A stretch of DNA of 64,000 nt from an uncultured Enterobacteriaceae bacterium (lineage in GTDB: Bacteria; Myxococcota_A; UBA9042), in contig CAYTLW010000007.1 in assembly GCA_964438735.1 (NCBI GenBank), positions 8,594-72,593 of the forward strand. Direction: 5' to 3'. The notes beneath the pieces are model-generated. The model was not told where the DNA came from and did no database searches. It saw nothing but the letters and a program-made list of their open reading frames with translations. The translations under genes were made by a program, and so were the position numbers. This document shows, piece after piece, positions 1-64,000 of the stretch. Positions within the stretch are counted from its first letter, which is position 1, and every line of letters starts with the position of its first letter.

Positions 1-67
1 GGCCCCCAAAAGAGAAGGGCCCCGCGCAACAACGCGCGAGGCCCCTCGTTCTGCTCGTGGGAGCGGT

Positions 68-334
68 CTACAGGTGCTCGACGCCCTGCTTCTTGACCTT
101 GGCCTTCCACACCTTCTCGGGCAGCCACGACGGGCGCTTGGTGGGGGCGGTCACGTGCTCGCGCCATCCCTTGAAGACGTGCACGCGCTTGGTTCCGCGC
201 TCACGCAGGCGGATGTCGGTGTAACCGCGGCTCGCGGCCTTCAGGGCGGCGCCACGGGGCTGCCGGTTCGAGAAGACGATGTCGCTGTCTTTGCCGTCGA
301 CCATGAGAACGAAGTTTTTCTTGCCGTCTGCCAT
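68..334 (-). CDS. Non-histone chromosomal protein MC1-like DNA-binding protein (88 aa)
   Basis: Translation MADGKKNFVLMVDGKDSDIVFSNRQPRGAALKAASRGYTDIRLRERGTKRVHVFKGWREHVTAPTKRPSWLPEKVWKAKVKKQGVEHL aligns nearly end-to-end with archaeal MC1 as recalled from memory (..RNFVL..G..QPRQAALKAANRG...IRLRERGTKKVHVFKAW...AP..RP.W.PEK..K..VKK). ATG at 334 lies 6 nt after GGAGAC. The long ORF call 68..742 is an upstream in-frame extension with no start support. Confidence 0.75.
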   Translation of the reverse strand: MADGKKNFVLMVDGKDSDIVFSNRQPRGAALKAASRGYTDIRLRERGTKRVHVFKGWREHVTAPTKRPSWLPEKVWKAKVKKQGVEHL

Positions 335-837
335 CTTGTTGTCTCCGATCACCCGTACGGTGATTGTGGTTGAGTTGATTTCGGCGTCGATCCTGCTTGA
401 TCCTGTTTGAGGGATCACCTGAATGCCGGCCCGGATTGCATTTCTTGATATATGCGACCCTTCCGCTCTGTTGGCAAGTCCCAGATCAACAAAAATGTGG
501 TGGTCGTCAAAAAAAAAGTTCAACGCGCGGGCGGAGTTGTCGCGCAAGTTGACACATATTGCCATATAAGTACTTGATATTGCAGCATAAAAAGAAATGG
601 ACCGCAGTATCACGTTCTGATTCACAATCGGGGTACTGCAAGCCATTCGTGATCCGAATCCATGATCATGATGGCGCGTTTCTACGCTCAAGATGCCCCT
701 TGAACGGTGACGGGGGCGCCGATCGCGAGTCTCTGGAGACATCCTGGCACGGTGGTATGGTGCCAGCGGGGCGGCAGCAGATGTTCAAACAGCCGCCCGA
801 GGAGCCCAAGTTGTCCCCCACCAATCTTCCGCAGTCG

Positions 838-3105
838 ATGCCGCTGACCCGAAGCCCAAAGGCCCGTTTCCGCCCACCAGTGGTGGCCGCGGTGCTCGCG
901 GCGTTGATGTGTGTGGCCGCCCTTGGCGAGGCACACGCCGCGTCGGCCAAGGGCTGGAACGCCTTGCGTGCCGTGGTTCGCAAGGTTCGTGTCGGAGACC
1001 TGGCAGGGGTCGACGCGACGCTACGCAAGCTGCAGAAGAAGGGATCTGCCGACCATCGGGCCACGGCGTCGTTCGTGCTGGCGCGTGTGTTGGCGGCTCG
1101 CGGCCAGGGTGCTGAAGCACGCAAGGCCCTGCGGCGGGCCCGCGCCATCGCCAAAGTTCACCCGCCTTCGTGGGCCTGGGCCGAAGTCGAGGTGTTGCAG
1201 GCCGAGGGCAAAGAGTCCAAGGCGCTCGCGGCTCTCGAGAGGCTGCGCAGGAAGCAGCCGCGCTTTCGTTGGGCCAAGGCCGACATCACCTGGTCACGCC
1301 TGCTGGAGAAGGCAGCGTCCCCCAAGCGGAGCGTCGCAGGCGCGCTGAAACTCTACGGCAAGCGCAAGGCCTGGCTGCACCTGCCTCAGGATGAGCTGCT
1401 GGCCCGCGCGGCCCGCGGCCAGGCGGCCGTCGGCGACAAGAAGGGCGCCCGCAAGACCTGGAAGAAGCTGCTGATGAAACACCCCCACAGCGACCTGGTG
1501 GCCGTGGCGGAGAAGCACGTCGCCATCGCCAGCCTCAGTGACGCCGAACGTCTGGACCGGGCCGAACTCCTCTTCGCGCGTCGGGCCTATGAGCGATGTC
1601 GGGTAGAGAGCCTGTACCTGTGGAAGAAGAACTACCACCGCGAGAAGGTGGGCTACTTCCTCGGCAAGATCGGCTCGGAGCGCCTTCGCGACGACTACGT
1701 GAACGCCGAGATACACTTCCGGCCGGCCACCGCTGCGGGGGCGCCCTACGCCATGTTCGCGCTGAGCTCCTACGGAATCGTGCTGGGCAAGCTCAAGCGC
1801 ACCGACGAGGGCGTCAAGGCCTTCGACACCTGGCTCAAGCGCTACGGTCGATCGGTCAAACCCAAGCGCCTGGTCGAGGCACATTACGACCGGGCGCGCG
1901 TCTTGCGCACCGGTGGCCGTCCGTTGCAGGCCGCGGCCGATATGAAGCGATTCCTGCTCAGCCATCGCAAGGGCATCGACTACGGCAAGTACTGGTGGTT
2001 CGTCGGCTTCTGGACCTACCTCGGCGGCAAGTACGAGGAGGCTATCGGCTATTTCAAGCCCCTGACCCCCTCACGCAACGCCCTGGTCGGCGGCAAGGCG
2101 AGGTACTGGACGGCCAAGGCCTGGGACAAGCTGGGCAAGCGCGACAAGGCGGTCAAGGTGATGCTCCGCCTCTATCGCAATCAGCCGCTGAACTTCTACA
2201 GCGGCATGGCCGAGGAGCACCTGCGAGCATGGGGCCACGGTAAGAAGATTCCGCGCCGACCCGACCTCAGCAAGGTGCCCTATCGAGTGCCCAACGCCTT
2301 CGCCGGGCTGCCGGATGAGCCGGCCATCGCCACCGTCCGCATCGCCGCCCACCTGGGCGAGTACGACACCTTGCGGGCCGTGCTCAAGGCCAATGAGGGC
2401 CGAATCATCAAGTCGGTGGGAGCCAAGCGAGCAGCCCGCCTGAGGAGCGACCTGAGCGACGAGTTGGAGGACTTCTACAGCGACCGCAGCCGGGCCTGGA
2501 GCCGCCACCGCAAGTCCTTGCGCAGGTATCCCACCCGCAAGACGGTGCACCACTGGCGCGGCATCTATCCGCGCGCCTATCACACCCACGTGGTCTGGGC
2601 TGCGAAGCGTTATCGCGCACCGGAGTGGATGGTCTATGCCCACATGTTGCAGGAGTCCCGCTACAAGCCGTGGATGATCTCCCACGCGCCGGCCTATGGC
2701 CTGCTCGAGCTGCTCGATCGCACGGCCAGGCTGCTGGCCCTGGAGCAGAAGGAGGAGTACCAGCTGTGGATGTTGATGCGACCGTCCCACAACATCCGCT
2801 GGGGCACCCAATACCTGGGCGCGCTGTACAAGAAGTTCGACAAGCAGTTGCCGTTCGCGATCGGCTCCTATAACGGCGGCCCGATGCTCTTCGAGTACCA
2901 CCTCAATATCAGCAAGGGGCTCGACTTCGACGTGATGGTCGACGACCTCGGACCGCACGAAAGCCGCAACTACACCCGCATGGTGATTGGCCACTTCCTG
3001 CGTTACCTGGCGATCTACGAGAAGCCGGACAGGGCCGCGGAGCTGCGCAAGCAGCTGTTGTTGAAGAGCTGGCAACCGAAGTGGCTCAAAAACCCGAACT
3101 ACTGA
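838..3105 (+). CDS. Soluble lytic murein transglycosylase (Slt70-like: N-terminal superhelical/TPR-like domain plus C-terminal SLT catalytic domain), periplasmic
   Basis: C-terminal SLT motifs (ESRYKPWMISHAPAYGLLELL ... WGTQYLGALYKKFDKQLPFAIGSYNGGP). Long alpha-helical repeat N-domain. Signal peptide MPLTRSPKARFRPPVVAAVLAALMCVAALGEAHA|AS, which begins at ATG 838. ATG 757 and ATG 781 are alternative starts. The ORF as called from 559 has no signal-peptide logic. Confidence 0.8.
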   Translation: MPLTRSPKARFRPPVVAAVLAALMCVAALGEAHAASAKGWNALRAVVRKVRVGDLAGVDATLRKLQKKGSADHRATASFVLARVLAARGQGAEARKALRRARAIAKVHPPSWAWAEVEVLQAEGKESKALAALERLRRKQPRFRWAKADITWSRLLEKAASPKRSVAGALKLYGKRKAWLHLPQDELLARAARGQAAVGDKKGARKTWKKLLMKHPHSDLVAVAEKHVAIASLSDAERLDRAELLFARRAYERCRVESLYLWKKNYHREKVGYFLGKIGSERLRDDYVNAEIHFRPATAAGAPYAMFALSSYGIVLGKLKRTDEGVKAFDTWLKRYGRSVKPKRLVEAHYDRARVLRTGGRPLQAAADMKRFLLSHRKGIDYGKYWWFVGFWTYLGGKYEEAIGYFKPLTPSRNALVGGKARYWTAKAWDKLGKRDKAVKVMLRLYRNQPLNFYSGMAEEHLRAWGHGKKIPRRPDLSKVPYRVPNAFAGLPDEPAIATVRIAAHLGEYDTLRAVLKANEGRIIKSVGAKRAARLRSDLSDELEDFYSDRSRAWSRHRKSLRRYPTRKTVHHWRGIYPRAYHTHVVWAAKRYRAPEWMVYAHMLQESRYKPWMISHAPAYGLLELLDRTARLLALEQKEEYQLWMLMRPSHNIRWGTQYLGALYKKFDKQLPFAIGSYNGGPMLFEYHLNISKGLDFDVMVDDLGPHESRNYTRMVIGHFLRYLAIYEKPDRAAELRKQLLLKSWQPKWLKNPNY

Positions 3106-3113
3106 TTTGTTTG

Positions 3114-3194
3114 GGGGGCCGGGGCTCGGCCCCCAGCCAGAAAAAGTGTCATTTTTCTGGCTTCCCCACTGCATCAGGGCAGCGGCCGCTGCCC
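3114..3194. terminator. Cluster of three GC-rich hairpins between convergent genes (probable bidirectional terminator)
   Basis: GGGGGCCG-gggct-CGGCCCCC at 3114-3134. Perfect inverted repeat AGCCAGAAAAA-gtgtca-TTTTTCTGGCT at 3135-3162. Palindrome GGGCAGCGGCCGCTGCCC at 3177-3194. The cluster sits between the slt stop (3105) and the minus-strand esterase stop (3208). Confidence 0.5.
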
Positions 3195-3207
3195 TGGGTC
3201 TTGCACC

Positions 3208-4602
3208 CTACAGCTTGCAATATGCGGGGAAGTCCTTGGGCAGGCCGGCGGCGAAGGGCGCCGCGCTGGCGCCGCGGGTGTGGGCCTTGAGGAAGGTCCA
3301 GACGTGCGGCATGAGGGCCAGCGGGATCTCGTGGCCCTTGCCGTGGTCGCAGCTCGCATGCCACCAGCCATTGTCGCCGAGCGCCTTCAGCAGGCTCTTG
3401 GCCAGCGTGTGGAAGTTCTGGTTGTAGGCTTCGTCGGTTTCGCCACCCCAGGTGACCAGCATGGGCACCTTGGAAGCGTCTTTGGGCCACGCGTGCAGGT
3501 ATCCGCCTGATAGCGGCGCGGAGGCCGCCAGGGCCTTGCCACGATGGGCCGTCAGGAAGGTGGTCATCATGCCGCCGCCGCTCATACCCGTGACGTAGAT
3601 CCGGTCGGCGTTGATGGTGTGCTGCTCGCCGATGCATTTGAGCATGTCCGAGAAGAAGACCAATTCCCTGTTGTCCTTGTCGAAGACCTTCTCACCGTAG
3701 CGCCAGTCCAGCACGGGCTTGCTGCCATCGACCATTGCGCTGGTCTCCGGCGCGACCAGGATGAAGGGGTCAGCCGTCTCGCCGCCGTGGATCTTGTCCC
3801 AGGTCGTCGACTTGAGGATGCCCGCCGCGTTGCCGGTATTGCCGTGGTAGAGGAAGACGACAGGCAGCTTGGCGGTCGAGCCGGTGGCCGTCGCGGCGGC
3901 GGGCAGGACGATGACGAATTGCCGCTCGAAGGTGGCGCTGGTCATCTTGTTCACGCCGGCCTTCAGCGTCGGGCAAGTGGCGATGGGGTCGTAGACCACT
4001 GCCTGGGTCTTGCAACTCACGGCGTAGGGATCGCCTTCGCTGCCGAAAGGCACGGCCTTGAAGGTGGAGCCGGCCAGGTCCGCCTTGAAGTCCGGGATGT
4101 CGCCCTGCAGACCGCCACAGAAGGTGTTGTTGGCCGAGTCGATGGTGCCCTCGAGCGTCAGGCTTGCCCCAACCGGGCTGCCGGTGGGCGAGGCCTTCGC
4201 CGGCACGATGACCTTGCCCAGATCGGCGGTGAAGGTGCCGTCGGCCTTCACCTCGACGTTGCTGACCGAAGCGATCGGGGCATCGCTGATCCAGTCGCCG
4301 CTGGTGCCGAGGGCGTACATGTCCAGGGTGGACAGCTTGCCGCCCTTGTCCGCCTCTCCTTCGGCCGTGAGCGAGATCTTCATGCGCAGCTGTGCACCAG
4401 CGAGGCTGAGCTTGATGCCGACGAAGTAATCGCCGTCGGTGAGCAGGGTATTGACCGTGCCCGCGGGCTCGTCGTCCTCCGCGGCGCAGCCCGCGGGTGC
4501 GGCGAAGAGCGCCACGACAAGCAGGCTGCTCAGCGCGCCACCGTGCGGCCAACGGCTCTTGATCTTCGCCCGACGGGCGGATTTGACATCTCGCATGCGC
4601 AT
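3208..4602 (-). CDS. Secreted lipoprotein: N-terminal beta-rich domain plus C-terminal alpha/beta-hydrolase esterase (PHB-depolymerase / feruloyl-esterase-like)
   Basis: N-terminal signal peptide with lipobox (..LLVVALFAAPAGC). C-terminal half carries the GxSxG nucleophile elbow (YVTGMSGGGMM) and the HGxxD/H pattern typical of the esterase/PHB depolymerase family. Confidence 0.6.
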   Translation of the reverse strand: MRMRDVKSARRAKIKSRWPHGGALSSLLVVALFAAPAGCAAEDDEPAGTVNTLLTDGDYFVGIKLSLAGAQLRMKISLTAEGEADKGGKLSTLDMYALGTSGDWISDAPIASVSNVEVKADGTFTADLGKVIVPAKASPTGSPVGASLTLEGTIDSANNTFCGGLQGDIPDFKADLAGSTFKAVPFGSEGDPYAVSCKTQAVVYDPIATCPTLKAGVNKMTSATFERQFVIVLPAAATATGSTAKLPVVFLYHGNTGNAAGILKSTTWDKIHGGETADPFILVAPETSAMVDGSKPVLDWRYGEKVFDKDNRELVFFSDMLKCIGEQHTINADRIYVTGMSGGGMMTTFLTAHRGKALAASAPLSGGYLHAWPKDASKVPMLVTWGGETDEAYNQNFHTLAKSLLKALGDNGWWHASCDHGKGHEIPLALMPHVWTFLKAHTRGASAAPFAAGLPKDFPAYCKL

Positions 4603-4788
4603 TCCTCATCACTCGGGAGGCGCGAAAGCTACGGCAAGCCGGCCAACGCAGCAAGCAGGGAGGCGATTGTAGTCGACATCCTGGCTACGTATCTGCATAC
4701 TCCCGCGCCTCGACAGCCGGTCGGTTTGACGCCGACCCGCCAGTGCAGCCCGAACTGAACTTTGCCCGGGCCCCAACGAGGAGATCAG

Positions 4789-6114
<1,326 letters not shown>

Positions 6115-6199
6115 AACAAGAAGGTTCGGCGAGCGCACACGGGCCTGAATTCGGGCTGTCCGCCAGGGCAGGGGTGCTCGCCGACCAGGGAGCGCACCG

Positions 6200-7510
6200 A
6201 TGTCCGATACGTGGCTGGAGTCCGGCCTGTCGCCCATGGCGGCCAAGCTGCAACCCTCGTCGATTCTGGCCATCGCCGCTCAGGTGCGGGCGATGGTCGC
6301 CTCGGGTCGGGAGATCTGCAACCTGACCATCGGCGACTTCAAGCCGGCCGAGTACCCGATCCCGGAGCGCCTCGCGGAGGCGTGCGTGCAGGCCACCCGC
6401 GCCGGCTATACCAACTACCCGCCGCCCAACGGCATCGCAGAGCTGCGCCAGGCCGTGGTGGATCTGTACCGCGCCCGTATGGGTGTCGAGGTGGACCCCT
6501 CCCTGGTGACGGTCGCCAGCGGTGCGCGTCCGTTGCTCTATGCGACCTATCGCGCCCTGGTGGAGCCCGGCGACACGGTGGTCTACGCAGTCCCGTCCTG
6601 GAATAACGACCACTACACAAAGATGCTCGGCGGCCGGGCGGCAGAGGTCGAGGTGGACGCCGGCGACCACTTCTTCCCGCGGCCCGATCAGATCCGGCCG
6701 CACCTGTCGCAGGCACGCCTGGTGGCGTTGAACTCGCCGCTGAACCCGTCCGGCACCTGCATCCTGCGCGAGAAGCTGACCGAGATCTGCACCGACATCG
6801 TCGCCGAGAACGAGCGCCGCAAGGAGACCGGCGACAAGCCCCTGTTCCTGCTCTACGACCAGATCTATTGGATGCTGACGCTGGGCGACATCGGCCACGC
6901 CGACCCGGTCTCGTGCGTGCCGGAGATGACGAACTACACGGTCAGCGTCGACGGCATCTCCAAAGCCTTTGCCGCGACCGGTATGCGCGTGGGCTGGGGC
7001 GTGGCGCCGGAGCCGGTCTCCCAGGCCATCAACCGGATCCTCGGCCACGTGGGCGCCTGGGCGCCGCATCCCACGCAGCGGGCCACGGTCGAGTTGCTGC
7101 GCGACGCGGCGGCCCTCGATGGCTATTTGAGCTGGATCCGCAAAGAGGCCAAGAGCCGCCTGAAGCTGCTCTACGACCGCCTGAGTGCGCTGGGCGAACG
7201 ACTGCCCATTCGGGCGATGGCGCCAGAAGGCGCGATCTACCTGAGCGTTGAGTTTGCCCTACGGGGCTGGAAGTGGCGCGACTGGCCGCTGGACAGCGCG
7301 GACGAGGTGCGCAACTTCCTGCTCGAGTCCAGCGGCATGGCCGTGGTGCCCTTCGACGCCTTTGGCGCCCACCACGCCACCGACTGGTATCGGCTCAGCG
7401 TCGGCGCGGTGAGCTGCGATGAACTGGACGCGGTGATGACCCGTCTGGAGAACGCTTGCGCCGAGCTCGAAGGCCCTGGCCGCGCACCGTCCGTCTCCCC
7501 GGCACTCTAG
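6200..7510 (+). CDS. PLP-dependent aminotransferase, class I/II (aspartate/aromatic aminotransferase-like)
   Basis: Fold-type I aminotransferase motifs (NPSGT..., SKAFAATGMRVGW with the PLP lysine, NYPPPNG). 436 aa. Confidence 0.85.
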   Translation: MSDTWLESGLSPMAAKLQPSSILAIAAQVRAMVASGREICNLTIGDFKPAEYPIPERLAEACVQATRAGYTNYPPPNGIAELRQAVVDLYRARMGVEVDPSLVTVASGARPLLYATYRALVEPGDTVVYAVPSWNNDHYTKMLGGRAAEVEVDAGDHFFPRPDQIRPHLSQARLVALNSPLNPSGTCILREKLTEICTDIVAENERRKETGDKPLFLLYDQIYWMLTLGDIGHADPVSCVPEMTNYTVSVDGISKAFAATGMRVGWGVAPEPVSQAINRILGHVGAWAPHPTQRATVELLRDAAALDGYLSWIRKEAKSRLKLLYDRLSALGERLPIRAMAPEGAIYLSVEFALRGWKWRDWPLDSADEVRNFLLESSGMAVVPFDAFGAHHATDWYRLSVGAVSCDELDAVMTRLENACAELEGPGRAPSVSPAL

Positions 7511-7522
7511 CCGGGCCGGCCG

Positions 7523-8668
7523 ATGAGCTGTGCGGAGCCAGACCCCGAACATCCGCTCCAGGAGGACAGCACGTGGCTGTTCACCTGTCGGCATGAACAC
7601 GAACCCAGACTGGTAGAGGAGCTGACGCGACTGGGCTGCGAACCGGCTGCGCTGCGCACTCTGCTGCCCGGATTGGTGCAGGCGGACGGGCTCGGGGAGG
7701 CAACGCCGGATGGGCTGGCCCGGATGGATCCCGTCTGGGCGCTGCAGGTTCTGCCCGCCGCGTTGGCCATCTCCGGGGCCTCGATTCGCAAGCTGGCTCG
7801 CGCTGCGGTGGATGGGCTCGCTGCCGGACTCGATGAATTCGACGGCGCGTGGCGGCTGCACGGCCTGGTCCCGGGCATGTTCAAGGGCCAGCCCAAGCCG
7901 GCCATGGGCCGCCGACTGACCCTGCTGATCGAGGCCGTGCAAGACGAGTTGAAGCGTCGACGCCGGCGGGCGTGGCGGCGGTTGGCTGCCGACGAGCGCG
8001 AGCCTCAGGCGCTGGCGCAGTTGTTGTTGCTGGGACCGGAGCAGGCCTGGGTCTGCCTGTCGCCCTGTTTGGACCTGCCGGTCGGCGGCCACTGGCCCAG
8101 CTTGCTGCCCGCAGGCCTGGCCGCGGTAGCCAACGATCCTGCGGCGCCTTCGAGTGCATTCCGCAAGCTGGACGAGGCCCTGGCCTGCATGGGCAGGTGG
8201 CCGCGAGATGGCGACAGCGCGGTGGACCTGGGTGCAGCGCCTGGCGGATGGTCGCACGTGATGCTGCGACATGGCGCACGGGTACAAGCCGTCGATCGCT
8301 CGCCGCTGGCTGAACCGCTGATGCGTCACCCCCGTCTGCACTGGCAGCGCGGTGATGCGTTCCGATTCCGCCCCTCGGCGCCTGTCGACTGGCTGGTGGC
8401 AGACGTGGCAGCCTACCCCGAGCGCGTCGCCGAGCTGCTGGCCGACTGGTGCGGCGAACGCCTGGCGCGCACGATGGTGGTCCAGATGAAGTTCAAGGGT
8501 GAGACCGACTGGCAGGCCCTGGATGCAGCCCTGGCCACAGCCCGCCGACATGGCTACAGCGCTCGCGCCCGCCACTTCTTCAACGACAAGAATGAGGTCA
8601 CCCTGATGATCGCCGAACCCAGGGCAGACGTTGCAGCCGCCCGAGGCGAGGCCGAGGAGCAAACATGA
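7523..8668 (+). CDS. rlmM: 23S rRNA (cytidine-2'-O)-methyltransferase RlmM-like (THUMP-like N-domain plus FtsJ-type MTase)
   Basis: C-terminal half is collinear with E. coli RlmM/YgdE (VDLGAAPGGWSHV ... WLVADVAAYPERVAELLADWC ... MVVQMKFKGE ... NDKNEVTLM versus VDLGACPGGWT ... [21 protein letters not shown] ... IFNLKLPMK ... HDREEVTVH). Confidence 0.75.
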   Translation: MSCAEPDPEHPLQEDSTWLFTCRHEHEPRLVEELTRLGCEPAALRTLLPGLVQADGLGEATPDGLARMDPVWALQVLPAALAISGASIRKLARAAVDGLAAGLDEFDGAWRLHGLVPGMFKGQPKPAMGRRLTLLIEAVQDELKRRRRRAWRRLAADEREPQALAQLLLLGPEQAWVCLSPCLDLPVGGHWPSLLPAGLAAVANDPAAPSSAFRKLDEALACMGRWPRDGDSAVDLGAAPGGWSHVMLRHGARVQAVDRSPLAEPLMRHPRLHWQRGDAFRFRPSAPVDWLVADVAAYPERVAELLADWCGERLARTMVVQMKFKGETDWQALDAALATARRHGYSARARHFFNDKNEVTLMIAEPRADVAAARGEAEEQT

Positions 8669-9438
8669 CCGTACCTGCCATCCGACTCGCCGTGGTCGCG
8701 CCCAACGGACGCATGGGCGCCGCGGTCTGCGAACTGGCCGCTGACGAACCCTCTCTGGACCTGGTCGCCCGCATCGTCCCGCCCGGTGAATCGGGCGGCG
8801 TATTGCTGCACATGGTCGACCCGGCGACCGTCGATGTGATGGTCGACTTCTCCCATCGTGAGGCGGTTGGAGATCATGCAGCCTGGTGTGCTCAGGGTGG
8901 GGTGGCCTGGGTGCTGGGTACGACCGGGCTGACGGCCGATGACGACATCGCCGTGGCCATCGCAGCGAAACGCACCGTGATCTTCCAGGCCAGCAACTTC
9001 TCCATCGGCGTCGCGCTGCTGGCCGACCTCTCTGCACGCGCCGCGCGGGTGCTCGGCACGGACGCGGATGTGGAGATCGTCGAGTCCCATCATCATCACA
9101 AGCGGGACGCGCCATCCGGCACGGCGTTGACCCTGGGCAAGGCGGTCGCCGGTGGCCGCGGGCAGGTACTGGAGGAGGTCGTTGCGCACGGCCGACAGGG
9201 CCTCATCGGAGAGCGGCCGCGCGGCGAAATCGGCATGCACGCCATGCGCCTGGCCGACATCGTCGGTCGTCATTCGGTGCACTTCGGCTGGTCCATGGAA
9301 GGGCTCGTGCTGACTCATGAGGCGCGCGACCGACGGGTATTCGCCGCCGGTGCCCTGCGCGCCGCCACCTTTGCCAGCGCGCGGCGTCGTGCCGGCGAAG
9401 TGGGTAACGTGGGCATGGCCGACCTGGTCGGCGACTGA
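8665..9438 (+). CDS. dapB: 4-hydroxy-tetrahydrodipicolinate reductase
   Basis: DapB signature E(I/V)VE(S/A)HHxxKxDAPSGTA (EIVESHHHHKRDAPSGTAL) and overall collinearity. ATGA overlap with the rlmM stop. Confidence 0.85.
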   Translation: MTVPAIRLAVVAPNGRMGAAVCELAADEPSLDLVARIVPPGESGGVLLHMVDPATVDVMVDFSHREAVGDHAAWCAQGGVAWVLGTTGLTADDDIAVAIAAKRTVIFQASNFSIGVALLADLSARAARVLGTDADVEIVESHHHHKRDAPSGTALTLGKAVAGGRGQVLEEVVAHGRQGLIGERPRGEIGMHAMRLADIVGRHSVHFGWSMEGLVLTHEARDRRVFAAGALRAATFASARRRAGEVGNVGMADLVGD

Positions 9439-9585
9439 GACCGCCGCCGGGCGGGACACGACGGCGGATAAACCCCGTGATCAGTGCCTGCTCGCCTCCC
9501 TTGCCACCCCTGCGCCCATGCGGCACCCTCGGGCCCCGAATACCGGCTGGCAGCCGGTGCCTCCCACCCCCGCAATCGAGCGCCC

Positions 9586-9948
9586 ATGCCCTCGTCCTGG
9601 CCCGCAGCCATCGTCTTCCTCGCGCTCTGCGCCGTGGTGGCGGTGTCCATGCTGTTCATCGGCCTCTTGCTGCAGGTGCGCGCGCGCTCGGTGCCGCCGA
9701 CCAAACACGACACCTATGAGTGCGGTGAAGAGCCGGACGGACGGGCGTGGATTCGATTCCATCCCCGCTACTACATCGTCGCCCTGATCTTCGTGCTCTT
9801 CGACGCCGAGGCAGCCTTCCTGTTGCCCTGGGCGCTGAACATCCGCGACATCGGCCCGCTGGCCCTGGTGGAGATGTTCATCTTCCTGGCGATCCTGCTG
9901 CTGGGCTGGCTCTACGCCCTGCGCAAGGGGGCACTCAAGTGGCAGTGA
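9586..9948 (+). CDS. nuoA: NADH-quinone oxidoreductase subunit A (ND3)
   Basis: 120-aa three-TM protein with the NuoA motif (HDTYECGEEP...FHPRYYIVALIFVLFDAEAAFLLPWA). ATG 9586 inside the longer track ORF. Confidence 0.9.
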   Translation: MPSSWPAAIVFLALCAVVAVSMLFIGLLLQVRARSVPPTKHDTYECGEEPDGRAWIRFHPRYYIVALIFVLFDAEAAFLLPWALNIRDIGPLALVEMFIFLAILLLGWLYALRKGALKWQ

Positions 9949-10754
9949 AGGGCGACCGGCCGAACTTCGAGGCGTCCCTGCTGCAGCGGGTGCTGTCGGT
10001 GCCCGGGCTCGACGTCGCCGTTGGCACCCTGGACAAGCTCCTGGACTGGGGCAGCAGCAACAGCCTGTGGATCTTTCCCATGGCCACCTCCTGCTGTGGC
10101 ATCGAGTTCATGGCCGCCGCCGCCTCGCGGGTCGATCTGGATCGCATGGGCACGATCGTGCGCGCCAGCCCCCGGCATGGCGACGTCATGGTGGTCGCGG
10201 GCACCATCACGGTGAAGATGGCCCCCCGCGTGCGCAAGCTCTGGGACCAGATGCCGGAGCCGAAGTGGTGCATCGCCATGGGCTCATGCGCCATCAGCGG
10301 CGACTTCTATCGCGACATCTACTCGGTGGTGCCCGGTATCGATACCTTCGTGCCCGTCGATGTCTATGTACCCGGCTGCCCGCCCAATCCCACCGAGTTG
10401 ATGGCCGGGCTACGAAGGCTGCAGGACAAGATCAACGCGCAGCGCGACGGCACCTGGGTAGAGCCGGAGGTCCGTCCGCCCGAAGGCCCGGGCATCCGCC
10501 CCAACATCGGAAGATTGGATGACCCATTCCGGGATCCAGCGTTGACCGACGCGCAGCTACAAGCGTCGCGAAACCTGGGCCTGAACGGCAACGAACATCG
10601 CAGCGCGGACGCCGCCCAAGGTCGCCTGGTCGACCGGGACAAGCTGCGCATCGGCACCCACGTGGCGGTGGCCGCGCGACCCGCTCCGGCAGCCACACCG
10701 TCCCCCGAACGCGAACCCGCACCCGCACCCGCACCCGATTCGGAGGTCCCATGA
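9945..10754 (+). CDS. nuoB: NADH-quinone oxidoreductase subunit B (PSST, N2 cluster) with ~100-aa Pro/Ala-rich C-terminal extension
   Basis: Cluster N2 ligands CCGIEFMAAA ... GSCAISGD ... PGCPP. GTG start overlaps the nuoA stop (GTGA at 9945-9948). Unusual C-terminal tail ...ARPAPAATPSPEREPAPAPAPDSEVP. Confidence 0.9.
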   Translation: MKGDRPNFEASLLQRVLSVPGLDVAVGTLDKLLDWGSSNSLWIFPMATSCCGIEFMAAAASRVDLDRMGTIVRASPRHGDVMVVAGTITVKMAPRVRKLWDQMPEPKWCIAMGSCAISGDFYRDIYSVVPGIDTFVPVDVYVPGCPPNPTELMAGLRRLQDKINAQRDGTWVEPEVRPPEGPGIRPNIGRLDDPFRDPALTDAQLQASRNLGLNGNEHRSADAAQGRLVDRDKLRIGTHVAVAARPAPAATPSPEREPAPAPAPDSEVP

Positions 10755-11233
10755 CCGCCGAACTCCGCGCCGTCATCGCCGAGTTGCTGGACCTCGACGC
10801 CGACGCGGTCACCGACTTCGGTCTGCTCGTGCCCGCCGACAGTCACCTGGCGCTGGCAGAGACGCTCCAGACGCATGGCTACACCGCCTACGTCACCGTC
10901 GTGGCGACCCACTTCCCGCAGGCCAAGGCGACCAAGAAGAACCCCGAACCCGATCCCGCTTGCATCGAGGTGGCGACAGTGCTCCGCCGTCCTGCAAAGG
11001 GCACCTCGCTGACATTCAGCTGGCGCGTCCGCGTGCCCGAGGACGGCGCGGTCGACTCCCTGGTCGCCCTCTTCGCCGGCGCCGACTGGCAGGAACGCGA
11101 ACAATTCGACCTGGTCGGCGTGGGATTCGACGGCCACCCCGACCTGCGCCGCTTGATGATGCCGGACGACTGGCCCGGCCACCCCCTGCGACGCGATTAC
11201 GCCATCGAAACGGCGCATCACCCCTGGCGTTGA
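10751..11233 (+). CDS. nuoC: NADH-quinone oxidoreductase subunit C (30 kDa)
   Basis: NuoC-family sequence (...DLVGVGFDGHPDLRRLMMPDDWPGHPLRRDY). ATGA overlap with the nuoB stop. Separate from nuoD, not fused. Confidence 0.85.
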   Translation: MTAELRAVIAELLDLDADAVTDFGLLVPADSHLALAETLQTHGYTAYVTVVATHFPQAKATKKNPEPDPACIEVATVLRRPAKGTSLTFSWRVRVPEDGAVDSLVALFAGADWQEREQFDLVGVGFDGHPDLRRLMMPDDWPGHPLRRDYAIETAHHPWR

Positions 11234-11257
11234 GCCATCAACGGAGCCCTCACACCC

Positions 11258-12454
11258 ATGTCCAGCCTCGCCCAGACCACTCCAGCGCCGGTTCGAATCG
11301 ATCCGCATCTGGATCTGAGCGATTACGAGGCGGACGCCGACCTGATGGTGCTCAACCTGGGGCCCCAGCATCCCAGCACCCACGGCGTGTTTCGGGTCAA
11401 GCTGGTCCTCGACGGCGAGATCATCATCAAGGCTGTGGGCTACCCCGGCTACCTGCATCGCGGCGTCGAGAAGCTCTGCGAGAAGCTGAACTACTCCAAC
11501 CTGACGCCCATCTTCGACAAGAACGACTACCTCGCGCCGCTGATCAACGAGCAAGCCGTGAACATGGCCATCGAGCAGCTGGCCGGCATCGAGGTGCCGC
11601 GTCGCGGACGGTGGCTGCGTACGCTGCTGGCCGAGCTGCAACGTATCGCTTCGCATCTGGTGGCCCTGGGTACCTTCACCCTGGATGTGGGCGGCGCCAT
11701 CGGCGGCGGTTCGACGTTGTTCTTGTGGTGCTTCCGCGACAGGGAGTTGTTGCTGGATCTTTTCGAGCAGCTGACCGGCTGCCGCTTCCACTACAACACC
11801 ACCTGTGTCGGCGGCCAGCGACATGATGTGCCAGCCGGTTGGGATGCCGGCGTGCTGGCGGCCCTGGAACAGATCGAGCGGGGGCTGCTGGAGCTCGACA
11901 GCTTCATGGTCGACAACCCCATCTTCATCGACCGCACCCGCGGCGTCGGCGTGCTCGACCACGACCTGGCGCTGCAATTGGGTGTGCACGGACCCATCGG
12001 TCGGGCCTCTGGGGTGGACTTGGACCTGCGCCGCGACGCGCCCTACCACTGCTACGACGAGCTCGAGGTGCCGGTGCCGGTGCGCACCGCGGGGGACGTC
12101 GAAGCCCGCTTCCAGGTCCGCCTGGCCGAGACACGCGCGAGCATCGGCCTGGTGCGCCAGCTGGTGCAGGGCATTCCCGAGGGTCCGATCAACGCCGGCA
12201 AGCCCAATACCGGCCCGACGACCATCAAGATCAAGGGCGGCAGCTGCTACGTCGGCGTCGAAAGCCCACGCGGTGAGCTGGGTACCTACCTGGTCGCCAG
12301 CCCCAAGGGGCCCAACCCCTGGCGCCTGAAGATCCGCCCGCCGAGCCTGCACGCCGTCGCCGCCATCCCGTGGCTGCTGCCTGGGCATAACCTGAGCGAT
12401 GCCGTCGCCATTCTGGGCTCCTTGGATCCGGTCATGGGCGAGGTGGACCGATGA
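11258..12454 (+). CDS. nuoD: NADH-quinone oxidoreductase subunit D (49 kDa)
   Basis: NuoD motifs (LNLGPQHPSTHGVFR..., C-terminal ...LPGHNLSDAVAILGSLDPVMGEVDR). Confidence 0.95.
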   Translation: MSSLAQTTPAPVRIDPHLDLSDYEADADLMVLNLGPQHPSTHGVFRVKLVLDGEIIIKAVGYPGYLHRGVEKLCEKLNYSNLTPIFDKNDYLAPLINEQAVNMAIEQLAGIEVPRRGRWLRTLLAELQRIASHLVALGTFTLDVGGAIGGGSTLFLWCFRDRELLLDLFEQLTGCRFHYNTTCVGGQRHDVPAGWDAGVLAALEQIERGLLELDSFMVDNPIFIDRTRGVGVLDHDLALQLGVHGPIGRASGVDLDLRRDAPYHCYDELEVPVPVRTAGDVEARFQVRLAETRASIGLVRQLVQGIPEGPINAGKPNTGPTTIKIKGGSCYVGVESPRGELGTYLVASPKGPNPWRLKIRPPSLHAVAAIPWLLPGHNLSDAVAILGSLDPVMGEVDR

Positions 12455-13479
12455 GCGCCTGGCTGGCCGAGAACGCCTGGGCGCGGGGTGGTCTGATCGG
12501 GCTGGCACTGGTCACGGTGGTCATGGCGGTCAGCGCGTGGTCGATCTGGTTCGAGCGCAAGTTCGCTGGCCGAATGCAGAACCGCCTCGGCCCGGTCTTC
12601 GTCGGCCCCTTCGGCCTGCTCCAGCCGCTGGCCGACGCCATCAAAATGCTGCGCAAGGAGATGCTGGTCCCGCGGGGCGCCGATCGCTTCCTGTTCATCA
12701 TCGCCCCGCCGCTGACGCTCTTCCTGGCCGTGGCAACGCTGGCGGTGGTGCCCCTGTCCGAAGACATCCTGGTGGCTGAGCTCGACATCGGCGTGCTGTG
12801 GGTGATGGCCTTTTCGGGCTTGCTGCTGCTGCCGACTTGGATCGCCGGCTGGGCCAGCAACAACAAGTACGCTCTCTTCGGCGCGATGCGCGCGGCCGCC
12901 CAGGGCATCTCCTACGAGGTGCCCATGCTGCTCTGCGCCCTCGTGCCCGTCATCATGGCCGAGTCGCTATCGCTGTCAGACATCGTGGCCTACCAGGCCG
13001 AACATGGCTGGCTGCTGTGGTGGCCGCCCGGTCCCGGGCTGGTGGCCTTCGTCATCTTCTTTCTGGCCAGCCTGGCCGAGGCCAATCGCATCCCCTTTGA
13101 CATTCCGGAAGCCGAGTCCGAGCTCATCGCCGGCGTCTCGGTCGAGTACTCGGCCATGATGTACGGCCTCTTCCCCATGACCGAGTACGTGCACACGCTC
13201 ATCGCCAGCGCTGTGGCGTCGGCGCTCTTCCTGGGCGGCTGGGACGGACCCTTTGCGCCCGGCCTGCACTGGATGGTGCTCAAGACCCTGGCCCTGTTCG
13301 GCTTCATCTTCTGGCTGCGCTGGTCCCTGGTGCGCTTCCGCGCCGACCAGCTGATGCGCATCTGCTGGGTCTGGCTGGTGCCCATCTCCCTGCTGTGCGT
13401 CTGCGCGGCGGCGGCATTTGTCGGTTTCGGCTTCGATCCGCTGGCTGTGGATGCGTCGAGCGTTGGAGCGGCGCCGTGA
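12451..13479 (+). CDS. nuoH: NADH-quinone oxidoreductase subunit H (ND1)
   Basis: NuoH signature (...WFERKFAGRMQNRLGPVFVGPFGLLQPLADAIKMLRKE...). 8 TM segments. ATGA overlap with nuoD. Follows nuoD directly with no nuoEFG in between. Confidence 0.95.
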   Translation: MSAWLAENAWARGGLIGLALVTVVMAVSAWSIWFERKFAGRMQNRLGPVFVGPFGLLQPLADAIKMLRKEMLVPRGADRFLFIIAPPLTLFLAVATLAVVPLSEDILVAELDIGVLWVMAFSGLLLLPTWIAGWASNNKYALFGAMRAAAQGISYEVPMLLCALVPVIMAESLSLSDIVAYQAEHGWLLWWPPGPGLVAFVIFFLASLAEANRIPFDIPEAESELIAGVSVEYSAMMYGLFPMTEYVHTLIASAVASALFLGGWDGPFAPGLHWMVLKTLALFGFIFWLRWSLVRFRADQLMRICWVWLVPISLLCVCAAAAFVGFGFDPLAVDASSVGAAP

Positions 13480-14150
13480 GGTATTTCACCTACACCCTGC
13501 GCTCCCTGGGCGTGACCCTGAAGAACCTCTTCAAGCCGCCGACCACCGAGTCTTTCGGCCGCCCCGAGCCGGATCGCGGCGAGCGCTTCCGAACCAGCTT
13601 CGCGCTGCTCTACGAAGACAAGGTCGCCGACGAGGCCGGCGAGATCGTGCCCGGACGTGGCGACGAATGCTGCATCGCATGCCGCAAATGCGAGATGATC
13701 TGCCCCTCGGACATCATCACGGTCAGCGCTGGCGACAAGGCCGTCTCGGCCATCACCGGCAAGAAACGTGGCTACCTCTCCGACTTCACGCTCGACCTGA
13801 GCGCCTGCATCTTCTGCGAGCTCTGCGTGCAGGTCTGCCCGGTGGACGCCATCGTCATGTGCCGCGAGCACGAGCAGCCCGTCTTCTCCCGCGAGGACCT
13901 GCTGCTGACCCACGCCCGCCTCTATGACAACGGCCTGAACAAACCACTGAGTTGGGGCACCGGCACCAAGCTGGTGGACATGCAGGACGTCAACCGCCTC
14001 AGCCCGGCCCAGGAAGCGGCCAAAGCCGAGGCCCAAGCAGCCGCTGAGGCCGCAGCAAGCGCCAAAGCGGCCGCCGAGGCCGCAGTAAACGCCGAAGCGA
14101 CCGCCAGCGCCGAAGCGATCGCCAACGCCGACGAGGAGGTGCCGTCGTGA
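13476..14150 (+). CDS. nuoI: NADH-quinone oxidoreductase subunit I (2x[4Fe-4S] ferredoxin) with Ala/Glu-rich C-terminal tail
   Basis: Two CxxCxxCxxxCP motifs (CIACRKCEMICP, CIFCELCVQVCP). GTG 13476 overlaps the nuoH stop (GTGA). Low-complexity tail AQEAAKAEAQAAAEAAASAKAAAEAAVNAEATASAEAIANADEE. Confidence 0.9.
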   Translation: MRYFTYTLRSLGVTLKNLFKPPTTESFGRPEPDRGERFRTSFALLYEDKVADEAGEIVPGRGDECCIACRKCEMICPSDIITVSAGDKAVSAITGKKRGYLSDFTLDLSACIFCELCVQVCPVDAIVMCREHEQPVFSREDLLLTHARLYDNGLNKPLSWGTGTKLVDMQDVNRLSPAQEAAKAEAQAAAEAAASAKAAAEAAVNAEATASAEAIANADEEVPS

Positions 14151-14638
14151 TGCTGCACCTGGTATTCGGCATCATCGCCGCGGCCACCCTGGGCTGCGGA
14201 CTGATGGCCGTCACCTCGCGTCGCCTGGTGCACTCGGTGCTCTGGCTGGCCATGGTGCTCGTCGCGACCGCGGCCCTGTACGTGCTGCTGGACGCCACCT
14301 TCATCGCCGCCATTCAGGTGATCCTGTACGCCGGCGGCGTCATCACTCTGATGCTCTTCGGCGTCATGTTGACCGAACAGGGAGCAGAACCGGGCGTGCC
14401 CAATCCGAGCCATCGGGGAATCGCCGGCGGCACCTTCGCCGTCGTGGTCTTCGGCATTCTGGCGACGGCCATCCACCGCGCTGATCCCGGTCAATTGACC
14501 CTGGGTCGTGGCGCCAGCACCCGAGAGATCGGCCGCGCCCTGCTGCTCGACCACCTGCTGGCGTTCGAAGCGCTCAGCCTGCTGCTGCTGGCGGCCATGA
14601 TCGGCGCCATCGTGCTCGCACGCAGGAGGGATCCATGA
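14147..14638 (+). CDS. nuoJ: NADH-quinone oxidoreductase subunit J (ND6)
   Basis: 163-aa 5-TM protein of the NuoJ family. Start (GTG 14147 / ATG 14150) overlaps the nuoI stop. Confidence 0.85.
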
Positions 14639-14937
14639 TCCCGCTGGGCTACTGCCTGCTGCTTGGCGCCGCGCTCTTCGCCACCGGCTTGTTCGGTGTC
14701 ATGACGCGTCGCAACGCCATCGGCGTGCTCATCGCCATCGAACTGATGGCCAACGCCGTCAACATCAACCTCATCGCCTTCGGGCGCTTGCACGGCGGCG
14801 TCGCCGGGCAGGTCTTCACCCTCTTCACCATCGCGATGACCGTCGCCGAGGTCGCCATCGGCCTTGCCATCGTGATCCTCCTGTACCGCTCGCGCAAAGC
14901 CGTGTTGCACGAGACCGCTTCGGATATGCACGGCTAG
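14635..14937 (+). CDS. nuoK: NADH-quinone oxidoreductase subunit K (ND4L)
   Basis: 100-aa 3-TM protein with the conserved Glu residues (...[18 protein letters not shown]...[15 protein letters not shown]). ATGA overlap with nuoJ. Confidence 0.9.
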
Positions 14938-15126
14938 ATGCACTCGACTGAGATGACAAACCGTTCAGAACGCCGATCTGGCTGCGCCATGCGGCCCCGC
15001 CAGCCTCTTGAAATAGCGCTACTATTCCTGCGGTCTGGCGAGACCACCTGGCTTGCACCTCGACGCCCTGAACGGCTCGCCACTTGCGCCGAGCACATCT
15101 AGAGACTCCGGAGCGCCACCCCGACC

Positions 15127-16941
15127 ATGACTCACACGACCCTGGCCACGCTGGTGCTGATGCTGCCCCTTGGGGCGGCTGCGCTGTTGTTGCTGGTGCC
15201 GCCGCTGCGCCATCGGGGTCGGGTGGCGGCGGGTCTGTGCATCGCCGCCACGAGCGTTGCCCTGCTGGCCACGATCCCGCTGGCGCTGCACTATTGCGCC
15301 GGTGCGGAGCCGCTGACCCTGCGCTGGTCCTGGCTGCCTGCGGGCGGTGTCGCATTGGCCACCCTCGGGCTGCACCTGGATGCGGTGTCGACCTCCATGG
15401 CGGTGGTCGTGGCCCTGGTAGCCCTGTGCGTTCAGGTCTACTCCACCGGCTACCTGGCCGCGGAGCCGGGCCGCGATCGTGGTCGCTACTTCGCCTGGCA
15501 GGCCCTCTTCGCCTTCGCCATGTTGGGCGTGGTGCTGGCGCCAAACCTGTTGCAACTCTTCATCTGCTGGGAACTGGTGGGCCTGCTCTCGTACCTGCTC
15601 ATCGGCTACTACTGGACCCGTCCAGCCGCCGCCCGCGCCGCCGTCAAGGCGTTCTGGGTGACCAAGTTCGCCGATATCGGCCTCGTCCTGGGCCTGATGG
15701 TGCTCTACCAGCGCACCGGCAGCTTCGACTGGCAGACCACCCTGATCGCGGGCGAGGCCACCGCCATCGCCGGCCTGATGTTCATCGCCGTGATGGGCAA
15801 GTCGGCCCAATTCCCGCTGCACATCTGGTTGCCAGACGCCATGGAAGGCCCGACCCCGGTCTCCGCCCTGCTGCACGCGGCCACCATGGTCGCCGCCGGT
15901 GTCTACCTGGTGGTCCGCGCCTGGCCGATCTTCGTCGCCGCGCCCGATGTGCTGCTCTTCATGTGCTGGCTGGGCGCCTTCACCGCCCTGTTTGCGGCCG
16001 TGGTGGCCTGCTTTCAGGACGACATCAAGAAGGTACTGGCCTACTCCACCTGTTCGCAGTTGGGTTACATGATCGCCGCCTTGGGCGCCGGCTCCATGAT
16101 CGGCGGCTACCTGCACCTGACGACCCACGCCGCCTTCAAGGCGCTGCTCTTCCTGGGCGCGGGTTCGGTCATCCACGCCGTGCACAGCAACAACATCCGC
16201 CAGATGGGCGGCCTGTGGTCATCCATGAAGCCGACAGCGGTGCTGTTCATCATCGGCTCCCTGGCGCTCGCCGGCGTGCCCCCCTTGTCGGGCTTCGTCT
16301 CCAAGGATTTGATCCTCGAGGAGCTGCTGGCCGCCGGACAGTGGGGGCCCCTGGTGTTCGCCCTGTTGGCCGCGCTGCTGACCGCCTTCTACATGACCCG
16401 CGTCGTCTTGCTGACCTTCTTCGGCGGGCCCTCGGAAGCGGCCGAATCTGCCCACGAGAGTCCGTCGTCCATGCTGGGTCCCATGGCCGTGCTGGCCATC
16501 GCGGCGGTGCTCGGCGGCTTGTTGCTCCCGGTCTACGGCGCCATGGCAGGTGTCGAAGCTGGTTTCCATCTCTCCGCCATCGGTGCCACGGCGACCTGTC
16601 TGGGCCTGGCTGGCATCGCGGCTGGCTGGTGGTTGTATGCGCCGGCGCGTCGCGATCGGCCGCCTCATGCCCTGGCTGAGCGCTTGCGGGCCATCGTCAC
16701 ATCGGCCGCAGTCGATCGCAGCGCGGAGTTCGTCTACCGACGTGTGCTGAACCGCCTGTCGGCCGGTATCGGTTGGTTCGATCGCTTCATCATCGACGGC
16801 CTCATCAACGTGAGCGGCTGGGCTGTGCTGCGCGGCGCCGAGGTGGCCCGACGAGCGCAGACCGGACGCGTTGGCGACTATGTCTACGCCGTCGTCATCG
16901 GCCTCATCCTGCTGGCCGCCGCGGGGGTGTTCGCACCATGA
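15127..16941 (+). CDS. nuoL: NADH-quinone oxidoreductase subunit L (ND5)
   Basis: 604-aa antiporter-like subunit (...FICWELVGLLSYLLIGYYW..., C-terminal long horizontal helix region). Preceded by an unusual 190-bp intergenic gap. Confidence 0.9.
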   Translation: MTHTTLATLVLMLPLGAAALLLLVPPLRHRGRVAAGLCIAATSVALLATIPLALHYCAGAEPLTLRWSWLPAGGVALATLGLHLDAVSTSMAVVVALVALCVQVYSTGYLAAEPGRDRGRYFAWQALFAFAMLGVVLAPNLLQLFICWELVGLLSYLLIGYYWTRPAAARAAVKAFWVTKFADIGLVLGLMVLYQRTGSFDWQTTLIAGEATAIAGLMFIAVMGKSAQFPLHIWLPDAMEGPTPVSALLHAATMVAAGVYLVVRAWPIFVAAPDVLLFMCWLGAFTALFAAVVACFQDDIKKVLAYSTCSQLGYMIAALGAGSMIGGYLHLTTHAAFKALLFLGAGSVIHAVHSNNIRQMGGLWSSMKPTAVLFIIGSLALAGVPPLSGFVSKDLILEELLAAGQWGPLVFALLAALLTAFYMTRVVLLTFFGGPSEAAESAHESPSSMLGPMAVLAIAAVLGGLLLPVYGAMAGVEAGFHLSAIGATATCLGLAGIAAGWWLYAPARRDRPPHALAERLRAIVTSAAVDRSAEFVYRRVLNRLSAGIGWFDRFIIDGLINVSGWAVLRGAEVARRAQTGRVGDYVYAVVIGLILLAAAGVFAP

Positions 16942-18497
16942 TCCCCGCCGGCACCCCGATCCTGGAGATCATCGTGGCCGCGCCCTTTGTGGCCGCCTTG
17001 CTGATCATGGTGCTGCCCGAGGCCCGGCGCGGCCTCATCCGCGCCACAGCCGGGGTGGGCGCGGCCGTCTCCCTGCTGGGCGCCATCGCGGTCGTCGCCG
17101 CCTACGACCACCACACCGGCGGTATCCAATTCGTCGCCTCCTACGCCATGGTGCCGGACCTGGGCATCTCGCTGGAGCTCGGGGTCGATGGCTGGGGCGT
17201 CAGCCTGTTGCTGCTGACCGGCTTGATCATCTTCGCCGGCGTCTTCGCCACCTGGACCGAGCCCCGCCGGGTGCGCGAGTTCTACGCCATGTTGCTGGTC
17301 CTGGTCACGGGCGTCTTCGGCGTCTTCGTCTGCCTGGATCTCTTCGTCTTCTTCCTCTTCTACGAGATCGCCGTGCTGCCGATGTACCTGCTCATCGGCA
17401 TCTGGGGCTCGTCGCACAAGGTCGCCGAAGCCGGCCCCTTCCGCTTCGTCTGGCGCCTGTTGCGCATTGGCGACAAGCAGTACGCGGCCATGAAGCTGAC
17501 CCTGATGCTGCTCATCGGCTCAGCCCTCATCGTCGCCGCCATGATGGCCATGTACTTCGAGGCCGGCGGGCAGAGCTTCGACCTGCGCCACCTGGGCAAT
17601 CACAAGTACAGCCTGGGTATGCAGATGTGGGCCTTCCCTGCTCTGTGGATCGGCTTCGGAACCCTGGCCGGTGTCTGGCCCTTCCACACCTGGTCGCCCG
17701 ACGGCCACGCCGCGGCGCCGACGGCCGTGTCCATGCTGCACGCGGGCGTACTCATGAAGCTGGGCGCCTTCGGCATCATGCGCATTGGCATGATGATGCT
17801 GCCGGAGGGCGCCCGCGAGTGGGCCTGGGTGGTCGGCTCCGTGGCCGCGGTGAACATCCTCTATGGCGCCTTCGCCGCCATGGCCCAGCGCGACATGAAG
17901 TACATCGTCGCCTACTCGTCCGTCTCGCACATGGGCGTGGTCCTGCTGGGCGCAGCGGCGATGACGGTCAGCGGCTGGAATGGCGCGGTCTTCCAGATGT
18001 TCGCCCACGGCCTGATGACCGGCCTCTTCTTCGCCCTGGTCGGCCTGCTCTACGATCGCGCCGACCACACCCGCCACATCCCCGACTTCGGCGGTTTCGC
18101 CCGCAAGATGCCCTTCGTGGCCGCGTTCTTCACCCTGGCCTGCCTCAGCTCGCTGGGCCTGCCCGGACTGGCCGGCTTCGTGGCCGAGTTCCTCGCCTTC
18201 CTGGGCGCCTGGCAGAGCCCACAAGCCTGGTGGGCGGTCGTCGGTCTGGCCGGCGCCTGGGTGACCGCCATCTACGTGCTGCGGGCCTGCAAGATGATCT
18301 TCTGGGGACCCGGCCCGGACGAGCGCTGGAAGAACCTGGCTGATCCACGCGGCACCGAGTGGGTCTCATTGTGGCTGCTGGGCGGCGCCCTGCTCCTCTT
18401 CGGCTGCGCGCCCGGCCTGGTGCTGGACGCCATCGACTCGGCCACCAGCGACTACCTGCCCAAGGTCGCCGCCGCCGCCCTGGAGGTGTTGCGGTGA
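16938..18497 (+). CDS. nuoM: NADH-quinone oxidoreductase subunit M (ND4)
   Basis: Antiporter-like subunit (MIPAGTPILEIIVAAPFVAALLIMV...). ATGA overlap with the nuoL stop. The track ORF extends 165 nt upstream without support. Confidence 0.9.
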   Translation: MIPAGTPILEIIVAAPFVAALLIMVLPEARRGLIRATAGVGAAVSLLGAIAVVAAYDHHTGGIQFVASYAMVPDLGISLELGVDGWGVSLLLLTGLIIFAGVFATWTEPRRVREFYAMLLVLVTGVFGVFVCLDLFVFFLFYEIAVLPMYLLIGIWGSSHKVAEAGPFRFVWRLLRIGDKQYAAMKLTLMLLIGSALIVAAMMAMYFEAGGQSFDLRHLGNHKYSLGMQMWAFPALWIGFGTLAGVWPFHTWSPDGHAAAPTAVSMLHAGVLMKLGAFGIMRIGMMMLPEGAREWAWVVGSVAAVNILYGAFAAMAQRDMKYIVAYSSVSHMGVVLLGAAAMTVSGWNGAVFQMFAHGLMTGLFFALVGLLYDRADHTRHIPDFGGFARKMPFVAAFFTLACLSSLGLPGLAGFVAEFLAFLGAWQSPQAWWAVVGLAGAWVTAIYVLRACKMIFWGPGPDERWKNLADPRGTEWVSLWLLGGALLLFGCAPGLVLDAIDSATSDYLPKVAAAALEVLR

Positions 18498-20071
18498 GCC
18501 CGTTGCCCGCCGAGCTGCTGCAGGCCGCCTGGGTGGGCCTGGACGTCCTCGTCGTCCAGGTGATGCTGGCCCTGTCGGCCATCGGTCTGCTGCTGGCCGA
18601 CGTGATCCTGCCCCATGGCAACAAGCGCCTGCTGGGTTGGGCCGCCTTTGCGCAGCTTCTGCTCTGCTTTGTGGCCACCTTCTTCGTCGATCTGCACGGC
18701 ATGGCTTTCGCCGGCGCCTGGGTAGGCGATGGCCTGACCGTGATGTTGGTCCGCATCTTCCTGGCCGGGGGCGCGCTCGCCGTATTGGGCGGGCTGCACG
18801 CCGTCGAGCGTGATGCCGAGCGGCGCCAGGGCGAGTACTACCAGCTGTTGTTGATGAGCCTGCTGGGCATGACCCTGCTGGCCGGCGCCAGGGACCTCGT
18901 CCTGCTGCTGGTGGCCTTCGAGTTGATGAGCCTGCCGCTCTACGCCCTGGCCGCCTTCGCCCGCACCGGGCCACATGCTCATCGCGCCGGCCCCCTGCCC
19001 GGACTCTTCCTGCCGCCCTCCAGCCGCTGGACCCGCCCCGCCGAGGCCGGGCTGAAGCTCTTCCTGGTCGGCGCGGTCTCCTCGGCCATCGCCGCCTACG
19101 GTCTCAGCCTGATCTACGGCGCGGTCGGCTCGACACGTTTTGTCACCATCGCCGCCGCCGAGCCCGGGCCGCTGCTGGTCATCGGCGGCGCCATGGTCAT
19201 CGCCGGCGTGGGTTTCAAGGTCGGCGCTGCGCCCTTCCACATGTGGGTTCCGGACGTCTACCAGGGCGCGCGCACACCCCTGGTGGCATTCCTGAGCGTG
19301 GCGCCCAAGGCGGCGGGTCTGACCGCCATGCTGCAGCTGCTCCTGGGCCCCCTGTCCGGATTGCGCGCCGGCTGGCAGCCACTGCTCCTGCTGCTGATCC
19401 TGGCCAGCCTCTTCGTCGGCAACCTCATGGCCGTGCCACAGCAGAACGTCAAGCGCCTGCTGGGCTACTCGGGCGTCGCCCAGATGGGCTTCATGCTCCT
19501 GGCCCTGGTGGCCACCGGCCCATCCGTCGCCGTGGCCGGCCAGCCGTCCGAAGGTCTGGCGACATTGCTCTTCTTCCTGTGCGCCTACCTGATCTCCAAC
19601 ATGGGCATGTTCTTTGTCGTCGAGGCCATGGCCGCCGACCGCTATCCGGCCGGCGAGGTGCCCCCAGAGGCGGACGACGATGACGCCTTGACCACTTTCG
19701 CAGGTCTCGCCCGGCGCTCCCCCTGGCTGGGGCTCTGCGCACTGCTGTTCATCTTGAGCCTGGGCGGCATCCCCTTCGCTATCGGCTTCTGGGCCAAGCT
19801 CTATGTACTGCTGGCCGCCTGGCAGGCCGGCCTGTGGTGGCTGGTGATCGGCGCGGCCCTGCTCTCTGCGGCGGCCCTGTTCTATTACCTGCAGGTGGCG
19901 CGGGCGATCTACATGGCCGAGCCGACCAGCGACGCCCCGGTGCGCGTGGCCTGGCCCCTGACCCTGGTCATCGGCGTCTGTGCCTTCGGTGTGATGGCCG
20001 TGGGCCTCGTACCAGGACCCCTGATCGCCGCCGCCCGCGAGGCTGCAAAGTCGTTCCTCGGCGCAGGTTAG
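18494..20071 (+). CDS. nuoN: NADH-quinone oxidoreductase subunit N (ND2)
   Basis: Antiporter-like subunit. GTG 18494 overlaps the nuoM stop (GTGA). N-terminus VSPLPAELLQAAWVGLDVLVVQVMLALSAIGLLLADV... Confidence 0.85.
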   Translation: MSPLPAELLQAAWVGLDVLVVQVMLALSAIGLLLADVILPHGNKRLLGWAAFAQLLLCFVATFFVDLHGMAFAGAWVGDGLTVMLVRIFLAGGALAVLGGLHAVERDAERRQGEYYQLLLMSLLGMTLLAGARDLVLLLVAFELMSLPLYALAAFARTGPHAHRAGPLPGLFLPPSSRWTRPAEAGLKLFLVGAVSSAIAAYGLSLIYGAVGSTRFVTIAAAEPGPLLVIGGAMVIAGVGFKVGAAPFHMWVPDVYQGARTPLVAFLSVAPKAAGLTAMLQLLLGPLSGLRAGWQPLLLLLILASLFVGNLMAVPQQNVKRLLGYSGVAQMGFMLLALVATGPSVAVAGQPSEGLATLLFFLCAYLISNMGMFFVVEAMAADRYPAGEVPPEADDDDALTTFAGLARRSPWLGLCALLFILSLGGIPFAIGFWAKLYVLLAAWQAGLWWLVIGAALLSAAALFYYLQVARAIYMAEPTSDAPVRVAWPLTLVIGVCAFGVMAVGLVPGPLIAAAREAAKSFLGAG

Positions 20072-20106
20072 GCCCACACCGCCCGCGGGAGTCCTAACCT
20101 TGGCGC

Positions 20107-22347
20107 ATGACCAAGCTCCTTGTCGCTTTTCCGCCGTTCCATCCGCCCACATCGCCGCCATTCGGCATCGCCGCTCTCAAGGGTGCGCTGTCCCGTTCGC
20201 GGCCCGACACGCAGGTCGTGCTCGCCGACTGGAACCTGGCCTTTTTCCGCCACTGGATATTCGAGCGACCAGACCACCTCTGCGCCTACCATCCAGATCG
20301 CTCCCTGGGACAGATCTGTCCGAGCACGCTGGTGGAACACGGCCGCGGTGCGGCGATCTGGGGCGAACTCTGCAAGCTGCCGACAGATGAGCCGGGGGCC
20401 ATGCGCTACATGCAGGCGGCGCAGCGCTTCGATGCCATCTACGCGACCCTGAGCTCCTATGTGCGCGGCTGGCTCAAACCCTTCGTCGAGCAGCGCTGTC
20501 GCCTCGACGAGCCCGTGGTGCAGGCCCTCTTCGGCGACGCCTTGCGCACCATCGAAAAAGAAGAGCCCGACCTGCTGGGGCTGTCGATCCTGGCCGAGCA
20601 GAACCTGCTCTGGGCGCTGGCCCTGGCCCGGCTGGCCAAAGAGCGCTACCAGGTAAACGTGGCCCTCGGCGGCGCCATGATCAGCCACCTGGACGCGGCA
20701 GAGATGCTCGGTGCGTTCCCGTGGGTAGACGCCCTCTTCACCGGAGAAGGCGAGACCAGCCTGGCGGCCTTCGTCGATGTGTTGGAAGGGCGCGGCGACC
20801 TGGAATCGGTGCCCGGACTGGTTCATCGCGGGGCCGATGGCAAGCCTTGCGCGCACGAACACGGCCCGCCGCCAGTTCTGAACGGCCTGCCGCCGGCGGA
20901 TTTCGGCGACCTGCCGCTGGCGGACTACCTGGCCCACGAGATCGTGCTGCCCATGGCCACCAGCCGGGGCTGCTACTGGGGCAAATGCACCTTCTGCAGC
21001 CACACCCGACCCTACGCCGCCGGCGTGCGCACCCGCCAGGCCAGCGCGGTGGTGGAGGACATGGCGAGCCAGGCCGAGCGCTATGGAGCGCGCTCCTTCC
21101 TGCTGGTGGACGAGGCCATCTCGCCGCACACCCTGCGCGAACTCTCCGAGGGGCTGCTGGAGCGGGGGCTGGACCTGCGCTGGGGAGCCGAAGGGGTACG
21201 CGTCGAGAAGCGCTTCGACGCCGAGCTGCTGGCCACCGCTCGACGGGCGGGTCTGCGCTGGCTCTACGTCGGCATCGAATCGGCGTCGCCCCGTCTGCTC
21301 GACCTCATCGACAAGGGCATCGAGCCCGAGGCCGTCGAGCGCTTCATCGCCGCCTGTCATGAGGCCCGCGTCGTGCCCCAGCTGTCCTTCATCGTTGGCA
21401 TACCGGGCACGACGCCCGAAGAGCTTGAGGTCGAGATCGACTTCATGCGCCGCCACCCGGTGGACGGCTCGCCTTTCGTGCTGTTGCTCGGCTCGCCCAT
21501 GCAGACCGAGCCCGATCGCCTGGGCATCACGGTGGAGGATCGTCACAGGCTCTTCGAGACGCCCGCAGGCGTCGTACACGCGCCCCGCTTCCACCACACG
21601 ACCCGGACGGGTTTGTCGCCCCAGCAGGCCGATCACCAGGTCGAGACCGCGTTGGCGGATGGTCGACCTCGCATGCGTCCCCACCTCGGCGAGGTGCACG
21701 CCATCACGCTGGCAGATACGGGCTTCTTCGACAGCGAGGAGCGTCCGTCACCCGAGCCTCCTCCGGCAGAGGTCGCCAGGCGCCTGCTAGAAGCCCAGGC
21801 CCGCACTCGGCCCTGGTGGGCCCTGCACATGGCCGGCTGCCTGGAGGCGACCGAGGACCTGCAGGAGGCCTACGACCTGGTCGAACAGGCGCTGCGCGAT
21901 GAACCCACCGACCAGGAGGCTGCCGCGCTATGGCTGCACATGGCCGCCATCTACAACCGTGGCGGACGGTCCGACCTGGTCCAAGCCATGTCCGAGACCG
22001 TCGACCTGGTCGCCGCCGCCGGTTCCGCGGCGCGCTCCGAATTGATGCGCTGCTCCGCCATGACGGGTGACGTACCAGCCGCCATCGAGTACGCCGAGGA
22101 GATGCTGGCCACCGGCTACGAATTCGCCGGCGCCTGGGAGCTGCTCGGCGAAATGCTCGAGCAGACAGGCGACCTGGAACGAGCCCGCGCCGCCTACCAA
22201 CAGGCCGAGGTGCGCGACTGGCCGAACGCCGAACTCAACGACGCCCAGGCGCGTTGTTTCGCGGCGCGAAAGAAGCATCGCCACGTGCGCAAACAAGAGG
22301 ACAAGGCGGCCCGCAAGCGGACGTTCTTCCTCAGTCCTGAAGATTGA
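20107..22347 (+). CDS. B12-binding-domain radical SAM protein with C-terminal TPR-like region
   Basis: N-terminal Rossmann-like B12-binding-type domain. Radical-SAM core with cysteine triad GCYWGKCTFCSHTRP (spacing Cx4Cx2C). C-terminal ~200 aa helical/TPR-like. Begins 36 nt after the nuoN stop on the same strand. Confidence 0.7.
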   Translation: MTKLLVAFPPFHPPTSPPFGIAALKGALSRSRPDTQVVLADWNLAFFRHWIFERPDHLCAYHPDRSLGQICPSTLVEHGRGAAIWGELCKLPTDEPGAMRYMQAAQRFDAIYATLSSYVRGWLKPFVEQRCRLDEPVVQALFGDALRTIEKEEPDLLGLSILAEQNLLWALALARLAKERYQVNVALGGAMISHLDAAEMLGAFPWVDALFTGEGETSLAAFVDVLEGRGDLESVPGLVHRGADGKPCAHEHGPPPVLNGLPPADFGDLPLADYLAHEIVLPMATSRGCYWGKCTFCSHTRPYAAGVRTRQASAVVEDMASQAERYGARSFLLVDEAISPHTLRELSEGLLERGLDLRWGAEGVRVEKRFDAELLATARRAGLRWLYVGIESASPRLLDLIDKGIEPEAVERFIAACHEARVVPQLSFIVGIPGTTPEELEVEIDFMRRHPVDGSPFVLLLGSPMQTEPDRLGITVEDRHRLFETPAGVVHAPRFHHTTRTGLSPQQADHQVETALADGRPRMRPHLGEVHAITLADTGFFDSEERPSPEPPPAEVARRLLEAQARTRPWWALHMAGCLEATEDLQEAYDLVEQALRDEPTDQEAAALWLHMAAIYNRGGRSDLVQAMSETVDLVAAAGSAARSELMRCSAMTGDVPAAIEYAEEMLATGYEFAGAWELLGEMLEQTGDLERARAAYQQAEVRDWPNAELNDAQARCFAARKKHRHVRKQEDKAARKRTFFLSPED

Positions 22348-22369
22348 GCGAGTTGTCCGCCGGCTCGAT

Positions 22370-23047
22370 TCAGGCGGTCGCGACGTCGTCGGCTGACCGC
22401 ATCATCCAGACGTAGTCGCCGCCGACGAATGCTCGCATCACGCCGGCGATGGCGGCGAAGTAGCCGTTTTCATCACCGGCCACGATCTTGTCGCAGAGGT
22501 CGTCGACCCACTTGGCCAGGTGCTCGTCCAGGAAGCGGCGCTGCAATGTTCGCAGCTCCGTCGCCTGGTCGTCGTCGCCTCGGCCAGCGGCTTCCGCCTC
22601 CTGCTCACACAGGTAGCGCATGAACTCGAGCTCGGCGCCGATGAAGTCTGGCATCTTGCCCAGCACCTCGTGACGCTCGAACTCGCTGCCCGCTGCCGAA
22701 TAGAAGGTCATGACGTGGCGTGACGTCTCGCCCATGAGGCGTCGTCGCTGCCGTCCTTTGCCGTCGACATAGGGCTCTCGAAAGACGGACTCGAAGGGTG
22801 TGACGTAGCGCCCTTTCGGCACCCTGAACAGGGCGTCGAAGTCCTCGTGCACCGCCTCGACCTTCAGGGCAGCGCACTTGCATTGGCGCAGCCCGTCAGC
22901 CGCCTCGGTGTCGAGTTCGTCGGCCACCAACTGGATGAACTCGTCATCCAGCGCCGCGTCGAGCATGTCTTGGGTAGGGGGCCAAAGGAACGCGCCGGCC
23001 AGGAATTGATAGATGCCTGCGCGCTGTTGGCTATCGGTCAGTCCCAC
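22370..23047 (-). CDS. TorD/DmsD/NarJ-family molybdoenzyme maturation chaperone
   Basis: 225-aa acidic helical protein with TorD-family features (...EHLAKWVDDLCDKIVAGDENGYFAAIAGVMRAFV...). Last gene of the Mo-enzyme operon. Confidence 0.7.
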   Translation of the reverse strand: MGLTDSQQRAGIYQFLAGAFLWPPTQDMLDAALDDEFIQLVADELDTEAADGLRQCKCAALKVEAVHEDFDALFRVPKGRYVTPFESVFREPYVDGKGRQRRRLMGETSRHVMTFYSAAGSEFERHEVLGKMPDFIGAELEFMRYLCEQEAEAAGRGDDDQATELRTLQRRFLDEHLAKWVDDLCDKIVAGDENGYFAAIAGVMRAFVGGDYVWMMRSADDVATA

Positions 23048-23135
23048 GATGGACCTCCTCCGTGAGGTGAACGGGGGAGGCCCATCGTAGAACGAGACCG
23101 CCCGCTGACGACCCTGGTATAGAACACCTAGGGCC

Positions 23136-23672
23136 CTAGGTGAACTTCACCGAGGGATTTGTCAGCTTTGTCGGGGCGAAACCATCCGCGGGCGTGCCGC
23201 CTGCCTTGACGTCGGCGACCTGCTTGAGTGCCCGTCCCACACACGCCTGCACGCAGGCGGGCTCGAGGCCAGCCTTCAGCCGGTGTGCGCAGAAGTGGCA
23301 TTTCTCCACTTTGCCCGTGGTGGCGTTGAACTGAGGCGCGCCATACGGGCACGCCCACTCACAACGCCGACATCCGACGCACTTGGCCTGGTCGATCTGG
23401 ACCGTGCCATCAGCGCCCTTTGTGATTGCGGTCTCCGGGCACGCCTTCAGGCAGGCCGGATCAGCGCAGTGGAAGCACGCCATTGAGACGAACTCCCGTT
23501 TGGGCGTCGGGTAGGTGCCACTCTCCGTGAACACCACCATGCGGTAGTTGACCGCGTCGGCCTTGTCCTTCGGACCAGGCAGGTAGGTGTTGTTCTCGAA
23601 CTTGCACGCAACCGCGCACGAATAGCAGCCGACGCACTTGGTGAGGTCGTATTCCCATCCTCTCTGTGCCAT
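23136..23672 (-). CDS. 4x[4Fe-4S] ferredoxin-type electron-transfer subunit (DmsB/PsrB-like) of the molybdoenzyme
   Basis: Four Cys clusters: CVGCYSCAVAC, CFHCADPACLKACP, CVGCRRCEWACP, CHFCAHRLKAGLEPACVQAC. Confidence 0.85.
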   Translation of the reverse strand: MAQRGWEYDLTKCVGCYSCAVACKFENNTYLPGPKDKADAVNYRMVVFTESGTYPTPKREFVSMACFHCADPACLKACPETAITKGADGTVQIDQAKCVGCRRCEWACPYGAPQFNATTGKVEKCHFCAHRLKAGLEPACVQACVGRALKQVADVKAGGTPADGFAPTKLTNPSVKFT

Positions 23673-23708
23673 TTTGCTCTCCTCCTTGCGAGATGATCAA
23701 AGCGCCGC

Positions 23709-26700
23709 TCAGGCGCCGACCTTGACGACTCGCACGCGGGTCTGGCTATAGGAGCAGCTGCCCCCGATCTTGTCCTGGAGGACCACGTCCTTCAGGATCG
23801 GATCGAGTCGCTGCACCGGGTTGAAGTTGACGCCCGCACCGCGGCGCGGATCGAAGCCTGTGGCCTTGCCATCCACGATGTGCGGCTTGGAAGAGGTCTC
23901 CCACCGGCCGAAGCCCATGCTGGCGGCGATGACGCCGGGTCGCATGGTCTCGGACAGTCTGACCTTGCCCTTGACGCCCTCGAGATTGGTCGGCGACTGG
24001 ACGAGCACCAGGTCTCCGGTCTCGAAGCCCATGGCCAAGCCATCGCCCGTATTCATCTCGACGTAGTTTTCAGGCTCGAGCATCATCAACGTCGGACACA
24101 CCGTCGTGACCGCCTGCTTATGCTGCACGGCCTTGTAGGTGACGGTGAGGAACGGCCACTGGTTGGGGTCGTCCTCGATGTCGTTGTCCAGCACGTCGCG
24201 GATGGGCTCCCAGATGGGGATACCCGACCACTTGCCCTTGGTGCCGTCGACCTTCCAATCGGTCGTCGTCGCAATGGGCTCGATGTACAGGTGAACCGCC
24301 TTCTTGAAGTTGAAGCGCTTCTTCATCACCGTGCTGGTGCCAACCTTCTCGTACTCGGCCGTGCCGGGTGCGGAGAAGGCGCCACCGTGGTCGATGACAT
24401 CCTGCTTGGTGATCTTGTCGCCGGTCTTGTCATTGTGCTCAATGGCGAAGTTCTCGGCGATCTGATCGTACCACTGCCAGGCGGAGAAGAGGTCCTTGCC
24501 CTTGGCCATGCCATCCTTTCCGATGCCCGGGAAGGGTCGCTTGCCCAGCTCGGCCAGCTTCAGCGCTATGCCGATCCAGAAGTCCTCGTACTGCCAGCAG
24601 TCACCCACGGCGGCCTGGAACTCGTCGAACTTGGTGTTCTTCGGGTCCTTGTACTTGCCAGCCATGGGCTGCCGGAAGCCACTGAACGGGGTGTAGTTCA
24701 CCGGTGCCGTATGCGGCGTACTCCAGCGCTCCAGGAACGTGGTATCCGGGATGATGTAGTCGGCCAGGGCGGCCGTCTCACCGAAGTCGTTGTCCATCGC
24801 GACGTGCAACGGCAACTTGTTCTCATCCCTGAGCACCAACGTATTCGGAAGCTTGGCGCCCGGCGTGGTGTAGACCGGATCCGCCCAGTAGGAGAACAGG
24901 ATCTCCATCTTGTAGGGGTACATCTGCCCGATGCTGGGGATGACCTCCTGCCATGCGCCGTAGAACGCAAAGGGGAACCAGGGGCGCTTCGGCTTGGTGT
25001 CCGAGCCCTTGTAGTCGGCCCAGTTCGCCTTGGCGCGGTCCATGCGGGGACCCTTGGCTGAGTAGCCGCCGGTGGCCGGCGCCTTGATGTTCAACTGGCC
25101 CGCGGACTTGCCGCCCATCTCGTGCCAGTGACCGCCGCCCGTGATGGCCACGCCACCCTGGTGGTCGTAGTTGCCGCGGAAGGCGTTCAGCATGGCGCAA
25201 GCCAGGGCATTGTAGGTGCCGTTGGTGTGCTGCACCGGGCCCCGGTAGAACTCGATGCCGCCCTTGCGACCGGCACCTGCCAGCGCATCGGCCACCTCGG
25301 TCACCGTAGTGACGTCGCAGCCAGACAGCAGCGACCACTGGTCGACCGTCTTGGTGGTGATGTAGTCGTAGTAGAGCGCGAACACGGAGTCGCACTTCAC
25401 GCCGTCCACATCAACGCCGTTCTTGTCGGTCAGCAGGGTGCCCTCGACCTTGGCGTCATTCTTGTAGGGATCCTTGCCGATGGACACGACCTTGCCGCCG
25501 CTCACTGTGAGCTTGTTGCCGTCCTTGTCCATGGCCCAGGCGCCCGTATCGCGGCGCACCAGCCAGGTGGCGTCGCTGACGTTGACGTCATCGTCGGCGA
25601 CCGCCGCACCCTTCGTCGCGTTGCGCAGGAAGGTGAGGTTCAGCGCGCCGTTTCCGTCCGCCTCGAACTTGCTGGTCTTGTCGAACCAGCGTCGCGCGAT
25701 GGCGAAGCAGAGCGCCGCGTCACCGCCCGGCAGGACCGGCAGCCACCACTTGGCCTTGGCCGCGACCTTGCTGAAGCGCGGGTCGGCGATGGCCAGCTGC
25801 ATGCCGTCTTCTTTGAGGGCGCGAGAGATCTTGCGCGCCATGGCCTGCGCCGGGAAACCAGCCTCGAGGAGGTTGGTGCCGATGCACAGGATGACCTTAC
25901 CCTTACGGAAGTCGGGCTTGGTGTGGTGCTTGCCGCTCTTACCGAAGACCAGCTCGAGACCAACGTGGTGGCTGGTCTCGCAGGTGGACGTATGGTCGAG
26001 GCGGTTGTTGACCGAACCGAAGCCGTTCTTGAACCAGCGGTCGGTGAATTCCTTCTGACCGTGCTCGAGACGACCGATGTACAGGCCCACCTGGTTGTTC
26101 TTGAAACCGAGGGACTTGTTCTTCGGGTCGATGTACCACTCGTCCTTCTTGGTCTTGGCAGCCGGATCCGGCCCCTGGGTCCAGAAGGGGAGCATCTTCG
26201 CCGCGATCTCGTCGATCGCCTGCTTGTAGCTGATGGACTTCCACTTGCCCGAACCGCGGCCACCGACTCGCTTGAGCGGCGTCAGGATGCGGTAGGGGTT
26301 GTACATGATTTCGACCGCCGCGATGCCCTTGGGGCAGAGCGTACCGGCCGTCTTCAGCACCGACGGGTCGTTGATGGGCTTGGCGCCCATCTTCAAACGG
26401 CCCTCATCTTCTTCCACGTTGTTGGGGTGGAAGGGGTTGCCCTGAATGGTCAGCAGGGTATCGGTGGCGACGTCCACCTTGCCGCGGATGCCGCAGGCGC
26501 TGTGGCACTGCAGGCAGACGCTGTAGATGAACTTCGTCTTCTTGGTGTCCGTCTCCACTGGATCGGGGATGCCCGAGCGGTCGACCGCAGGAACGGTCTT
26601 GGCGTAGGCGTCCCGAACCCGCGTGAACAGGGTGGGCGCGCTGGCGGCGGCGGCTGCCGCGCCAGAGAGCTTGAGGAAGGTGCGGCGCTTCATCGTGGTG

Positions 26701-26765
26701 ACTGCGGCCACGCCGTCGCCCTCACGAGGCTCGACCGCCACGGTGGTTGGTGTCTTGTTCGACAT
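23709..26765 (-). CDS. Tat-exported molybdopterin (Mo-bisPGD, DMSO-reductase family) oxidoreductase catalytic subunit, 1018 aa
   Basis: Twin-arginine motif MKRRTFLKLSGAAAAAASA. N-terminal FS0 motif CLQCHSACGIRG...CPKG (Cx2Cx3C...C). Molybdopterin oxidoreductase core throughout. AGGAGA Shine-Dalgarno 6 nt upstream of ATG 26765, with alternative ATG at 26693. No in-frame TGA, so not a selenoprotein. Confidence 0.85.
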   Translation of the reverse strand: MSNKTPTTVAVEPREGDGVAAVTTMKRRTFLKLSGAAAAAASAPTLFTRVRDAYAKTVPAVDRSGIPDPVETDTKKTKFIYSVCLQCHSACGIRGKVDVATDTLLTIQGNPFHPNNVEEDEGRLKMGAKPINDPSVLKTAGTLCPKGIAAVEIMYNPYRILTPLKRVGGRGSGKWKSISYKQAIDEIAAKMLPFWTQGPDPAAKTKKDEWYIDPKNKSLGFKNNQVGLYIGRLEHGQKEFTDRWFKNGFGSVNNRLDHTSTCETSHHVGLELVFGKSGKHHTKPDFRKGKVILCIGTNLLEAGFPAQAMARKISRALKEDGMQLAIADPRFSKVAAKAKWWLPVLPGGDAALCFAIARRWFDKTSKFEADGNGALNLTFLRNATKGAAVADDDVNVSDATWLVRRDTGAWAMDKDGNKLTVSGGKVVSIGKDPYKNDAKVEGTLLTDKNGVDVDGVKCDSVFALYYDYITTKTVDQWSLLSGCDVTTVTEVADALAGAGRKGGIEFYRGPVQHTNGTYNALACAMLNAFRGNYDHQGGVAITGGGHWHEMGGKSAGQLNIKAPATGGYSAKGPRMDRAKANWADYKGSDTKPKRPWFPFAFYGAWQEVIPSIGQMYPYKMEILFSYWADPVYTTPGAKLPNTLVLRDENKLPLHVAMDNDFGETAALADYIIPDTTFLERWSTPHTAPVNYTPFSGFRQPMAGKYKDPKNTKFDEFQAAVGDCWQYEDFWIGIALKLAELGKRPFPGIGKDGMAKGKDLFSAWQWYDQIAENFAIEHNDKTGDKITKQDVIDHGGAFSAPGTAEYEKVGTSTVMKKRFNFKKAVHLYIEPIATTTDWKVDGTKGKWSGIPIWEPIRDVLDNDIEDDPNQWPFLTVTYKAVQHKQAVTTVCPTLMMLEPENYVEMNTGDGLAMGFETGDLVLVQSPTNLEGVKGKVRLSETMRPGVIAASMGFGRWETSSKPHIVDGKATGFDPRRGAGVNFNPVQRLDPILKDVVLQDKIGGSCSYSQTRVRVVKVGA

Positions 26766-26807
26766 GGTTGTTCTCCTGTGTTCCGTGCGTCTGTGGACCG
26801 TGAAGGT

Positions 26808-27569
26808 CTACAGGCAGGCAGCGAAGAGCTTCTTGGAGCCCTTGCAGTGGCAGGCAGCGCAGTGGGCCGAGTCGACCTGCTTGCGCAACTGGGCTCCGAC
26901 GCCGGCACCCGGCGGCGAGGTCAGGTCGATGGCGACCAGGTCACCGTTCGCCTTCTTCGTGTGGCAGAACTCGCACTTCTGGTTGCCCATCAGCTTGTCG
27001 TTCGGCGGCAGTGTGAAGACTGTCTGGTGCAGGTTGTGCGCGACCTTGACCGACTCCTTGAGACTCTTCTCGGCGAACTTGTCGCCGTGGCAGCTCATGC
27101 AGGCGCCGTCCATCGCGAAGATGTAGCCAGGGGAATTGGGGTTGTGAACCGACTGCAGGTTCTTTGCGACGAACTCTGGCGGAATGACCGCACCGCCGCC
27201 GCCACCAGCGCCTGCTGGTCCGGCCGGTCCGGTGTCGCCCTTGTCGCCCTTGTCGCCCTTGTCACCCTTGGCGCCAGCAGCCCCTGGGTCACCCTTGTCA
27301 CCCTTGGCTCCTGAGTCGCCCTTTGGCCCCGGGTCACCCTTGTCGCCCTTGGCGCCATCAGCGCCCTTGGCTCCTGGGTCACCCTTGTCGCCCTTGGCTC
27401 CCGGGTCGCCCTTTTCTCCTTGGGCGCCCTGGTCGCCCTGGGCGCCAGCCTCTCCATTCTTGCCATCTTTCCCTGTTTCCCCGGTGCAGCCCGCTGCCAT
27501 CGCAGTTGCGAAGAGCAGCGCCGTGCCAAGGGCCAGGGTGCGTGAAGCTCGGAAAATACCGTTCATCAT
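26808..27569 (-). CDS. Lipoprotein triheme c-type cytochrome with ~31-triplet collagen-like (Gly-X-Y) stalk
   Basis: Signal peptide plus lipobox (LLFATAMAAGC). Residues 33-125 are uninterrupted GXY triplets (GKDGKNGEAGAQGDQGAQGEKGDPGAKGDKGDPGAKG...GDKGDKGDKGDTGPAGPAG). C-terminal domain has three CxxCH heme motifs (CMSCH, CEFCH, CAACH). First gene of the Mo-enzyme operon. Confidence 0.8.
   Translation of the reverse strand: MMNGIFRASRTLALGTALLFATAMAAGCTGETGKDGKNGEAGAQGDQGAQGEKGDPGAKGDKGDPGAKGADGAKGDKGDPGPKGDSGAKGDKGDPGAAGAKGDKGDKGDKGDTGPAGPAGAGGGGGAVIPPEFVAKNLQSVHNPNSPGYIFAMDGACMSCHGDKFAEKSLKESVKVAHNLHQTVFTLPPNDKLMGNQKCEFCHTKKANGDLVAIDLTSPPGAGVGAQLRKQVDSAHCAACHCKGSKKLFAACL
27192..27473 (-). 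repeat. Tandem 9-bp coding repeats (GGCGACAAG-type units encoding Gly-Asp-Lys / Gly-X-Y)
   Basis: Plus strand reads ...cttgtcgcccttgtcgcccttgtcacccttggc... repeated about 30 times. It encodes the collagen-like segment of the cytochrome. Confidence 0.8.
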
Positions 27570-27926
27570 CTACCTCGGTGATCAGCCCATTAGTGGGTCT
27601 GGCGGCCGCACACAGCGGTGCCTTCGGCGCGCTAATGTGCAGCAAGCGTGCCAAGCCGAACCTGGGCTTGTCCTGGATCGTGTGGCAGGCCAACCCCTCG
27701 TGGCGACGACATTAATTCGCCAGCTTTTTGGCCATGGGAATCGAGCCGCAGGCCATCTGGCGGCGAGTGTTACCTCAACGACACATTGCCATGTGAAGAG
27801 CGTTACGCAGGCGTAACATACGAAGGGGCCGGCCCGGTTCACGCGCCCATTTCTCGAGTGCCCTCGCGGCGTCCAGCCATGGCGCCGGTCGGGGTTCGGA
27901 GCGAGGTCAAGCAATGGAAGGTGACC

Positions 27927-27943
27927 TTGGCGTATGTCTTGCA
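27927..27943 (+). promoter_or_regulatory. Candidate sigma54 (-24/-12) promoter upstream of the binding-protein / kinase / sigma54-regulator operon
   Basis: TTGGCGTATGTCTTGCA: GG and GC elements at the canonical 12-nt spacing (consensus TGGCAC-N5-TTGCA), 27 nt upstream of ATG 27970. The -24 hexamer is imperfect (TGGCGT). Confidence 0.3.
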
Positions 27944-27969
27944 GTCTTGGTTGTCAGAGGGAGGACGCC

Positions 27970-28929
27970 ATGAGCGACGAGTCCCACTCCACGCAGGATC
28001 GTAAGCTGAAGGGCTTCGTCCTGGCGGGTCTGATCCTGGTCACCTCGACCAGCCTCGCCGCCATCGTTTGGGGCGGTAAAGTCGGCAATGTACGGGATGT
28101 AGAGATTCACGGCGCCGACGACACGGAGGCGAGACCCGAGGCCGACCAGCGCAAGCCATTGCGAGTGCTGGTGGCTTCCATGATCTCGCCCCGCTCGACG
28201 CTCGACGTCTACGGCGGCCTGGTCAAGGAGCTCGGCGACCTGGTCGGTCGTCGCGGGGTCCTGGTGCAGCGCCGCAACTATACCGAAGGCAACGAAGCCA
28301 TTCGCCACGGTGATGTGGACCTCGCCTTCATCTGCAGCGGCGCCTATGTGCAGAGTCAGGTCGAAGGTGGCTTCGCTGAACTGCTCGCGGTGCCGGTGAT
28401 CCAGGGGCTGGCCACCTACCAGGCCTACATCATCGTGCCGCGAGATAAACCGTGGAAGGAGTTGAAGGATCTGCGCGGCCAGCAAGCCGCGTACGTGGAC
28501 GCAGACTCCCTGACCGGCCGCGCCTACCTGCGTCATCGTCTCGTCGAGATGGGCGAGCGGGATGACCGCTTCTTCAAGAGTATCGTGTACACGGGCTCGC
28601 ACGACCGCTCCATCGAGGCCGTGGCACGGGGAATCGTCGACGTGGCCACCGTCGATCACCTGATCCTCGACATGATGGCCGAACAGCAGCCTGAGCTGCT
28701 GGACAAGATTCGAATCATCGAGCGCTCGCAGCCCTACGGGGCGCCCCCGGTTGTGGCGCCACGCGGTCAGGATCACGAACTTCGAGCCTCGCTGAAGAAG
28801 GCGCTGGCCAGCATCCACACCACCGAGGTGGGGGGCAAAACGCTGTCGCGCCTGCGCGTCGATCGGTTCGAGGCGGTGCCAACCAGCCACTACGACTCCG
28901 TGCGCAAGATCTGGGAGCCCGTTCGATGA
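27970..28929 (+). CDS. Periplasmic substrate-binding protein, PhnD/SsuA/transferrin family (sensor-associated)
   Basis: N-terminal TM/signal anchor. PhnD-like fold motifs (LRVLVASMISPRST...LAFICSGAYV...VPVIQGLATYQAYIIVPRD). GGAGG Shine-Dalgarno before ATG 27970. ATGA overlap with the downstream kinase. Confidence 0.6.
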   Translation: MSDESHSTQDRKLKGFVLAGLILVTSTSLAAIVWGGKVGNVRDVEIHGADDTEARPEADQRKPLRVLVASMISPRSTLDVYGGLVKELGDLVGRRGVLVQRRNYTEGNEAIRHGDVDLAFICSGAYVQSQVEGGFAELLAVPVIQGLATYQAYIIVPRDKPWKELKDLRGQQAAYVDADSLTGRAYLRHRLVEMGERDDRFFKSIVYTGSHDRSIEAVARGIVDVATVDHLILDMMAEQQPELLDKIRIIERSQPYGAPPVVAPRGQDHELRASLKKALASIHTTEVGGKTLSRLRVDRFEAVPTSHYDSVRKIWEPVR

Positions 28930-30482
28930 GGCTTGTCAGCCCGCTGGTCATCCTGAGGCGATCGCTGACCGCCCGCCTGCTTGCGATCGCCTGGGTGGCC
29001 ACTGTGGTCTTTGGGCTGGTCTTCGGCGCCATCACGCGTACGGTGGTCACCCGCGAACTCCGCGACAACCTGCATCTGCGGGCCAGCGCGTTGGGAGAGG
29101 GTTTGCGCCCTCTGGTCGAAAGCGCAGTGGCTACGGGCGATACCGTCGGCCTTCACATTGCGCTTGCAGAGGCGGTTCAGACCAATCCCTCGGTCCGCTA
29201 TGTCGTCGTGGTGGATGACGCCGGCAAACTGCGCGCCCACAGCTTCGCTCGGAGGCCGTCCACCGGCTTCATCCGCATCATCGACGCAGGACGACAGCAA
29301 GCCGTGCCCGCGACGCTGCAGACCGAGTTGGGTCTGCTACATGATGTGGCCCTCGAAGGCAGGAGTTCGGGTGCGCCGCGCATTCATGTGGGCGTGGACG
29401 AGAACTGGGTCAGCGAGACGGTGTCCATGTTGACGATCGCCTTCGCGATCGCCGGCGCTGTAGCGCTCTTCGTCGGTCTGGTCATCGCAAGCGCGGTGAC
29501 GTACTGGGTCTCACAGCCCCTGCTCCGGGTCGCGCGGGCGGCCGATGAAGTGGCGCACGCCATGACCGACCAAGCCCGATCCGGCGATGGCATCGTCGTG
29601 CCCCCGGGGTCGGGGCCCTGGCGCATCGAGAGTGCGTCGCCCATCGCGGAGATCGTGCAACTGAAGGAATCGTTCAACCGCCTGGCCCTGTCTCTTCACG
29701 ACAGCCAGGTCGGGCTGGAGCAGGCCCAGAAAGGGTTGATTCGCAGCGAGCGGATGGCGGCCCTGGGCGCCTTTGTCGCCGGCACCGCACACGCCATCAA
29801 CAATCCGCTCGGCGGGCTGCGCGCCTGCAACGAGATGATCGTCAAGAATCCAGATGATGTGGCGGGGCACCAGCGTTACGCCGGAATCTCACGAAAGGCC
29901 ATCGATCGCATCGACCGACTGGTGGGCCGACTGGTGAGTTTCGTCCGCCTGGACCAGGGCGAGCGGGGCGTCTTTGATGTCAATCACCAGATCGAGCCCA
30001 GCCTGGTGGTGGACAGTCTGGCGGCCAAGGGTCAGGACGTTCGCGTGGAGTTGGACCTGAGCGACGAGCCGCTGCCTGTACGCGGCATCGCCGAGGAGTT
30101 CGAGCAGGCGTTGACCAACCTGGTGCTCAACGCCATGCAGGCATCGCCGGCAGGCTCGGTGGTCACCGTTCGCTCCCGCCTGGCTCCAGCCGCCGATGCC
30201 GCCACTGGGCAACCGGACGGCGCTGTGGTTCAGGTTGAGGTCTTGGATCACGGGCCTGGCATCCCGGAGGCGCTGCACGATCGGATCTTCGAGCCCTTCT
30301 TCAGCACCAAACCCGAGGGCGAGGGCACCGGGCTGGGGCTTTGGATCGTCTGGGGGGTGCTCGAGCGCATGGGAGGCGGCATCAGCGTCGCCACGACAGA
30401 ATGGGGCGGCACGTCGTTCTTGATCGAGCTACCGGTGGCCGAAGCCGGCGCGGCCCTGCCGCAGGAGTCCACACATGGATGA
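28926..30482 (+). CDS. Sensor histidine kinase (two TM segments, HisKA + HATPase_c)
   Basis: H-box ERMAALGAFVAGTAHAINNPLGGL. N box, and G boxes (GTGLGLWIVWGVLERMGG). Confidence 0.85.
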   Translation: MRLVSPLVILRRSLTARLLAIAWVATVVFGLVFGAITRTVVTRELRDNLHLRASALGEGLRPLVESAVATGDTVGLHIALAEAVQTNPSVRYVVVVDDAGKLRAHSFARRPSTGFIRIIDAGRQQAVPATLQTELGLLHDVALEGRSSGAPRIHVGVDENWVSETVSMLTIAFAIAGAVALFVGLVIASAVTYWVSQPLLRVARAADEVAHAMTDQARSGDGIVVPPGSGPWRIESASPIAEIVQLKESFNRLALSLHDSQVGLEQAQKGLIRSERMAALGAFVAGTAHAINNPLGGLRACNEMIVKNPDDVAGHQRYAGISRKAIDRIDRLVGRLVSFVRLDQGERGVFDVNHQIEPSLVVDSLAAKGQDVRVELDLSDEPLPVRGIAEEFEQALTNLVLNAMQASPAGSVVTVRSRLAPAADAATGQPDGAVVQVEVLDHGPGIPEALHDRIFEPFFSTKPEGEGTGLGLWIVWGVLERMGGGISVATTEWGGTSFLIELPVAEAGAALPQESTHG

Positions 30483-31872
30483 GATCTGTGCCGATTGCAG
30501 ACATGTACTGGTGGTCGAGGACGAAGAGACGTTGCGCCTGCCCCTGGTCGACTTTCTCGAGTCGCGTGGCGCGCGCGTCACGGCGGTGGACAACGGCAAC
30601 GCAGGGATCGAGGCGCTGCTGCGCGCGGACTTCGACCTGGTCTTCACCGACATCCGGCTGCCGGGTGCAGACGGCTTTCAGATCCTGAAGCGAGCCCTCG
30701 AGATCTCGGCGCAGACCTGTGTTGTGGTGATGACCGCCTATGCCGACGTCAGCTCGGCCGTTCGGGCCATGCGGATGGGCGCCCACGACTACCTGGCCAA
30801 GCCCTTCTCATTCGACAGCGTGGACACGGTGCTCCTGCGCAGTTGCCGACAGAGCCAACTGGTCCGGGAGCGCGACGAGCTGCGGCGCGAGGCCGACGGC
30901 GAGTTCGCGATCTCCAACATCATCGCCTGCTCCATCGCCATGCAGCAGGTGCTGGACACCGTCAAACGGGTCGCCCATTCAGACGCCAGCGTCGTGCTGC
31001 AGGGCGAGACGGGCAGCGGCAAGGAGCTCGTCGCCGAGGCGCTGCACCGCCTCTCGCCACGGCATGACAAGCGCCTGGTCAAGCTGAACTGCGCGGCGGT
31101 GCCCGAGACCTTGATCGAGAGCGAAATGTTCGGGCACGAGCGCGGCGCGTTCACCGGCGCGGTGGCCCGCAAACGGGGTCGCTTCGAGGTCGCCGATGGC
31201 GGCACCCTCTTCCTGGACGAGATCGCCGACCTGAGCCCGGCCGGCCAGGCCAAGTTGCTGCGCGTACTGCAGGATCGCACCTTCGAGCGGGTCGGCGGAG
31301 TCGATACCCTGAAGGTGGACGTCCGCTTCATCGCCGCGAGTCACAGGGACCTGCGACAGCTCGCCCAGGAAGGCAAGTTCCGCGAGGACCTGTACTACCG
31401 CATCGGCGTGATCACCATCCGCGTGCCACCGCTGCGCGAGCGCCAGGCCGACATCGAGCCGCTGACCCGGGTGATGGTCGGCCGCGCGAGTCAGCAGTTG
31501 CGGCGCACCGAGCCGGACATCAGCGATGAGGTGATCGAGCGCCTGAAGGTCTATCCCTTCCCCGGCAACGTGCGCGAACTGGCCAACCTGACCGAGCGGG
31601 CTGTGACGCTCTGCGACGGGGATCGCCTGGAGGAGTGGCACTTTCCGCCGGAGGTGCGGGCCTCCAACGGAGCGGACGCTGACGATCCTGCGGCCGCCTT
31701 TCTCCCCCTGCAAGAGGCGTCGGCACGCTTCGAGCAGGAGTACGTCTCCGCGGCCCTACGCCGTACTGGCGGACGCAAGACGGAAGCGGCCAAGTTGCTG
31801 GGCATCTCTCGCAAGACGCTGTGGGCGCGCATGAAGGATGTGGAGACCCAGGCAGATGAGGCGACGGGCTGA
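30475..31872 (+). CDS. Sigma54-dependent response regulator (NtrC family: REC + AAA+ sigma54 activator + Fis-type HTH)
   Basis: REC domain (VLVVEDEE...DLVFTDIRLPGADG). Walker A GETGSGKE, GAFTGA-type motif ERGAFTGA. C-terminal HTH AAKLLGISRKTLWARM. Confidence 0.9.
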   Translation: MDEICADCRHVLVVEDEETLRLPLVDFLESRGARVTAVDNGNAGIEALLRADFDLVFTDIRLPGADGFQILKRALEISAQTCVVVMTAYADVSSAVRAMRMGAHDYLAKPFSFDSVDTVLLRSCRQSQLVRERDELRREADGEFAISNIIACSIAMQQVLDTVKRVAHSDASVVLQGETGSGKELVAEALHRLSPRHDKRLVKLNCAAVPETLIESEMFGHERGAFTGAVARKRGRFEVADGGTLFLDEIADLSPAGQAKLLRVLQDRTFERVGGVDTLKVDVRFIAASHRDLRQLAQEGKFREDLYYRIGVITIRVPPLRERQADIEPLTRVMVGRASQQLRRTEPDISDEVIERLKVYPFPGNVRELANLTERAVTLCDGDRLEEWHFPPEVRASNGADADDPAAAFLPLQEASARFEQEYVSAALRRTGGRKTEAAKLLGISRKTLWARMKDVETQADEATG

Positions 31873-31903
31873 GTCCTGTCCCCGGCTTGAGCGTACAGAA
31901 GGG

Positions 31904-33871
31904 CTACTGCGGCGGGTCGATCGGCCACTTCATGGGCGGCATCTCATAAGGCTTGCTTGCGTCCGCCGGAGGTGGCGGCGGCGGCGGGGCACCACCTGCA
32001 GGATACTTGGTGGTAAAGGTGCTCAGGTGCAGGTGGTGGTGATGGAAGGTGTACCAGCCCTTGCCCGTATTGGTGGTCTCGTAGGCCAGGTGTGAGGCGA
32101 ACTTCTTGTAGCTCGAGGCGCTGATCTTGCCAGCGCTGTAGAGCTTCTTCGCCTCGGCTTCCAGCAGGGGGCCGATCTTGCCGTCGACGCCGATCACCCG
32201 CACACGAGGGCTGTCGAAGAGCCGCCCGATGAACAGGGTCGTACGCGGGACGTCCAGGATGTTGGGCGCGCCGACGCAGTGATATTGGTCCTTGCCGCCC
32301 GCCACGTGCGGGCACACGGGCTTGAGATGGTTGTTCTTCTGGCCGACCTGATAGTAGGCGATGTCGATGTCCCGGCCCCAGTCGTGGGTCGTCTTCGGGT
32401 GGCGCAACTGACCGCTGCTGGTCTTGGGGGTGGTGCCGTCGGCCATGCTCATATCGCCCAGGCCCAGCGGGAAGCTGCCAGGCATCAGGCAGGCCACCGA
32501 AGCGGCGGCGTACTTGACCAGCATGGTGGTGTCGTGGCGCAGCCAGCTGAGCTTGTCGCCGTGGGTGACCTTGTAGCCGTAGCCGTTGGTGGGCTTGAAC
32601 AACTTCACCTTGCTGCAGGCGGAGTTGCCCAGGGTGCAGGCGTGGCCGGGGATCTTGCTCAGGCAGCTGGCCTGGCCGCTGCACGAGGCGGTGTTGAAGG
32701 TGCACTTGCTGCCGCACTTCAGGGTGCCGCCGGAGTAGCCCAGGCCGGTGCACTTCATGTTGTTCAGGTCGGCGCCGTCGCACTGCTCATCGCCAGTGGC
32801 CTTGCCGTCGCCACACTTGGCGCCGCCGCCACCGGGGCAGGCTTTGGCGAAGTCGGTGCAGCAGTCGTTGTACTGGGTGCACTGATCGTCGCACTGGCAC
32901 TTGGCGTTGCTGTCGTACTTGCCGCACTTGCCGACGCAGGACAGCCCGCCGCCGGAGCCGCTATCCGAAGAGCCCGTATCCGTCGGCCCGGCGTCGGGAG
33001 CGCCGCCGTCGGTGCCACCTGCGTCGCTGCCGCCACCGACGCAGAGTGCGTCGTAGTCGGAGCAGCAGTCCTTGTACTGCTTGCAGGCGTCGTCGCAGTT
33101 GCACGGCGCCTGGGCGCCCAGGTACTTGCCGCACGAACCCTTGCAGGTGCCCTTGGTCGGGTCGGCGCACTTGGTCCAGCCGCACGTCTGCATGGCGTCG
33201 ATCAGCTTGCCGGCTTTGTCCGCGGCGGCGCCGCTGATGCCCAGCTGCTTGGCGCAGTCGTCGATGCTCTTGCCGGTCTTGTTGCAGGAGATGAGCGCCG
33301 CGCAGGCGGAGTCGGCCTTGCAGGCGGCGGTCTCCTGCGGGCACTGGCTATCCCAGCATGGGTTGGTATTGAAGGCGCCGCCGCCCGCGTCGCCGGTGCC
33401 GGCATCGACGGTGCCGCCGGTGTCCTTGGGGCCCCCGGTATCGGTCGGTCCGCCGGCATCGACGGGACCGCCTGTGTCCTTGGGTCCGCCGGCGTCGACG
33501 GTGCCGCCGGTATCCTTGGCTCCGCCGACGTCGCTGGGGACCGTATCCACGCCGCCGCCTGAGTCGATCGTGCCGCGACCGCCGCTATCGACATTGCCGC
33601 GACCTGCATCGCCTGGCACGCCTCGGCCGTTGCCATCGCCAGCGACAGTTCCGCCATCCTGGAGCGTCACGCCACCGTCTCCGCCGGTGGCACCGGCGTC
33701 TACGCCTCCGGTCGGGCCGCCGTCCGGGGTCACGCCGTCCACGCTGCCGTCTGGGTTGTAGTAGCCCATGGGCACGCCGCCGCCGGCGGTCGTACCCAGG
33801 CATGCGGGCAGGGGCAGGATCGAGGCCAGGGCCAGCAGGCGCAACAGCGGGCGGGCGGGGGAGTGGGTCAC
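31904..33871 (-). CDS. Secreted (lipo)protein: Gly/Asp/Thr-rich linker, two somatomedin-B-like Cys modules, C-terminal MepA-like LAS-family zinc metallopeptidase domain
   Basis: GTG start at 33871 (GGAGGA 4 nt upstream) gives signal peptide [24 protein letters not shown]. Two modules [35 protein letters not shown] and [34 protein letters not shown] match the 8-Cys SMB pattern of vitronectin (CKGRCTEGFNVDKKCQCDELCSYYQSCCTDYTAEC). C-terminal [11 protein letters not shown]...FHHHHLHLS resembles MepA SHQTGLDVDI / HMHVRL zinc ligands. Poly-Pro tail. Confidence 0.6.
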
Positions 33872-34022
33872 GATGTCCTCCACTGGGGGTCCGGAGTCCG
33901 TCGGGGTGTGGGGCGCGCGGCATAGCACAGGGTTGGTTGCAACGAAAGGTGGATTTGTGCGCCGGCGGGCAGAGGCGGGGTCTATTCTACCCTCGCCGCA
34001 GCCTTTGAACGGGAGCCCGACC

Positions 34023-36323
34023 ATGACCCACCGACTTGTCGCCCTCGCAGCCCTCTGCGCGATGCTCGCCCTTGCCCCTGTAGCCGAAGCGGAGGTGCCC
34101 GGCACCCTGGCCGTCTACGGCACGATCGGCAGCGCGGGGGGCGGTGCGCCCAGCGGCAAGTACGTGGCGACGTTCTCGATCTACGGCGCGGCGAGCGGCG
34201 GCCAGGCGGCCTGGACCGAGGGCCTGACGCCAATCACGGTCAATGGGGGGCGATTCAGCACGATCCTGGGCGCCAAGAAGCCGCTGACGGCCACCTTGCT
34301 GGCGTCGTTGAAAGAGGCCTGGCTTGGCGTGGCCGTGGATCTGAACAAGGAGCAGCCGCGGGTGCGCCTGCACACGGTCGCCTACGCCCTGCAAGCCCAA
34401 TCGGCGGCCGGGCTGGCCTGTTCGGGTTGCGTGACGGCGCAACACCTGGCCCCGGGCGCGATCTCGGCCGACAAGGTCGGCTTCACCTTCGCGGGCGCCA
34501 AGACCAAGGGTGGCCCGGCCAACAGCGCCCTGGACCTGCAGTGCACCGGCTGTGTCAGCGTGGGCGAGTTGAAGATCGATGGCGACCTGGATCTCGGCGG
34601 CAACGCGCTCAAGGCCAAGACGGCTGTGGTCGGCAACCTCAGCGCCCAGTCGATCAGCGCATCGAGCTTTGCCGGCGACGGCAGCAAGCTGACCGGCATC
34701 AAGACGCCGTCGGGCGCCTGCAGCGCCAAGGGCCACGTGGTCAAGGGCATCAACCCGGACGGTTCGCTGCAATGTGTGCCAGGTGGTGGCGCCTCGGGCC
34801 TGCCGCCAGACGGCATCGATGAGATCTCCAACAACCTGATCTTCAATCAGTTCGTCGACTCGGCCAAGAGCAAGGCGCCGGTGCCGATCCCGGACAACAA
34901 CCCCATCGGCACCTCCGACGTCATCGACTTCCCCGACGTGGGCCTGGCCCAGAAGCTCACCGTGCACCTCGAGGTGGAGAACTCGAACCTCAGCGCCGTG
35001 GAGTTGACCCTCTACGACCCGGCCAACCAGAAGTACGTATTGCTGCCCAAGGGCGTGGGCAAGGGCACCAAGCTCGTGACCAGCTACCCGGCGCCCAGCA
35101 AGCCGGCCTCTGGCGATCTGACCGCCTGGATCGGCAAGAATCCCAAGGGCAAGTGGCGCCTGAAGGTCACGGACGAAGCCTTCAAGAACAACCAGTTCGA
35201 CGGCGCTATCAAGAGCTGGCGCATCGACATCCAGACCCTGTCCAGCAAGAAGATTCAGATCAAGGGCGACCTGATCGTCGACGGCAGCGTGCAGGGCTCC
35301 AAGGGCTTCCAGATCGTCGGCGACACCGGATTTGCCGGCGCTGTGGTCTTCAACGAGGAGGTCAAGTTCAAGAAGTCGATCATCATCGAGGGTGGCATCG
35401 CGTTCGGCGACATCAAGAAGCAGTCCTTCCAGATCTGCGACGACCCCGACCCCAACGGCCCATGCATCGCCGAGCTCTCCTCGGGTCGACCCTTCCTGGA
35501 GGCGGCGCTGCATTGCGCGGCGCAGAAGGGCGACATCTGCACCGACAGCCAGTGCTACGCCATGCGTAAGGTCTCCAATGGCTCGACCATCTACAACTTC
35601 ACCCTGCTGCCCAATTGGACCAACTCCTTCGCCGACAACGACAGCGGTCAGTGGAGCTCGGTCAACGGCGGCACGGGCGACAACCACAGCCACACCAGCA
35701 ACTACCTGGTGCCCTGCTGCCACAACATCACGCCGATCGTGCCCGGCGAGCAGAAGGTCGCCGGCATCCGCGTGCTGAAGATCAACAACGCCGACAACGC
35801 CACCTGGGATACGGCCGTCCAGGCGTGCCTCAAGCTCAAGGCCGATCTATGCGACAAGGGGCAGTACCGGGTGCTGCGCAACAAGGGCAAGATCAGCGCC
35901 CGCATGTGGGCCTCGGATCACTCCGATAACGACAACACCTCGGGCAGCTACAAGAAGGGCATCGGCGGCGTATCCGACAATCCCACGCCGGGTCAGAAGT
36001 ACGGCTACGCCTGCTGCGCCACCGACCGGCAGAAGCTGGACTGCCCCGCAGGAGCGCAGAATGTGAAGGGCGTCTGCGTGGCCAAGATCCACAACAGCAA
36101 CGTCAACTGGAACACCGCCAGCACCGCTTGCGCTGCCCTGGGCGCTCGACTCTGCTCCATCGCCCAGTCGGCGGTGTTGCGCAAAGAAGGCAAGATCAAG
36201 ACCAGCGCCAGCTGGACGGCTTCGTACAGCGACAACGACGGCAACCAGGCCCATATTGGTGTCGGAAACGCAGGCGACGACCACACCTACAACTCAGGCT
36301 ACGGCTACGCCTGCTGCTACTGA
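34023..36323 (+). CDS. Secreted protein with beta-rich N-terminal region and two C-terminal Cys-containing C-type-lectin-like domains each ending YGYACC
   Basis: Signal peptide [23 protein letters not shown]|E. C-terminal tandem ~120-aa domains (W[ND]TA..AC..LGA.LCS...VLR..GKI ... GYGYACC) that resemble the CTLD N-terminal consensus. Confidence 0.55.
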
Positions 36324-36357
36324 GCCGGGTCGGCGACCATGGGTGCGAACGAAGCGG

Positions 36358-39300
36358 TCAATGACCACGCACGTACATCGTCGTATTGGACCGACACGCA
36401 CAGCCGCATAACGCCCCTGGCTTGTCCTGGCAGACCGTGCCCTGGGCAGCGTTGGGGTTCTTGCCGTAGTAGGTCAGCGTCTTGTACTGCCCGCCGCCGC
36501 CGTTGGAGCAGCCCACCCCCCAATGGGGCGTCTCGCCGGAGCCCTTGCAGGTGTAGCTGCCGCCCTTGGAGCCGTTGAAATACGCGTACGAGCCCGTGAG
36601 CTGCTTGCCGCTGGACCAGCTCCACTTCAACGTGGTCTTGGGGGAGCGATACCAGCGGTTGCCATAGAGATAGAGGTACTCCTTGGTGGTATTGCCATGC
36701 AGTGACGACGCCACGTTCGGGTAGAGCTTGGTCCAGCCACCGCCGGCGACGCTCATCAAGCAGACGGCGCTGAAGGCGTCGCCGATGCCGCCGCCGTTGG
36801 GGTCGATCCAGTAGCTGCCGTTGCCCTTGGAGCTGCCGCTGTCGAGGATGTGCTTGCAGCTGAGCGCCGGGTTGGACTTGGTGCCCACCGTCTTGGGCAC
36901 GCACTTGCCGCTCTGGCACCACTTGGCGGCGCCGCAGCCCTTGCCGTTGGCGACGTTCTTGGTCGTGCAGCCCTGGCCTTTGTCGCAGCCGTTGAGCGTG
37001 CAGGGGTTGCCGTCATCGCATTTCTTGGCCGAACCCGGCTTGCAGCTGCCGCCGTTGCAGGCGTCGTTAAGGGTGCAGACGCTGCCGTCGCTGCATGGGG
37101 CGGCGTTGTTGGCGTTGATGCAGCCCTTGGACGCATCGCAGAAGTCGGTCGTGCACAGCTTGTTGTCGTTGCAGTTCTTGGCCGAGCCCGGTTTGCAGCT
37201 GCCACCGGTGCAGATGTCGTTGGTGGTGCAGGCGTTGCCGTCGCTGCAGGGCTTGGTATTGGCCTTGTGGGTACAGCCCGTAGCCGGCGCGCAGGCATCG
37301 TCGGTGCACAGCTTGCCGTCATCGCAATTCGGCGCGGCGCCCGGGGCGCATTTGCCGCCGGTACAGGTGTCCTTGAGGGTGCACTTGCTGTTGTCAGAGC
37401 AGGGCTTGGTATTGGCCGTGAACGTGCAGCCCTTGGCCTTGTCGCAGCCGTCGTCGGTGCAGAGTTCGCCGTCGCTGCAGGACTTCTTCTTGCCGGGGAT
37501 GCAGAAGCCGCCCAGGCAGCTGTCGGTCAGGGTGCAGACGTCGCCATCGCTGCACTTGGCTGAATTGGGAGCGTGCTGGCAGCCCTTGGTCTTGTCGCAG
37601 GAGTCGTCGGTGCAGACCTTGCCGTCATCGCAGACCAGCGGCGCGCCGGCCGCGCACGACTTGTCCTTGCAGGCGTCGGGTTTGGTGCAGGCGTTGCCGT
37701 CGTCGCATGGCGCCGTGTTGGCCACGTGCAGGCAGCCGTTCTTCCAGTGGCAGCCGTCGGTGGTGCAGTTGTTCTTGTCGTCGCAGACCTTGGGCCCGCC
37801 GGGCGTGCAAGCGCCGGCCTTGCAGATGTCCTTGTCGGAGCAGGTGTTGCCGTCGTTGCAGCCGGCGCTGTTGTGGGTGAAGACGCAGCCCTTGGCCTTG
37901 TCGCATGCGTCATCGGTGCACACGTTGCCGTCGGCGCAGGTCACCGGATTGCCGGGCGCGCAGGTGCCTGCTTTGCACCCATCGTTGGCGGTGCAGGCGT
38001 TGCCGTCGTCGCAGGGCAGGGCGTTGGCGGGGTGGGCGCAGCCGTTGAGGTGGTGGCAGGTGTCGTTGGTGCAAAGTTTGCCGTCGTCGCAGCTCTTCGG
38101 CTTGCCGGGCGCGCATTTGCCGGCCAGGCAGCCGTCGGACTCGGTGCAGACGCTGCCATCGCTGCACGGCGCGCCGGGTTTGGCGTGCACATGGCTGCAG
38201 CCGGTCTTGGCTTCGCATTCATCTACGGTGCAGACATTGCCGTCGTTGCAGACCAGCGCCTTGCCGGGCTGACATTTGCCAGCCGCGCAGCCGTCACCCA
38301 CGGTGCAGGCGCTGCCGTCGTCGCAGGCCGAGCTGTTGGGTGTGAAGGTGCAACCCTTGGCCGGATCGCATCCGTCGGTCGTGCACACCTGCCCATCGCT
38401 GCAGGTCACGGGTTTGGCGGCGCACTTGCCGCTGGCGCAGACGTCCTCCTTGGTGCAGGCGTTGCCGTCGTCGCAGGCGCCCGTGTTGTGCACATGGGTA
38501 CAGGCCGTCTTGGCGTCGCAGCCGTCGGTTGTACACGGGTTGCCGTCATCGCAGGACTGCTTGCCCGGCCCCTTGCATTCGGTAGCGGTGCAAGCGTCGG
38601 CCAGGGTGCAGGCGTCGCCGTCGTCGCACGCGACGCTGTTGGCCAGGTGGGTGCAGCCGGTCTTCTTGTCGCAGCTGTCGTCGGTGCAGAGGTTGTCGTC
38701 GTTGCAATCGAGGGCCGGTCCGCCCGTGCAGACACCTTTGTTGCAGATGTCCTTGGTGGTGCAGGCGTCGCCATCATCGCACGCCGGCCCGGTCTGCTCG
38801 TTGTGCACGCAGCCCTTGATCGCGTCACAGCCGTCGATCGTGCAGGTGTTGTTGTCGTCGCAGACCACCTTCGTGCCGATGCATTTGCCTTCGGTACACG
38901 CGTCGTCGGAGGTGCAGGCGTTGTTGTCATCGCAAGCGCCCGCCTGGGGCAGATGATTGCACTTGCCGGCGTTGCAGCTGTCCGCCGTGCAGACCATGTT
39001 GTCGTCGCAGACCCCCGGGTCGGCCTCGTCGGTGTTGCCGTCGCAGTCATCGTCCTGGGTGTTGCAGGTCTCGCTCACCGCAGCCGGCGCGTCGCAGGCG
39101 CCCAGGCCCTTGGCGTTGCAGGCGCGCTTGCCGGTACAGGTGCCGGCGCCATTGGTTGTGGAACAGCCGGTGACGAGTCCCAGCTCCTTGGCCCGGGCGC
39201 TGCACGGACAGGTCAGGTCGGCGCGTTGACATTGTTTGGCCTTGGCGCCACCCACGCTGACCACGTCGACGCACTGCCAGCCCTCCGGGCAGGTCACATC

Positions 39301-39846
39301 CGCGCCACAGCCGCCGCCACAGAAGGCGCCCAGGTTCTCGCCCTGCTCGCTGTAGGGCACGCAGAGGGACTTGCCGCCGCCGAGCGCGGCGCTGCAATCC
39401 GAGTCGCTCTGGCAGGGATCGCAGATGCGCGGAAAGCGCGGCACGCAGATGGACGTGGCATCGCCGGCCCCGGTGTCGACCAGCTTGCAGACGTAGTCCT
39501 CGGCGCAGTCGGTCACGCAGGTTTTGGCGCAGACCTTGCCGTCGAAGGTGTCGATGCAATAGCCCGAGTCGCACTCATCATTGCCCTTGCAGGGCTGGGC
39601 GGGCTGCTCGTCGGCGTCCGGCAGCGCGGTGCCCTGGTCGACCGGTTCGCCTGCGTCCTCATCGGCCGCATCGTTGATGACACTGTCGAAGTCCATGGTG
39701 ATGTCCGGACCCGCCGGTCCGGAGACCACGGAGTCATCGGCGGGATCCCCACAACCGGCCATGGTGCCGACGGTCATGCACAGCAGGGTGCAGAACAGAA
39801 GCATCGGGCGGGCGCCAACGGCCCGCCGGCGCGGAGTCTCGAGCAT
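36358..39846 (-). CDS. Cys-rich repeat lipoprotein (~21 Myxococcus-type cysteine-rich repeats) with C-terminal fibrinogen-related (FReD/COLFI-like) domain
   Basis: Signal peptide plus lipobox MLETPRRRAVGARPMLLFCTLLCMTVGTMAGC. Alternative ATG at 39867. G-rich Shine-Dalgarno before 39846. Repeats of CxDGNxCTxDxCxxxxGCxHxxN. C-terminus ...SCKHILDSGSSKGNGSYWIDPNGGGIGDAFSAVCLMSVAGGGWTKLY... has the hallmarks of the fibrinogen / fibrillar-collagen C-terminal fold. Confidence 0.75.
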   Translation of the reverse strand: MLETPRRRAVGARPMLLFCTLLCMTVGTMAGCGDPADDSVVSGPAGPDITMDFDSVINDAADEDAGEPVDQGTALPDADEQPAQPCKGNDECDSGYCIDTFDGKVCAKTCVTDCAEDYVCKLVDTGAGDATSICVPRFPRICDPCQSDSDCSAALGGGKSLCVPYSEQGENLGAFCGGGCGADVTCPEGWQCVDVVSVGGAKAKQCQRADLTCPCSARAKELGLVTGCSTTNGAGTCTGKRACNAKGLGACDAPAAVSETCNTQDDDCDGNTDEADPGVCDDNMVCTADSCNAGKCNHLPQAGACDDNNACTSDDACTEGKCIGTKVVCDDNNTCTIDGCDAIKGCVHNEQTGPACDDGDACTTKDICNKGVCTGGPALDCNDDNLCTDDSCDKKTGCTHLANSVACDDGDACTLADACTATECKGPGKQSCDDGNPCTTDGCDAKTACTHVHNTGACDDGNACTKEDVCASGKCAAKPVTCSDGQVCTTDGCDPAKGCTFTPNSSACDDGSACTVGDGCAAGKCQPGKALVCNDGNVCTVDECEAKTGCSHVHAKPGAPCSDGSVCTESDGCLAGKCAPGKPKSCDDGKLCTNDTCHHLNGCAHPANALPCDDGNACTANDGCKAGTCAPGNPVTCADGNVCTDDACDKAKGCVFTHNSAGCNDGNTCSDKDICKAGACTPGGPKVCDDKNNCTTDGCHWKNGCLHVANTAPCDDGNACTKPDACKDKSCAAGAPLVCDDGKVCTDDSCDKTKGCQHAPNSAKCSDGDVCTLTDSCLGGFCIPGKKKSCSDGELCTDDGCDKAKGCTFTANTKPCSDNSKCTLKDTCTGGKCAPGAAPNCDDGKLCTDDACAPATGCTHKANTKPCSDGNACTTNDICTGGSCKPGSAKNCNDNKLCTTDFCDASKGCINANNAAPCSDGSVCTLNDACNGGSCKPGSAKKCDDGNPCTLNGCDKGQGCTTKNVANGKGCGAAKWCQSGKCVPKTVGTKSNPALSCKHILDSGSSKGNGSYWIDPNGGGIGDAFSAVCLMSVAGGGWTKLYPNVASSLHGNTTKEYLYLYGNRWYRSPKTTLKWSWSSGKQLTGSYAYFNGSKGGSYTCKGSGETPHWGVGCSNGGGGQYKTLTYYGKNPNAAQGTVCQDKPGALCGCACRSNTTMYVRGH

Positions 39847-39896
39847 GATCCCCCCCTCGGTCGTCATAACAGGGTAGCGGTCTTCTGGGGGTCGGC

Positions 39897-42659
39897 TCAA
39901 GGCGCCTTGGGCACATCTTTGGCGCAACGGACTCCCAGAGCCGGATCGGTGCTCTTCTTGGGGCTGCTCTGGCGGTTGCCGGCGCGCACCTCCGCCGCCG
40001 TGCTGACCAGGCTGCCACCACGAACCACGCGGCCATCCTTGGCGGGCGCGTGGGGATCCTTCTTGGGCGACTTGCTGTACCAGTCCGCCTGGTAGCCGTC
40101 GCTGACCCACTCGCTGACGTTGCCGCCCATGTCGCGCACGCCGTAGGGACTGATGTCCTTGGCCATGGTGCCGACGCTGCGCGTGGTGCCCAGGTCGCAG
40201 CCGCCCTTGTCGACGCCGAGCATGACCGTGAAGCTGCAGTTGGCCGCCGGCTTGGCCCAGGGCCAGGTCGGGGTCAGCTTGGCGCAGTCTTTGCCCCAGA
40301 TCTCGCAGCCGCCGCGGGCGGCCTTCTCCCACTCGGCTTCGGTCAGCAGGCGCTTGCCAAAGTGCTGGCAGACGGCCACCGCCGCGTCGTGGTCGATGCA
40401 GTTCATGGGGTGCTGAGCCTTGGTCTTGTCGCCCCAGTTGCACTTGGGCAGCGGGTCCTTGGGTTTGGCGCAGTTGCCGGCGTCCACGCATTGACCGTAT
40501 TGGTCGACGGTGATCTCGAAGCGATCGATGAAGAAGGCGCTCAACTGGACCTCGTGCTGGGGTTTCTCGTCGGGTTTGCAGGCGCCATCCAGGGCGGCGT
40601 TGCAGCCCATCTGTGTCGGCCCGTCGGGCACGTAGATCATGGCCGGCGCCAGGGCCAGGCACTGGCCGTCATGGCAGATCTTGGCCGTCTCGGCCCCCGC
40701 CGTGCAGACGCTGCCGTTGACCACCGAGCCGTGGCTGCACTTGCCCTTGGGACCACAGATGTCCACCGTGCACGGGTTCTTGTCATCGCAGGCGCTGTCA
40801 ACCGCGACCAGGCCGCATTTGCCAGTGCTCGGATTGCAGGTCGTCTTCTTGCAGCCCTGGGAGGCCTCGGTGCACGCGACGGCGGACGCGGGTTTGGTCT
40901 TGCACACCGGCGGGCTCGCGGCGGTGTCGCAGTAGGGCGTGCCGTTGCAGGCGTTGCCGTCGTCGATGCAGTCCGCGTCGGCTTTGCAGGCACAGAGATC
41001 GGTGCCGCCTTTGCAGCTGCCGGCCTTGCAGATGTCACCGACGGTGCAGGGCTTGCCGTCATCGCACTTGCTCAGGTCGGCGGACTTCTTCATGGCGCAC
41101 TTGCCGGTCTTCTTGTCGCAGGTGTTCTTCTTGCACGGGCCGTCATCCTTGCCGGTGCAGACGACAACGGTGGTCGGGTTGACCAGGCAGGTGGGCGGAT
41201 TCTGCAGCTTGTCGCAGTAGAGCGTGCCGTTGCACGCGTTGCCATCCTCCTTGCTCTTGCAGTCGTCGTTGGTCTCGCAGACACAGGTATTGGTGCCCGT
41301 CAGGCAGGAGCCGAAGCCGTCGCAGGTATCGTCCACGGTGCACGGGTTGTCGTCTGCGTTGCACTGGGAGAACTTGATGGCGAATTCCGGCTTGCAGACG
41401 CCCAGCGCCGGCGCGCAGGCCATGGTCATGCAGTCGGTGGAGCCGGCCTTGGAGCAGTGAATGATCGTGCCCGGGTGGACCTTGCAGGCGCCCGCCTTCT
41501 TGTCGCAGTAGAGCGCGCCATTGCATAGATCGCCGTCGTCGAATTGCTGGCAGTCCGCGTCCTGCTTGCAGCCGCAGAGATCGGTGCCCGATTTGCAGCT
41601 GCCGTCCTCGCAGACATCGCCCTTGGTGCACACCTGGCCGTCGTCGCAGGGGGTCAGGTCGGGCTTGGCTTCGGCGGTGCATTTGCCGGACTTCTTGTCG
41701 CACAGCACGGGGGCGCAAGGATCGGCGCCGGCGCCCGGGCAGGTGACCACCGTCGCCGGGTTGATCACGCACTTCGGCTTGCCGGCGCTCAGGTCGCAGT
41801 AGAGCGTGCCGTTGCAGGTGTCGCCATCCTCTTTGCCGGCGCAGTCCGCGTCCTTGACGCAGACGCAGGTATTGGCGCCACCGACGCAACTGCCCGCCTT
41901 GCAGTGATCGCTCGCAGTGCAACCATTGCCGTCATCACAGAGCTTGGGCGGTTGGGTGTCGGCGACCGCCTTGACGAGGCATTCGCCGGTGTCCGGCTTG
42001 CACTTGACCAGCTCGCAGGCGCCGGCGCTCAGGTGGCTGCAATCGACCACCGACGCCGGATTCGTCTTGCAGTTGTAGGGCACCTCGCTGGTGTCGCAAT
42101 AGGGCTGGCCGTTGCAGACGTTCTTGTCGTCCTTGCAGTCGGCGCTGACGTGGCAGGCGCAGATGTCCGACTTCGGGTCGCCGATGCATGTGCCCTTATC
42201 GTCGCAGTTGGCGCTCTTGGTGCAGGGGTCGCCATCATCGCACTTCGACTTGGCCGGCAGCGCTTTGGCCTTGCACTGGCCCGCGGTGCAGCTCCAGACC
42301 TGGCAGCTGTCGGGCGACTCGCCGCAGTCCTTGGCCACCTTGCAGCCGCCGGTGTCGACCGGTGTCGGCGTGTCCGCTTTGACGGCGTCGCCCTGCTCAC
42401 CGTCCACCTTGTCTGCTGTATCGGCGATGTCTGGCTGCGCGCCCGTGTCGCCGATTCCATCCGACATGCTGTCGGGGGGCGTGTCGGCGTCAGCGTCGTC
42501 GCCAGTGCCATCAACCACCTTGCCGCCGTCGTTGCCCGCGAAACCGCTCTCGTCGGGGACCATGTCCCAGCACGCCGGCAGCGCCAGCGTCGCCAGCAGC
42601 AGCCCGGCCCATCGGATCCCTGCACTGTGCGCGCATCGCGGTGTCTTCATGGCGTTCAT
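39897..42659 (-). CDS. Cys-rich repeat lipoprotein with C-terminal FGE-sulfatase (SUMF1/formylglycine-generating-enzyme-like) domain
   Basis: Signal peptide plus lipobox (MNAMKTPRCAHSAGIRWAGLLLATLALPAC). ~8 larger modules (CxCxxDADCAxxEDGDxCNGTLYCD...C.xNPxTVVxC) alternating with short CDDGxxCTxxDxC repeats. C-terminal domain with FGE motifs (MIYVPDGPTQMGC..., GKRLLTEAEWEKAARGG, GGNVSEWVSDGYQADWY, VVRGGS). Start ATG overlaps the stop of the upstream gene (TGATG). Confidence 0.75.
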   Translation of the reverse strand: MNAMKTPRCAHSAGIRWAGLLLATLALPACWDMVPDESGFAGNDGGKVVDGTGDDADADTPPDSMSDGIGDTGAQPDIADTADKVDGEQGDAVKADTPTPVDTGGCKVAKDCGESPDSCQVWSCTAGQCKAKALPAKSKCDDGDPCTKSANCDDKGTCIGDPKSDICACHVSADCKDDKNVCNGQPYCDTSEVPYNCKTNPASVVDCSHLSAGACELVKCKPDTGECLVKAVADTQPPKLCDDGNGCTASDHCKAGSCVGGANTCVCVKDADCAGKEDGDTCNGTLYCDLSAGKPKCVINPATVVTCPGAGADPCAPVLCDKKSGKCTAEAKPDLTPCDDGQVCTKGDVCEDGSCKSGTDLCGCKQDADCQQFDDGDLCNGALYCDKKAGACKVHPGTIIHCSKAGSTDCMTMACAPALGVCKPEFAIKFSQCNADDNPCTVDDTCDGFGSCLTGTNTCVCETNDDCKSKEDGNACNGTLYCDKLQNPPTCLVNPTTVVVCTGKDDGPCKKNTCDKKTGKCAMKKSADLSKCDDGKPCTVGDICKAGSCKGGTDLCACKADADCIDDGNACNGTPYCDTAASPPVCKTKPASAVACTEASQGCKKTTCNPSTGKCGLVAVDSACDDKNPCTVDICGPKGKCSHGSVVNGSVCTAGAETAKICHDGQCLALAPAMIYVPDGPTQMGCNAALDGACKPDEKPQHEVQLSAFFIDRFEITVDQYGQCVDAGNCAKPKDPLPKCNWGDKTKAQHPMNCIDHDAAVAVCQHFGKRLLTEAEWEKAARGGCEIWGKDCAKLTPTWPWAKPAANCSFTVMLGVDKGGCDLGTTRSVGTMAKDISPYGVRDMGGNVSEWVSDGYQADWYSKSPKKDPHAPAKDGRVVRGGSLVSTAAEVRAGNRQSSPKKSTDPALGVRCAKDVPKAP

Positions 42660-43519
42660 CAGAACCGCACCGCCCAGACCAGCCCGCGGCCTGTCGGCAC
42701 CACGGCGCTCGAGGTCGCCGGCTGTCCGCTGAGCCACCAGATGCCTGCGCCGGCCATGACGGCGCCGACGGTCATCAGGCTGACGCCGATGGCCATGCGC
42801 GTATTGGCCGACTCCTGGCGCGCCAGGGCGTCGTCGCGATCGATGCCGACCACCTTGCCTGCGCTGTCCTTGTTGTTGAGTTGCTCTTCGAGGGCATCCG
42901 CCTGATCGAGCGCGTCGAAGGTCAGCCAGCCGCCGGCAGCTGCCGCGACCACACCGGCCCCGACGCCGCCCCAGGCCAACAGGCGCGTGGTGCCTGCGGC
43001 CGCGCGCGCTCTGGCCGCCGCGTCCGCCTTCGCCTTTCGCTCCGCCGCCAGTTTCGCCGCTGCGGCTGCCGCCGCCTTCTGCGCCGCTTTTTGTTCCGCG
43101 GCGCGTTTGGCCGCCTGTTGCGCCGCATCGGCTGCCTTCTTGCGCTCCTCTTTGGCCTGCTGCCAGCGCTTGCTGGCCTTGGCGCGCAGTGCGTGGCTGG
43201 TCGGGGCGCGTCGCAGGAAGATCTCCCAGGCCTTCTCAGCCTCTTGCCAACGCTTGGCCTTGGACTCGCAGAGGGCGGCGCTGTAGAGGTACTCGACCGT
43301 GGCCGGATCGATGGTCGCCGCCTGCCGGTAGAGCTGGCTGCACAGCCGCCACTGCTTCGCCTTGGCCTTCGACGCGGCGACATAGGAGATGGCCGCCGCC
43401 TCCTCGGCCTTGCTGACCGCCTGGCCCCAGGCGGTCGAGCACAGCAAGATGGCGCCCAGCGCACACAGGCCGGCCAGGTACCGCAAGTGGGGTCCGGCTT
43501 TCGCTGACGGGGCGTGCAT
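42659..43519 (-). CDS. Membrane protein: signal peptide, TPR-like helices, Ala/Lys/Glu-rich coiled-coil, two C-terminal TM segments
   Basis: Real start ATG 43519 (MHAPSAKAGPHLRYLAGLCALGAILLCSTAWGQA), lying inside a longer GC-artefact ORF. ~70-aa AKAE-rich segment. TM helices LLAWGGVGAGVVAAAAGGWL and IGVSLMTVGAVMAGAGIWWL. Translationally coupled to the downstream FGE-domain gene. Confidence 0.5.
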   Translation of the reverse strand: MHAPSAKAGPHLRYLAGLCALGAILLCSTAWGQAVSKAEEAAAISYVAASKAKAKQWRLCSQLYRQAATIDPATVEYLYSAALCESKAKRWQEAEKAWEIFLRRAPTSHALRAKASKRWQQAKEERKKAADAAQQAAKRAAEQKAAQKAAAAAAAKLAAERKAKADAAARARAAAGTTRLLAWGGVGAGVVAAAAGGWLTFDALDQADALEEQLNNKDSAGKVVGIDRDDALARQESANTRMAIGVSLMTVGAVMAGAGIWWLSGQPATSSAVVPTGRGLVWAVRF

Positions 43520-43583
43520 CGACCGTTCCTCCTGGCGCCACATTGCAGCACGGCTCGGCCGAATCGGCCAGAATGCGCCGTTT

Positions 43584-46500
43584 CTACTTGCACACCCCGG
43601 CGCTGCAGGTCTTGCCGCCGCCGCAGGGGCTGTTGTCGGCCAGGTTGCCATGCTTGCAACCGGCAGCTGCGGTGCAGGTGTCCAGGGTACAGGGATTGGC
43701 GTCGTCGCAGCCCACCGAGGGCTTGTCTGCGCAGGCACCGGAGGCCGTACACTTGGTCGTGCCCCAGGCGTCGAGGCGCTGCAGCCAGCCAGCGGCCTTG
43801 TTGCCGCTGTCAGGCCGCTTGCCCACCAGGGCCAGGCCTTCCTTGAAGAGCGCGACACCGTGGGCCACGTCTGTTCCCGAGACACCAATAGTTGCGGCGC
43901 TGCGCACGTTGCCCTGCGCGTCGATGTGGGCGAGCAAGGCGTCCATCCCACCGCCCGGGCCGGGGTTCTGGTGGCCCACCGCGAACACGCCCAGGGGCGC
44001 TGCGGGAGCCAGGGCCAGCAGCAGGTTGTCGTTCGCGCCGGTGACCTTCGCCTGCCAGAGCAGGCTGCCGGAACCATTGATGCGCCAGACGCTGCCCACC
44101 TTCTTGTTGCCGCCGGCCACGTCGTGGAAGTAGCCCGCCGCGTACACGCCGTTGTCGCCATCGGAGAGGGCCGCCAGGCAGCCGTCATTCTGCGCGCCCC
44201 CGAAGGTCTTCAGCCATGACTGAGTGCCGCTGCTGGTCACGTTGAAGACCAGGCAATCGGTGCCTCCGGCACCCTGCGTCGTATCGCCGACGACGATCCC
44301 GTTGGTGCCGTGGGTCACCACGCCGCGCGCGGCCTGGTCACCGGTGCCACCGAACGTCTTGTCGAAATCCGAATTGCCGATGTCGGAGATCCGCAGCACG
44401 TACGCGTCGTAGCCGCCGCCGCCCTTGCTGTTGGTGCGACCGACCAGCAGGTGTTTGTCGGGGGCACGCCAGGCGGCCGCGAAGGCCTCCTCATCCTTGT
44501 CCCCCTCCTTGCTCTTGTCGAAGGCGAGCGTGCCATCGGCGTTGACCTTCGCCCACCACATGGCCTTGCCTTTGGCGGCGTCCAGGTTCTTGCTGCCGAA
44601 GACCAGGTGGCCAGCCTTCGCGGCGGCGATGACACCCCAGGCCACGTCGTCCTTGGCGCCGCCCCAGGTCTTCTCCTGGGTGATGGTGCCTGCGGAGTTG
44701 ACGCGCAGCAGCCAGGCATCCGCGCCGCCGGCTCCCTTGGACGTGGTGCTGCCCACCGCCACCAGCCCGCCGCCGTCGCGGGTGACGCCATGCAGCACAT
44801 CATCGCCAGAGACGCCGTAGAGTTTGGACAGCAGCTTGTCCTGCTTGCTCGCTTGGCAGACGCCGTTGGCGAAGCAGGTGCCAGGCAACGAACAGGCGTC
44901 GCCATCGGCGCAGTCGCCGGTCGCGTCGGCGTGGCTGCACACGCCCTTGTCGCAACCATCCAGCAGGCAATCCTTGCCGTCGTCGCAATCGGACGCCGAC
45001 TTGTCGGCACAACCCGATGACACGTCGCACGTGATATGGCCCCAGGCGTCCAGGCGGGCGACATGGATCTCCTCGTTGCTGTTGCCCGGCTGCGACTTGC
45101 TGGTGGTGACCACCGCGGGCGCGCCGTCGTGGGCCAGGCTGAGATCCCAGCCCCAATCCTCGCTGGCGCCGCCGACGTACTGCGTCCAGCGCGTGGTGCC
45201 GTGCAGATCGGTCGACACCACGTAGCCGTCCTCCTTGCCCAGATCGCCGTCCTTGTACGTGCCGACGGCGAAGACATTGTCGCCGACCCCCAACCGGACA
45301 CCGCGCAGGTTGTCATCGCCGTTGCCGCCGACGGTCTTGCTCCAGCGAACGCCGCCGGCCGCGTCGACCCGCAGCAGCCAGCCATCGATGCCGCCAGCGC
45401 CGAACGACTTGGTCGCCCCTGCCAGGGCGAAGCCGCCGTCGGGGAAGCGCGCCAGGCCGTAGCCCCACTCCTGGTCGCTGCCGCCGTAGTAGCGTCGCCA
45501 GCGTTCGCGGCCATCCCGATCGGTGCGCAGCAGGATCATGTCGCGGCTCTTGGAGATGCCGGCCTCGCTCTCGCCGATGATGGCGAAGCCGTCCGGCAGG
45601 GCGACCACATCATGGGCCCGGTCGACCTTGCCGCTGTAGCCCCAGGTCCGGCTGAAGAGCTTGTTGCCGCTGTTGCTGAAGGCGACCGTCAGGCCGTCCG
45701 TGCTGCCGGTGGCGATGTAGCCGACCGCGAAGAGGGCGCCGTCATCTCGCAACGCCACCGCGTGACCCCGGCTGGTGATCTCGCCGGTGACATGACCCTT
45801 GCTCCAGATCTTGCCGCCGCTGGCGTTGACTCGCATGACCATCAGCACCGGATCCTCGTCACCCAGGCTCTCGCTGAAGCCGGTGATGGCGTAGCCGCCA
45901 TCGCTCAACTGGACCAGCCCGAAGCCGTGCTCCTGGTCCTCGCCATTGGACAGGTCCACCGCCCACTTCTGCGTGCCGGCGCGATCGAGGTGGATCAGTC
46001 GCGCATTGCCATCCTCGCCGGAGCCGCCGCCGACCAGGGTGAATCCGTCGGCCGTCGTGACGATGTCGCGTCCCCAGCGCCGACTGGAGTGCGACGAGAA
46101 GGTCGAGAAGAGGCGCGGCTTGTTCAGGGTGGCGCACTTGCCCGAGCTGCAGACGCCGCCTGCCGAGCACACATTGCCGTCCTCGCACGCGCCGGCCAGG
46201 GCCGTGTATTTGCAGCCGCCGTTGGCCTTGTCGCAGCTGTCTGCGGTGCAGCTGTTGCCATCGCTGCAGATCTTCGGCTTGCCGGATGCGCAGGCGCCGG
46301 CGCTGCAGGCGTCTCCCACCGTACAGGCGTCGCCGTCGTCGCATGAGGCCGTGTTGTTGGCGAACTGGCATCCCTTGACCACGTCGCAGCTGTCGGTCGT
46401 GCAAGCGTTCTTGTCATCGCAGGTCTTCGGTGAGTTGCCCACGCACTTGCCGCCGTTGCAGGCGTCGATCTGGGTGCACACGTTGCCGTCATCACACGCT

Positions 46501-49500
46501 TTGGTGTGGTTGGTGAAGACGCAGCCCTTGGCCTTGTCGCAGACGTCGTCGGTGCAGGTATTGCCGTCGTCGCAGGTCACCTTCTTGCCGCCGCAGGTGC
46601 CCCCGCTGCACGCATCCGAGGCGGTGCAGGCGTCGCCATCGTCGCAGGTGGCGGTGTTGTTGACCTGCTTGCAGCCGGTGGCCTTGTCGCAGCTGTCGGT
46701 GGTGCAGACATTGCCGTCGTTGCAATCGGGTGCCTTGCCGCCCACACAGTTGCCGCCGCTGCAGGTATCGGCTGTGGTGCACGCGTCGGCGTCGTCGCAG
46801 GCGGCCGTGTTGTTGACGTGCACGCAGCCTTTGGCCTTGTCACAGCTGTCGGTGGTGCAGACCTTGCCGTCGTTACAGCTGGGCGCGCCACTGCCGACGC
46901 AGGTGCCGCCCTTGCAGCCGTCGGTGGTGGTGCACCCGTCACCGTCGTCGCAGGCCGCGGTGTTGTTGACGTGCTGGCAGCCCTTGGCCGGATCGCAGGA
47001 GTCGGTGGTGCAGACCTTGCCATCGCCGCAGTTCGGCGCCGGGCCGCCCTTGCAGGCGCCGCCGGAGCAGGCGTCGTTGAGCGTGCACTTGCTGCCGTCA
47101 TCACAACTGGCGCTGTTGTTGCTGTACACGCAGCCGGCCGCCTTGCTGCACGAGTCCGTCGTGCAGCCGTTGCCGTCGTCGCAGTTGGGTGGCTTGCTGC
47201 CGGAGCACGACCCGCCGGCGCAGACATCCACGGTGGTGCACTTGCTGCCGTCGTCGCAGGGCGCGGTGTTGTTGGCGGTCACGCAGCCCTTGGCTTTGTC
47301 GCAACTATCGGTGGTGCAGACCTTGCCGTCATCACAGACCGGTGCCTGACCGCCCACGCACTTGCCAACGCTGCAGGTGTCCTTGGTCGTACAGGCGTTG
47401 CCGTCGTTGCAGGGCGAGACATTCACGGTGTTGACGCAACCGATGGCCGCCTTGCAGCTGTCGGTCGTACACGGGTTGCCATCGCTGCAATCAGCTGCCG
47501 AACCAGGATCGCAGGCGCCGCCCTTGCAGAGGTCGCCGACCGTGCACTTGCTGCCGTCTGAACAGGGGTTGCCCGTGTTCTTCGCGCTCAACTTGCACGC
47601 CCCCGTCTTGGCGATGCACACATTGACCACGCAGGTCGTGTTTTGGGACGAATCGCAGGTGACGATGGTCTTGGGATCGATCTTGCAGGCATAGGGCGCC
47701 TTGGACGTGTCGCAGATCAGGGTGCCGTTGCAGGGGTTGCCGTCTTCCTTGGCGGCGCAATCGCTGTTCTTGGTGCAGGCGCACTGGTTGGCGCCCGACT
47801 GACAGCTGCCGCCACTGCATTTGTCGCCCGACGTGCACACGTTGTTGTCGTCGCAGGTGGCCGAATTGGCCGCGTGGGTGCAGCCCTTGGCTTTGTCGCA
47901 ACCATCGTTGGTGCAGGGGTTGCCGTCGTCGCAGGAGGGGGCTCCGCTGCCGACGCAGCCGCCCGATTTGCAGGTATCGGTGAGCGTGCACTTGCTGCCG
48001 TCATCGCACGGCTTGGTATTGGCCCCGTGAGTGCAGCCCTTGACGGCGTCGCAGGCGTCGTCGGTACAGGCGTTGTTGTCGTCGCAGTTGATGGCCACGC
48101 CCTTGCAGACGCCGCCGCCGCAGGCGTCGGACTTGGTGCAGACCGTGCCGTCGTCGCACGGTTTGCCGTTGTGGCCGTGGCTGCAGGCGCCGGTCTTGAC
48201 CCCGCAGCTGTCGTCCGTGCAGGGGTTGTTGTCGTCGCATGACTTGGCCTTGCCGGCCACGCATTTGCTGGCGGCGCAGCTGTCGCCGATGGTGCACTTG
48301 TTGCCATCGTTGCAGGGCTGTTTGTTGGCCACGTGTGAACAGCCGCTCTTGATATCGCAGCCATCGTTGGTGCAGGGGTTTCCATCGTCGCACTTGACGG
48401 CCTCGCCGGGCACGCAACTACCCGCCGCGCACGCGTCCCCCGAGGTGCAGGTGTTGCCATCATCGCAGGGCGCGGTGGTCGCGACATTGCTGCAACCGAC
48501 CAGCGGCTTGCATTGATCGGTGGTGCAGGCGTTCTTGTCGTTACAGCCGAGCGCCGCGCCTGGCGCGCATTTGCCGCCCTTGCAGCCGTCGTTGGTCGTG
48601 CACTTGTCGCCGTCGTCGCATGCGCCACCGCTGGCGGTGAAGGTGCAGCCCTTGGCTTTGTCGCAGCTGTCCGCGGTGCAGACCTGGCCGTCATTGCACA
48701 ACAAGGACTTCCCAGGTTTGCAGAGGCCCAGATAACAGGTGTCGGCGGCGGTGCACACGCTGCCGTCGGCATCGCATGATTTGCCCTCGTTGCGCGGCAG
48801 CAGCTTGCACTTGCCGGTCTTGGCGTCGCAGGTATTGACCCGGCAGGTGCTGTTCTTGGCCGCCGAGCAGGTCACGATGGTCTTGAGGTCGACCACGCAG
48901 ACGAAGGGCGCCTTGGCTTTGTCGCAGCGCAAGGTGCCGTTGCAGACGTTGCCATCCTCCTTGGCCTTGCAGTCGGCGTCTTTTTCGCATCCACAGATGT
49001 TTCCGCCGGCCTGGCAGGCGCCCGCCTTGCAGGTGTCGCCCGCCGTGCAGGGGTTGCCATCATCGCACTTGGCGGTCGATGGGCTGTGCACGCAGCCCTT
49101 GAGCTTGTCGCAGGCGTCGGTGGTGCACAGCTTGCCGTCATCGCAGGAAGTGGGTTTGCCGGGCACGCATTTGCCGCCGGAGCAGGTATCGCCCACGGTG
49201 CAGGCGCTGCCGTCGCTGCAGGAGGCGCTGGCAGGGCTCTGCAGGCAGCCCTTGTCGGTGTCGCAGGTGTGCTTGGTGCACGGGTTGCCATCCTCGCATT
49301 TGACCGATGTGCCGACGCAGCCGCCCGCCTTGCAGGCATCGGACGATGTACAGGCGTTGCCGTCGTCGCAGCTGCCCGCCTGCGCCTTCGTGGAGCACTT
49401 ACCGCTGTTCTTGAGGCAGGTGTCGATCGTGCACGGGTTGCCGTCGTCGCAGACTTTGGCCTTGCCCGCCACACACTTGCCGCCGGTGCAGCCGTCCCCG

Positions 49501-52007
49501 ACCGTGCAGGACAGGCCATCGCTGCAGGGCGCCTGGTTGGCCTCGTGGGCGCAGCCAGCGCCGGACTTGCAGCCGTCATTGGTACACGGGTTGCCGTCGT
49601 CACAGGCCTTGCCCTTGCCGCCGACGCAGATGCCTTCGTTGCAGGAGTCGCCAGTGGTGCATGGGTCGCCGTCGTCGCACTTCTTGCCGGCCAGGATGGG
49701 CTGGGTGGCGAGCCAGCAAGAGCCGTTGGCCGGGTTGCAGACCAGGTCGGCGCAAGGTTCGTCATCTTTCGGACATGCAGCGATGGTGGCCTGGTCGATC
49801 ACGCAGACGTGGGGGAACTTGCCGGTCTCACAGCGCAGCGTGCCGTTGCACAGGTCGCCGTCCTCGAAGATGGCGCAGTCGGCGTCCTGCTTGCAGGCGC
49901 ACACGGCCGCGCCGGGATTGCACTTGCCCGACAGGCAGACATCGCCCGCCGTGCACGGGTCGCCGTCGTTGCATAGCAGGTTGTCCTCTTTGGGCTGCAA
50001 CGCGCACGTGCCCTTGGCCGGGTCGCACAGGTTGGCCTGGCAGGCGTCGCTGTCACCGCCGGGGCAGATGACCGGCGTGGTGGGGTTGATGCGGCAGACG
50101 AAGGGCTGCGCGCTGGTATCGCAGTACAACGTGCCGTTGCAGAGGTCGCCATCTTCGCTGTCGGCGCAGTCGCTATCCTTCGTGCAGGCGCAGAGATTGG
50201 TGCCGGTGACGCACTCGCCCAGATCGCATGCGTCATCGGCGGTGCAGGCGTTGTCGTCGGCGTTGCAGGGCCAGCCCTGGTGCACGGGCTCCATTTTGCA
50301 GATGCCGGCCAGGGGCGCGCAGCGATTCTCCATGCAGGTGCTGTCGCCGCCGTCGGGACAGGTCACGACCGTCTTGGGGTTCACCTTGCAGATCTTGGGG
50401 CTGGCCAGCAGGTCGCAGTACAACGTGCCATTGCAGAGGTCGCCATCCTCGAAGGGCGCGCAGTCTGCGTTCGCCTCGCACATGCAGGTATTGGTGCCCA
50501 CCTCGCACAGCCCCTTGTTGCAGCTGTCGCCGACGGTGCACGGGTTGCCGTCGGCGTCGCACGGGCCGTTATTGTTGATGGGCTGCATGGCGCAGGCCCC
50601 GGTCTTCGGCGTACAGGTATTGCGCAGGCAGGCGGTGTCCTGGCCCGAGGCGCAGGTGATCTTGGTGGTCGGATTGACCTTGCATCGAAAGGGCTGCTCG
50701 CTGGTGTCGCAGTACAGCACGCCGTTGCAGAAGTTGCCGTCTTCCTTGGCCGCGCAGTCGGCTGTTGTCTTGCACTCGCAGGTATTGGTGGCCCCTTCGC
50801 AGCTGCCCTTTTTGCAGACCTCGCCCTGGGTGCAGGGGTTGTCGTCATCGCAGGGCAGGTTCTCGGGCATGGGCGCCGCGTAACACTTGCCGGTCTTGCT
50901 TGCACAGGCCGTGGCCGTGCAGTTGCCATCGCCGAGCTTCGGGCAACTGACCACAGTCGCCGGGTTGACCTGGCACGCCGGCTTGGCCAGCGCCAGGTTG
51001 CAGAACAGGGTGCCGCTGCAGAGATCGCCATCTTCCTTGGCGGCGCAGTCGGCGTCGGCGGCACATGGGCAGATGTTGGTGCCGGGTACGCACTGCTCTT
51101 CGACGCAGCTGTCGCCGGAGGTACACGCGCTGCCGTCCTCGCAAGCGGCACCGTCGGCCAGGGGCGTGAGCTCGCACGCGCCCGAAGCCGGATCGCACGC
51201 ATTCTGCAGGCAAGGCGTCTGCCCGGCGACGTCGCATTGCACCACCGTAGCCGGGTTGACCTTGCAACCCCAGGGCGCGCTGGAGGTGTCGCAGTACAGG
51301 GTGCCGTTGCAGGCGTTGCCGTCCTCGAAGGGCGCGCAATCGGCGCTCACCTGGCAGACGCAGATCGTACCACCTGCGACGCATTTGCCCGCCGCGCACG
51401 TCGTGTCGACGGTACAAGGCTGCCCATCGTCGCACAGGGCCCCATCGGTGATCGGGGAAGCGACGCACTTGCCCGTGGCCGACTCGCAGGCGAAGGCCTG
51501 GCAGGTGTCGTCGTCGGGGCACTGGATGACCGTCGCGGGATCCACCTCGCAACGGCCGCTGCCGCCATCCGGCACGCAGCGCAACGTGCCATTGCAGGCA
51601 TCGCCATCATCCAGGGCGGTGCAATCCGCCTTGAACTTGCACGGGCACGCATCCTTGCCGCCGCCGCACACGCCCTGCTTGCAGGTCTCGCCCAGGGTGC
51701 AGACGTCGCCGTCGTCGCAGGCGCTGCCATCGGACGCCAGCACGGGTACGCAGACCTGCTCGATGCAGAGCACGTCGGTGGCGCAGGGTCCGACGGCGCA
51801 GTCCGTGGCGGTGCTGCAGCTCGGCACGGAGACCACCGCGCCCGCGTCAGGGTCGCCGGCGATATCGCCGCTGGTGGCCAGATCGCCACCGGTGTCTGCG
51901 TTGATGATGCTGTCGATGCCCGAAGACGGGTCGGTGATGGGATCGTCGCCGCAGGCCGCCGACGAGCCGACCAGCACACCCAGCAGGACGAGGTGGCGCA
52001 ACTTCAT
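43584..52007 (-). CDS. Giant (~2807 aa) Cys-rich repeat lipoprotein: ~10 large Cys modules, ~40 Myxococcus cysteine-rich repeats, two beta-propeller domains each capped by Cys repeats
   Basis: Lipoprotein signal peptide MKLRHLVLLGVLVGSSAACGDD. ATG 52007 overlaps the stop of the upstream giant gene (ATGA). Continuous 8.4-kb ORF. Propeller blades of ~50 aa (G..D.G.AV....DGG.V.VG.T.S.G.GG.DAWLLR...G...W.KT.GG). Confidence 0.85.
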   Translation of the reverse strand: MKLRHLVLLGVLVGSSAACGDDPITDPSSGIDSIINADTGGDLATSGDIAGDPDAGAVVSVPSCSTATDCAVGPCATDVLCIEQVCVPVLASDGSACDDGDVCTLGETCKQGVCGGGKDACPCKFKADCTALDDGDACNGTLRCVPDGGSGRCEVDPATVIQCPDDDTCQAFACESATGKCVASPITDGALCDDGQPCTVDTTCAAGKCVAGGTICVCQVSADCAPFEDGNACNGTLYCDTSSAPWGCKVNPATVVQCDVAGQTPCLQNACDPASGACELTPLADGAACEDGSACTSGDSCVEEQCVPGTNICPCAADADCAAKEDGDLCSGTLFCNLALAKPACQVNPATVVSCPKLGDGNCTATACASKTGKCYAAPMPENLPCDDDNPCTQGEVCKKGSCEGATNTCECKTTADCAAKEDGNFCNGVLYCDTSEQPFRCKVNPTTKITCASGQDTACLRNTCTPKTGACAMQPINNNGPCDADGNPCTVGDSCNKGLCEVGTNTCMCEANADCAPFEDGDLCNGTLYCDLLASPKICKVNPKTVVTCPDGGDSTCMENRCAPLAGICKMEPVHQGWPCNADDNACTADDACDLGECVTGTNLCACTKDSDCADSEDGDLCNGTLYCDTSAQPFVCRINPTTPVICPGGDSDACQANLCDPAKGTCALQPKEDNLLCNDGDPCTAGDVCLSGKCNPGAAVCACKQDADCAIFEDGDLCNGTLRCETGKFPHVCVIDQATIAACPKDDEPCADLVCNPANGSCWLATQPILAGKKCDDGDPCTTGDSCNEGICVGGKGKACDDGNPCTNDGCKSGAGCAHEANQAPCSDGLSCTVGDGCTGGKCVAGKAKVCDDGNPCTIDTCLKNSGKCSTKAQAGSCDDGNACTSSDACKAGGCVGTSVKCEDGNPCTKHTCDTDKGCLQSPASASCSDGSACTVGDTCSGGKCVPGKPTSCDDGKLCTTDACDKLKGCVHSPSTAKCDDGNPCTAGDTCKAGACQAGGNICGCEKDADCKAKEDGNVCNGTLRCDKAKAPFVCVVDLKTIVTCSAAKNSTCRVNTCDAKTGKCKLLPRNEGKSCDADGSVCTAADTCYLGLCKPGKSLLCNDGQVCTADSCDKAKGCTFTASGGACDDGDKCTTNDGCKGGKCAPGAALGCNDKNACTTDQCKPLVGCSNVATTAPCDDGNTCTSGDACAAGSCVPGEAVKCDDGNPCTNDGCDIKSGCSHVANKQPCNDGNKCTIGDSCAASKCVAGKAKSCDDNNPCTDDSCGVKTGACSHGHNGKPCDDGTVCTKSDACGGGVCKGVAINCDDNNACTDDACDAVKGCTHGANTKPCDDGSKCTLTDTCKSGGCVGSGAPSCDDGNPCTNDGCDKAKGCTHAANSATCDDNNVCTSGDKCSGGSCQSGANQCACTKNSDCAAKEDGNPCNGTLICDTSKAPYACKIDPKTIVTCDSSQNTTCVVNVCIAKTGACKLSAKNTGNPCSDGSKCTVGDLCKGGACDPGSAADCSDGNPCTTDSCKAAIGCVNTVNVSPCNDGNACTTKDTCSVGKCVGGQAPVCDDGKVCTTDSCDKAKGCVTANNTAPCDDGSKCTTVDVCAGGSCSGSKPPNCDDGNGCTTDSCSKAAGCVYSNNSASCDDGSKCTLNDACSGGACKGGPAPNCGDGKVCTTDSCDPAKGCQHVNNTAACDDGDGCTTTDGCKGGTCVGSGAPSCNDGKVCTTDSCDKAKGCVHVNNTAACDDADACTTADTCSGGNCVGGKAPDCNDGNVCTTDSCDKATGCKQVNNTATCDDGDACTASDACSGGTCGGKKVTCDDGNTCTDDVCDKAKGCVFTNHTKACDDGNVCTQIDACNGGKCVGNSPKTCDDKNACTTDSCDVVKGCQFANNTASCDDGDACTVGDACSAGACASGKPKICSDGNSCTADSCDKANGGCKYTALAGACEDGNVCSAGGVCSSGKCATLNKPRLFSTFSSHSSRRWGRDIVTTADGFTLVGGGSGEDGNARLIHLDRAGTQKWAVDLSNGEDQEHGFGLVQLSDGGYAITGFSESLGDEDPVLMVMRVNASGGKIWSKGHVTGEITSRGHAVALRDDGALFAVGYIATGSTDGLTVAFSNSGNKLFSRTWGYSGKVDRAHDVVALPDGFAIIGESEAGISKSRDMILLRTDRDGRERWRRYYGGSDQEWGYGLARFPDGGFALAGATKSFGAGGIDGWLLRVDAAGGVRWSKTVGGNGDDNLRGVRLGVGDNVFAVGTYKDGDLGKEDGYVVSTDLHGTTRWTQYVGGASEDWGWDLSLAHDGAPAVVTTSKSQPGNSNEEIHVARLDAWGHITCDVSSGCADKSASDCDDGKDCLLDGCDKGVCSHADATGDCADGDACSLPGTCFANGVCQASKQDKLLSKLYGVSGDDVLHGVTRDGGGLVAVGSTTSKGAGGADAWLLRVNSAGTITQEKTWGGAKDDVAWGVIAAAKAGHLVFGSKNLDAAKGKAMWWAKVNADGTLAFDKSKEGDKDEEAFAAAWRAPDKHLLVGRTNSKGGGGYDAYVLRISDIGNSDFDKTFGGTGDQAARGVVTHGTNGIVVGDTTQGAGGTDCLVFNVTSSGTQSWLKTFGGAQNDGCLAALSDGDNGVYAAGYFHDVAGGNKKVGSVWRINGSGSLLWQAKVTGANDNLLLALAPAAPLGVFAVGHQNPGPGGGMDALLAHIDAQGNVRSAATIGVSGTDVAHGVALFKEGLALVGKRPDSGNKAAGWLQRLDAWGTTKCTASGACADKPSVGCDDANPCTLDTCTAAAGCKHGNLADNSPCGGGKTCSAGVCK

Positions 52008-55000
52008 TTGCACACCCCCGCCGAACACTTCTTGCCATCACCGCAGTCGCTGCCGTCGGCGTAGGTCTTCTTGACGCATCCCGTCGACGGCGTGCAGCCG
52101 CTCTTGGTGCAGGGGTTGTTATCCTCGCAAGCTGTGGCCTTGACCGCGCCGCACTTGCCGGCCGTCTTGCAGTCCGTATGGCCCCACGAGTTGATGCGCA
52201 GCAGCCAGGCGTCGCCACCGCCGGCGCCGAAGGTGTTGGTCAGCCCGGCAGCCAGCGTGTCCTCGCCCAAGGTGACGGCGGCCTTGCCCCAGTCTCTGCC
52301 CTTGCCGCCGATCCAGGCCGACCAGCGCGCTGTTCCATCGCTGCCGACGCGATACCACCACAGCGCCGAGGTGGTCGAGGCGGAGCTGTATCGTCGCTCG
52401 CCGACCATCACCCAGCCGCCGGGCATGGCCGTCAGGCCCCAGGCGGTGGTCTGGTAGCTGCCGCCGGTGCCGTAGGTCTTCTCCCAGAGCAGCTTGCCGC
52501 TGTCGTTGACGCTCGCCAGCCAGGCCTTGCGATTGCCGAAGACCACGTCGCGGCTGCCGGCCACCACCACGGCACCCTTGACAGCCGCCACCGCATGGGC
52601 GCGATCGTCGAGCTTGCCGGCACCGAAGCGCTGCGCCCAGGCGAGCTTGCCCGCGCTGCTGCTGCGTATGACGAACGCCTGCCTGCCGATGGTGAAGGAC
52701 TGGGTCCAGCCGACCGCCACCACGTCGCCCTGGCTCGTCTCCACCACGTCGTGGGCTTCGTCCTTTGCGGCGCCGCCGTACTGCAGCGACCACATGAAGG
52801 CGCCTGCCTTGCTGAAGCGCAGAACGTCGGCCTTCTCCTTCTTGCTCACCGCGGTGTGACCGGCGACCAGCAGGTCCCCGTTGGCCGCGGCATGTACCGC
52901 CTGCAAGCCGTCCTTGCCCGAACCGCCACGATAGGTCTGCCAGACCTTGCTGCCATCGGTTTTGGCCTTGTACAGCCACATATCTTCCTTGTTCTTGCCG
53001 ATCTTGGTGTCCGACTGACCGACCATCACCAACGCCCCGTCGGAGGTGGCAGCCAGGTCGTTGAAGCCGTCCTTGCCCGCTGCCGTGCCGAAGAACTTGC
53101 TCACCTTGGCGGTGCCCGTGGCTGTGGCGACGACCAGGTAGCCATCGGCATCGCCGCCGGCGGTGGAGCGGCTCGTTCCGGCCAGCGCGAACGTGCCATC
53201 AGCCAGTGCGACGACACCGCCAGCTTCGTCCAGGCCCTTGCCGCCATGGGCCACCGAGAACAGCCGACCGACACCAGAGTCGTAGCAGGCCCCCGCCTTG
53301 CATCGGCCGATGTTGCACGAGCTCACATTCGGCTGGCACGGCGTGCCCAACTGGTTGACGACCACGCAGCCCTTGGCGTTGTCGCACTTGTCGTCGGTAC
53401 AGGCGTTGCCGTCGTCGCAACTGACCGGCGCGCCGGGACTGCAGCTGCCGCCACCACAACTGTCGCCCTTGGTGCAGCTGTCGCCATCGCTGCAGCTGGT
53501 GTTGTTGTTCACATTCTGGCAGCCGACCGCCTTGTCGCAGCTGTCGTCGGTGCAGCTGTTGCCGTCATCGCAGTTGGGCGGCTTGCTACCGACACAGGAA
53601 CCCGCGTTGCAGTAGTCGGCGGTGGTGCACTTGTCGCCGTCATCGCAGTTGCTCGTATTGTTGACGTTCTTGCACCCTGAATCCGACTGGCAGCTGTCTG
53701 TGGTGCACGGATTGCCGTCGTCGCAATTCTTGGCCGGTCCGCCGGCGCATTTTCCCTTCGAGCAGACATCTTTGGTCGTGCAGACGCTACCATCGTCGCA
53801 GGCGTCGCTGTTGTTGACCGGCTTGCATCCCGTGGCGCCGTCGCAGCCATCGGTGGTGCAGGGATTGCCATCGTCGCAATTCGGCGGCTTCGAGCCGACG
53901 CACGCTCCGGCGGCACACTTGTCCACGGTCGTACATTTATCGCCGTCGTCGCAGTTCGCGGTGTTGTGGACCTGCTGGCATCCCTTCAGCTTATCGCAGC
54001 TGTCGCTGGTACAGGCATCGCCATCGTCGCAATTGGGAGCGCTCGCACCCACGCACTTGCCAGCGGCACATTTGTCTACCGTGGTGCACTTGCTGCCGTC
54101 GTCGCAGCCCAGCGAATTGGCGGGGTGGGTGCAGCCGGTCGACACATTGCAGCCGTCGGTGGTGCACGGGTTGCCATCATCGCAGTTCGGCGGCTTGCTG
54201 CCGCTGCATGAACCGCCCTTGCAGGCGTCGACCGTGGTGCACTTGCTGCCGTCGTCACACGACGCGCTGTTATTGGCGTGCGTACATCCGGAGACCTTGG
54301 CGCAGGCGTCCGACGTGCACGGATTGCCGTCATTGCAATCGGGCGGGGTGCTGCCCTTGCAGGCGCCGCCTTTGCACGTGTCGACTGTGGTGCACTTGTC
54401 GCCGTCGTCGCAACCCGCGCTGTTGGCCACGTGCTTGCAGCCCGTCGCTGGCGAACAGCTGTCATCGGTGCACGGCTTGGCGTCGTTGCAGTCGACCTTG
54501 GCGCCAGGCTGGCAGCTCTTGCTGGCGCATTTATCATTCGCCGTGCACTTGCTGCCGTCGTCACAAGGCGAGGTGTTGGCGACGTGCGTGCAGCCGCTGA
54601 GCTTGTTGCAGCCATCGTTGGTGCAGGGGTTGCCATCATCACACGACAAGGCGCTGCCCTTGATGCAGGCGCCCGAGGCGCACGCGTCCTTGACGGTGCA
54701 GACGCTGCCGTCGGCGTCGCAGGGTCCGCCTTCATTGCGCGGCGTCAGGGCGCACTTGCCGGTCTTGGTGGCACATACGTTGTGCTTGCAAGCCGTATCG
54801 CCGCTACTGGAGCAGGTGATGACGGTCTTCGGGTCGACCTTGCACGCATAGGGCGGCTTGGACGTGTCGCAATACAACGTGCCGTTGCAGACATTGCCGT
54901 CCTCGGACGCTGCGCAATCGGCGTTCTTGATGCACGCGCAGGTGTTCGTGCCCGGCTTGCAGACGCCGTTGACGCAGGCGTCCGGCGTGGTGCAGGGATC

Positions 55001-58000
55001 ACCATCGCTGCACGGGGCCTTGGCCGGCTGATGTTGGCAGCCGCCGGATACCACAGGGCTGCAGCTGTCGGCGGTGCAGGGGTTCTTGTCGTCGCACTTC
55101 TTGGCCACGCCACCGCTGCACGAGCCCTTGTTGCACGCCTCCCCGACGGTGCAGGGGTTCTTGTCGTCGCAGGCGCCCGCGGCTGGTTTGTGCACGCAAC
55201 CGGTCGACGCGTTGCAGCTGTCATGAGTGCAGTCGTTGCCGTCGTCGCAGTCGATGTTCTTGCCCTTGCATTCGCCGGCGACGCAGGCATCGGCCTTGGT
55301 ACAGGCGTTGCCATCGCTGCACGTGCCGGTGATGGCGATGGCCTTGCAGGCGCCGCTCTTGGACTCGCAGATGTCGTTGGTGCAGGTCTTTCCGTCATCG
55401 CAGACGGTCGCTGCACCCGAGGTGCAAAGGCCGGCCTTGCAGACGTCGTTCTTCGTGCACAGATTGCCGTCCTCGCAGGACGCGTTATTGGCTGTGTTGA
55501 CGCAGCCCTTGGCCTTGTCACATCCGTCGTTGGTGCACGGGTTGCCGTCGCCACAAGAGGGCGCTGCACCGCCGACACATTTGCCGCCTTTGCATGCGTC
55601 ACCGCCGGTGCACGCATCGCCGTCGTTGCACGCCTTGTTGTTGGGCACGTGGGCGCAGCCGCTGGACTTGACGCAGGCGTCCGCGGTGCATGGGTTGCCG
55701 TCGTCGCAAGGCTTCGGGGCGCCGGGTTTGCACGCTCCCTGTTTGCAGGTATCGCCGACCGTGCACACGTCGCCATCGCTGCAGGGCGAGGAATTCGGCG
55801 TGTGGGTACAACCCTTGCCCGCGTCGCACTTGTCGAATGTACAGGGGTTGGTGTCGTTGCAGGCCAGCTTTGGCCCCGCAAGGCACTTGCCCGAGTTGCA
55901 GGCGTCGCCCGAGGTACACACGCTGCCGTCAGCGTCGCAGGGCTGGCCCTGGTTGGCCGGCAGGCTCTGGCATTTGCCGCTGGTCTTGTCGCAGGAGATC
56001 GCCCGGCAGGGGTCGCTGCTGGTGCCGCAATTCACGATGGATGAGGGGATGATCTTGCACGAGAACGGCGGTTTGGACGTGTCGCAATAGAGCTTGCCGT
56101 TGCAGACATTGGCGTCGTCCTTGGCGGTGCATTCGATGTTGGTCTTGCAGCCGCAGATGTCCTTGCCCGGCAGGCACTTGCCAGCGCCACAGAGGTCCTT
56201 CTCCGTGCAGGGATTGCCGTCATCACAGGGCTTCAGCGGGTTGACCGTGACGCAGCCCTTGGCCTTGTCGCAGACGTCGATGGTGCACTCATTGTTGTCG
56301 TTGCAGTCCACCTTGGGACCGGGCTTGCAGCTACCAGCGGCGCACAGGTCTGACTTGGTGCAGGCGTTGCCATCGTCGCACGCACCGCCGATGGCGGGAT
56401 GGGCGCAGCCACTGCCCGGCTTGCAGAAGTCGGCCGTGCAAGCATTGCCGTCATCACATGCCTTGGCCTTGCCCGTGCACCCCCCGGCCGTGCAGGCGTC
56501 ATTGACCGTGCAGAGGTTGCCGTCGTCGCACTTGTCGCCCGCGAAGGTCGACTTGCATGCGCCGGTCGCCGCCACGCAACCATCCGTCGTGCAGGGGTTG
56601 CCGTCGTCGCAGTTCTTGGTCGCGCCGGGCTTGCAGGCCCCCTTGGCGCAGACGTCTCCCAAAGTGCATGGGTCGTCGTCGCTGCACGGGGCCTGCGTTG
56701 CTTGGTGGACGCAGCCCTTCAACGCGTCGCAGCCGTCGCTGGTGCAGCCGTTGCCATCATCACAGGCCAGAGCGGCGCCGGGCTTGCAGGTCAGCCCGTC
56801 GCAGACATCCCCCTTTGTGCACGCGCTGCCATCATTGCAGGGCTGGCCGAACTTGGCCGGTGCCGGCAGCCCGTCGCATTTGCCGGACTTGGTATTGCAG
56901 CCGTAGACCGCGCAAGGCAGGGGTTTGGCCGGGCACGCGACGTCACCGGCGGGATCCTTGACGCAGACCGACTTGGGGCCGGAGGTGTCGCAGACGAGCG
57001 CCGCCGTGCAGAGGTTGTCATCATCCAGCTTGGCGCAGTCTGCGTCGCTGGCGCAGCCGCAGACGCTCGGTCCGGACACGCACTGGCCATCAAGACAGGC
57101 GTCACCCTTGGTGCAGAGCAGGCCGTCCTCGCAGCCCGTGCCGTCCTTTTCCAGGCTCGCCGCGCACTTGCCCGTCGCCGGCACGCAGCCGCCCGCCGCG
57201 CAGCCGGGATCGCCTGGCTTGTCACAGGTCACCACGGTCGCCGGATTGAGCGCGCACTGGAAAGGAAGCTTCGACTTGTTGCAATACAGCGTGCCGTTGC
57301 ACAGATTGCCATCGTCCTTGACCGCACAGTCCCCATCGCTGGTGCATGCGCAGGCATTCGGCCCGGCCACGCAGCTGCCCAGGTCGCAGGCGTCGTCCGG
57401 CGTGCAGGCGTTGTTGTCGGCGTTGCAGGCGTGGCCCTGGGCCTTGGCGACCACTTTGCAGTTGCCCGTGGCCGGCTGGCACTGGTTGGTCGCGCAGGCG
57501 GTGTCGCCGCCAGGGCAGTTGATGACAGAGTTTGGATCGACCTCGCACTTGAAGGGCAGGGTCGCCTTGCTGCAGAACAGGCTGCCATTGCAGGCATCGC
57601 CATCCTCGTGGGCCGCACAATCCTTGTCGGCCTGGCACGCGCAGTCGTTGGCACCGGCAGCACATGTGCCTTCGATGCAGTGGTCGTTGGCGGTGCAAGC
57701 GTTGCCGTCGGCGTCGCAGGGTTTGCCCTCGTTGATCCCGACAAAGCTGCACGTGCCAGTCTTGGGCGCGCAAGCTGCGGCGGCACATTGCCCGTCCAGG
57801 GGTGGCTTGCAGACCACCAAGGTCTTGGCGTTGACCTTGCAGCGGAAGGGCGCCTGGGACTTGTCGCAGAACAGGGTGCCGTTGCACAGGTCGCCGTCCT
57901 CGAACGCGCCGCAGTCGGCGTTGGATGTGCAGGTGCAGCTGAACTTGCCCGACTTGCACGAGCCCGCCGCACAGGCGTCGCCCACGGTGCAGCCATTGCC

Positions 58001-59197
58001 ATCGGAGCAGGGTTTCGCCTCGTTGATGGGCAGGACGCCACATTTGCCGCTCTCCGGCTGGCAGGCGGTGACGTGACAGGGCCCCTCCTCGCCGGTGCAG
58101 GTGACCACCGTGGCCGGGTTGATTCGGCAGCCGGGCGTCTCGGCGGCGAGATCGCAGAAGAGCTGTCCTTCGCACTTGTTCTTGGGCTGCAATGGCGTGC
58201 AATCACTTTCGGATTTGCACGGGCAGATGTTCTTGCCGGCGGCGCATTCGCCACCCTTGCACACGTCGCTCTTCGTACAGGCGTCGCCGTCGGTGCACGT
58301 GGCGCTCTGGGGAAGATCGGTGAGCGCGCACTCGCCGGATTTGGGGTCGCAGAGGTTCTTTCGACACGGGCTGTCCAGGGCGCCGCTGCAGGTGATCAGG
58401 GTCGCTGGATTGACTTTGCAGGTGAATGGGAAGCCTGAGGTGTCGCAATACAGGCTGCCATTGCAGAGGTTGCCGTCATCTTGGCCTGTGCAGTCGGCGT
58501 GACTGAGACACTCGCAAAGCTCGGTGCCCGCGGTACAGACGCCCGACTTGCAGGTATCCCCGGCCGTGCAGGGTTTGCCATCATCGCAGTTGGCGCCATC
58601 CGGTTCGGGCTTCGCGGTGCAGGTGCCCGTCTTGGCGTCGCAGACCTGCGACGAACAGGCTGCCTCCCCCTTGGCACATTGTACGACGCTGGCCGGGTTC
58701 ACCTTGCACACCGGCGGGTCGACGTCGTGGTCGCAGTAGAGCGTGCCGTTGCACAGGTCGCCATCCTCCTGGGACGCGCAATCCGAACTCAACTGGCAGC
58801 CGCAAGTGTTGGGCCCGGGAACGCAGGCGCCGCTGTCGCAGGTGTCGTCTTTGGTGCAGGAGTGGCCGTCGTCGCAAGACGTGCCTGCGGCCGATGGGAC
58901 GAAGGCGCAGGCGCCGGACAGGCAGGCAGAGGTCAAACAGGGAGAAGTGGCGTCGGGGCAGTCATCTCTTGTGCCACATTGCGCTGCGGCATCGCTCGGG
59001 GCAGGTCCCACTTCGGCCAGCCCGCCATCGACGTGCACGTCGGACGTTCCAGCCAGGCTGTCGCCAATGCCGGCGCCCGTGGGTTCGTCGCAAGACGCCA
59101 TCGCGAGCAGGCAGATTGTGGCAAGAAAGACTACATTGGCTCGCGCGCAGCGTGCGCCAGCGGAGAACGGGCTTCGAGTCATTTCGCGTAGTCGCAT
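52004..59197 (-). CDS. Giant (~2397 aa) Cys-rich repeat lipoprotein: same two module types (~60 repeats) plus C-terminal beta-propeller and Cys cap
   Basis: Lipoprotein signal peptide (MRLREMTRSPFSAGARCARANVVFLATICLLAMASC). Alternative ATG at 59182. Continuous 7.2-kb ORF, first gene of the minus-strand operon. Confidence 0.85.
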   Translation of the reverse strand: MRLREMTRSPFSAGARCARANVVFLATICLLAMASCDEPTGAGIGDSLAGTSDVHVDGGLAEVGPAPSDAAAQCGTRDDCPDATSPCLTSACLSGACAFVPSAAGTSCDDGHSCTKDDTCDSGACVPGPNTCGCQLSSDCASQEDGDLCNGTLYCDHDVDPPVCKVNPASVVQCAKGEAACSSQVCDAKTGTCTAKPEPDGANCDDGKPCTAGDTCKSGVCTAGTELCECLSHADCTGQDDGNLCNGSLYCDTSGFPFTCKVNPATLITCSGALDSPCRKNLCDPKSGECALTDLPQSATCTDGDACTKSDVCKGGECAAGKNICPCKSESDCTPLQPKNKCEGQLFCDLAAETPGCRINPATVVTCTGEEGPCHVTACQPESGKCGVLPINEAKPCSDGNGCTVGDACAAGSCKSGKFSCTCTSNADCGAFEDGDLCNGTLFCDKSQAPFRCKVNAKTLVVCKPPLDGQCAAAACAPKTGTCSFVGINEGKPCDADGNACTANDHCIEGTCAAGANDCACQADKDCAAHEDGDACNGSLFCSKATLPFKCEVDPNSVINCPGGDTACATNQCQPATGNCKVVAKAQGHACNADNNACTPDDACDLGSCVAGPNACACTSDGDCAVKDDGNLCNGTLYCNKSKLPFQCALNPATVVTCDKPGDPGCAAGGCVPATGKCAASLEKDGTGCEDGLLCTKGDACLDGQCVSGPSVCGCASDADCAKLDDDNLCTAALVCDTSGPKSVCVKDPAGDVACPAKPLPCAVYGCNTKSGKCDGLPAPAKFGQPCNDGSACTKGDVCDGLTCKPGAALACDDGNGCTSDGCDALKGCVHQATQAPCSDDDPCTLGDVCAKGACKPGATKNCDDGNPCTTDGCVAATGACKSTFAGDKCDDGNLCTVNDACTAGGCTGKAKACDDGNACTADFCKPGSGCAHPAIGGACDDGNACTKSDLCAAGSCKPGPKVDCNDNNECTIDVCDKAKGCVTVNPLKPCDDGNPCTEKDLCGAGKCLPGKDICGCKTNIECTAKDDANVCNGKLYCDTSKPPFSCKIIPSSIVNCGTSSDPCRAISCDKTSGKCQSLPANQGQPCDADGSVCTSGDACNSGKCLAGPKLACNDTNPCTFDKCDAGKGCTHTPNSSPCSDGDVCTVGDTCKQGACKPGAPKPCDDGNPCTADACVKSSGCAHVPNNKACNDGDACTGGDACKGGKCVGGAAPSCGDGNPCTNDGCDKAKGCVNTANNASCEDGNLCTKNDVCKAGLCTSGAATVCDDGKTCTNDICESKSGACKAIAITGTCSDGNACTKADACVAGECKGKNIDCDDGNDCTHDSCNASTGCVHKPAAGACDDKNPCTVGEACNKGSCSGGVAKKCDDKNPCTADSCSPVVSGGCQHQPAKAPCSDGDPCTTPDACVNGVCKPGTNTCACIKNADCAASEDGNVCNGTLYCDTSKPPYACKVDPKTVITCSSSGDTACKHNVCATKTGKCALTPRNEGGPCDADGSVCTVKDACASGACIKGSALSCDDGNPCTNDGCNKLSGCTHVANTSPCDDGSKCTANDKCASKSCQPGAKVDCNDAKPCTDDSCSPATGCKHVANSAGCDDGDKCTTVDTCKGGACKGSTPPDCNDGNPCTSDACAKVSGCTHANNSASCDDGSKCTTVDACKGGSCSGSKPPNCDDGNPCTTDGCNVSTGCTHPANSLGCDDGSKCTTVDKCAAGKCVGASAPNCDDGDACTSDSCDKLKGCQQVHNTANCDDGDKCTTVDKCAAGACVGSKPPNCDDGNPCTTDGCDGATGCKPVNNSDACDDGSVCTTKDVCSKGKCAGGPAKNCDDGNPCTTDSCQSDSGCKNVNNTSNCDDGDKCTTADYCNAGSCVGSKPPNCDDGNSCTDDSCDKAVGCQNVNNNTSCSDGDSCTKGDSCGGGSCSPGAPVSCDDGNACTDDKCDNAKGCVVVNQLGTPCQPNVSSCNIGRCKAGACYDSGVGRLFSVAHGGKGLDEAGGVVALADGTFALAGTSRSTAGGDADGYLVVATATGTAKVSKFFGTAAGKDGFNDLAATSDGALVMVGQSDTKIGKNKEDMWLYKAKTDGSKVWQTYRGGSGKDGLQAVHAAANGDLLVAGHTAVSKKEKADVLRFSKAGAFMWSLQYGGAAKDEAHDVVETSQGDVVAVGWTQSFTIGRQAFVIRSSSAGKLAWAQRFGAGKLDDRAHAVAAVKGAVVVAGSRDVVFGNRKAWLASVNDSGKLLWEKTYGTGGSYQTTAWGLTAMPGGWVMVGERRYSSASTTSALWWYRVGSDGTARWSAWIGGKGRDWGKAAVTLGEDTLAAGLTNTFGAGGGDAWLLRINSWGHTDCKTAGKCGAVKATACEDNNPCTKSGCTPSTGCVKKTYADGSDCGDGKKCSAGVCK

Positions 59198-59331
59198 CAG
59201 CCCATAGCCCCAACACGCCAGAGTCGGTCCGATCAACCTACTCTCCGCCCGAACCGGCAGCAATTTTTCGCGCGCGAGCGCTCGACCGCTGTTCACTGGA
59301 CCAGGGGCGCACCCTGAGCGATTCTCCCGGC

Positions 59332-61194
59332 GTGAGTCAGGACTCCCCAGTGCCGGGATCGGTCGGCAACGATCCCTTCATCGATCGCGTCTTCGGCGGC
59401 CGCTATCGAGTGGTCCGTCGCCTGGCCCATGGCGGCTTCGGCGCCGTCTACCAGGCGGTGCACGAGGGCACCGAACAGGAGGTCGCGCTCAAGATCCTGC
59501 CGCTGAGCGGACAGGGCCGCTACGACGGCTCTCTGGATCGATTCATGCGCGAGGCGAGGGTCACCGCGAGCCTGAGCCACCCCAACACCATTCGAGTCTT
59601 CGATGTGGGTGGCGGTGCGGAGGGTGAAGAGCCGCCCTGGCTGGCCATGGAGCTGATCCGGGGCCCCACCCTGGAGGAAGTGCTGGTCTCTTTGGCCCGA
59701 CGTGGCCGCACCATGAGCGAGCAGCAGGCCATCGACCTGACCCTGCCGGTGACCGGCAGCCTCGCCGAAGCGCACGCCGTGGACCTGGTGCACCGAGACA
59801 TGAAGCCATCGAACATCATGCTCTCGCCGGTACCTGGCAATCCGCCGGTGATCAAGCTGCTGGACTTCGGCTGCACCCACGTCCGGGGTTCGGATATGAC
59901 CGCGGCGGGCGCCGTATTCGGCACACCCGGCTACATGAGTCCGGAACAGATCGAAGGCACGGAGCTGGACGGACGTTCAGACCTCTTCGCGCTCGGCATC
60001 GTCTTGCACCGTTGCGTGACCGGTCGGACGCCGTTCGAAGACATACAGCCCATGCCCTTGATGTATCGCTATGCCCACGTGGACGTGCCCGACCCGCGGC
60101 GCGTATTTCCGGCCATGAGCGATCCCTTCGCCGATCTCCTGCTGGCGCTCCTGGCCCGCGGCTGTGCAGGCCGGCCTGCTGGGGCCGCAGTGCTGCGCGA
60201 CCGGCTGCTGGCGATCCGCCCCCACTGCAACGTGCTCGCCTTCAGCGATCGGCCCGAGCGCCTGGCCGGGGACATGGCCACCAGCCTGCACAGCTCGCGC
60301 ATGAGCCCGGTGGGGCTGGCAGCACTGGTCGACCTGGTCGAAGACGAAGGCGGACATCGCATCGCCGCCCTGCCCACCATCAGTCAGGAAGCGCAGGCGG
60401 CGGATGACCTGGGCACCATGGCCTATCACAACCCCAACGCCGGCCAGCTCACCGAAGACTACGACGCGCCGCCCGTGCACGAGGCCTCAACGCCGGCCCC
60501 CGACCAAGCGGTCGGCCGCCGACCCACGAAGCTGAGCCACTCGTCGCCATTGCCGCCGCCAGCCGGCGGTCGCGACCCCATGAACGAGCTTCCCGATCCG
60601 CGTTTCGCCGTGGATCAACCGCCCGTCGAGGCCCAGCCTGACCCGCGACCGGATCCGACAAGGGTCAAGCAGGCCCTCACTGCTGGCCAGGAATCCAGGC
60701 CAGAGCCAGCCACCAAGCAGACGTCGTTCACGCCCCGTTGGCCCCTGTGGCTGGCCATCGTCGCCGTCGTCGCCTTGCTGGTCTGGTGGCAGCGCGGCCA
60801 GGGTCATGCCCCCTCCCCGCCCGCCGACCCGGCCACAGTGACGCATCCCGCGGCTACGCCCGCTCCCACAACTGCGCCGAACACGCCGGGCGCGGCGGAC
60901 GCCAAGAGCGCGGCTGCTCCCGTCGTAGCCGATGGTGGCAGCGCTAAGGCCGACGGCGGCGCCGGGGCCGACGCTGGCGCAACCCCAGGTGCCGACAGCG
61001 GTTCCTCGCCAACAGCCGCCGCCGCGGACGCGACTGGCAAGTCAGCCAGGCGCTCCCCCAAGCCCCGGCCCAAGCCGGTCATCAAGAAGGGCCCCACCGG
61101 GAAGCCGCGCCCCAAACCGAAGACCGGCAAGGCCGATGCTGGCAGCGAGCCCGCCAAACCCCCGCGGCTCAAGCCCATGGTCTTCGACGAGTAA
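59332..61194 (+). CDS. Membrane-anchored Hanks-type Ser/Thr protein kinase with extracytoplasmic Pro/Ala/Lys-rich tail
   Basis: Kinase subdomains (GGFGAVYQA, ALKIL, HRDMKPSNIM, DFG, GTPGYMSPE). TM helix WPLWLAIVAVVALLVWW. C-terminal low-complexity tail ending KPRPKPVIKKGPTGKPRPKPKTGK. Start assigned to GTG 59332, ~25 aa before the Gly-loop. This start is approximate, and no ATG exists upstream of the kinase domain. Confidence 0.75.
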   Translation: MSQDSPVPGSVGNDPFIDRVFGGRYRVVRRLAHGGFGAVYQAVHEGTEQEVALKILPLSGQGRYDGSLDRFMREARVTASLSHPNTIRVFDVGGGAEGEEPPWLAMELIRGPTLEEVLVSLARRGRTMSEQQAIDLTLPVTGSLAEAHAVDLVHRDMKPSNIMLSPVPGNPPVIKLLDFGCTHVRGSDMTAAGAVFGTPGYMSPEQIEGTELDGRSDLFALGIVLHRCVTGRTPFEDIQPMPLMYRYAHVDVPDPRRVFPAMSDPFADLLLALLARGCAGRPAGAAVLRDRLLAIRPHCNVLAFSDRPERLAGDMATSLHSSRMSPVGLAALVDLVEDEGGHRIAALPTISQEAQAADDLGTMAYHNPNAGQLTEDYDAPPVHEASTPAPDQAVGRRPTKLSHSSPLPPPAGGRDPMNELPDPRFAVDQPPVEAQPDPRPDPTRVKQALTAGQESRPEPATKQTSFTPRWPLWLAIVAVVALLVWWQRGQGHAPSPPADPATVTHPAATPAPTTAPNTPGAADAKSAAAPVVADGGSAKADGGAGADAGATPGADSGSSPTAAAADATGKSARRSPKPRPKPVIKKGPTGKPRPKPKTGKADAGSEPAKPPRLKPMVFDE

Positions 61195-61208
61195 TCACCC
61201 TGGACAGG

Positions 61209-62114
61209 ATGCGGCGCGGCGCGGCAGCATCGCCGCCCATGGCCAGCGACTCACCAGCCCGTCAGAAGGTCCCCGCCAGCCAGGTTCAGCGCGAGCTGCT
61301 GCCCGGCCAGTCCACGGCGTTGTTGCAGGAGTTGCACCTGCTGACCCGGGGCGGCGATCTGAACGCAGATGCACGCCGCAAGCTCAAGCAGATCAACCAT
61401 TTCTGCTCCCTGCTGCGGCCTCCATTGGCGGCGCTCTTCGGGCGTCGCGAGGCGCCGGTTCTGGTCGACGCTGGCGCCGGCAATGCCTATCTGGGGTTCG
61501 TGCTCTACGAGGTCTTCCTGGCTCACCTGGGGCGCGGCAGCCTGGTCAACATCGATCGTCGCACCGATGTCATCGAACGCGGCAGGCAGCGCGCCGAGCG
61601 GCTGGGATATAGCAGGATGAGTTTTGAGCAGAGCGCCCTGGACGCCTCGGAGGAGGTCGATGGCGGGCGCCCGATCGACGCCATCCTGTCCCTGCACGCT
61701 TGCGACACGGCCACCGACGACGCCATCCATATGGGCCTGGCCGCCGGCGCCTCTGTCATCGCCGTGGTGCCCTGCTGCCAGACCGAGGTGCATGGGTTGC
61801 TCAAGGGCCACGCCACGCGCGGCGCGCTGGCTCCGCTCTGGCGCCACAACTGGCATCGCCGCGAGTTCGCCGCCCACCTGACCAACGTGATCCGTACCCT
61901 GGTCCTGGAATCCCACGGCTACAAGGTGCGGGTGACCGAACTCGCCGGCTGGGAACATTCGCTCAAGAACGAGCTGATCCTGGCCACCCGCCACCAGCGC
62001 AGCAACGCCCTGGCCCGCCGGCAGCTGGCCGATCTGCTGCACAACCTGCCGCCGTTGCCGATGAAATTGCTGCAACGCCAGCCAGCGGACGGTGCATCGA
62101 CATCGACGATGTGA
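61209..62114 (+). CDS. Class I SAM-dependent methyltransferase (Methyltransf_32-like)
   Basis: Motif I VLVDAGAGNAYLGFVL. Post-I acidic residue and motif II region (ILSLHACDTATDDAI). Confidence 0.6.
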   Translation: MRRGAAASPPMASDSPARQKVPASQVQRELLPGQSTALLQELHLLTRGGDLNADARRKLKQINHFCSLLRPPLAALFGRREAPVLVDAGAGNAYLGFVLYEVFLAHLGRGSLVNIDRRTDVIERGRQRAERLGYSRMSFEQSALDASEEVDGGRPIDAILSLHACDTATDDAIHMGLAAGASVIAVVPCCQTEVHGLLKGHATRGALAPLWRHNWHRREFAAHLTNVIRTLVLESHGYKVRVTELAGWEHSLKNELILATRHQRSNALARRQLADLLHNLPPLPMKLLQRQPADGASTSTM

Positions 62115-62158
62115 TACCCCGTCGGCGCCCGGATATCAGCGCCGGCTGTGGAGGCCCC

Positions 62159-63148
62159 ATGTCCCTGCTCGACACCCCATTGACCCGCACCCTGGGCATC
62201 GAGACGCCGGTGATCTGCGGGCCCATGTATCCCTGCTCGAACCACGAGCTCGTCGCCGCCGTGTCGGAAGCCGGTGGCATCGGCGTGGTTCAGCCCATGG
62301 CCCTGTCCTTCGTGCACGGCAAGGACTATCGCGAGGGCCTGCGTCGCATCCGCTCGATGACCGACAAGCCCATCGGGGTCAACCTGATCCTGGAGACCTC
62401 GGCCAAGATCTATCGCGAGCGGGTCCGGCAGTGGCTGGACATCTCGTTGGAGGAGGGCGTGCGCTTCTTCATCACGTCTCTGGGCAGGCCCGACGAGGTG
62501 GTGCAGAAGGTGCACGCAGCCGGCGGCATCGTCTACCACGACGTGGTCAACCGGCGATGGGCCGAGCGCGCGATGCAGGGCGGCGTCGACGGCATCATCT
62601 GCGTCAACGAGCGCGCTGGCGGTCACGCGGGTGGTGAATCCGCACGCCAGCTCTTTGACGACCTGAAGGACCTGGGCGTGCCGCTGATCAGCGCCGGCGG
62701 CGTGGCGACCCCCGCGGGCTTCGTCGAGCAGCTCGAGATCGGCTACGCCGGCGTACAGATGGGCACCCGCTTCATCGCCACCGAGGAATGCAAGGTGCAC
62801 GCCGATTACAAGGCGGCGATCCTGCGCGCCACCGAAGAGGACATCGTGCTGACCGACAAGCTCAGCGGGGTGCCCGTGGCCGTCATCCGCACGCCCTACA
62901 TCGACCGCATCGGCACCAAGGCCGGTCCCTTCGCCCGCTGGATGCTGCGCGGTCGCCGGACCAAGCACTGGATGCGTGGCTACTACGCCCTCACCTCCGT
63001 CTGGCAGCTCAAGCAGGCGATCCACAAGGGCAACGCCTACAAGGACTACTGGCAGGCTGGCAAGAGCGCCGGCGGCATCGACCGCGTGTTGCCGGCCGCA
63101 GAGGTGGTCAACAGCTTCGCCGCGGCCGCCCGCGAAGCCGCCGCCTGA
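62159..63148 (+). CDS. Nitronate monooxygenase / 2-nitropropane dioxygenase family (FMN-dependent, FabK-like)
   Basis: NMO motifs (GIETPVICGPMYPCSNHELVAAVSEAGGIGVV ... VQMGTRFIATEE). ATG 62159 lies inside a longer artefactual ORF. Confidence 0.8.
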   Translation: MSLLDTPLTRTLGIETPVICGPMYPCSNHELVAAVSEAGGIGVVQPMALSFVHGKDYREGLRRIRSMTDKPIGVNLILETSAKIYRERVRQWLDISLEEGVRFFITSLGRPDEVVQKVHAAGGIVYHDVVNRRWAERAMQGGVDGIICVNERAGGHAGGESARQLFDDLKDLGVPLISAGGVATPAGFVEQLEIGYAGVQMGTRFIATEECKVHADYKAAILRATEEDIVLTDKLSGVPVAVIRTPYIDRIGTKAGPFARWMLRGRRTKHWMRGYYALTSVWQLKQAIHKGNAYKDYWQAGKSAGGIDRVLPAAEVVNSFAAAAREAAA

Positions 63149-63198
63149 AGCGCTCTTCATCAGATCTGCACGGCACCCGTATTCTGCACGGCACCCGC

Positions 63199-63831
63199 AT
63201 GAAGCAGCCGCCCGCCTGCCTGCCGCCCGCCTTCTTTCGGCGCGACGTGCTCGACGTGGCGCGGGACCTGCTGGGCGCCACCCTGCTCAGCCGGGCTGGT
63301 GGCGCCCTGGTGCGCATGCGGGTGATGGAGACCGAGGCCTACCACGAGCGCGAACGAGGCGCCCATTGCCACGGCGGCAAGCGCACGCCGCGGACCGAGG
63401 TGATGTTCCGGGCCGGCGGGGTGTCCTACATCTACTTCCTGTACGGCATGCACTGGAACTTCAACGTCGTCACCGGGCCGGCGGACGTCGGCCAGGCGGT
63501 GCTGATCCGCGGCGCCGTGCCCTTGGGCGACGAGGCCGACCTGGCGCTCGTTCGCCAGCGCCGGGGCTGGGGTCCAGGCGGGAGGCAGCCGAGTCGGCGC
63601 GTGCTGGGCGACCCACGGCGCTGGTGCGACGGGCCGGCCAAGCTCTGCCAGGCCCTGGCTTTGACCGGCGAGCACAACCGGCGACCGCTGACGCCGGACG
63701 AGGCGGTCTGGTTCGAGCCCGGCGCCGCGGTGGCCGAAGCAGATGTGGTTCGCGGACCGAGGGTCGGCATCGACTACGCCGGCGACGACGCGTTGTTGCC
63801 CTGGCGATTCCGCTGGATGGACCCCCGCTGA
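63199..63831 (+). CDS. mpg: DNA-3-methyladenine glycosylase (MPG/AAG family)
   Basis: Collinear with the Mpg family (VMETEAYHERERGAHCHGGKRTPRTEVMFRAGGVSYIYFLYGMHWNFNVVTG). Confidence 0.8.
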   Translation: MKQPPACLPPAFFRRDVLDVARDLLGATLLSRAGGALVRMRVMETEAYHERERGAHCHGGKRTPRTEVMFRAGGVSYIYFLYGMHWNFNVVTGPADVGQAVLIRGAVPLGDEADLALVRQRRGWGPGGRQPSRRVLGDPRRWCDGPAKLCQALALTGEHNRRPLTPDEAVWFEPGAAVAEADVVRGPRVGIDYAGDDALLPWRFRWMDPR

Positions 63832-63847
63832 AAACCCGTCAGTTGAC

Positions 63848-64000
63848 TCAGTCGACTTCAGATTCGGCGTGCGGTCCCAACAATACGGGCTCCCGCACCA
63901 GCTCCACACCGCAGCGCTCCTGCACCCGCGTCCGAACCTCGGCGGCAAAGGACAACACCTGCCTTGTGGTGGCCCCGCCTCGGTTGACGATGGCCAGCGT
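63848..64000 (-). CDS. murB: UDP-N-acetylenolpyruvoylglucosamine reductase, C-terminal fragment (gene continues beyond window)
   Basis: Minus-strand translation ...TLAIVNRGGATTRQVLSFAAEVRTRVQERCGVELVREPVLLGPHAESEVD* matches the MurB C-terminus (FIVNRGGATAADVLALIE.VRERV...FGVELEPEV). Confidence 0.7.
   Translation of the reverse strand, partial: TLAIVNRGGATTRQVLSFAAEVRTRVQERCGVELVREPVLLGPHAESEVD

Follow-up and report, generated by a model that had tools for sequence, protein, structure and literature searches.

An archaeal-type MC1 protein encoded in a bacterial chromosome: a conserved, strongly constrained gene of a probable Myxococcota lineage

In the literature, the MC1 fold is exclusive to Archaea and eukaryotic viruses (Nasir et al. 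2017, PMC5671483). Within archaea MC1 is lineage-restricted, and Marine Group II (MGII), in whose subgroup MGIIa it is highly transcribed at sea (Damashek et al. 2021, PMC9723583), probably gained it by HGT (Hocher et al. 2022, PMC7613761). Outside archaea, an MC1-like protein has been described in Mimivirus (gp275) and MC1 domains in giant viruses (bioRxiv 10.1101/2024.02.22.580433). A short gene near the left end of a 64-kb window (the whole stretch of DNA analysed here, 64,000 nucleotides) therefore raises the question of whether a bacterium can carry a true MC1, how it came by the gene and what the protein does there. We found no description of a bacterial MC1 in open-access papers and bioRxiv, and an earlier report elsewhere is possible. 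The first-pass annotation had called MC1 essentially unknown in bacteria, which agrees with this literature but not with the databases, where bacterial-type MC1 occurs in at least 18 species-level bacterial MAGs and NCBI already labels some of the proteins, by automatic annotation, 'chromosomal protein MC1 [Myxococcales bacterium]'.

The gene occupies positions 68-334 of the minus strand (ATG at 334-332, TAG stop at 70-68) and encodes a basic, single-domain protein of 88 aa (MADGKKNFVLMVDGKDSDIVFSNRQPRGAALKAASRGYTDIRLRERGTKRVHVFKGWREHVTAPTKRPSWLPEKVWKAKVKKQGVEHL) with a mass of 10.1 kDa, a pI of 10.65 and 21 Lys and Arg against 9 Asp and Glu residues, in keeping with the small (~90 aa), strongly basic, single-domain design of MC1. 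In a profile search, the product matched the Pfam family MC1 (PF05854) over profile positions 2-95 of 96 with 102.3 bits (E 1.8e-29), far above the gathering cut-off of 23 bits. No other Pfam family matched the 88-aa product at E <= 1; the HU/IHF family (PF00216), in particular, gave no match. The sole match of phmmer against the PDB was Methanosarcina MC1 (1t23/2khl/2nbj; E 2.2e-23; query residues 5-88 on chain residues 3-92), with an identity of about 53-55%. Both searches bear out the earlier claim that the product aligns with Methanosarcina MC1 along its whole length, and the residue pattern then given reproduces the phmmer/PDB alignment almost exactly. These data support the identification of the product as a true archaeal-type MC1 in a bacterial chromosome.

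The predicted structure has the MC1 topology. An AlphaFold2 model based on a 35-sequence alignment (pLDDT 91.6) contained strands b1 (residues 6-12) and b2 (15-23), a helix (26-35), strands b3 (40-45) and b4 (50-62), an arm (63-73) and strand b5 (74-87), and this order of elements corresponds one-to-one to that of published MC1 (PMC6776556). A Foldseek search of the model against the PDB did not return the MC1 NMR entries. As phmmer does retrieve them, we ascribe this miss to the structure library or the NMR models. NMR complexes have defined 14 DNA-contact residues of MC1 (PMC6776556), and 12 of them are identical or conservatively replaced in the window protein. The eight identical contacts are Q23, R25, H56, R71, P72, W74, K81 and K86 in MC1 numbering, which correspond to Q25, R27, H52, R67, P68, W70, K77 and K82 of the window protein; four others are conservative (R4K, K22R, K54R and I89V). 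The remaining two are changed (Q26G and K91H), and therefore the sequence or shape preference may differ from that of Methanosarcina MC1. The helix-b3 loop, a variable element of MC1 that takes no part in the DNA interface, is 6 residues shorter than in Methanosarcina MC1. With Gly in place of the DNA-contacting Gln26 and a shortened loop, the protein is predicted to be a biochemical variant of MC1.

Proteins of the MC1 family bend DNA sharply as monomers and have a preference for bent DNA, minicircles and four-way junctions. By analogy with Methanosarcina MC1, the window protein would act as a monomer, its five-stranded sheet and beta4-beta5 arm lying on the concave side of the DNA. K6, R50, H52 and K82 would clamp the narrowed minor groove, R27 would neutralise phosphates across the compressed major groove, and P68 and W70 would insert or intercalate in the minor groove to produce a sharp kink (V-turn). 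Many such bends could compact the chromosome and modulate transcription. We infer that the protein binds and bends DNA, is abundant and acts genome-wide, and a function in the nucleoid appears likely.

The gene forms a monocistronic unit with bacterial-type expression signals. Read from the sequence, a Shine-Dalgarno motif GGAGA (342-346, minus strand) lies 7 nt 5' of the ATG, and SD-like motifs (GGAGG-, GGGAG- or GAGG-like) stand just 5' of the ATG in most of 20 bacterial loci. An upstream alignment of eight species (A1) contains conserved blocks at a putative -10 hexamer CATATA (449-454, minus strand; CATAC/TA in relatives) and, separated from it by a 17-nt spacer, a putative -35 hexamer TTGCCA (472-477, minus strand), at which CTTGC is invariant in all eight species. 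A strict sigma-70 consensus scan of positions 1-900 found no promoter, so that the assignment rests on this conservation. Upstream of the -35 hexamer lie T-tracts (490-517, minus strand), comprising ATTTTTG at 496-490, conserved as a TTTTT block in A1, and a T9 run at 517-509, and these are UP-element-like and possibly intrinsically curved. The position of the -10 hexamer would place the transcription start at about 442 and thus give a 5' UTR of ~108 nt (335-442, minus strand), whose RNA structure is unremarkable (fold z-score -1.0). Beyond the gene, 20 nt past the stop codon, an intrinsic terminator (14-47, minus strand) consists of a 15-bp GC-rich stem with the loop TTGT followed by TCTTTT; at the corresponding position after MC1, two related loci (L002 and L003) carry terminator hairpins that differ in sequence. 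No Rfam family was matched at gathering thresholds anywhere in the 64-kb window. The description of a solitary gene with its own Shine-Dalgarno was thus accurate, given the GGAGA motif, the terminator at 47-14 and an upstream neighbour that is divergent. The gene is apparently well expressed, and the conserved promoter with its T-tracts, together with the very low dN described below, gives indirect signs that MC1 may be abundant.

Between MC1 and the divergent SLT gene lies an intergenic region (335-780) that makes up most of the only AT-rich stretch of the window. A GC scan in 200-bp windows identified 249-773 as the sole stretch below 55% GC in 64 kb, with a minimum of 0.44 against a mean of 0.666 (sd 0.035), which confirms the unusually AT-rich region of ~500 bp that had been noted beside the gene. 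Of 15 A/T tracts of at least 5 nt in the window, 3 fall in the intergenic region, whose tract density is thus 6.7 per kb compared with 0.19 per kb elsewhere in the window (~36x). Of 20 loci checked, 19 extend far enough upstream of MC1, and all 19 show an AT dip at -100 to -400. Because the dip recurs 5' of MC1 in orthologous loci, the AT-rich stretch is the promoter region of MC1 and SLT, a strong-promoter and possibly curved region, and not a foreign island.

The first-pass annotation had proposed silencing of AT-rich DNA as a possible role. This is not supported: the AT-rich stretch coincides with the promoter region of the gene itself, at a position conserved in orthologous loci, the window contains no further AT-rich island, and MC1 is a monomeric bender rather than an H-NS-like bridger. 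An H-NS-like silencer (H-NS, MvaT, Lsr2 or Rok) was rejected as an identity for the protein, as MC1 is its sole Pfam family at E <= 1, a single MC1 domain fills the 88 aa so that no oligomerisation domain would fit, and the lone AT-rich stretch is its own promoter, not an acquired island. The SELEX consensus of Methanosarcina MC1 (AAAAACACACMCCCM), a protein from which the window protein differs at two contacts (Q26G and K91H), was not matched anywhere in the window with up to 3 mismatches allowed, against an expectation of 2.4. Autoregulation through a preferred site is therefore speculation.

The surroundings of the gene are bacterial. The divergent neighbour (781-3105, plus strand) encodes a TPR protein with an SLT lytic transglycosylase domain (Pfam SLT, E 1.8e-16) and a signal-peptide-like N-terminus; it is a peptidoglycan and hence bacterial marker as well as the conserved syntenic partner of MC1. 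Beyond it follow genes for AdoHcy hydrolase (AdoHcyase), an aminotransferase, an FtsJ-like methyltransferase, DapB and NuoB/NuoH. A 69-kb ENA scaffold (L046), which agrees with the window throughout the part that was read (window position = 10335 - L046 position), extends past the window edge and there encodes LepA, a Na/Ca exchanger, a muramidase, a GAF histidine kinase and RNase J. A eukaryote-like Ser/Thr kinase (58894-61194, plus strand; Pkinase E 1e-38) fits a myxobacterial host. Three giant ORFs on the minus strand (36358-40662, 43584-52028 and 52004-59296; 1434, 2814 and 2430 aa) have as their only Pfam matches many Dicty_CTDC cysteine-rich repeats (E 1e-43 to 1e-52); their products, of a kind typical of Myxococcota, are probably secreted or exposed at the cell surface. 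The species-representative genomes that share this gene order carry the titles of Myxococcales, Myxococcota or Deltaproteobacteria MAGs, and their sources are lakes Baikal, Mendota and Erken, a creek and, for a 'STAS' MAG, what we take to be activated sludge of a Hong Kong plant; all bacterial MC1 carriers are uncultured MAGs. The host is thus a bacterium, probably a member of the Myxococcota. Two further features of the region were recorded. A ~70-nt intergenic repeat, with up to three short hairpins (GGGGCC..GGCCCC; CCAGAAAAAGTGTCATTTTTCTGG; then CCCACTGCAT..), occurs once after the SLT stop codon (window 3112-3185) and twice in the MC1-lepA spacer just beyond the window's left edge (L046 10330-10398 and 10515-10585), and looks like a REP/MITE-like dispersed element of the host genome. 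The only tRNA in the window is tRNA-Val (GAC) at 63652-63732 (plus strand).

The gene is well settled in this chromosome. Its GC3 of 0.899 lies within the range of nine neighbouring genes (0.79-0.90), the comparison that the first-pass annotation had proposed, and its codons are those preferred by the host. The divergent SLT-MC1 pair is present in 13 species-level MAGs, among which the SLT proteins share 48-65% identity, and LepA follows downstream of MC1 in 9 of these 13. The dS values of MC1 (0.67-1.03), LepA (0.79-1.20) and SLT (0.81-1.37) are equal, which indicates that the three genes diverged together. In dN, MC1 (0.06-0.18) lies below LepA (0.20-0.27) and LepA below SLT (0.33-0.51); the dN/dS of MC1 is 0.06-0.23, a rough ratio as dS is near saturation. 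Protein identities parallel the dN trend (MC1 78-89%, LepA 67-75%). These data show that MC1 has been inherited vertically under very strong purifying selection. Matching GC3, conserved synteny and a dS equal to that of the neighbours also indicate that the transfer is old and the gene fully domesticated, and MC1 is neither a recent import nor an assembly artefact.

Next to the question of residence stands that of origin. MC1 is a small family, with 276 clusters at 50% identity (E <= 1e-3) among 1.84 billion representatives. Among the best 116 clusters at 90% identity, 86 are clearly of the bacterial type, 1 is of the MGII type and 29 are intermediate, and the intermediate sequences are found in bacterial and archaeal contexts alike. 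The closest archaeal relatives of the bacterial MC1s are those of Poseidoniales (MGII), with 63-70% identity. Position 26 of MC1 is Gly in all 157 bacterial, MGII and intermediate sequences and Gln or Asn in all 15 outgroups, and the short helix-b3 loop is common to the bacterial and MGII MC1s inspected. The 'PRG' subfamily defined by these two characters (Gln26 to Gly, loop 6 residues shorter) is common only to bacteria and to MGII and related Thermoplasmatota. Diagnostic residues separate the two groups within it (YFVLM, QVFAS and GPAWLP in MGII versus NFVL, IVFSN and RPSWLP in bacteria). A broad NJ tree of 104 sequences that included fragments gave support of 5-64% and was discarded for a focused analysis of 57 sequences (87 columns, 200 bootstraps), in which bacteria and MGII group together with 87% support and MGII alone with 92.5%, and bacteria alone with only 57.5%. 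The phylogeny proposed at the outset thus joins bacteria and MGII and leaves the monophyly of the bacterial sequences weakly supported. As for the horizontal acquisition from archaea suggested earlier, the transfer between domains stands, given the 87% split, but it is not recent, as GC3, synteny and dS show. Judged from the sequences, the 'PRG' subfamily records an ancient inter-domain exchange. Because every other MC1 branch is archaeal, transfer from archaea to bacteria is the favoured direction, which we consider fairly probable.

Several bacterial lineages carry MC1, and those that are named are all Myxococcota. On one contig (P0042, locus L055; ENA ERZ24794639 NODE_4008), a bacterial-type MC1 lies beside two bacterial flagellin genes (282-1112 and 1788-2618), and the contig also encodes LigA, ClpB and Ddl; the nearest relatives of LigA are proteins of Myxococcota and Deltaproteobacteria MAGs, which hints at a flagellated Myxococcota-related lineage. 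Elsewhere MC1 adjoins an RND efflux system (P0118) or a Pkinase-AAA16-TPR protein (P0106), and two loci labelled 'Rickettsiales' (L018 and L021) encode a bacterial-type MC1 flanked by TPR, thioredoxin-like and CDP-alcohol transferase genes. Two other contigs are archaeal, one of 3.0 Mb with CDC48 and AsnC-RAM (P0116) and one with a giant PA14 ORF and AsnC-RAM (P0092). Three loci labelled Salinimicrobium, Yoonia and Verrucomicrobiales (L019, L040 and L043) have flanking genes homologous to those of Poseidoniales contigs, among them a 1,724-aa ORF 96% identical to that of L023 and an integrase 97% identical to that of L022, and are therefore mis-binned MGII DNA. In most MGII loci (the L019-L044, L052 and L058 set), MC1 lies downstream of an ORF of ~1,700 aa (PA14/Laminin_G_3 in L058), and L052 and L058, two related loci from archaea, have a stand-alone AsnC-RAM gene immediately upstream of MC1. 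Unusual architectures occur elsewhere in the family (P0249, P0250, P0251 and P0330), comprising proteins of ~290 aa with a long N-terminal domain (AMMECR1-like by eye) and a C-terminal MC1, and proteins of 1,681 and 3,012 aa with ~10 MC1-like stretches each.

Taken together, we consider it likely, with a probability of about 0.7, that the gene encodes a bona fide MC1-family protein and that this small, basic monomer acts in the nucleoid of aquatic Myxococcota as a nucleoid-associated protein. That an archaeal fragment was mis-assembled or mis-binned, or that a very recent and non-functional import was caught, is brought to mind by the public MC1 contigs labelled 'Yoonia', 'Salinimicrobium' and 'Verrucomicrobiales', which are truly mis-binned. 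However, an identical MC1 protein is encoded on 13 independently assembled contigs from several samples, the same gene order recurs in MAGs of unrelated studies (Baikal, Mendota, Erken and activated sludge), the gene has the GC3 and codon choice of its host and the dS of its neighbours, and the Shine-Dalgarno, promoter and terminator are bacterial, so that an artefact is for practical purposes refuted. Marginally less improbable, yet still very unlikely, is that MC1 was shuttled between MGII and bacteria as cargo of a virus or mobile element and serves that element, for instance in genome packaging, as with Mimivirus gp275. The MC1 domains of giant viruses (bioRxiv 10.1101/2024.02.22.580433) and the MC1 relatives encoded on two IMG/VR contigs lend this idea some substance, but both IMG/VR proteins are distant (58% and 32% identity) and of the archaeal Gln26 type, and the window gene has a fixed position among housekeeping genes with no integrase, transposase or phage gene flanking it. 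As the IMG/VR scan gave only these two distant archaeal-type MC1s, we rejected a viral vector.

A domesticated MC1 might instead be a local or condition-specific DNA-architectural factor and not a major constituent of the nucleoid, for example by autoregulating its own curved A/T-tract promoter together with the divergent SLT gene, or by protecting DNA in stress or stasis. The gene does adjoin the one stretch of the 64 kb that is rich in AT and dense in A/T tracts, A-tracts and bent DNA are preferred by MC1 (PMC6776556), the adjacency of SLT and MC1 has been kept across deep divergence, and the DNA-binding proteins of Methanosarcina acetivorans affect recovery from stress and stasis, not routine growth (bioRxiv 10.1101/2025.11.24.690127). 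Set against this are the lack of any SELEX-type site in the window at up to 3 mismatches and the position of other bacterial MC1s beside flagellins and LigA, RND efflux genes or kinases, unrelated contexts which indicate that the linkage to SLT is not required. Moreover, conservation beyond that of LepA and the strong-promoter features fit an abundant general protein better. We therefore regard a specialised role as unlikely, and prefer the general nucleoid-associated protein. The bolder proposal, that MC1 is among the principal chromatin proteins of a whole planktonic Myxococcota lineage, partly or wholly replacing bending by HU/IHF, and that the gene was exchanged with MGII, possibly from bacteria to archaea, is tentative, and the odds are somewhat against it. 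In a tblastn search with E. coli HupA, IhfA and IhfB, HMfB and Sso Alba, no match was found in the window and all loci, which amount to ~1% of a genome.

Comparison with known systems places the protein closest to archaeal MC1. It shares with Methanosarcina thermophila MC1 (1T23, 2KHL and 2NBJ) the family, length class, charge, predicted topology and monomeric single-domain design, and differs from it in the shorter loop, in Gln26 to Gly and Lys91 to His, and in the bacterial host; its gene has a putative sigma-70-like promoter, a Shine-Dalgarno and an intrinsic terminator. MGII MC1 is nearer still, of the same 'PRG' subfamily with the same short loop, a sister in the NJ analysis and from the same planktonic habitats, but it belongs to another domain of life, and its gene follows the ~1,700-aa ORF whereas that of the window's clade lies between SLT and LepA. 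Mimivirus gp275 and the MC1-like proteins of phycodnaviruses are examples of an MC1 domain working outside archaea; these proteins are distant and oligomeric with disordered extensions, whereas the window protein is a canonical stand-alone MC1. HU and IHF are likewise small and basic and bend DNA sharply through hydrophobic residues of a beta-arm in the minor groove, but their fold is unrelated and they are dimers, whereas MC1 is a monomer. A precedent for a chromatin protein from another domain in a predatory 'delta-proteobacterial' lineage exists in bacterial histones, which Hocher et al. in 2023 reportedly found, with proteomic and structural evidence, to be a nucleoid constituent in Bdellovibrio bacteriovorus and others. 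The histone fold is unrelated to that of MC1, and the MC1 case is known from sequence and a model.

MC1, in the literature an archaeal protein with outliers in giant viruses, is here a conserved and constrained core-type gene of a bacterial clade, and a lineage of bacteria probably uses this archaeal tool for part of its DNA folding. Bacterial histones were a first example of chromatin proteins that crossed from one domain to another and were retained, and MC1 adds a second. The closest relatives of MGII MC1, whose origin had been left open, are now identified, and MGII and these bacteria share the water column; had the gene passed from bacteria to archaea, these bacteria would be the donors in the HGT by which, according to Hocher et al., MGII gained MC1. 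If MC1 is indeed among the principal chromatin proteins of the lineage, its nucleoid would be the first in bacteria to be organised around a non-histone architectural protein of archaeal type. The locus also makes it possible to ask, in a concrete system, whether nucleoid proteins of one domain can stand in for those of another, in line with the deletion-and-rescue idea of Hocher et al. 2022 (PMC7613761).

Follow-up and report, generated by a model that had tools for sequence, protein, structure and literature searches.

A collagen-like tract joins a lipobox signal peptide to a triheme cytochrome domain in a molybdoenzyme operon beside ArrX-type sensor genes

A single reading frame in the window, the whole 64,000-nucleotide stretch of DNA analysed here, encodes a 253-aa protein in which a signal peptide ending in a lipobox (Cys28), 31 Gly-X-Y triplets (residues 30-122), a Gly5 hinge and a 127-aa domain with three CxxCH motifs follow one another. 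With a little better than even confidence, we read this protein as a lipid-anchored triheme cytochrome on a collagen-like tether, clamped into a trimer by its lipids and serving as the dedicated partner of a molybdopterin oxidoreductase (MopB)/Fe-S enzyme encoded in the same operon. The collagen-like proteins known from bacteria are surface adhesins, spore filaments and phage fibres, and tethered cytochromes are known with floppy linkers. Full-text literature searches retrieved no published collagen-cytochrome fusion, in line with the first-pass annotation, which had been aware of none. The combination of lipid anchor, collagen-like tract and triheme cytochrome appears to be undescribed, and it may represent the first collagen-type stalk in a bacterial respiratory chain.

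Results and Discussion

The reading frame of the 253-aa product is genuine, and its architecture was confirmed as first read from the sequence (Table 1). The full frame is identical across three independent assemblies, the same architecture is seen again in orthologues, and the GC3 of the heme-domain coding sequence (0.88) equals that of the adjacent MopB gene. Translation probably starts at the second ATG (27566), since this ATG is preceded by GAGG at a distance of 6 nt and orthologues begin with MNGIFRASR; in L017 and L018 the first residue corresponds to this second Met. The JGI gene call on this contig starts at Met153 and gives a truncated 101-aa product, and for this gene and several relatives the calls of JGI and other pipelines cover no more than the C-terminal 98-108 aa. 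Such calls are what would favour regarding the tract as an annotation or assembly artefact, or as a functionless low-complexity expansion in a mis-called frame, with the 101-aa product as the true gene. We hold this to be very improbable and already refuted by the evidence at hand: export is obligatory for c-type cytochromes and the short product has no signal peptide, which marks the JGI call as wrong, all three assemblies carry the full frame, a Shine-Dalgarno sequence and a candidate sigma-54 promoter lie upstream of the long frame, and other assemblies have orthologues called at full length. The 101-aa product was therefore rejected as the actual gene, as was an antisense frame (27184-27816, plus strand). 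As gene callers routinely cut frames of this kind, the architecture is under-represented in protein databases.

Table 1. Features of the cytochrome locus, with positions in the window.
Feature	Position	Strand	Basis or remark
Cytochrome gene, 253-aa product	26808..27569	-	translation
Signal peptide, residues 1-27, MMNGIFRASRTLALGTALLFATAMAAG	27489..27569	-	translation; 89-96% identity in L017 and L018
Lipobox Cys28, predicted lipid-modified mature N-terminus	27486..27488	-	A-A-G-C closing the hydrophobic region
Collagen-like tract, 31 unbroken Gly-X-Y triplets, residues 30-122	27204..27482	-	Pfam Collagen, E 5.7e-15; ~27 nm if triple-helical
Gly5 hinge, residues 122-126, at the tract/heme-domain junction	27192..27206	-	translation; GGGG, GGG or GSG in orthologues
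Triheme c-type cytochrome domain, residues 127-253	26811..27191	-	CxxCH at 27087-27101, 26961-26975 and 26847-26861
Shine-Dalgarno GAGG	27573..27576	-	direct reading; 3 nt before first ATG, 6 nt before second ATG
Candidate sigma-54 (-24/-12) promoter, TGGCACGCTTGCTGCA	27638..27653	-	~70 nt upstream of start codon; single regex match in 364-bp upstream region
Tat-exported molybdopterin oxidoreductase catalytic subunit (MopB), 1018 aa	23709..26765	-	Pfam TAT_signal, Molybdop_Fe4S4, Molybdopterin, Molydop_binding
Four-cluster [4Fe-4S] electron-transfer subunit, 178 aa, DmsB/ArrB/TtrB-like, without own signal peptide	23136..23672	-	NCBIfam
NarJ/TorD-family maturation chaperone, 225 aa	22370..23047	-	DMSO_red_II_cha E 3.9e-18, TorD E 9e-8; Pfam Nitrate_red_del (JGI annotation)
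ArrX/AioX-type periplasmic oxyanion-binding sensor protein (X), divergent from operon	27934..28929	+	PDB ArrX 6x6b E 6.8e-49, AioX 6esk E 2.6e-31
Sensor histidine kinase (S of X-S-R module)	28926..30482	+	NCBIfam and Pfam HisKA/HATPase_c; 4-bp overlap with X gene
Sigma-54-dependent NtrC-type response regulator (R of X-S-R module)	30475..31872	+	AtoC E 6e-129, NtrC E 3e-128; Pfam Response_reg, Sigma54_activat, HTH_8

The signal peptide carries Arg8 and Arg10 ahead of its hydrophobic core and closes on AAGC, so that it has the lipobox with invariant Cys expected of a bacterial lipoprotein; nearly all homologues have a Cys where their hydrophobic region ends (LTAC, LVGC, LVAC, ISAC, TAGC and others). 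Cys28 would accordingly be lipidated. Anchoring at the inner-membrane face had been assumed in the first-pass annotation. At +2 the present protein has Thr, and its relatives have Ser, Ala, Glu or Gly; retention in the inner membrane is specified by Asp+2 in E. coli and by Lys+2 in Myxococcus; under these rules, themselves lineage-specific, the +2 residue would favour placement in the outer membrane.

Between the lipobox and the heme domain run the 93 residues of unbroken Gly-X-Y that had first drawn attention to the gene, and the Gly register extends from Gly27 to Gly126, or 34 triplets when lipobox and hinge are counted. The tract scores 55.3 bits with Pfam Collagen (PF01391; cut-off 27.2) and matches the collagen regions of the NCBIfam models SclA, SclB and Lcl at E 1e-15 to 1e-19. 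The LPXTG adhesin models for Scl1/Scl2 (NF038330 and NF038329) are matched in their collagen region alone, at 70.6 against 400 and 60 against 325 bits, and the 253-aa protein has no LPXTG anchor. A scan of all frames of the window gave no second run of at least seven triplets. With K15, D15, A14, P7 and E3, the tract is indeed rich in Lys and Asp as first annotated, but its richness in Pro (7.5%) had been overstated. Charges are distributed unevenly over the X and Y positions (16:2 for acidic residues, 2:13 for Lys), and Lys(Y)-Gly-Asp/Glu(X) pairs number 12 where 6.5 are expected (P about 1.5e-4), an enrichment over shuffles that holds in all five orthologues.

Bacterial collagens usually have an adjacent trimerisation domain, and Pfam and NCBIfam scans detected no domain for trimerisation or nucleation flanking the tract, be it a V domain, a coiled coil or a C-terminal globular trimer. 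The full-length AlphaFold2 monomer, computed from a 19-sequence alignment, was of low confidence and uninformative, with a mean pLDDT of 47 and 35-43 in the tract. Low Pro content and the lack of a recognisable flanking trimerisation domain speak against a triple helix. Scl2.28 has a similar low-Pro, Lys/Asp-rich composition, and its triple helix melts at 35.6 °C (PMC8968730). This likeness in composition supports a triple helix, as do the uneven X/Y charges and the enrichment of Lys-Gly-Asp/Glu pairs; these sequence signatures are indirect but favourable, and trimerisation is plausible.

Close orthologues were found via MopB proteins of 59-82% identity, which gave five cytochromes, four of them complete and one (L021) cut by a contig end. 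All combine a lipobox, a Gly-X-Y tract and a triheme domain. The four complete members all have uninterrupted Lys/Asp-rich triplets (33-43), the runs being 33 in L017, 43 in L018, 39 in L019 and 5+34 in L004, with at least 14 in L021 before the contig end; with the present protein, tract length ranges from 31 to 43 triplets. Identity is 60-75% in the tether and 59-71% in the heme domain, the Gly register is never broken, and every alignment gap in the tether is made up of whole triplets. Homologues without the tract would have pointed to a lineage-specific expansion of no structural consequence; the five close orthologues and six more distant relatives all keep it, and in every member that bears it the tract sets in 1-4 residues past the lipid Cys.

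Among the more distant of these relatives the composition of the tract differs considerably, from Pro-rich (P0004, P0020) and Ala-rich (L012) to acidic (P0016, L008), which argues that the Gly-X-Y periodicity itself is selected. In some distant relatives the triplets are interleaved with the Pfam "collagen-flanked surface repeat" (PF19079), a module known from collagen-like surface proteins. The most distant relatives have short Pro/Gly linkers only, still within the same four-gene module, and some family members carry linkers of ~15-30 residues (15 in the P0023 type) next to the same MopB/FeS/chaperone module. As such short-linker members serve the same enzyme, a long stalk is not needed for core electron transfer; the tether is conserved, and its collagen form is clade-specific. 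Within this clade, the collagen form looks selected rather than accidental. That the short-linker relatives work with the same enzyme module, leaving the stalk dispensable for core function, also counts against the reading favoured here.

The cytochrome family is very rare: an exhaustive HMMER search with the heme domain gave 18 matches among 1.84 billion representatives. A word-indexed protein search returned only a truncated self-match, a scan of 185,579 reference genomes a single unrelated large multiheme protein (L011), and a metagenome scan one match (L012).

The heme domain has the features of an exported multiheme cytochrome c, with CMSCH, CEFCH and CAACH at residues 157, 199 and 237 that are invariant or nearly so in the family alignment. 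From the sequence, His142, His178 and His181 are candidate distal heme ligands; Cys242 and Cys252 are additional cysteines. Pfam similarity is weak, to Cytochrome_C7 (19.8 bits against a gathering score of 24.8, which the relative P0020 just passes at 25.2) and to MtrC domain II/IV. PDB sequence matches are likewise weak, to MtrC and to NapB (E about 0.04), and membership in the NapB family was rejected. A weak AlphaFold2 model of the domain from 29 sequences (pLDDT 62, pTM 0.51) gave no Foldseek match in the PDB at E below 6. Cluster annotations read "hypothetical protein", and JGI labels the short relatives "nitrate reductase cytochrome c-type subunit".

As first proposed, the cytochrome gene heads an operon with a Tat-signal MopB and without a membrane quinol-oxidising subunit. 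The order is cytochrome, MopB, 4Fe-4S protein and NarJ/TorD-like chaperone, the genes standing 42, 36 and 88 bp apart, and domain scans and annotation disclosed no NrfD-type or other membrane subunit within the operon. The window contains no convincing other cytochrome or quinol dehydrogenase, and no porin-cytochrome or type II secretion genes were found near the cytochrome gene. MopB belongs to the Psr/Ttr/Arr superclade and matches no named NCBIfam equivalog. Its best score, 321.8 bits with TtrA, compares with a cut-off of 1750, and it scores 88.7 against 1600 with ArrA, so that both assignments were rejected; PDB matches include PsrA (E 4e-28) and ArrA (E 4e-20). The Fe-S subunit resembles DmsB (E 2.9e-41), TtrB (E 3.9e-32) and ArrB (E 2.4e-31), all under the cut-offs. 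With TtrB at 111.6 against 416 bits and no membrane subunit in the operon, the enzyme does not qualify as TtrABC, nor, with ArrB at 109 against 450 bits, as an ArrAB equivalog. MopB orthologues always adjoin the cytochrome gene, the Fe-S subunit is 50-67% identical across orthologous modules, and the four-gene module is kept in nine distinct related contigs of sufficient reach, with a degenerate copy in L008-L010. Literature searches returned nothing relevant on triheme partners of tetrathionate or arsenate reductases.

The divergent X protein is an ArrX-type sensor: its PDB matches to PhnD and PtxB are far weaker than those to ArrX and AioX, and it retains, in the motif DLAFIC, the Cys of the ArrX/AioX-type subfamily (PMC5908839). 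With this sensor, its kinase and its regulator beside the enzyme genes, the locus shares the arrangement of the respiratory arsenate reductase system (ArrAB with ArrXSR). GG-N10-GC elements similar to the candidate sigma-54 promoter precede the orthologous genes of L016, L015 and L012. Sensor, histidine kinase and sigma-54 activator would together turn the operon on, the signal probably being arsenate or a related oxyanion. That the enzyme itself also acts on such a compound is a guess, drawn from the ArrX-type regulator and the arsenic-gene neighbours of relatives. The operon points to an unnamed molybdoenzyme clade under ArrX-type control and may widen the range of known arsenic-cycling enzymes.

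In the arrangement that we favour, the cytochrome would be both the dedicated electron-transfer partner and the sole membrane tether of a soluble periplasmic MopB/Fe-S heterodimer. Three chains would be gathered by their N-terminal lipids and would most likely form a triple helix, with Lys-Gly-Asp/Glu charge pairs to stabilise it, giving a thin rod of ~27 nm here and 27-37 nm in orthologues. The Gly hinge at its distal end would bear three heme heads, each capable of docking one enzyme, and these heads would gain or lose electrons via other periplasmic or membrane redox proteins. The bridging of the periplasm suggested in the first-pass annotation could not be an electrical one: a collagen helix has no redox centres and can only position the heads, so the stalk was rejected as an electron conductor. 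As a non-conducting rod it would set the distance and reach of the heads and cluster three enzymes. If rigid, a rod of 27 nm would hold the heads far from the anchoring membrane, without evident advantage. A bolder version, which we consider unlikely, makes the lipid-clamped homotrimeric collagen helix a ruler of 27-37 nm that spans the periplasm. Suspended from one membrane, perhaps the outer, it would present three triheme heads and three copies of a so far unrecognised arsenic-oxyanion oxidoreductase at a fixed height near the opposite membrane. Were it true, no earlier collagen triple helix would be known from a bacterial periplasm or from an electron-transport chain of any kind.

The tract might instead be a monomeric flexible leash in an extended, polyproline-II-like state, with no triple helix and with a Gly periodicity that is the by-product of repeat expansion in multiples of 9 bp; we regard this as possible, if rather unlikely. 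Cytochromes tethered by flexible linkers, such as cytochrome cy and PgcA, are well known, and other members of the family have plain Gly7, Pro-rich or ~15-residue linkers with the same enzyme module. The missing trimerisation domain and the length variation among close orthologues fit a leash as well. The tract DNA contains internal 45- and 90-bp repeats of 78-80% identity and L010 differs from L008 and L009 by an 18-bp copy-number polymorphism, so that slippage alone would be able to make and keep the register; yet these repeats have diverged by ~20% in DNA with not one Gly lost, and over more than 200 triplets in at least 10 lineages the register is interrupted only twice despite strongly divergent X/Y composition. 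The uneven charges in X and Y and the excess of Lys-Gly-Asp/Glu pairs answer a need of a triple helix and not of a random coil, and the association of the tract with collagen-flanked surface repeats in relatives also argues against a mere leash.

Those same repeats, named for the surface by Pfam, would fit a cytochrome located on the cell surface or outside the cell, much like the lipoproteins MtrC, OmcA or PgcA; such a cytochrome would deliver its electrons to external minerals or partners instead of acting in the periplasm. The +2 residue, not of the inner-membrane retention type by the E. coli or Myxococcus rules, would be compatible with this, and known bacterial collagen-like proteins are surface structures (PMC8968730). 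The heme domain also weakly resembles MtrC/MtrF domains II and IV, but the resemblance is of a kind generic to multihemes and lies under the Pfam cut-off for this protein, and the gene is invariably the first in the operon of a Tat-exported periplasmic enzyme that has no other electron partner or anchor. With porin-cytochrome and type II secretion genes absent nearby and no other multiheme cytochrome in the window, we judge a surface location improbable.

The fields of collagen-like proteins and tethered cytochromes would meet in a respiratory cytochrome whose collagen-type tether is conserved. If trimeric, this tether would provide a rigid, length-tunable spacer that sets redox heads and molybdoenzyme at a fixed distance from the membrane, which would bear on the poorly understood organisation of electron carriers across a periplasm of 25-30 nm. 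The system is small (25 kDa) and might serve as a natural scaffold for engineered redox proteins on collagen rods.

Comparison with known systems

The likeness to charge-stabilised bacterial collagens such as Scl2, noted at the outset, was upheld by the low-Pro, Lys/Asp-rich tract and its SclA, SclB and Lcl matches. Like Scl1, Scl2 and other bacterial collagens, the protein has a long unbroken Gly-X-Y run without hydroxyproline, in which X tends to be acidic and Y tends to be Lys, at 31 triplets against about 79 in Scl2. Scl proteins differ in that they act as adhesins, trimerise by a V domain at the N-terminus and are fixed to the wall by LPXTG at the C-terminus. The present protein lacks a V domain; it bears a predicted lipid anchor at the N-terminus and a redox head, and its operon context is periplasmic, in an organism of Gram-negative type. 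Burkholderia Bucl8, whose collagen region has been described as extracellular, is a case of a Gram-negative collagen-like region fused to a functional, non-adhesin trimeric protein. Braun's lipoprotein Lpp is, similarly, a lipid-anchored trimeric rod over part of the periplasm, formed by an alpha-helical coiled coil of ~8 nm. Neither Lpp nor Bucl8, in which the collagen-like region sits on an outer-membrane efflux protein (PMC8968730), has a redox domain.

In Rhodobacter cytochrome cy, Geobacter PgcA and Gram-positive lipoprotein cytochromes, as in our protein, a membrane anchor at the N-terminus followed by a low-complexity linker confines a small c-type domain to a restricted radius. The partners of cytochrome cy are bc1 and cbb3 rather than a molybdoenzyme. 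The linkers of these proteins are Ala/Pro-rich or Pro-Thr repeats and monomeric, and none is Gly-X-Y. In PgcA, a triheme cytochrome with abundant proline repeats that is predicted to be a lipoprotein, CD showed no collagen-like structure (bioRxiv 10.1101/172775).

On the enzyme side, the system resembles NapB, PcrC and TorC-type partners and ArrAB with CymA, in which a periplasmic Tat-exported Mo-bisPGD enzyme without NrfD-type anchor exchanges electrons with a c-type cytochrome. Unlike these partners, the present cytochrome belongs to a separate, very rare family; it has three hemes and a predicted lipid anchor, to which this clade adds a collagen-like stalk. The AioXSR, ArxXSR and ArrXSR arsenic operons are matched by the divergent X-S-R triad, with an X protein closest to ArrX, a sigma-54 activator as R and a candidate sigma-54 promoter; in contrast to the Aio, Arx and Arr operons, the catalytic subunit is not ArrA, ArxA or AioA, and a lipoprotein cytochrome is added.

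Results and Discussion

The open reading frame under study joins a lipobox, an uninterrupted Gly-X-Y (GXY) tract and a triheme cytochrome c domain. This architecture, proposed in a first-pass annotation from the sequence alone, was confirmed by translation of the ORF, by its match to the Pfam Collagen model (E 5.7e-15, far over the cut-off) and by the evidence for the coding frame. The collagen portions of the NCBIfam models SclA, SclB and Lcl match as well (E 1e-15 to 1e-19), and the Cytochrome_C7 match lies under the Pfam cut-off. The tract is composed mainly of lysine (15), aspartate (15) and alanine (14), besides seven prolines and three glutamates, and no GXY run of seven or more triplets was found in any other frame of the window. 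The frame is the coding one, because it runs from a signal peptide into an exported heme domain, whose GC3 (0.88) is the same as that of the next gene, GAGG sits 5' of the start codon, and the identical sequence is found in three independent JGI assemblies. The true start is probably the second ATG (27566), since the orthologues open with MNGIFRASR. The JGI gene call of 101 aa from Met153, which lacks the signal peptide, was rejected as a miscall. Gene callers likewise clip the homologues P0001, P0005 and P0013, which, as in the window, are reduced to the C-terminal 98–108 aa with loss of signal peptide and GXY tract, and the call for P0009 looks truncated too. As such clipping is frequent, the architecture is under-represented in protein databases.

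Features of the cytochrome locus (window positions, or residues of the cytochrome)
Feature	Position	Strand	Length	Remarks
B12-binding radical SAM protein with TPR repeats	20107-22347	plus		convergent to chaperone gene
NarJ/TorD-type chaperone	22370-23047	minus
Four-cluster Fe-S protein	23136-23672	minus	178 aa
Tat-signal molybdopterin oxidoreductase (MopB)	23709-26765	minus	1018 aa
Cytochrome ORF	26808-27569	minus	253 aa
Signal peptide	residues 1-27			ends in lipobox A-A-G-C, Cys28
GXY tract	residues 30-122		31 uninterrupted triplets	starts one residue past Cys28
Gly5 hinge	residues 122-126			between tract and heme domain
Triheme domain			last 127 aa	CxxCH at residues 157, 199, 237
His181	about 27027-27029	minus		likely distal ligand of one heme
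Extra cysteines, residues 242 and 252	26811-26846	minus
-24/-12 element TGGCACGCTTGCTGCA	27638-27653	minus		~70 nt upstream of cytochrome gene
Periplasmic binding protein	27934-28929	plus		divergent from operon
Histidine kinase	28926-30482	plus		divergent from operon
Sigma-54-dependent regulator	30475-31872	plus		divergent from operon

The heme domain family is very rare: of 1.84 billion representative proteins searched exhaustively with HMMER, 18 matched, 13 of them real when the self-hit is not counted, and a profile search brought in a group of small lipoproteins of ~144 aa. Close orthologues were located via their MopB subunits (59–82 % identical), and the genes upstream on those contigs were then read. 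The five cytochromes found, on contigs L017 (256 aa, 33 uninterrupted triplets), L018 (284 aa, 43), L019 (273 aa, 39), L004 (274 aa, 5 + 34) and L021 (at least 176 aa and at least 14 triplets, the gene ending at the contig edge), share the architecture of the window protein. Identity to it is 60–75 % in the tether and 59–71 % in the heme domain; every tract is rich in Lys and Asp(Glu) with 12–16 Lys-Gly-Asp/Glu motifs, no glycine is out of register, and gaps always comprise whole triplets. As all orthologues bear the tract, the lineage-specific expansion absent from homologues that the first-pass annotation had named as the outcome against it does not apply within this clade, where the collagen-like tether is real and conserved and shows signs of being under selection. 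It is not family-wide, as the most distant members (P0021–P0033) have a linker of merely Gly7, a Pro-rich stretch or ~15 residues; P0018 and P0019 carry a plain signal peptide.

In distant members with a tract, GXY onset likewise lies 1–4 residues past the lipid cysteine, and composition varies from Pro-rich (P0004, P0020) and Ala-rich (L012) to acidic (P0016, L008). In several, short stretches of GXY alternate with DNGDG repeats bounded by Cys, the "collagen-flanked surface repeat" of Pfam PF19079; in P0003, P0012, P0014, P0016 and L008 these are ~22-aa units of the form C-T-V-x-D-N-G-D-G-T-x-T-x-x-C, whose DNGDG motif resembles a calcium-binding loop. One such homologue (L008 6548–7297, L009 2833–3582, L010 2080–2811) has a lipobox, 19 GXY triplets, two collagen-flanked repeats and a triheme domain. 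It is probably a decaying copy: an in-frame TAG interrupts its first repeat in each of three independent assemblies, its MopB, at 755 aa, is short, and neither an Fe-S nor a chaperone gene follows.

Whether the tract forms a triple helix was weighed from several sides. In favour, at least ten lineages with unrelated X/Y compositions strictly keep the glycine register across more than 200 triplets, and the internal 45- and 90-bp repeats of the tract have diverged by ~20 % with no glycine lost. Charges are partitioned, with acidic residues mostly in X and Lys mostly in Y (16:2 and 2:13). The window protein has 12 Lys(Y)-Gly-Asp/Glu(X) pairs against 6.5 expected (P ~1.5e-4), and such pairs are also in excess in all five orthologues. 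In the host-guest peptides of Persikov, Ramshaw and Brodsky this arrangement reportedly forms inter-chain salt bridges that stabilise triple helices. The collagen-flanked surface repeats of relatives count on the same side. Against a triple helix stand the lack of a recognised trimerisation domain in the window protein, the low proline content, repeat slippage (L010 is one 18-bp GAPGED unit short of L008 and L009), the short-linker relatives that do without a stalk, and AlphaFold2 monomer models, which gave no usable structure. N-terminal lipid tails are known from peptide-amphiphile work to stabilise collagen-model peptides, and the lipid anchor itself is a possible nucleator: with GXY directly behind the acylated cysteine, three chain ends would be brought into line by their acyl clusters in the same leaflet. 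Also in favour, the tract shares its low-Pro, Lys/Asp-rich composition with Scl2.28, which forms a triple helix with a melting temperature of 35.6 °C (PMC8968730). Taken together, trimerisation is plausible and we lean slightly towards it.

The extra cysteines, one directly behind a CxxCH and one penultimate or near-terminal, recur at the same positions in L004, L012 and L016–L021 and are confined to the subfamily whose long tracts are rich in Lys/Asp or Ala/Pro; they could form a disulfide, within a chain or between chains, stapling the heads. His181 belongs to an AHxLH motif in the window subfamily (alignments A1 and A4), and other subfamilies place a Met one position later (AHxxM). This change of the likely distal ligand implies a shifted heme potential between the clades.

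The cytochrome is the first gene of a compact co-directional operon that, as the first-pass annotation had stated, encodes no membrane subunit, NrfD-type or other. The order cytochrome, MopB (38–57 % identical), Fe-S protein (50–67 %) and chaperone recurs in all nine distinct related contigs of sufficient length, often alongside a triad of binding protein, sensor kinase and response regulator. The cytochrome, a lipobox-bearing, exported triheme protein, is inherited together with a MopB/Fe-S enzyme that is soluble and periplasmic and has no partner or anchor besides it. We infer that it would dock the Fe-S subunit and connect the enzyme to the remaining respiratory chain, as NapB, PcrC and CymA do. 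In this clade, the tether would form a collagen homotrimer, a rod ~27 nm long (at 0.286 nm per residue; 27–37 nm in the orthologues) that bears three heads on a Gly hinge. A rod without cofactors cannot carry electrons along its length and would set only reach, height and clustering, so that the stalk positions the heads rather than acting as the periplasm-bridging conduit first envisaged. The residue after the lipid cysteine is Thr in the window protein and Ser, Ala, Glu or Gly in relatives, none of them an inner-membrane retention signal under the E. coli and Myxococcus rules; the earlier placement at the inner-membrane face was therefore an assumption.

The window MopB scores 322 bits against its top NCBIfam match TtrA (cut-off 1750) and 89 bits against ArrA (cut-off 1600), and its closest solved structures are PsrA and ArrA. 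Judged by these matches, it is no named enzyme and belongs to an unnamed clade. In L016 (5377–7635) the operon is extended by a TatA/E gene and one for a MOT1-type molybdate transporter, consistent with a Tat- and Mo-dependent module that is self-contained. The radical SAM gene is kept, and converges on the chaperone gene, in all four close orthologous loci (743–748 aa; L017 9421–11652, L018 9412–11643, L019 6625–8871), followed in L017 and L018 by a MoeA/MobB fusion; its best NCBIfam match, a RiPP C-methyltransferase, is sub-threshold, and the gene may be connected with the operon.

The closest match of the divergent binding protein is the arsenate sensor ArrX (PDB 6x6b, E 6.8e-49), followed by the arsenite sensor AioX (E 3e-31), with PhnD and PtxB far weaker. 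The protein retains the Cys characteristic of the AioX/ArxX/ArrX subfamily (PMC5908839). On sequence grounds, the triad is an AioXSR/ArxXSR/ArrXSR-type module. Together with the sigma-54 -24/-12 element before the operon, which has similar counterparts ahead of the orthologous genes of L016, L015 and L012, this suggests induction by an arsenic oxyanion. In L005 (1–3409) a relative adjoins three ArsR-type regulators and an ACR3/SBF-type permease, and the nearest plasmid-borne homologue (29 % identical; Citrobacter arsenatis plasmid NZ_CP037863.1) sits with a DsrO-like Fe-S protein within an arsRDABC arsenic-resistance island. With the ArrX-like sensor, these neighbourhoods make an arsenic oxyanion our leading guess for the substrate, and the MopB clade may be an unrecognised family of arsenic or antimony oxidoreductases.

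Conclusion

The architecture proposed in the first-pass annotation is upheld, and its interpretation is upheld in part. In keeping with that annotation, we found no publication in which a cytochrome carries a collagen-like tract, and the text of a 2022 review of prokaryotic collagen-like proteins (PMC8968730) contains neither "lipoprotein" nor "periplasm". In databases, family members are named "hypothetical protein", with a NapB-type label for short ones. Membership tests rejected assignment to the Scl adhesins, ArrAB and TtrABC. The window protein resembles the bacterial collagen Scl2 in looks and would work like tethered cytochromes such as cyt cy and PgcA; what is new is the combination of these two known kinds, a tethered cytochrome and a bacterial collagen.

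Follow-up and report, generated by a model that had tools for sequence, protein, structure and literature searches.

The locus described here is probably an uncharacterised surface-adhesion module, and a smaller unit than the eight-gene ensemble that a preliminary description of this DNA had proposed; the adhesion reading is probable because genes for huge lipid-anchored stalk proteins with lectin-like heads, like those of this locus, are also accompanied in other bacteria by a membrane kinase and a small TPR protein. The explanation we favour, and to which we give about an even chance, is that five genes (G, F, E, D and C) together with the divergently oriented gene H encode modular adhesins of the cell surface, whose heads can be swapped, along with their kinase/TPR partner. 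The window (64,000 nt, the whole stretch of DNA that was analysed) comprises positions 8,594 to 72,593, forward strand, of contig CAYTLW010000007.1 (assembly GCA_964438735.1) from an uncultured Enterobacteriaceae bacterium (GTDB Myxococcota_A; UBA9042); the source organism is probably a marine, uncultured myxobacterium.

Eight open reading frames were found at window positions 31904-61194, and the locus contains, as noted before, no metabolic genes. The public gene calls give the same lengths for A, B, C, D, E and F (655, 766, 1162, 920, 286 and 2807 aa, respectively), and the call for gene G starts 27 codons later, by which the signal peptide is lost. All eight products had been regarded as exported and six as lipoproteins. 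We recognised five lipoproteins, four with a signal peptide and a lipobox (A, C, D, G) and one with an atypical lipobox (F, SAAC); H is not exported but is a membrane kinase, and the signal peptides of B and E look like those of SPI substrates.

The five-gene operon and its products

The genes G, F, E, D and C form a tight operon on the minus strand, to which all coordinates given for them refer. The start-stop coupling reported earlier can be read directly (ATGA at the G/F junction and TGATG at the E/D junction) and argues for co-translation; the F-E and D-C gaps measure 64 and 50 nt. Gene H is indeed divergent from the operon, with approximately 150 nt separating it from G. Neither a terminator scan of the five-gene unit nor a sigma-70 scan gave a signal above chance. 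Sigma-54 control by an adjacent enhancer-binding two-component system was considered and rejected, as no TGGCAC-N5-TTGC site was found upstream of G or A. The single good sigma-54 site (27653..27638) is located upstream of a collagen-like cytochrome/molybdopterin oxidoreductase operon; the cytochrome, which had been pointed out previously, exists as an open reading frame (27569..26808) with GXY repeats and three CxxCH motifs.

The proteins G, F, D and C would be lipid-anchored, disulfide-stapled modular proteins, each with a long repeat stalk, whose heads differ: propellers in G and F, a non-catalytic FGE/CTLD fold in D and a COLFI/fibrinogen-like head in C. Gene G (52004..59182) encodes a 2,392-aa lipoprotein (lipobox MASC) with a stalk of 8 K-type and approximately 45 CTDC units (nt 53303-58981; Dicty_CTDC 4.7e-52) and one putative beta-propeller region (nt 52163-53287; Delta-60 repeat 6.6e-4). 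Gene F (43584..52007) encodes a 2,807-aa lipoprotein with 9 K-type and approximately 52 CTDC units (nt 46128-51830; Dicty_CTDC 7e-43) and two putative propeller regions (nt 45018-46127 and 43743-44852) with a Cys module between them. Both proteins have a short Cys tail that ends in CSAGVCK, and together they measure 5,199 aa, in agreement with the earlier figure of about 5,200. Support for the propellers is indirect: many homologues of these regions (25-35% identity) carry PF17164 or bear the delta-60 repeat name, and the scores of the DUF5122/delta-60 HMMs on the regions themselves are low (TIGR02608 19.5 bits, cutoff 76.5; PF17164 E 4.5).

Gene D (39897..42659) encodes a 920-aa lipoprotein in which five K-type units (nt 40665-42347) precede an FGE-sulfatase-fold domain at the C-terminus (nt 39918-40649; PF03781 1.2e-40). 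The preliminary assignment to FGE/SUMF1 holds for the fold (140 bits, profile positions 2-255 of 255), but not for the catalytic Cys pair. Where solved FGEs read 'GGSYLCHDSYC', D aligns with 'GGSLV---STA', and the copper-binding C-H-x-S-Y-C is thus missing. D is therefore not a true FGE, and formylglycine-generating activity can be ruled out; there is also no sulfatase gene in the locus. The product of gene C (36358..39846), a 1,162-aa lipoprotein, has a Cys-rich N-terminal region with a MopE-like DCDGNTDE motif, 27 CTDC units (nt 36892-39009; Dicty_CTDC 4.3e-48) and a COLFI/GGGWT fibrinogen-like head (nt 36361-36891; COLFI 5e-10, GGGWT_bact 1.7e-11). A fibrinogen-related C-terminal domain had been claimed, of which the motif stands: COLFI reaches 39.5 bits (cutoff 26.2) while spanning only positions 24-85 of the 233-position profile, GGGWT_bact reaches 43.9 bits (cutoff 30), and the head matches the procollagen C-propeptide 5k31 (8.7e-5), but the Fibrinogen_C HMM gave no match on it.

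The small protein E (42659..43519; 286 aa) is an envelope protein that carries a TPR of two repeats, one segment rich in Ala and Lys and two hydrophobic segments rich in Gly and Ala, and whose sequence ends in RF. Profile scans assigned it to no family, a word-indexed homologue search returned E alone, its profile retrieved only generic TPR proteins from the PDB, and PHROGs gave nothing. Gene H (59332..61194, plus strand) encodes a Hanks-type Ser/Thr kinase, as described before, with a kinase domain (nt 59404-60198; Pkinase 7.1e-39, 134 bits, cutoff 31.7), a single transmembrane helix (nt 60739-60789) and a predicted extracytoplasmic tail rich in Ala, Pro and Lys. The TPR/membrane protein E and the kinase H may be envelope partners of the stalk proteins in anchoring, assembly or signalling. 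We infer these roles, as well as surface exposure, rod shape and ligand binding of the stalk proteins; the lipoproteins could also face the periplasm.

More than 130 copies of two kinds of six-Cys repeat, described as Myxococcus cysteine-rich repeats, had been reported for the locus. The number is about right, but both the family and the Cys count per unit differ: the roughly 150 repeats comprise approximately 130 four-Cys Dicty_CTDC (PF00526) units and 22 copies of a second unit. With the Pfam HMM (gathering score 27 bits, multiple tandem units being required), C, F and G scored 161, 144 and 174 bits, with 13-19 stretches reported for each, and D remained under the cutoff with 23.4 bits. The alternative identity, TIGR02232/DUF4215, was discarded because no whole protein matched in the HMM scan; the sole match (13.3 bits, cutoff 20.8) was found in A when the segment was scanned alone. 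The CTDC units alternate in a 51-aa a-b pattern. The second, K-type unit of approximately 97 aa contains an undescribed core of approximately 72 residues with 10 Cys and occurs eight times in G, nine times in F and five times in D. Sequence-only searches of the PDB with the K-unit and the C-termini of A and B were uninformative except for a weak ADAM Cys-rich match (E 0.006). At the DNA level the repeats have a period of 153 bp and are merely 68-75% identical, which indicates that the arrays are old and rules out both recent expansion and an assembly artefact.

Recurrence of the kinase and the TPR protein

Our comparison set consisted of approximately 50-55 other PF00526 loci, many of them on truncated contigs. 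A second lineage (L039/L041), known from metagenomes, encodes a kinase like H, an E-like protein and a 2,831-aa PF00526 lipoprotein head to tail, 4 nt apart, with an FHA protein and a second kinase immediately downstream. The two H-like kinases of L039/L041, which flank the PF00526 giant directly upstream, are 50-53% identical to H, and the E-like protein of L039 (34% identity over 253 aa) ends in RF like E itself. A further E-like protein with the same ending adjoins a PF00526 giant in another metagenomic lineage, L060 (29% identity over 272 aa). E-like genes were thus found at two of the approximately 55 other loci and an H-like kinase at one; the extra PF00526 loci L058, L059, L061 and L062 contain neither a kinase nor an E-like gene. 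As E is otherwise an orphan, its recurrences beside PF00526 giants are unlikely to be due to chance. Myxobacterial genomes are rich in Ser/Thr kinases, and a single kinase adjacency is therefore weak on its own; the arrangement in L039/L041 lends the kinase link real support.

The most serious competitor of our explanation, although we consider it only about half as probable, is that there is no system at all, but a lineage-specific pile-up of paralogous surface proteins that arose by tandem duplication and domain shuffling, with the kinase, A and B adjacent by chance and secretion as the sole shared trait. G and F are indeed colinear paralogues with 46% identity, and D and C carry repeats that match the F and G repeats at 30-45%. 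Kinases beside other CTDC genes are only 30-33% identical to H and differ in architecture (the one in L027, tried as an H-like candidate, contains TPRs and is of a different type), relatives in L002 and L003 are found in different contexts, A and B are not syntenic elsewhere, and homologue searches revealed no close orthologue of the whole operon. However, a pile-up would not readily account for a rare family such as E recurring by PF00526 giants in two lineages, once with an H-like kinase across a 4-nt gap, nor for the coupled junctions of the operon. In addition, in a third lineage a D-type FGE-like head, also without the Cys pair, is fused to an F-type protein with propellers (P0276). Heads are also exchanged on the same kind of stalk, with a MAM-like head in L003 and six Laminin_G_3 domains in L039/L041.

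A bolder version of the adhesin reading would make H, E and the PF00526 giants a conserved outside-in signalling unit, in which a disulfide-stapled surface antenna of approximately 100 nm, fitted with interchangeable lectin heads (propeller, FGE-like, COLFI or LamG), signals to the transmembrane Ser/Thr kinase that a ligand, prey or a kin cell has been touched. We consider this unlikely; if true, bacteria would have an equivalent of kinase-coupled adhesion receptors.

The neighbouring genes A and B

Gene A (31904..33871, minus strand) encodes a 655-aa lipoprotein that has a linker rich in Gly, Asp and Thr, a single degenerate repeat of the Cys-rich acidic type and two Somatomedin_B domains of 8 Cys each (nt 33038-33148 and 32837-32941, minus strand), which had been recognised correctly (PF01033 60.5 bits, cutoff 23.1, E 2e-16). 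Missed at first was a MepA-like LAS zinc-peptidase fold (nt 32003-32677, minus strand) with an H-x6-D pair (H496-x6-D503) and the C-terminal His ligands H610 and H615. It shares 20% identity with MepA and has no Pfam or NCBIfam match; such domains form a family of 399 representative clusters that goes undetected by present profile libraries. PHROGs gave nothing for A. Gene B (34023..36323, plus strand) encodes a 766-aa predicted secreted protein, in which a conserved N-terminal region is followed by a P-domain (nt 34953-35228, plus strand) and three tandem C-type-lectin-fold domains (nt 35424-36320, plus strand). Structure confirmed these previously suggested folds, the best match to the head being the CTLD tip of Bd2740, but the Lectin_C HMM stayed at 11 bits (cutoff 22.6), and the EPN/QPD ... 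WND Ca2+/sugar motif is absent from the domains, each of which has a conserved D-N-D instead. Going by their domains, A would be an SMB-tethered, MepA-like candidate peptidoglycan peptidase and B a triple-CTLD head, both on the same tether-plus-head plan as the stalk proteins. Targeting of the CTLD- and FGE-fold genes by a diversity-generating retroelement (DGR) was examined and rejected: blastn (word size 7) revealed no template repeats, as the 3' end of each of the genes A to D matched only itself, and there is no reverse transcriptase among the called genes.

The synteny comparison that had been suggested as a check gives a divided picture. E and the H-like kinase recur by PF00526 giants, and the operon, the kinase-E-giant arrangement and the E-giant pair can be upheld, but the closest homologues of B (71% and 69% identity) are both located in unrelated neighbourhoods, and no counterpart of A or of B was seen at the approximately 50 PF00526 loci examined. 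The eight genes therefore do not form one demonstrable ensemble; A and B appear to be independent neighbours of the operon.

This also bears on the idea of a predation toolkit, in which the stalk proteins and the CTLD-headed B recognise prey like the mosaic fibres of Bdellovibrio and A cuts prey peptidoglycan. Besides being unlinked to the operon elsewhere, A could equally remodel the cell's own wall, and B shows no sign of a trimeric fibre and no PHROG, tail-fibre or fibre-type Pfam match, by which membership in the Bdellovibrio fibre superfamily was also rejected. Moreover, population variants differ by just 1-4 residues without any change in length, which excludes hypervariability and is contrary to the expectation for an arms race. 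We thus regard a predation toolkit as unlikely.

Cysteine-rich stalks and comparison with known systems

C, D, F and G combined contain 851 Cys, and Cys content is 10-13%. To our knowledge, the Dictyostelium matrix repeat has no solved structure. In Dictyostelium, proteins with PF00526 belong to the extracellular matrix (PMC4931340), and in chicken CREMP, a structural fibre, the a-b modules with four Cys adopt an anisotropic structure that depends on disulfides (PMC3068167). Both precedents, and the Cys content itself, would suit a disulfide cross-linked coat or matrix, a sheath like Dictyostelium EcmA/EcmB or the CREMP of eggshell membranes, instead of specific adhesins. We nevertheless think this improbable: the numbers of Cys would allow all of them to be paired inside their own modules, and each protein has a distinct globular, binding-type head that is exchanged between lineages, a feature more in keeping with recognition than with bulk structure. 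A role in metal sequestration or redox buffering is hardly credible, despite the MopE-like motif of C and the co-occurrence of homologous domain families with Cu-binding_MopE repeats, given a regular Cys spacing typical of disulfide-bonded modules and the lack of any metal transporter or resistance gene among the genes called at the locus.

A repeat stalk with a terminal binding-type domain fits surface adhesion, and adhesins of this large, modular type, with lectin tips on repeat stalks, are already known. New here is the stalk made of the Dictyostelium matrix repeat, an undescribed version of the stalk-plus-tip adhesin, with heads that are otherwise characteristic of the matrix proteins of animals (COLFI, CTLD, LamG and SMB, beside a Hedgehog/MepA-type fold) and with a kinase/TPR partner that recurs. 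The locus adds data on the bacterial deployment of 'eukaryotic' extracellular-matrix domains and supplies a new 10-Cys unit and a MepA-like domain family. If the partnership with E and H holds, it would make it possible to test how marine, uncultured Myxococcota sense surfaces or prey or keep hold of them.

Among known systems, the teneurin-like lipoproteins of myxobacteria, SPII proteins of Myxococcota, list PF00526 among their N-terminal modules for display of a large C-terminal payload (bioRxiv 10.1101/2025.11.11.687626); the proteins described here lack the YD-shell, the NHL/FN-plug superfold and toxin domains. In contrast to MepA, the penicillin-insensitive murein DD-endopeptidase (peptidase M74, LAS superfamily; PDB 1tzp), the peptidase-like domain of A is fused to two SMB modules and a lipid anchor. 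The mosaic adhesive trimer (MAT) fibres of Bdellovibrio bacteriovorus, e.g. Bd2740, likewise combine a stalk with an exchangeable adhesive tip and draw on a mixture of adhesion-related folds, lectin and TNF/C1q-like ones among them, but are homotrimeric beta-prisms related to phage tail fibres (PMC10769870), whereas the stalks of G, F, D and C consist of Cys-knot repeats, and B, with three CTLDs in a single chain and a P-domain, has only the tip fold in common with them. D resembles the non-catalytic FGE-fold lipoproteins PorK/GldK, PvdO and TvpA, to which it shows weak sequence matches, in being a lipoprotein whose FGE fold is devoid of the copper-binding Cys pair; its domain is, however, carried on a Cys-repeat stalk of approximately 650 aa, and, unlike in the setting of those proteins, neither type IX secretion genes nor a DGR accompany it. 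Finally, Dictyostelium EcmA/EcmB/PsiA are secreted proteins with dozens of tandem copies of the same 24-residue four-Cys repeat. The proteins of this locus differ from them in being bacterial and lipid-anchored, in having no PA14 domain and in interleaving the a-b pattern with K-type units on stalks that end in propeller, FGE-like or COLFI heads.

Organization and repeat arrays of the giant lipoproteins

Five minus-strand genes, G (59182..52004, 2,392 aa), F (52007..43584, 2,807 aa), E (43519..42659, 286 aa), D (42659..39897, 920 aa) and C (39846..36358, 1,162 aa), make up the proposed operon, from which the membrane kinase gene H (59332..61194, plus strand, 620 aa; Pfam Pkinase, 7e-39) diverges. 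The start-stop coupling noted in the preliminary description is present at G/F (ATGA) and at E/D (TGATG), gaps of 64 nt and 50 nt separate F from E and D from C, and a scan for terminator-like and sigma-70-like signals returned none above chance. The models of genes A to F are the same in public gene calls; the public call of G begins 27 codons downstream, with loss of an otherwise canonical lipoprotein signal. Near-identical contigs of the window, whose G+C content is 63-70%, occur in four JGI metagenomes (3300007511/7512/8954/9008), and the window also matches a 138-kb metagenomic scaffold (ENA ERZ23498639, SUTE22-1 scaffold_185). Six lipoproteins had been proposed; a lipobox is found in A, C, D and G and in an atypical form (SAAC) in F, whereas B and E resemble signal-peptidase-I substrates.

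The bulk of the repeats belongs to Dicty_CTDC (PF00526; C 4e-48, F 7e-43, G 5e-52), of which a pattern count gave 130 four-Cys units, an alternating a-b pair measuring 51 aa; the arrays have a DNA period of 153 bp with 68-75% identity. The second repeat, the K unit of ~97 aa, is present in 22 copies (five in D, nine in F, eight in G) and has 10 Cys within its first ~72 residues (CxC-x5-C-x7-CxGx3C...); it matched no Pfam or NCBIfam model, and a match to the ADAM Cys-rich domain was marginal. The reported number of more than 130 copies of two repeat kinds is about right (130 plus 22), but their type is not; six Cys had been assigned to both. The Myxococcus cysteine-rich repeat was rejected as the identity of these repeats: the whole proteins gave no match, and the single hit, in A, was sub-threshold. 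F is a colinear paralogue of G (46% identity), and the repeats of these two proteins are shared by D and C.

The repeat arrays are combined with varied heads. Direct matches of the propeller regions of F and G were weak; their homologues, all at 35% identity or less, often carry PF17164 (DUF5122 beta-propeller), and some are named delta-60 repeat proteins. When the last 177 residues of C were scanned alone, COLFI (5e-10) and the NCBIfam model 'fibrinogen-like YCDxxxxGGGW' (1.7e-11) were detected, but since these matches span only the first ~60 residues, what had been called a fibrinogen-related domain is supported as a motif and not as a complete domain. The FGE domain of D was confirmed (Pfam FGE-sulfatase, 1e-40) and could be aligned to solved FGEs (4e-17), in which the copper-binding Cys pair, 'GGSYLCHDSYC', lies opposite 'GGSLV---STA' of D, a gap plus substitution. 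Because the Cys pair is absent, D as predicted from its sequence cannot make formylglycine, and it can be likened to the non-catalytic FGE-fold proteins PorK/GldK, PvdO and TvpA, all three of which are among its matches.

Kinase, E and giant proteins at related loci

Relatives among species-representative genomes were MAGs only, labelled Myxococcales or 'Deltaproteobacteria ... MYXO'; with the Myxococcales origin of named B homologues, this makes an uncultured member of Myxococcota the probable source. P0276, a lipoprotein from another metagenome, has two propellers as well as CTDC units, and its FGE-like domain is Cys-less; judging from these domains, it is in effect an F+D fusion. It neighbours a G-like protein with the same '...C.AGVCK' tail. 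At L013 (3564-14236), the N-terminus of a G-like PF00526/propeller lipoprotein contains genuine acidic Cys repeats (CGDGxC...DC); next in order are a sulfatase-family gene, the P0276 fusion and an FG-GAP/ASPIC protein.

A metagenome scan seeded with the C.AGVCK tail yielded 44 loci, two of which overlapped and were merged (L039/L041, 15,968 bp). At this locus, from a second lineage, a kinase shares 50-53% identity with H and has its TM helix and low-complexity tail laid out as in H. The E homologue, 4 nt downstream, is 34% identical over 253 aa and ends in RF as E does. Beyond it lie genes for a 2,831-aa lipoprotein, in which six Laminin_G_3 domains accompany a PF00526 stalk, for an FHA protein and for another H-like kinase. 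Here (L039 1362-10623, L041 1-10732) the first kinase has an N-terminal CPxCG zinc-ribbon-like motif, the second is its paralogue, the E homologue is a TPR protein, the giant carries thrombospondin-type-3-like DxDxD motifs and the FHA protein is a membrane protein. In a third lineage (L060), two PF00526 genes precede an E homologue near the contig end. As E has no other detectable relatives beyond these two loci, its recurrence beside PF00526 genes is unlikely to reflect chance.

Other PF00526 giants adjoin alpha-2-macroglobulin, TonB receptors, sulfatase and other genes. For example, in L002 (4273-9846), from a Myxococcota MAG from activated sludge, genes for alpha-2-macroglobulin (1,858 aa) and DUF2330 lie directly upstream of that for a 1,834-aa PF00526 protein.

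Genes A and B and the collagen-like cytochrome

The domains of A and B were sought at ~50 PF00526 loci and were absent from all of them. The evidence is against A and B being part of a wider ensemble, and the claim of an eight-gene system was overstated; what is supported is an operon-like core with recurring kinase and E links.

Gene A (33871..31904, minus strand, 655 aa) does encode the two somatomedin-B (SMB) modules ascribed to it (Pfam, 2e-16). A family of 399 representative clusters is built on its C-terminal domain, which was overlooked previously and had no match by sequence in Pfam, NCBIfam or PDB. H496-x6-D503 and H610/H615 are conserved in this domain. A is thus a lipoprotein in which a LAS-type zinc-peptidase fold, most likely that of a peptidoglycan endopeptidase, is tethered behind two SMB modules. 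In this MepA-like domain family (P0122-P0271), which escapes current Pfam and NCBIfam models, the LAS-fold domain is always C-terminal and the N-termini vary, from two SMB modules (P0122) to Big_7, MopE, Dicty_CTDC and a lamin tail (P0190, 1,395 aa); P0236 (4,098 aa) has five MopE motifs. Between lipid anchor and SMB modules is a Gly/Asp/Thr/Pro-rich linker, GGP[KT]DTGG[TP]VDA, whose coding DNA (33398-33533) is repeated in tandem at periods of 18, 36 and 54 bp.

In B (34023..36323, plus strand, 766 aa), Pfam adds a proprotein-convertase P-domain (6e-8), and the last 299 residues form three tandem 90-residue Cys domains. The AlphaFold model of this head (13 homologues; pLDDT 86) has a high pTM of 0.89 over all three domains, an indication that the three pack against one another, perhaps imitating a trimeric tip within one chain. 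The B family is large (432 matches), with the N-terminal 55% conserved and the C-terminal head swapped; named homologues derive from Myxococcales MAGs. Its members (P0027-P0121) are secreted proteins of ~700 aa in which the conserved N-terminal half and P-domain are joined to COLFI and/or Fibrinogen_C, F5/8 type C (discoidin), TLD, DUF4215 or triple CTLD heads, and several paralogues often share a contig (e.g. three on a 178-kb contig). The neighbourhoods of the nearest homologues (71% and 69% identity) are unrelated to this locus. The 71%-identical one (L010, JGI 3300008954), in a housekeeping context, comes from a sample that also contains a near-identical contig, and is either a paralogue from the same genome or a gene of a sister population.

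The collagen-like cytochrome described upstream of the locus was recovered as a lipoprotein ORF (26808-27569, minus strand) in which three CxxCH haem motifs come after ~30 G-X-Y triplets; the public call retains only its last 101 aa. It lies upstream of genes for a molybdopterin oxidoreductase, a 4Fe-4S protein and a NarJ-like chaperone. Of the sigma-54-type sites in the window, the best (TGGCACGCTTGCTGCA, 27638-27653, minus strand) is ~70 nt upstream of this ORF and adjoins genes for a phosphonate-binding-type protein, a histidine kinase and a sigma-54 activator. The only good site belongs to this predicted cytochrome/molybdopterin oxidoreductase operon, which is the most likely target of the sigma-54 two-component system beside A.

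A candidate adhesin system and its known relatives

There is about an even chance that G, F, D and C act as adhesins, lipid-anchored and displayed on the cell surface, with E and H as envelope partners. Rigid, disulfide-stapled stalks would hold varied binding-type heads off the cell, and E and H would act as conserved partners in the envelope. The stalks may be rod-shaped, as suggested by chicken CREMP, whose alternating four-Cys modules adopt an anisotropic, disulfide-dependent fold (PMC3068167), and by Dictyostelium, in which PF00526 proteins are matrix components (PMC4931340). Surface exposure is suggested by size, since a periplasm could hardly accommodate 50 or more modules in one stalk.

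That the genes are a chance cluster of paralogues sharing no system is unlikely; the core is supported by the G/F paralogy, the repeats that D and C share with G and F, the P0276 fusion, and L039/L041 and L060. A predation toolkit is doubtful in still greater measure, a structural coat highly improbable, and metal binding can practically be dismissed.

Large Cys-rich lipoproteins are unsurprising in this phylum; it is the domain mix and the recurring kinase partnership that deserve follow-up. In the literature we found no description of giant PF00526 lipoproteins, the K unit, the E family or the kinase-E-giant arrangement. Repeat-stalk adhesins with exchangeable tips are exemplified by the MAT fibres of Bdellovibrio (PMC10769870), and myxobacterial teneurin-like lipoproteins have been listed as using PF00526 as one of their display modules (bioRxiv 10.1101/2025.11.11.687626).

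Follow-up and report, generated by a model that had tools for sequence, protein, structure and literature searches.

A putative bacterial lipoprotein that combines two somatomedin-B modules with a predicted MepA-like peptidase domain

INTRODUCTION

What does a bacterial gene encode when it appears to place animal-type somatomedin-B (SMB) modules ahead of a cell wall peptidase, and where would such a protein act? The question is raised by a gene in a 64,000-nucleotide stretch of DNA, referred to here in its full length as the window. The original prediction, made from the sequence alone, held that the gene product joins two eight-cysteine SMB modules to a domain resembling the murein endopeptidase MepA. 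MepA is a Zn-dependent D-Ala-mDAP endopeptidase (PMC6403190) and belongs to the LAS enzymes, whose metal sites carry the motifs H-x(3-6)-D and H-x-H (PMC3927764). A literature search on SMB in bacteria or myxobacteria, on M74 peptidases in Myxococcus, and on this branch of peptidases returned no relevant paper. Here, we describe the gene, its domains, and its relatives, and we weigh several readings of its function.

RESULTS

Gene call and layout of the protein

The gene lies on the minus strand in an open reading frame with its stop end at 31904; the longest version of the frame extends to 34105. The start was placed at the GTG at 33871, which is preceded by a GGAGGA ribosome binding site (RBS) 4 nt upstream and opens a typical signal peptide; the coordinates in the original prediction are thus those of the CDS. 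A public 69-kb contig (ENA ERZ23498677, SUTE22-1_SAMN10231912_METAG-scaffold_826) has a gene call for an identical 655-aa product, with unchanged neighbors, which shows the window to be of metagenomic origin. The features of the protein are collected in Table 1. Taken together, they describe a putative lipoprotein that combines two animal-type SMB modules with a divergent relative of MepA, a combination that is both real and rare.

Table 1. Features of the SMB-peptidase protein, with positions in the window
Feature	Position	Strand	Basis
Whole CDS, putative modular lipoprotein, 655 codons plus stop	31904..33871	(-)	ORF, RBS, and matching public gene call
Signal peptide with lipobox L-P-A-C, residues 1-24, predicted lipidation at Cys24	33800..33871	(-)	By eye
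Low-complexity Gly/Asp/Thr/Val/Pro linker, 141 aa, residues 25-165	33377..33799	(-)	Composition
Helical 8-Cys domain, residues 166-235, FNxNPCWDxxC...CGWxxC	33167..33376	(-)	AF2 pLDDT >90
SMB module 1, residues 243-277	33041..33145	(-)	Pfam PF01033 best stretch, residues 242-278
SMB module 2, residues 312-345, past a 34-aa Gly/Ser/Asp linker	32837..32938	(-)	Second Pfam stretch
6-Cys module CGDG..EQCDG...C, residues 352-397, immediately N-terminal of the catalytic domain	32681..32818	(-)	Sequence
MepA-like (M74-like, LAS) metallopeptidase domain, residues 402-619, 218 aa	32015..32668	(-)	Model and profiles
Predicted Zn ligand H496	32384-32386	(-)	Alignment with MepA H113
Predicted Zn ligand D503	32363-32365	(-)	Alignment with MepA D120
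Predicted catalytic His H613	32033-32035	(-)	Alignment with MepA H209
Predicted Zn ligand H615	32027-32029	(-)	Alignment with MepA H211
Pro-rich C-terminal tail, residues 620-655, conserved W-P-I motif	31907..32014	(-)	Sequence

Judged by eye, the lipobox fits, but the Pro at position -2 is unusual. The signal peptides of three close relatives (L002, L003, and L004) end in ...AGC, ...PAC, and ...LGC, respectively, and a regular expression detected a lipobox-like N terminus in 73 of 180 family sequences, many of them fragments. The linker that follows is dominated by three residues (G50 D20 T17), and Tandem Repeats Finder located imperfect 18/36/54-nt tandem repeats within it, at 33398-33533. 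The helical domain with eight cysteines found neither a Pfam match nor a PDB fold match with Foldseek.

Between the SMB modules and the catalytic domain, the 6-Cys module occupies a position that is equivalent in L001 to L004, P0001, P0004, P0005, and P0174. It had no Pfam match, and NCBIfam returned 0 families at E values up to 1. The module may resemble the Myxococcus cysteine-rich repeat (TIGR02232), although neither NCBIfam nor Pfam gave a match to a model of that repeat. A C-terminal poly-proline tract had been noted in the original prediction, and it is indeed present. Comparable tails end the relatives L001 (...KQWPLP), P0174 (...KIWPID), and L003 (...WRWPIK). The C terminus of the window protein reads ...MKWPIDPPQ and lacks a MYXO-CTERM tag (Cys, hydrophobic helix, RRR). 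A PHROGs search with the protein returned nothing.

Two somatomedin-B modules

Both predicted SMB modules, with eight cysteines each, are present. The claim that they share one perfect spacing holds for the first module, which reads C-x3-C-x9-C-x-C-x3-C-x5-CC-x6-C, but not for both, since the second has x8 in its second gap and is otherwise the same. The Pfam model Somatomedin_B (PF01033) matched the protein in two stretches with 60.5 bits, above the gathering threshold of 23.1 bits (E = 2e-16). A phmmer search of the PDB matched ENDOU, ENPP2, vitronectin, ENPP3, and ENPP1 with E values from 8e-7 to 8e-3. The match to human ENDOU (E = 8.4e-7) aligned both SMB modules across the linker between them, and vitronectin aligned at query residues 75-109. 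The alignments with the SMB modules of ENDOU and ENPP2, the latter represented by many entries, run Cys for Cys (ENPP2 SMB1 for module 1), module 2 is backed by the vitronectin and ENDOU alignments, and the core CxCDxxC...DCCxD(Y/F) is present.

Residues 166-399 were modeled with AlphaFold from an alignment of 15 relatives. The pLDDT was about 95 for SMB1 and 87-92 for SMB2, and the model was very confident over residues 1-115 of the segment, which comprise the helical domain and SMB1. A Foldseek search with this model matched the tandem SMB modules of autotaxin and ENPP1 (E = 3.5e-4, probability 1.00). Profile, PDB sequence matches, and predicted fold thus agree on the SMB identity that had been proposed; judged by profile and model, the modules are bona fide members of PF01033, an assignment far beyond chance.

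The same cassette on MYXO-CTERM proteins

The cassette formed by the helical 8-Cys domain, SMB1, and SMB2 has 16 relatives at E values of ≤0.01, all annotated with PF01033. These proteins (P0038 to P0053) make up a family without a name. All 15 that were aligned are 305-395 aa long, are 43-54% identical to the cassette, and end in a MYXO-CTERM-type tag, and 14 of the 15 keep the helical 8-Cys domain. The MYXO-CTERM tag is known for display of proteins at the cell surface. SMB had been described as almost exclusively eukaryotic; it is rare in bacteria, but this small Myxococcota family carries the same cassette. Since these surface proteins have a matching cassette, SMB in the Myxococcota, as read from sequence, is rare but not unique to the window protein. 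The window protein appears to have arisen by recombination between a surface-protein cassette and a peptidase module.

A C-terminal domain related to MepA

Direct searches did not name the C-terminal domain. Residues 402-655 matched no Pfam or NCBIfam model of any kind, even at permissive thresholds, and the full protein matched no peptidase model. The Pfam Peptidase_M74 model (PF03411), which had been suggested as a check, did not detect the window protein at its gathering threshold or even at E values of <10. Against the PDB, a single-sequence phmmer search with the domain retrieved nothing beyond noise and His-tag matches, and a search of viral folds in BFVD gave one unnamed match (E = 6e-4) that was uninformative.

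A word-indexed search of 5.8 billion proteins recovered 37 relatives of the domain, none of which carries a Pfam domain in that search. Their alignment (A1) supplied a family profile. Searched against the PDB with HMMER, the profile placed MepA at an E value of 0.16, behind His-tag artifacts, a result that is not decisive alone. Three of the 25 A1 members gave Peptidase_M74 matches below the cutoff of 25 bits: P0004, a relative with 51% identity, scored 22.8 bits (E = 7.7e-5), P0003 scored 16.4, and P0021 scored 14.4.

The predicted fold pointed to MepA. The AlphaFold model of the C-terminal domain had a mean pLDDT of 91 and a pTM of 0.91. In a Foldseek search of the PDB, its sole significant matches were to E. 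coli MepA, in five chains from 1tzp and 1u10, with E values of 1.4e-5 to 4.3e-5, probability 1.00, and TM scores of 0.49-0.54 over 204-227 columns at 15-17% identity. The next-best match had an E value of 0.5.

Profile-profile comparison gave the same answer. With hhalign, A1 aligned with A2, an alignment of 15 enterobacterial MepA sequences, over 75 columns containing the GDMSM and HxxGxDxDI motifs (90% probability, P = 1.7e-6). A more global hhalign run, for which 160 family sequences were aligned and the alignment threshold was lowered, extended over 175 columns (P = 1.4e-4). In domain numbering, it paired H95, D102, H212, and H214 with MepA H113, D120, H209, and H211, respectively. It also set the RVRVIGVDG strand opposite MepA VTRIFVN and the H-x-H segment opposite PW.QHRAHMHVRL. 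The HMMER profile alignment to 1tzp agreed in these registers.

The four paired MepA residues are all invariant in A2. A 2004 study by Marcyjaniak et al. is said to have defined the LAS group and reportedly assigned His113, Asp120, and His211 of MepA as zinc ligands and His209 as the catalytic residue. In the window protein, H496, D503, H613, and H615 are collinear with MepA H113, D120, H209, and H211; the His and Asp residues are therefore positionally equivalent to LAS zinc ligands, as had been supposed. The motif stretches themselves lie at residues 496-506 (His/Asp) and at 610-617 (HHHHLHLS). The proposed H-x-H motif stands, but the proposed H-x4-D, which ended at D501, is corrected by homology to H-x6-D, ending at D503. 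D501 is the counterpart of MepA D118, which is likewise invariant, and D501 and D503 are both conserved. With H496-x6-D503, H613-x-H615, and a modeled fold that matches MepA, the domain has the features by which LAS enzymes are recognized.

Conservation in the family extends beyond these positions. Over 160 representatives, the putative active-site residues, in domain numbering, show the following rates: D72, H90, and H95 are each conserved at 99%, D102 at 98%, H209 at 97%, H212 at 91%, and H214 at 96%. Residues invariant in A1, in the same numbering, are D72, H90, P91, H95, G98, D102, Y105, C119, C131, R157, G160, D162, G204, W205, H211, H212, H214, and S216. Outside the predicted ligands and catalytic His, D473, H491, C520, C532, and H610 (numbering of the window protein) are also invariant.

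The unique fold match, the hhalign result, the subthreshold M74 scores of three relatives, and the collinear residues together bear out the MepA-like domain of the original prediction. Because the domain fails the threshold of the curated M74 HMM, it is best described, on profile and model evidence, as a sister branch of M74, divergent and so far without annotation, and not as a member of that family as currently defined. We hold the identities of both kinds of domain, SMB and MepA-like, to be very likely correct.

Distribution and architecture of the peptidase family

An exhaustive HMMER search with the A1 profile against 1.84 billion cluster representatives found 677 proteins at E values of ≤1e-3, of which 254 had E values of ≤1e-30. 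The domain is almost always C-terminal (median of 13 residues behind it and 140 ahead), and it occurs in proteins 166 to 4098 aa in length. In a scan of one genome per species, 114 loci with the domain were found. The best 80 of the 114 were retained and lie mostly in metagenome-assembled genomes (MAGs) labeled as Myxococcota or its subgroups or by the older name Deltaproteobacteria; Polyangia, Sandaracinaceae, Nannocystaceae, Haliangium, and Kofleriaceae are represented. Outside Myxococcota labels, these best 80 loci include one in Bradymonadia and one in Bdellovibrionales, plus a few in MAGs with other labels that are probably unreliable. The best match to the window protein in this set was 76% identical, so the species of the window is missing from it. 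Several MAGs have at least two copies, and tandem duplicates occur at four loci.

The modules N-terminal of the family domain vary and include a MopE-type metal-binding motif, Big_7, Dicty_CTDC, LTD, PPC, and unassigned Cys-rich domains. Two SMB modules precede the peptidase domain in three proteins only: the window protein, L001, and P0174. L001, the closest relative, is 72% identical to the window protein over 313 aa and is encoded by a gene truncated at a contig end; its locus has no synteny with the window beyond the gene. Common to all three proteins are also the 6-Cys module (CGDG..ECDG) and a tail rich in Pro that closes with W-P-(I/L). This shared layout indicates that the fusion is a conserved architecture of a small clade and not an accident of assembly.

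Genomic context

The gene is solitary. At its 3' end it faces a convergent pair of genes for a histidine kinase and an NtrC-type sigma-54 activator, and the gene diverging from its 5' end encodes a secreted protein that contains a proprotein-convertase P-domain. No sigma-54 promoter-like site was found in the 150-bp intergenic region (33872-34021), and counts of such sites across the window were those expected by chance. A link to the convergent NtrC-type regulator was rejected, as the upstream region has no sigma-54-like site. A consensus scan for sigma-70 promoters and terminators found nothing.

Clustering of the ORFs within 6 kb of the gene at 81 loci revealed no recurrent neighbor other than shadow ORFs, and these neighborhoods gave no sign of a dedicated secretion system or an immunity partner, which led us to reject an effector-immunity pair. 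Since there is no conserved neighbor such as an immunity gene, nothing marks the protein as an antibacterial effector.

DISCUSSION

A proposed surface-anchored endopeptidase

Our preferred reading is that the window gene specifies a modular enzyme that is exported, anchored by a lipid, and rich in disulfides, a divergent MepA-type Zn endopeptidase that would act outside the sacculus of its producer. We give this reading a probability of roughly 0.55. Its two halves differ in strength. Peptidoglycan endopeptidase activity is probable on sequence and model evidence, and the case for enzymatic activity is strong because the catalytic residues are conserved and the fold match is unique to MepA. 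Action outside the cell is suggested less firmly, by the association of the cassette with MYXO-CTERM proteins, the shuffling of modules, the expansion of paralogues, and the taxonomic distribution.

We infer the metal dependence, substrate, localization, and SMB role of the protein to be as follows. After Sec export, the protein would be lipidated on Cys24, and the flexible 141-aa stalk would keep the folded modules (the helical 8-Cys domain, two SMB knots, the 6-Cys module, and the catalytic domain) off the membrane. Zn would be held by H496, D503, and H615, with H613 as the catalytic residue, and the enzyme would cleave D-Ala-meso-DAP peptide cross-links in peptidoglycan as MepA does. The cassette of helical domain and two SMB modules would most likely serve for binding or presentation at the cell surface. 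Candidate targets are the walls of prey or competitors, which would be lysed, or released wall material, which would be digested. The wall of intact Gram-negative prey is out of reach of a surface enzyme without other factors, and an outer membrane lipoprotein on a long linker could equally contact the producer's own wall.

That last point leads to the main rival, which we regard as possible though clearly on the unlikely side. It describes the protein as a housekeeping autolysin, anchored in the outer membrane and facing the periplasm, that cuts the cell's own cross-links during growth, division, or spore morphogenesis, with the Cys-rich modules as mere spacers or regulators. E. coli has a comparable lipoprotein endopeptidase with a role at its own wall, MepS. 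Homology to MepA, itself a periplasmic enzyme of the cell's own wall, suits an autolysin well, as do the predicted lipoprotein signal with its 141-aa flexible linker and the lack of a conserved immunity-like neighbor at the 81 loci. An autolysin sits poorly, however, with an N-terminal cassette that occurs elsewhere on MYXO-CTERM proteins. Module shuffling of an extracellular type, protein sizes up to 4098 aa, and paralogue expansion are likewise atypical of housekeeping endopeptidases.

Doubts about the substrate itself rank lower. Proteins that do not act on peptidoglycan also belong to the LAS group (PMC4102407), and the domain might accordingly be a LAS fold acting on another substrate, such as a D-amino acid or short peptide, or mainly a Zn-dependent binding domain, as in Hedgehog, whose N-terminal domain is likewise a LAS member. 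The domain is only about 16% identical to MepA and escapes the Pfam M74 model, and the region between its motifs is unlike that of MepA and includes a Cys pair (C520/C532) that is invariant in the family. Nevertheless, conservation covers the whole catalytic set (H-x-H, H-x6-D, and the additional His residues) and is not confined to the metal ligands; the sole significant structural neighbor is a peptidoglycan enzyme, and three relatives score on M74. We consider a different substrate or a Hedgehog-like role improbable. Far more improbable still is a reading in which the His/Asp motifs resemble those of a LAS peptidase by coincidence or the fusion is an artifact of assembly or annotation. The missing Pfam and NCBIfam matches for the domain in the window sequence and the E value of 0.16 for MepA amid His-tag artifacts would fit such an explanation, but fold, profile-profile, and family-level evidence are independent and concordant, two other sequences have the same architecture, and the gene call on the public contig is identical. 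A chance resemblance of the motifs is essentially excluded.

Significance

If the assignment is true, the M74/MepA family, which has one member, would be enlarged by an extensive branch, so far without annotation, whose roughly 677 sequence clusters come almost entirely from Myxococcota. The branch would be a candidate Pfam family in its own right and a source of wall-degrading enzymes, drawn from lineages with known predators among them. The finding would also document the animal-type SMB module in a rare bacterial setting, as part of MYXO-CTERM surface proteins and in fusion with an enzyme, and would offer a tractable system in which to study SMB binding outside animals. More generally, it would exemplify the shuffling of small disulfide-rich modules ahead of one catalytic domain. 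Current understanding is not overturned, as the architecture is new and its parts are of known kinds. A more speculative extension, which we regard as doubtful, is that the SMB cassette is a ligand-binding "address" at the surface of Myxococcota and that its fusion to a MepA-like peptidase represents a new class of targeted bacteriolytic enzymes, the tandem-SMB-plus-enzyme arrangement, typical of animal ENPP and ENDOU proteins, being present in bacteria independently or through ancient exchange.

Comparison with known systems

The closest enzyme of known structure is E. coli MepA (MEROPS M74, PF03411; 1TZP and 1U10), which shares its fold with the window domain over about 225 columns (TM score of about 0.52). 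The two have motifs in the same order, namely, GDM(S/G)M, H-x6-D in the form HxxGxDxDI, a (V/R)(T/V)R(I/V)(F/I) strand, and W..H..HxH, and both end in a Pro-rich extension. They differ in that identity is about 16% and that the insert between the motifs of the window domain is distinct and bears the invariant Cys pair. MepA consists of one domain and is soluble in the periplasm, whereas the window domain is the C-terminal module of a putative lipoprotein with SMB and further Cys-rich modules. Other LAS enzymes (lysostaphin/M23, VanX/VanY/M15, and the Hedgehog N-domain) have the H-x(3,6)-D ... H-x-H logic in common with it; they are absent among the 50 best PDB fold matches listed, in which MepA is the only LAS enzyme.

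For the SMB modules, the closest known counterparts are those of ENPP1, ENPP2 (autotaxin), ENPP3, ENDOU, and vitronectin, which have the same 8-Cys pattern and the CxCDxxC...DCCxD(Y/F) core. In the ENPPs and ENDOU, as in the window protein, tandem SMB modules are N-terminal to a catalytic domain. The window protein differs from them in being bacterial, in having a 34-aa low-complexity linker between its SMB modules, and in its partner, which is a cell wall-type peptidase in place of a phosphodiesterase or an endoribonuclease. The MYXO-CTERM proteins P0038 to P0053 share with it the order of helical domain, SMB1, and SMB2, as well as an acidic low-complexity leader. Beyond this region they carry a CxxCxGKxCGDDxCGG module as well as the MYXO-CTERM tag, and they lack an enzyme domain; the window protein, by contrast, bears a predicted lipobox at its N terminus, together with the 6-Cys module and the peptidase.

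A conserved helical 8-Cys domain and the segments flanking it

Residues 166-235 of the SMB-peptidase were modeled by AlphaFold with pLDDT of >90, and this helical 8-Cys domain had no match in Pfam and no fold match in the PDB. Of the 15 MYXO-CTERM proteins in the alignment, which are Myxococcota surface proteins with the same cassette, 14 have kept the domain, and it appears to be a domain family without an earlier description. The Gly/Asp/Thr linker carries imperfect tandem repeats and could be a stalk of variable length.

Features of the window (~, approximate)
Feature	Position	Strand	Details
Helical 8-Cys domain	33167-33376	-	FNxNPCWDxxCxxExxACKA...CGWxxCxDP
Linker repeats	33398-33533	-	imperfect 18/36/54-nt tandem repeats coding for DTGGxxDAGGP units
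Pro-rich tail	31907-32014	-	ends in W-P-(I/L)
Secreted P-domain protein	~34022-36323	+	proprotein-convertase P-domain (E 5.8e-8); divergent from SMB-peptidase gene
Three Dicty_CTDC proteins (two giant, one with FGE-sulfatase)	36358-40662, 39897-42737, 43584-52028	-	
Sigma-54 promoter-like sites	27638-27653, 27928-27943	-, +	1 and 2 mismatches

Genomic neighborhood

Dicty_CTDC "slime-mould" Cys-rich repeats crowd two giant neighboring proteins of 1434 and 2814 aa (E 4e-45 and 8e-43), and a third neighbor combines FGE-sulfatase with Dicty_CTDC. These proteins place additional eukaryote-associated modules in the same window as the SMB-peptidase gene. The P-domain protein has three repeats in its C-terminal region, each ending in YGYACC. 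The two sigma-54 promoter-like sites adjoin a gene cluster for a phosphonate-binding protein, a histidine kinase, and NtrC; window-wide counts of such sites were at chance level.

Relatives of the MepA-like domain

M74-like genes were duplicated in tandem at four loci (L033, L057, L059, and L061), and several MAGs held at least two dispersed copies (L001 and L003, L002 and L019, L038 and L050, and L037 and L064), suggesting paralogue diversification. About 2 kb upstream of the M74-like gene at L064, from a Myxococcales MAG, lies an ORF (3609-4095 of that locus, + strand) that by eye looks thioredoxin/redoxin-like, with a C-terminal SMB-like 8-Cys module.

Among viral predicted structures (BFVD), the MepA-like domain model matched A0A516LBS3, an unnamed 634-aa protein (E 6e-4, TMq 0.57), and a Siphoviridae protein (E 0.038). 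Both may be phage lysins with the MepA-like fold.

The W-P-(I/L) motif is conserved at the C termini of the window protein (MKWPID), L001 (KQWPLP), the SMB-bearing relative P0174 (KIWPID), and L003 (WRWPIK). This tail could serve as a peptide for sorting or for autoinhibition. The C terminus of E. coli MepA is likewise Pro-rich.
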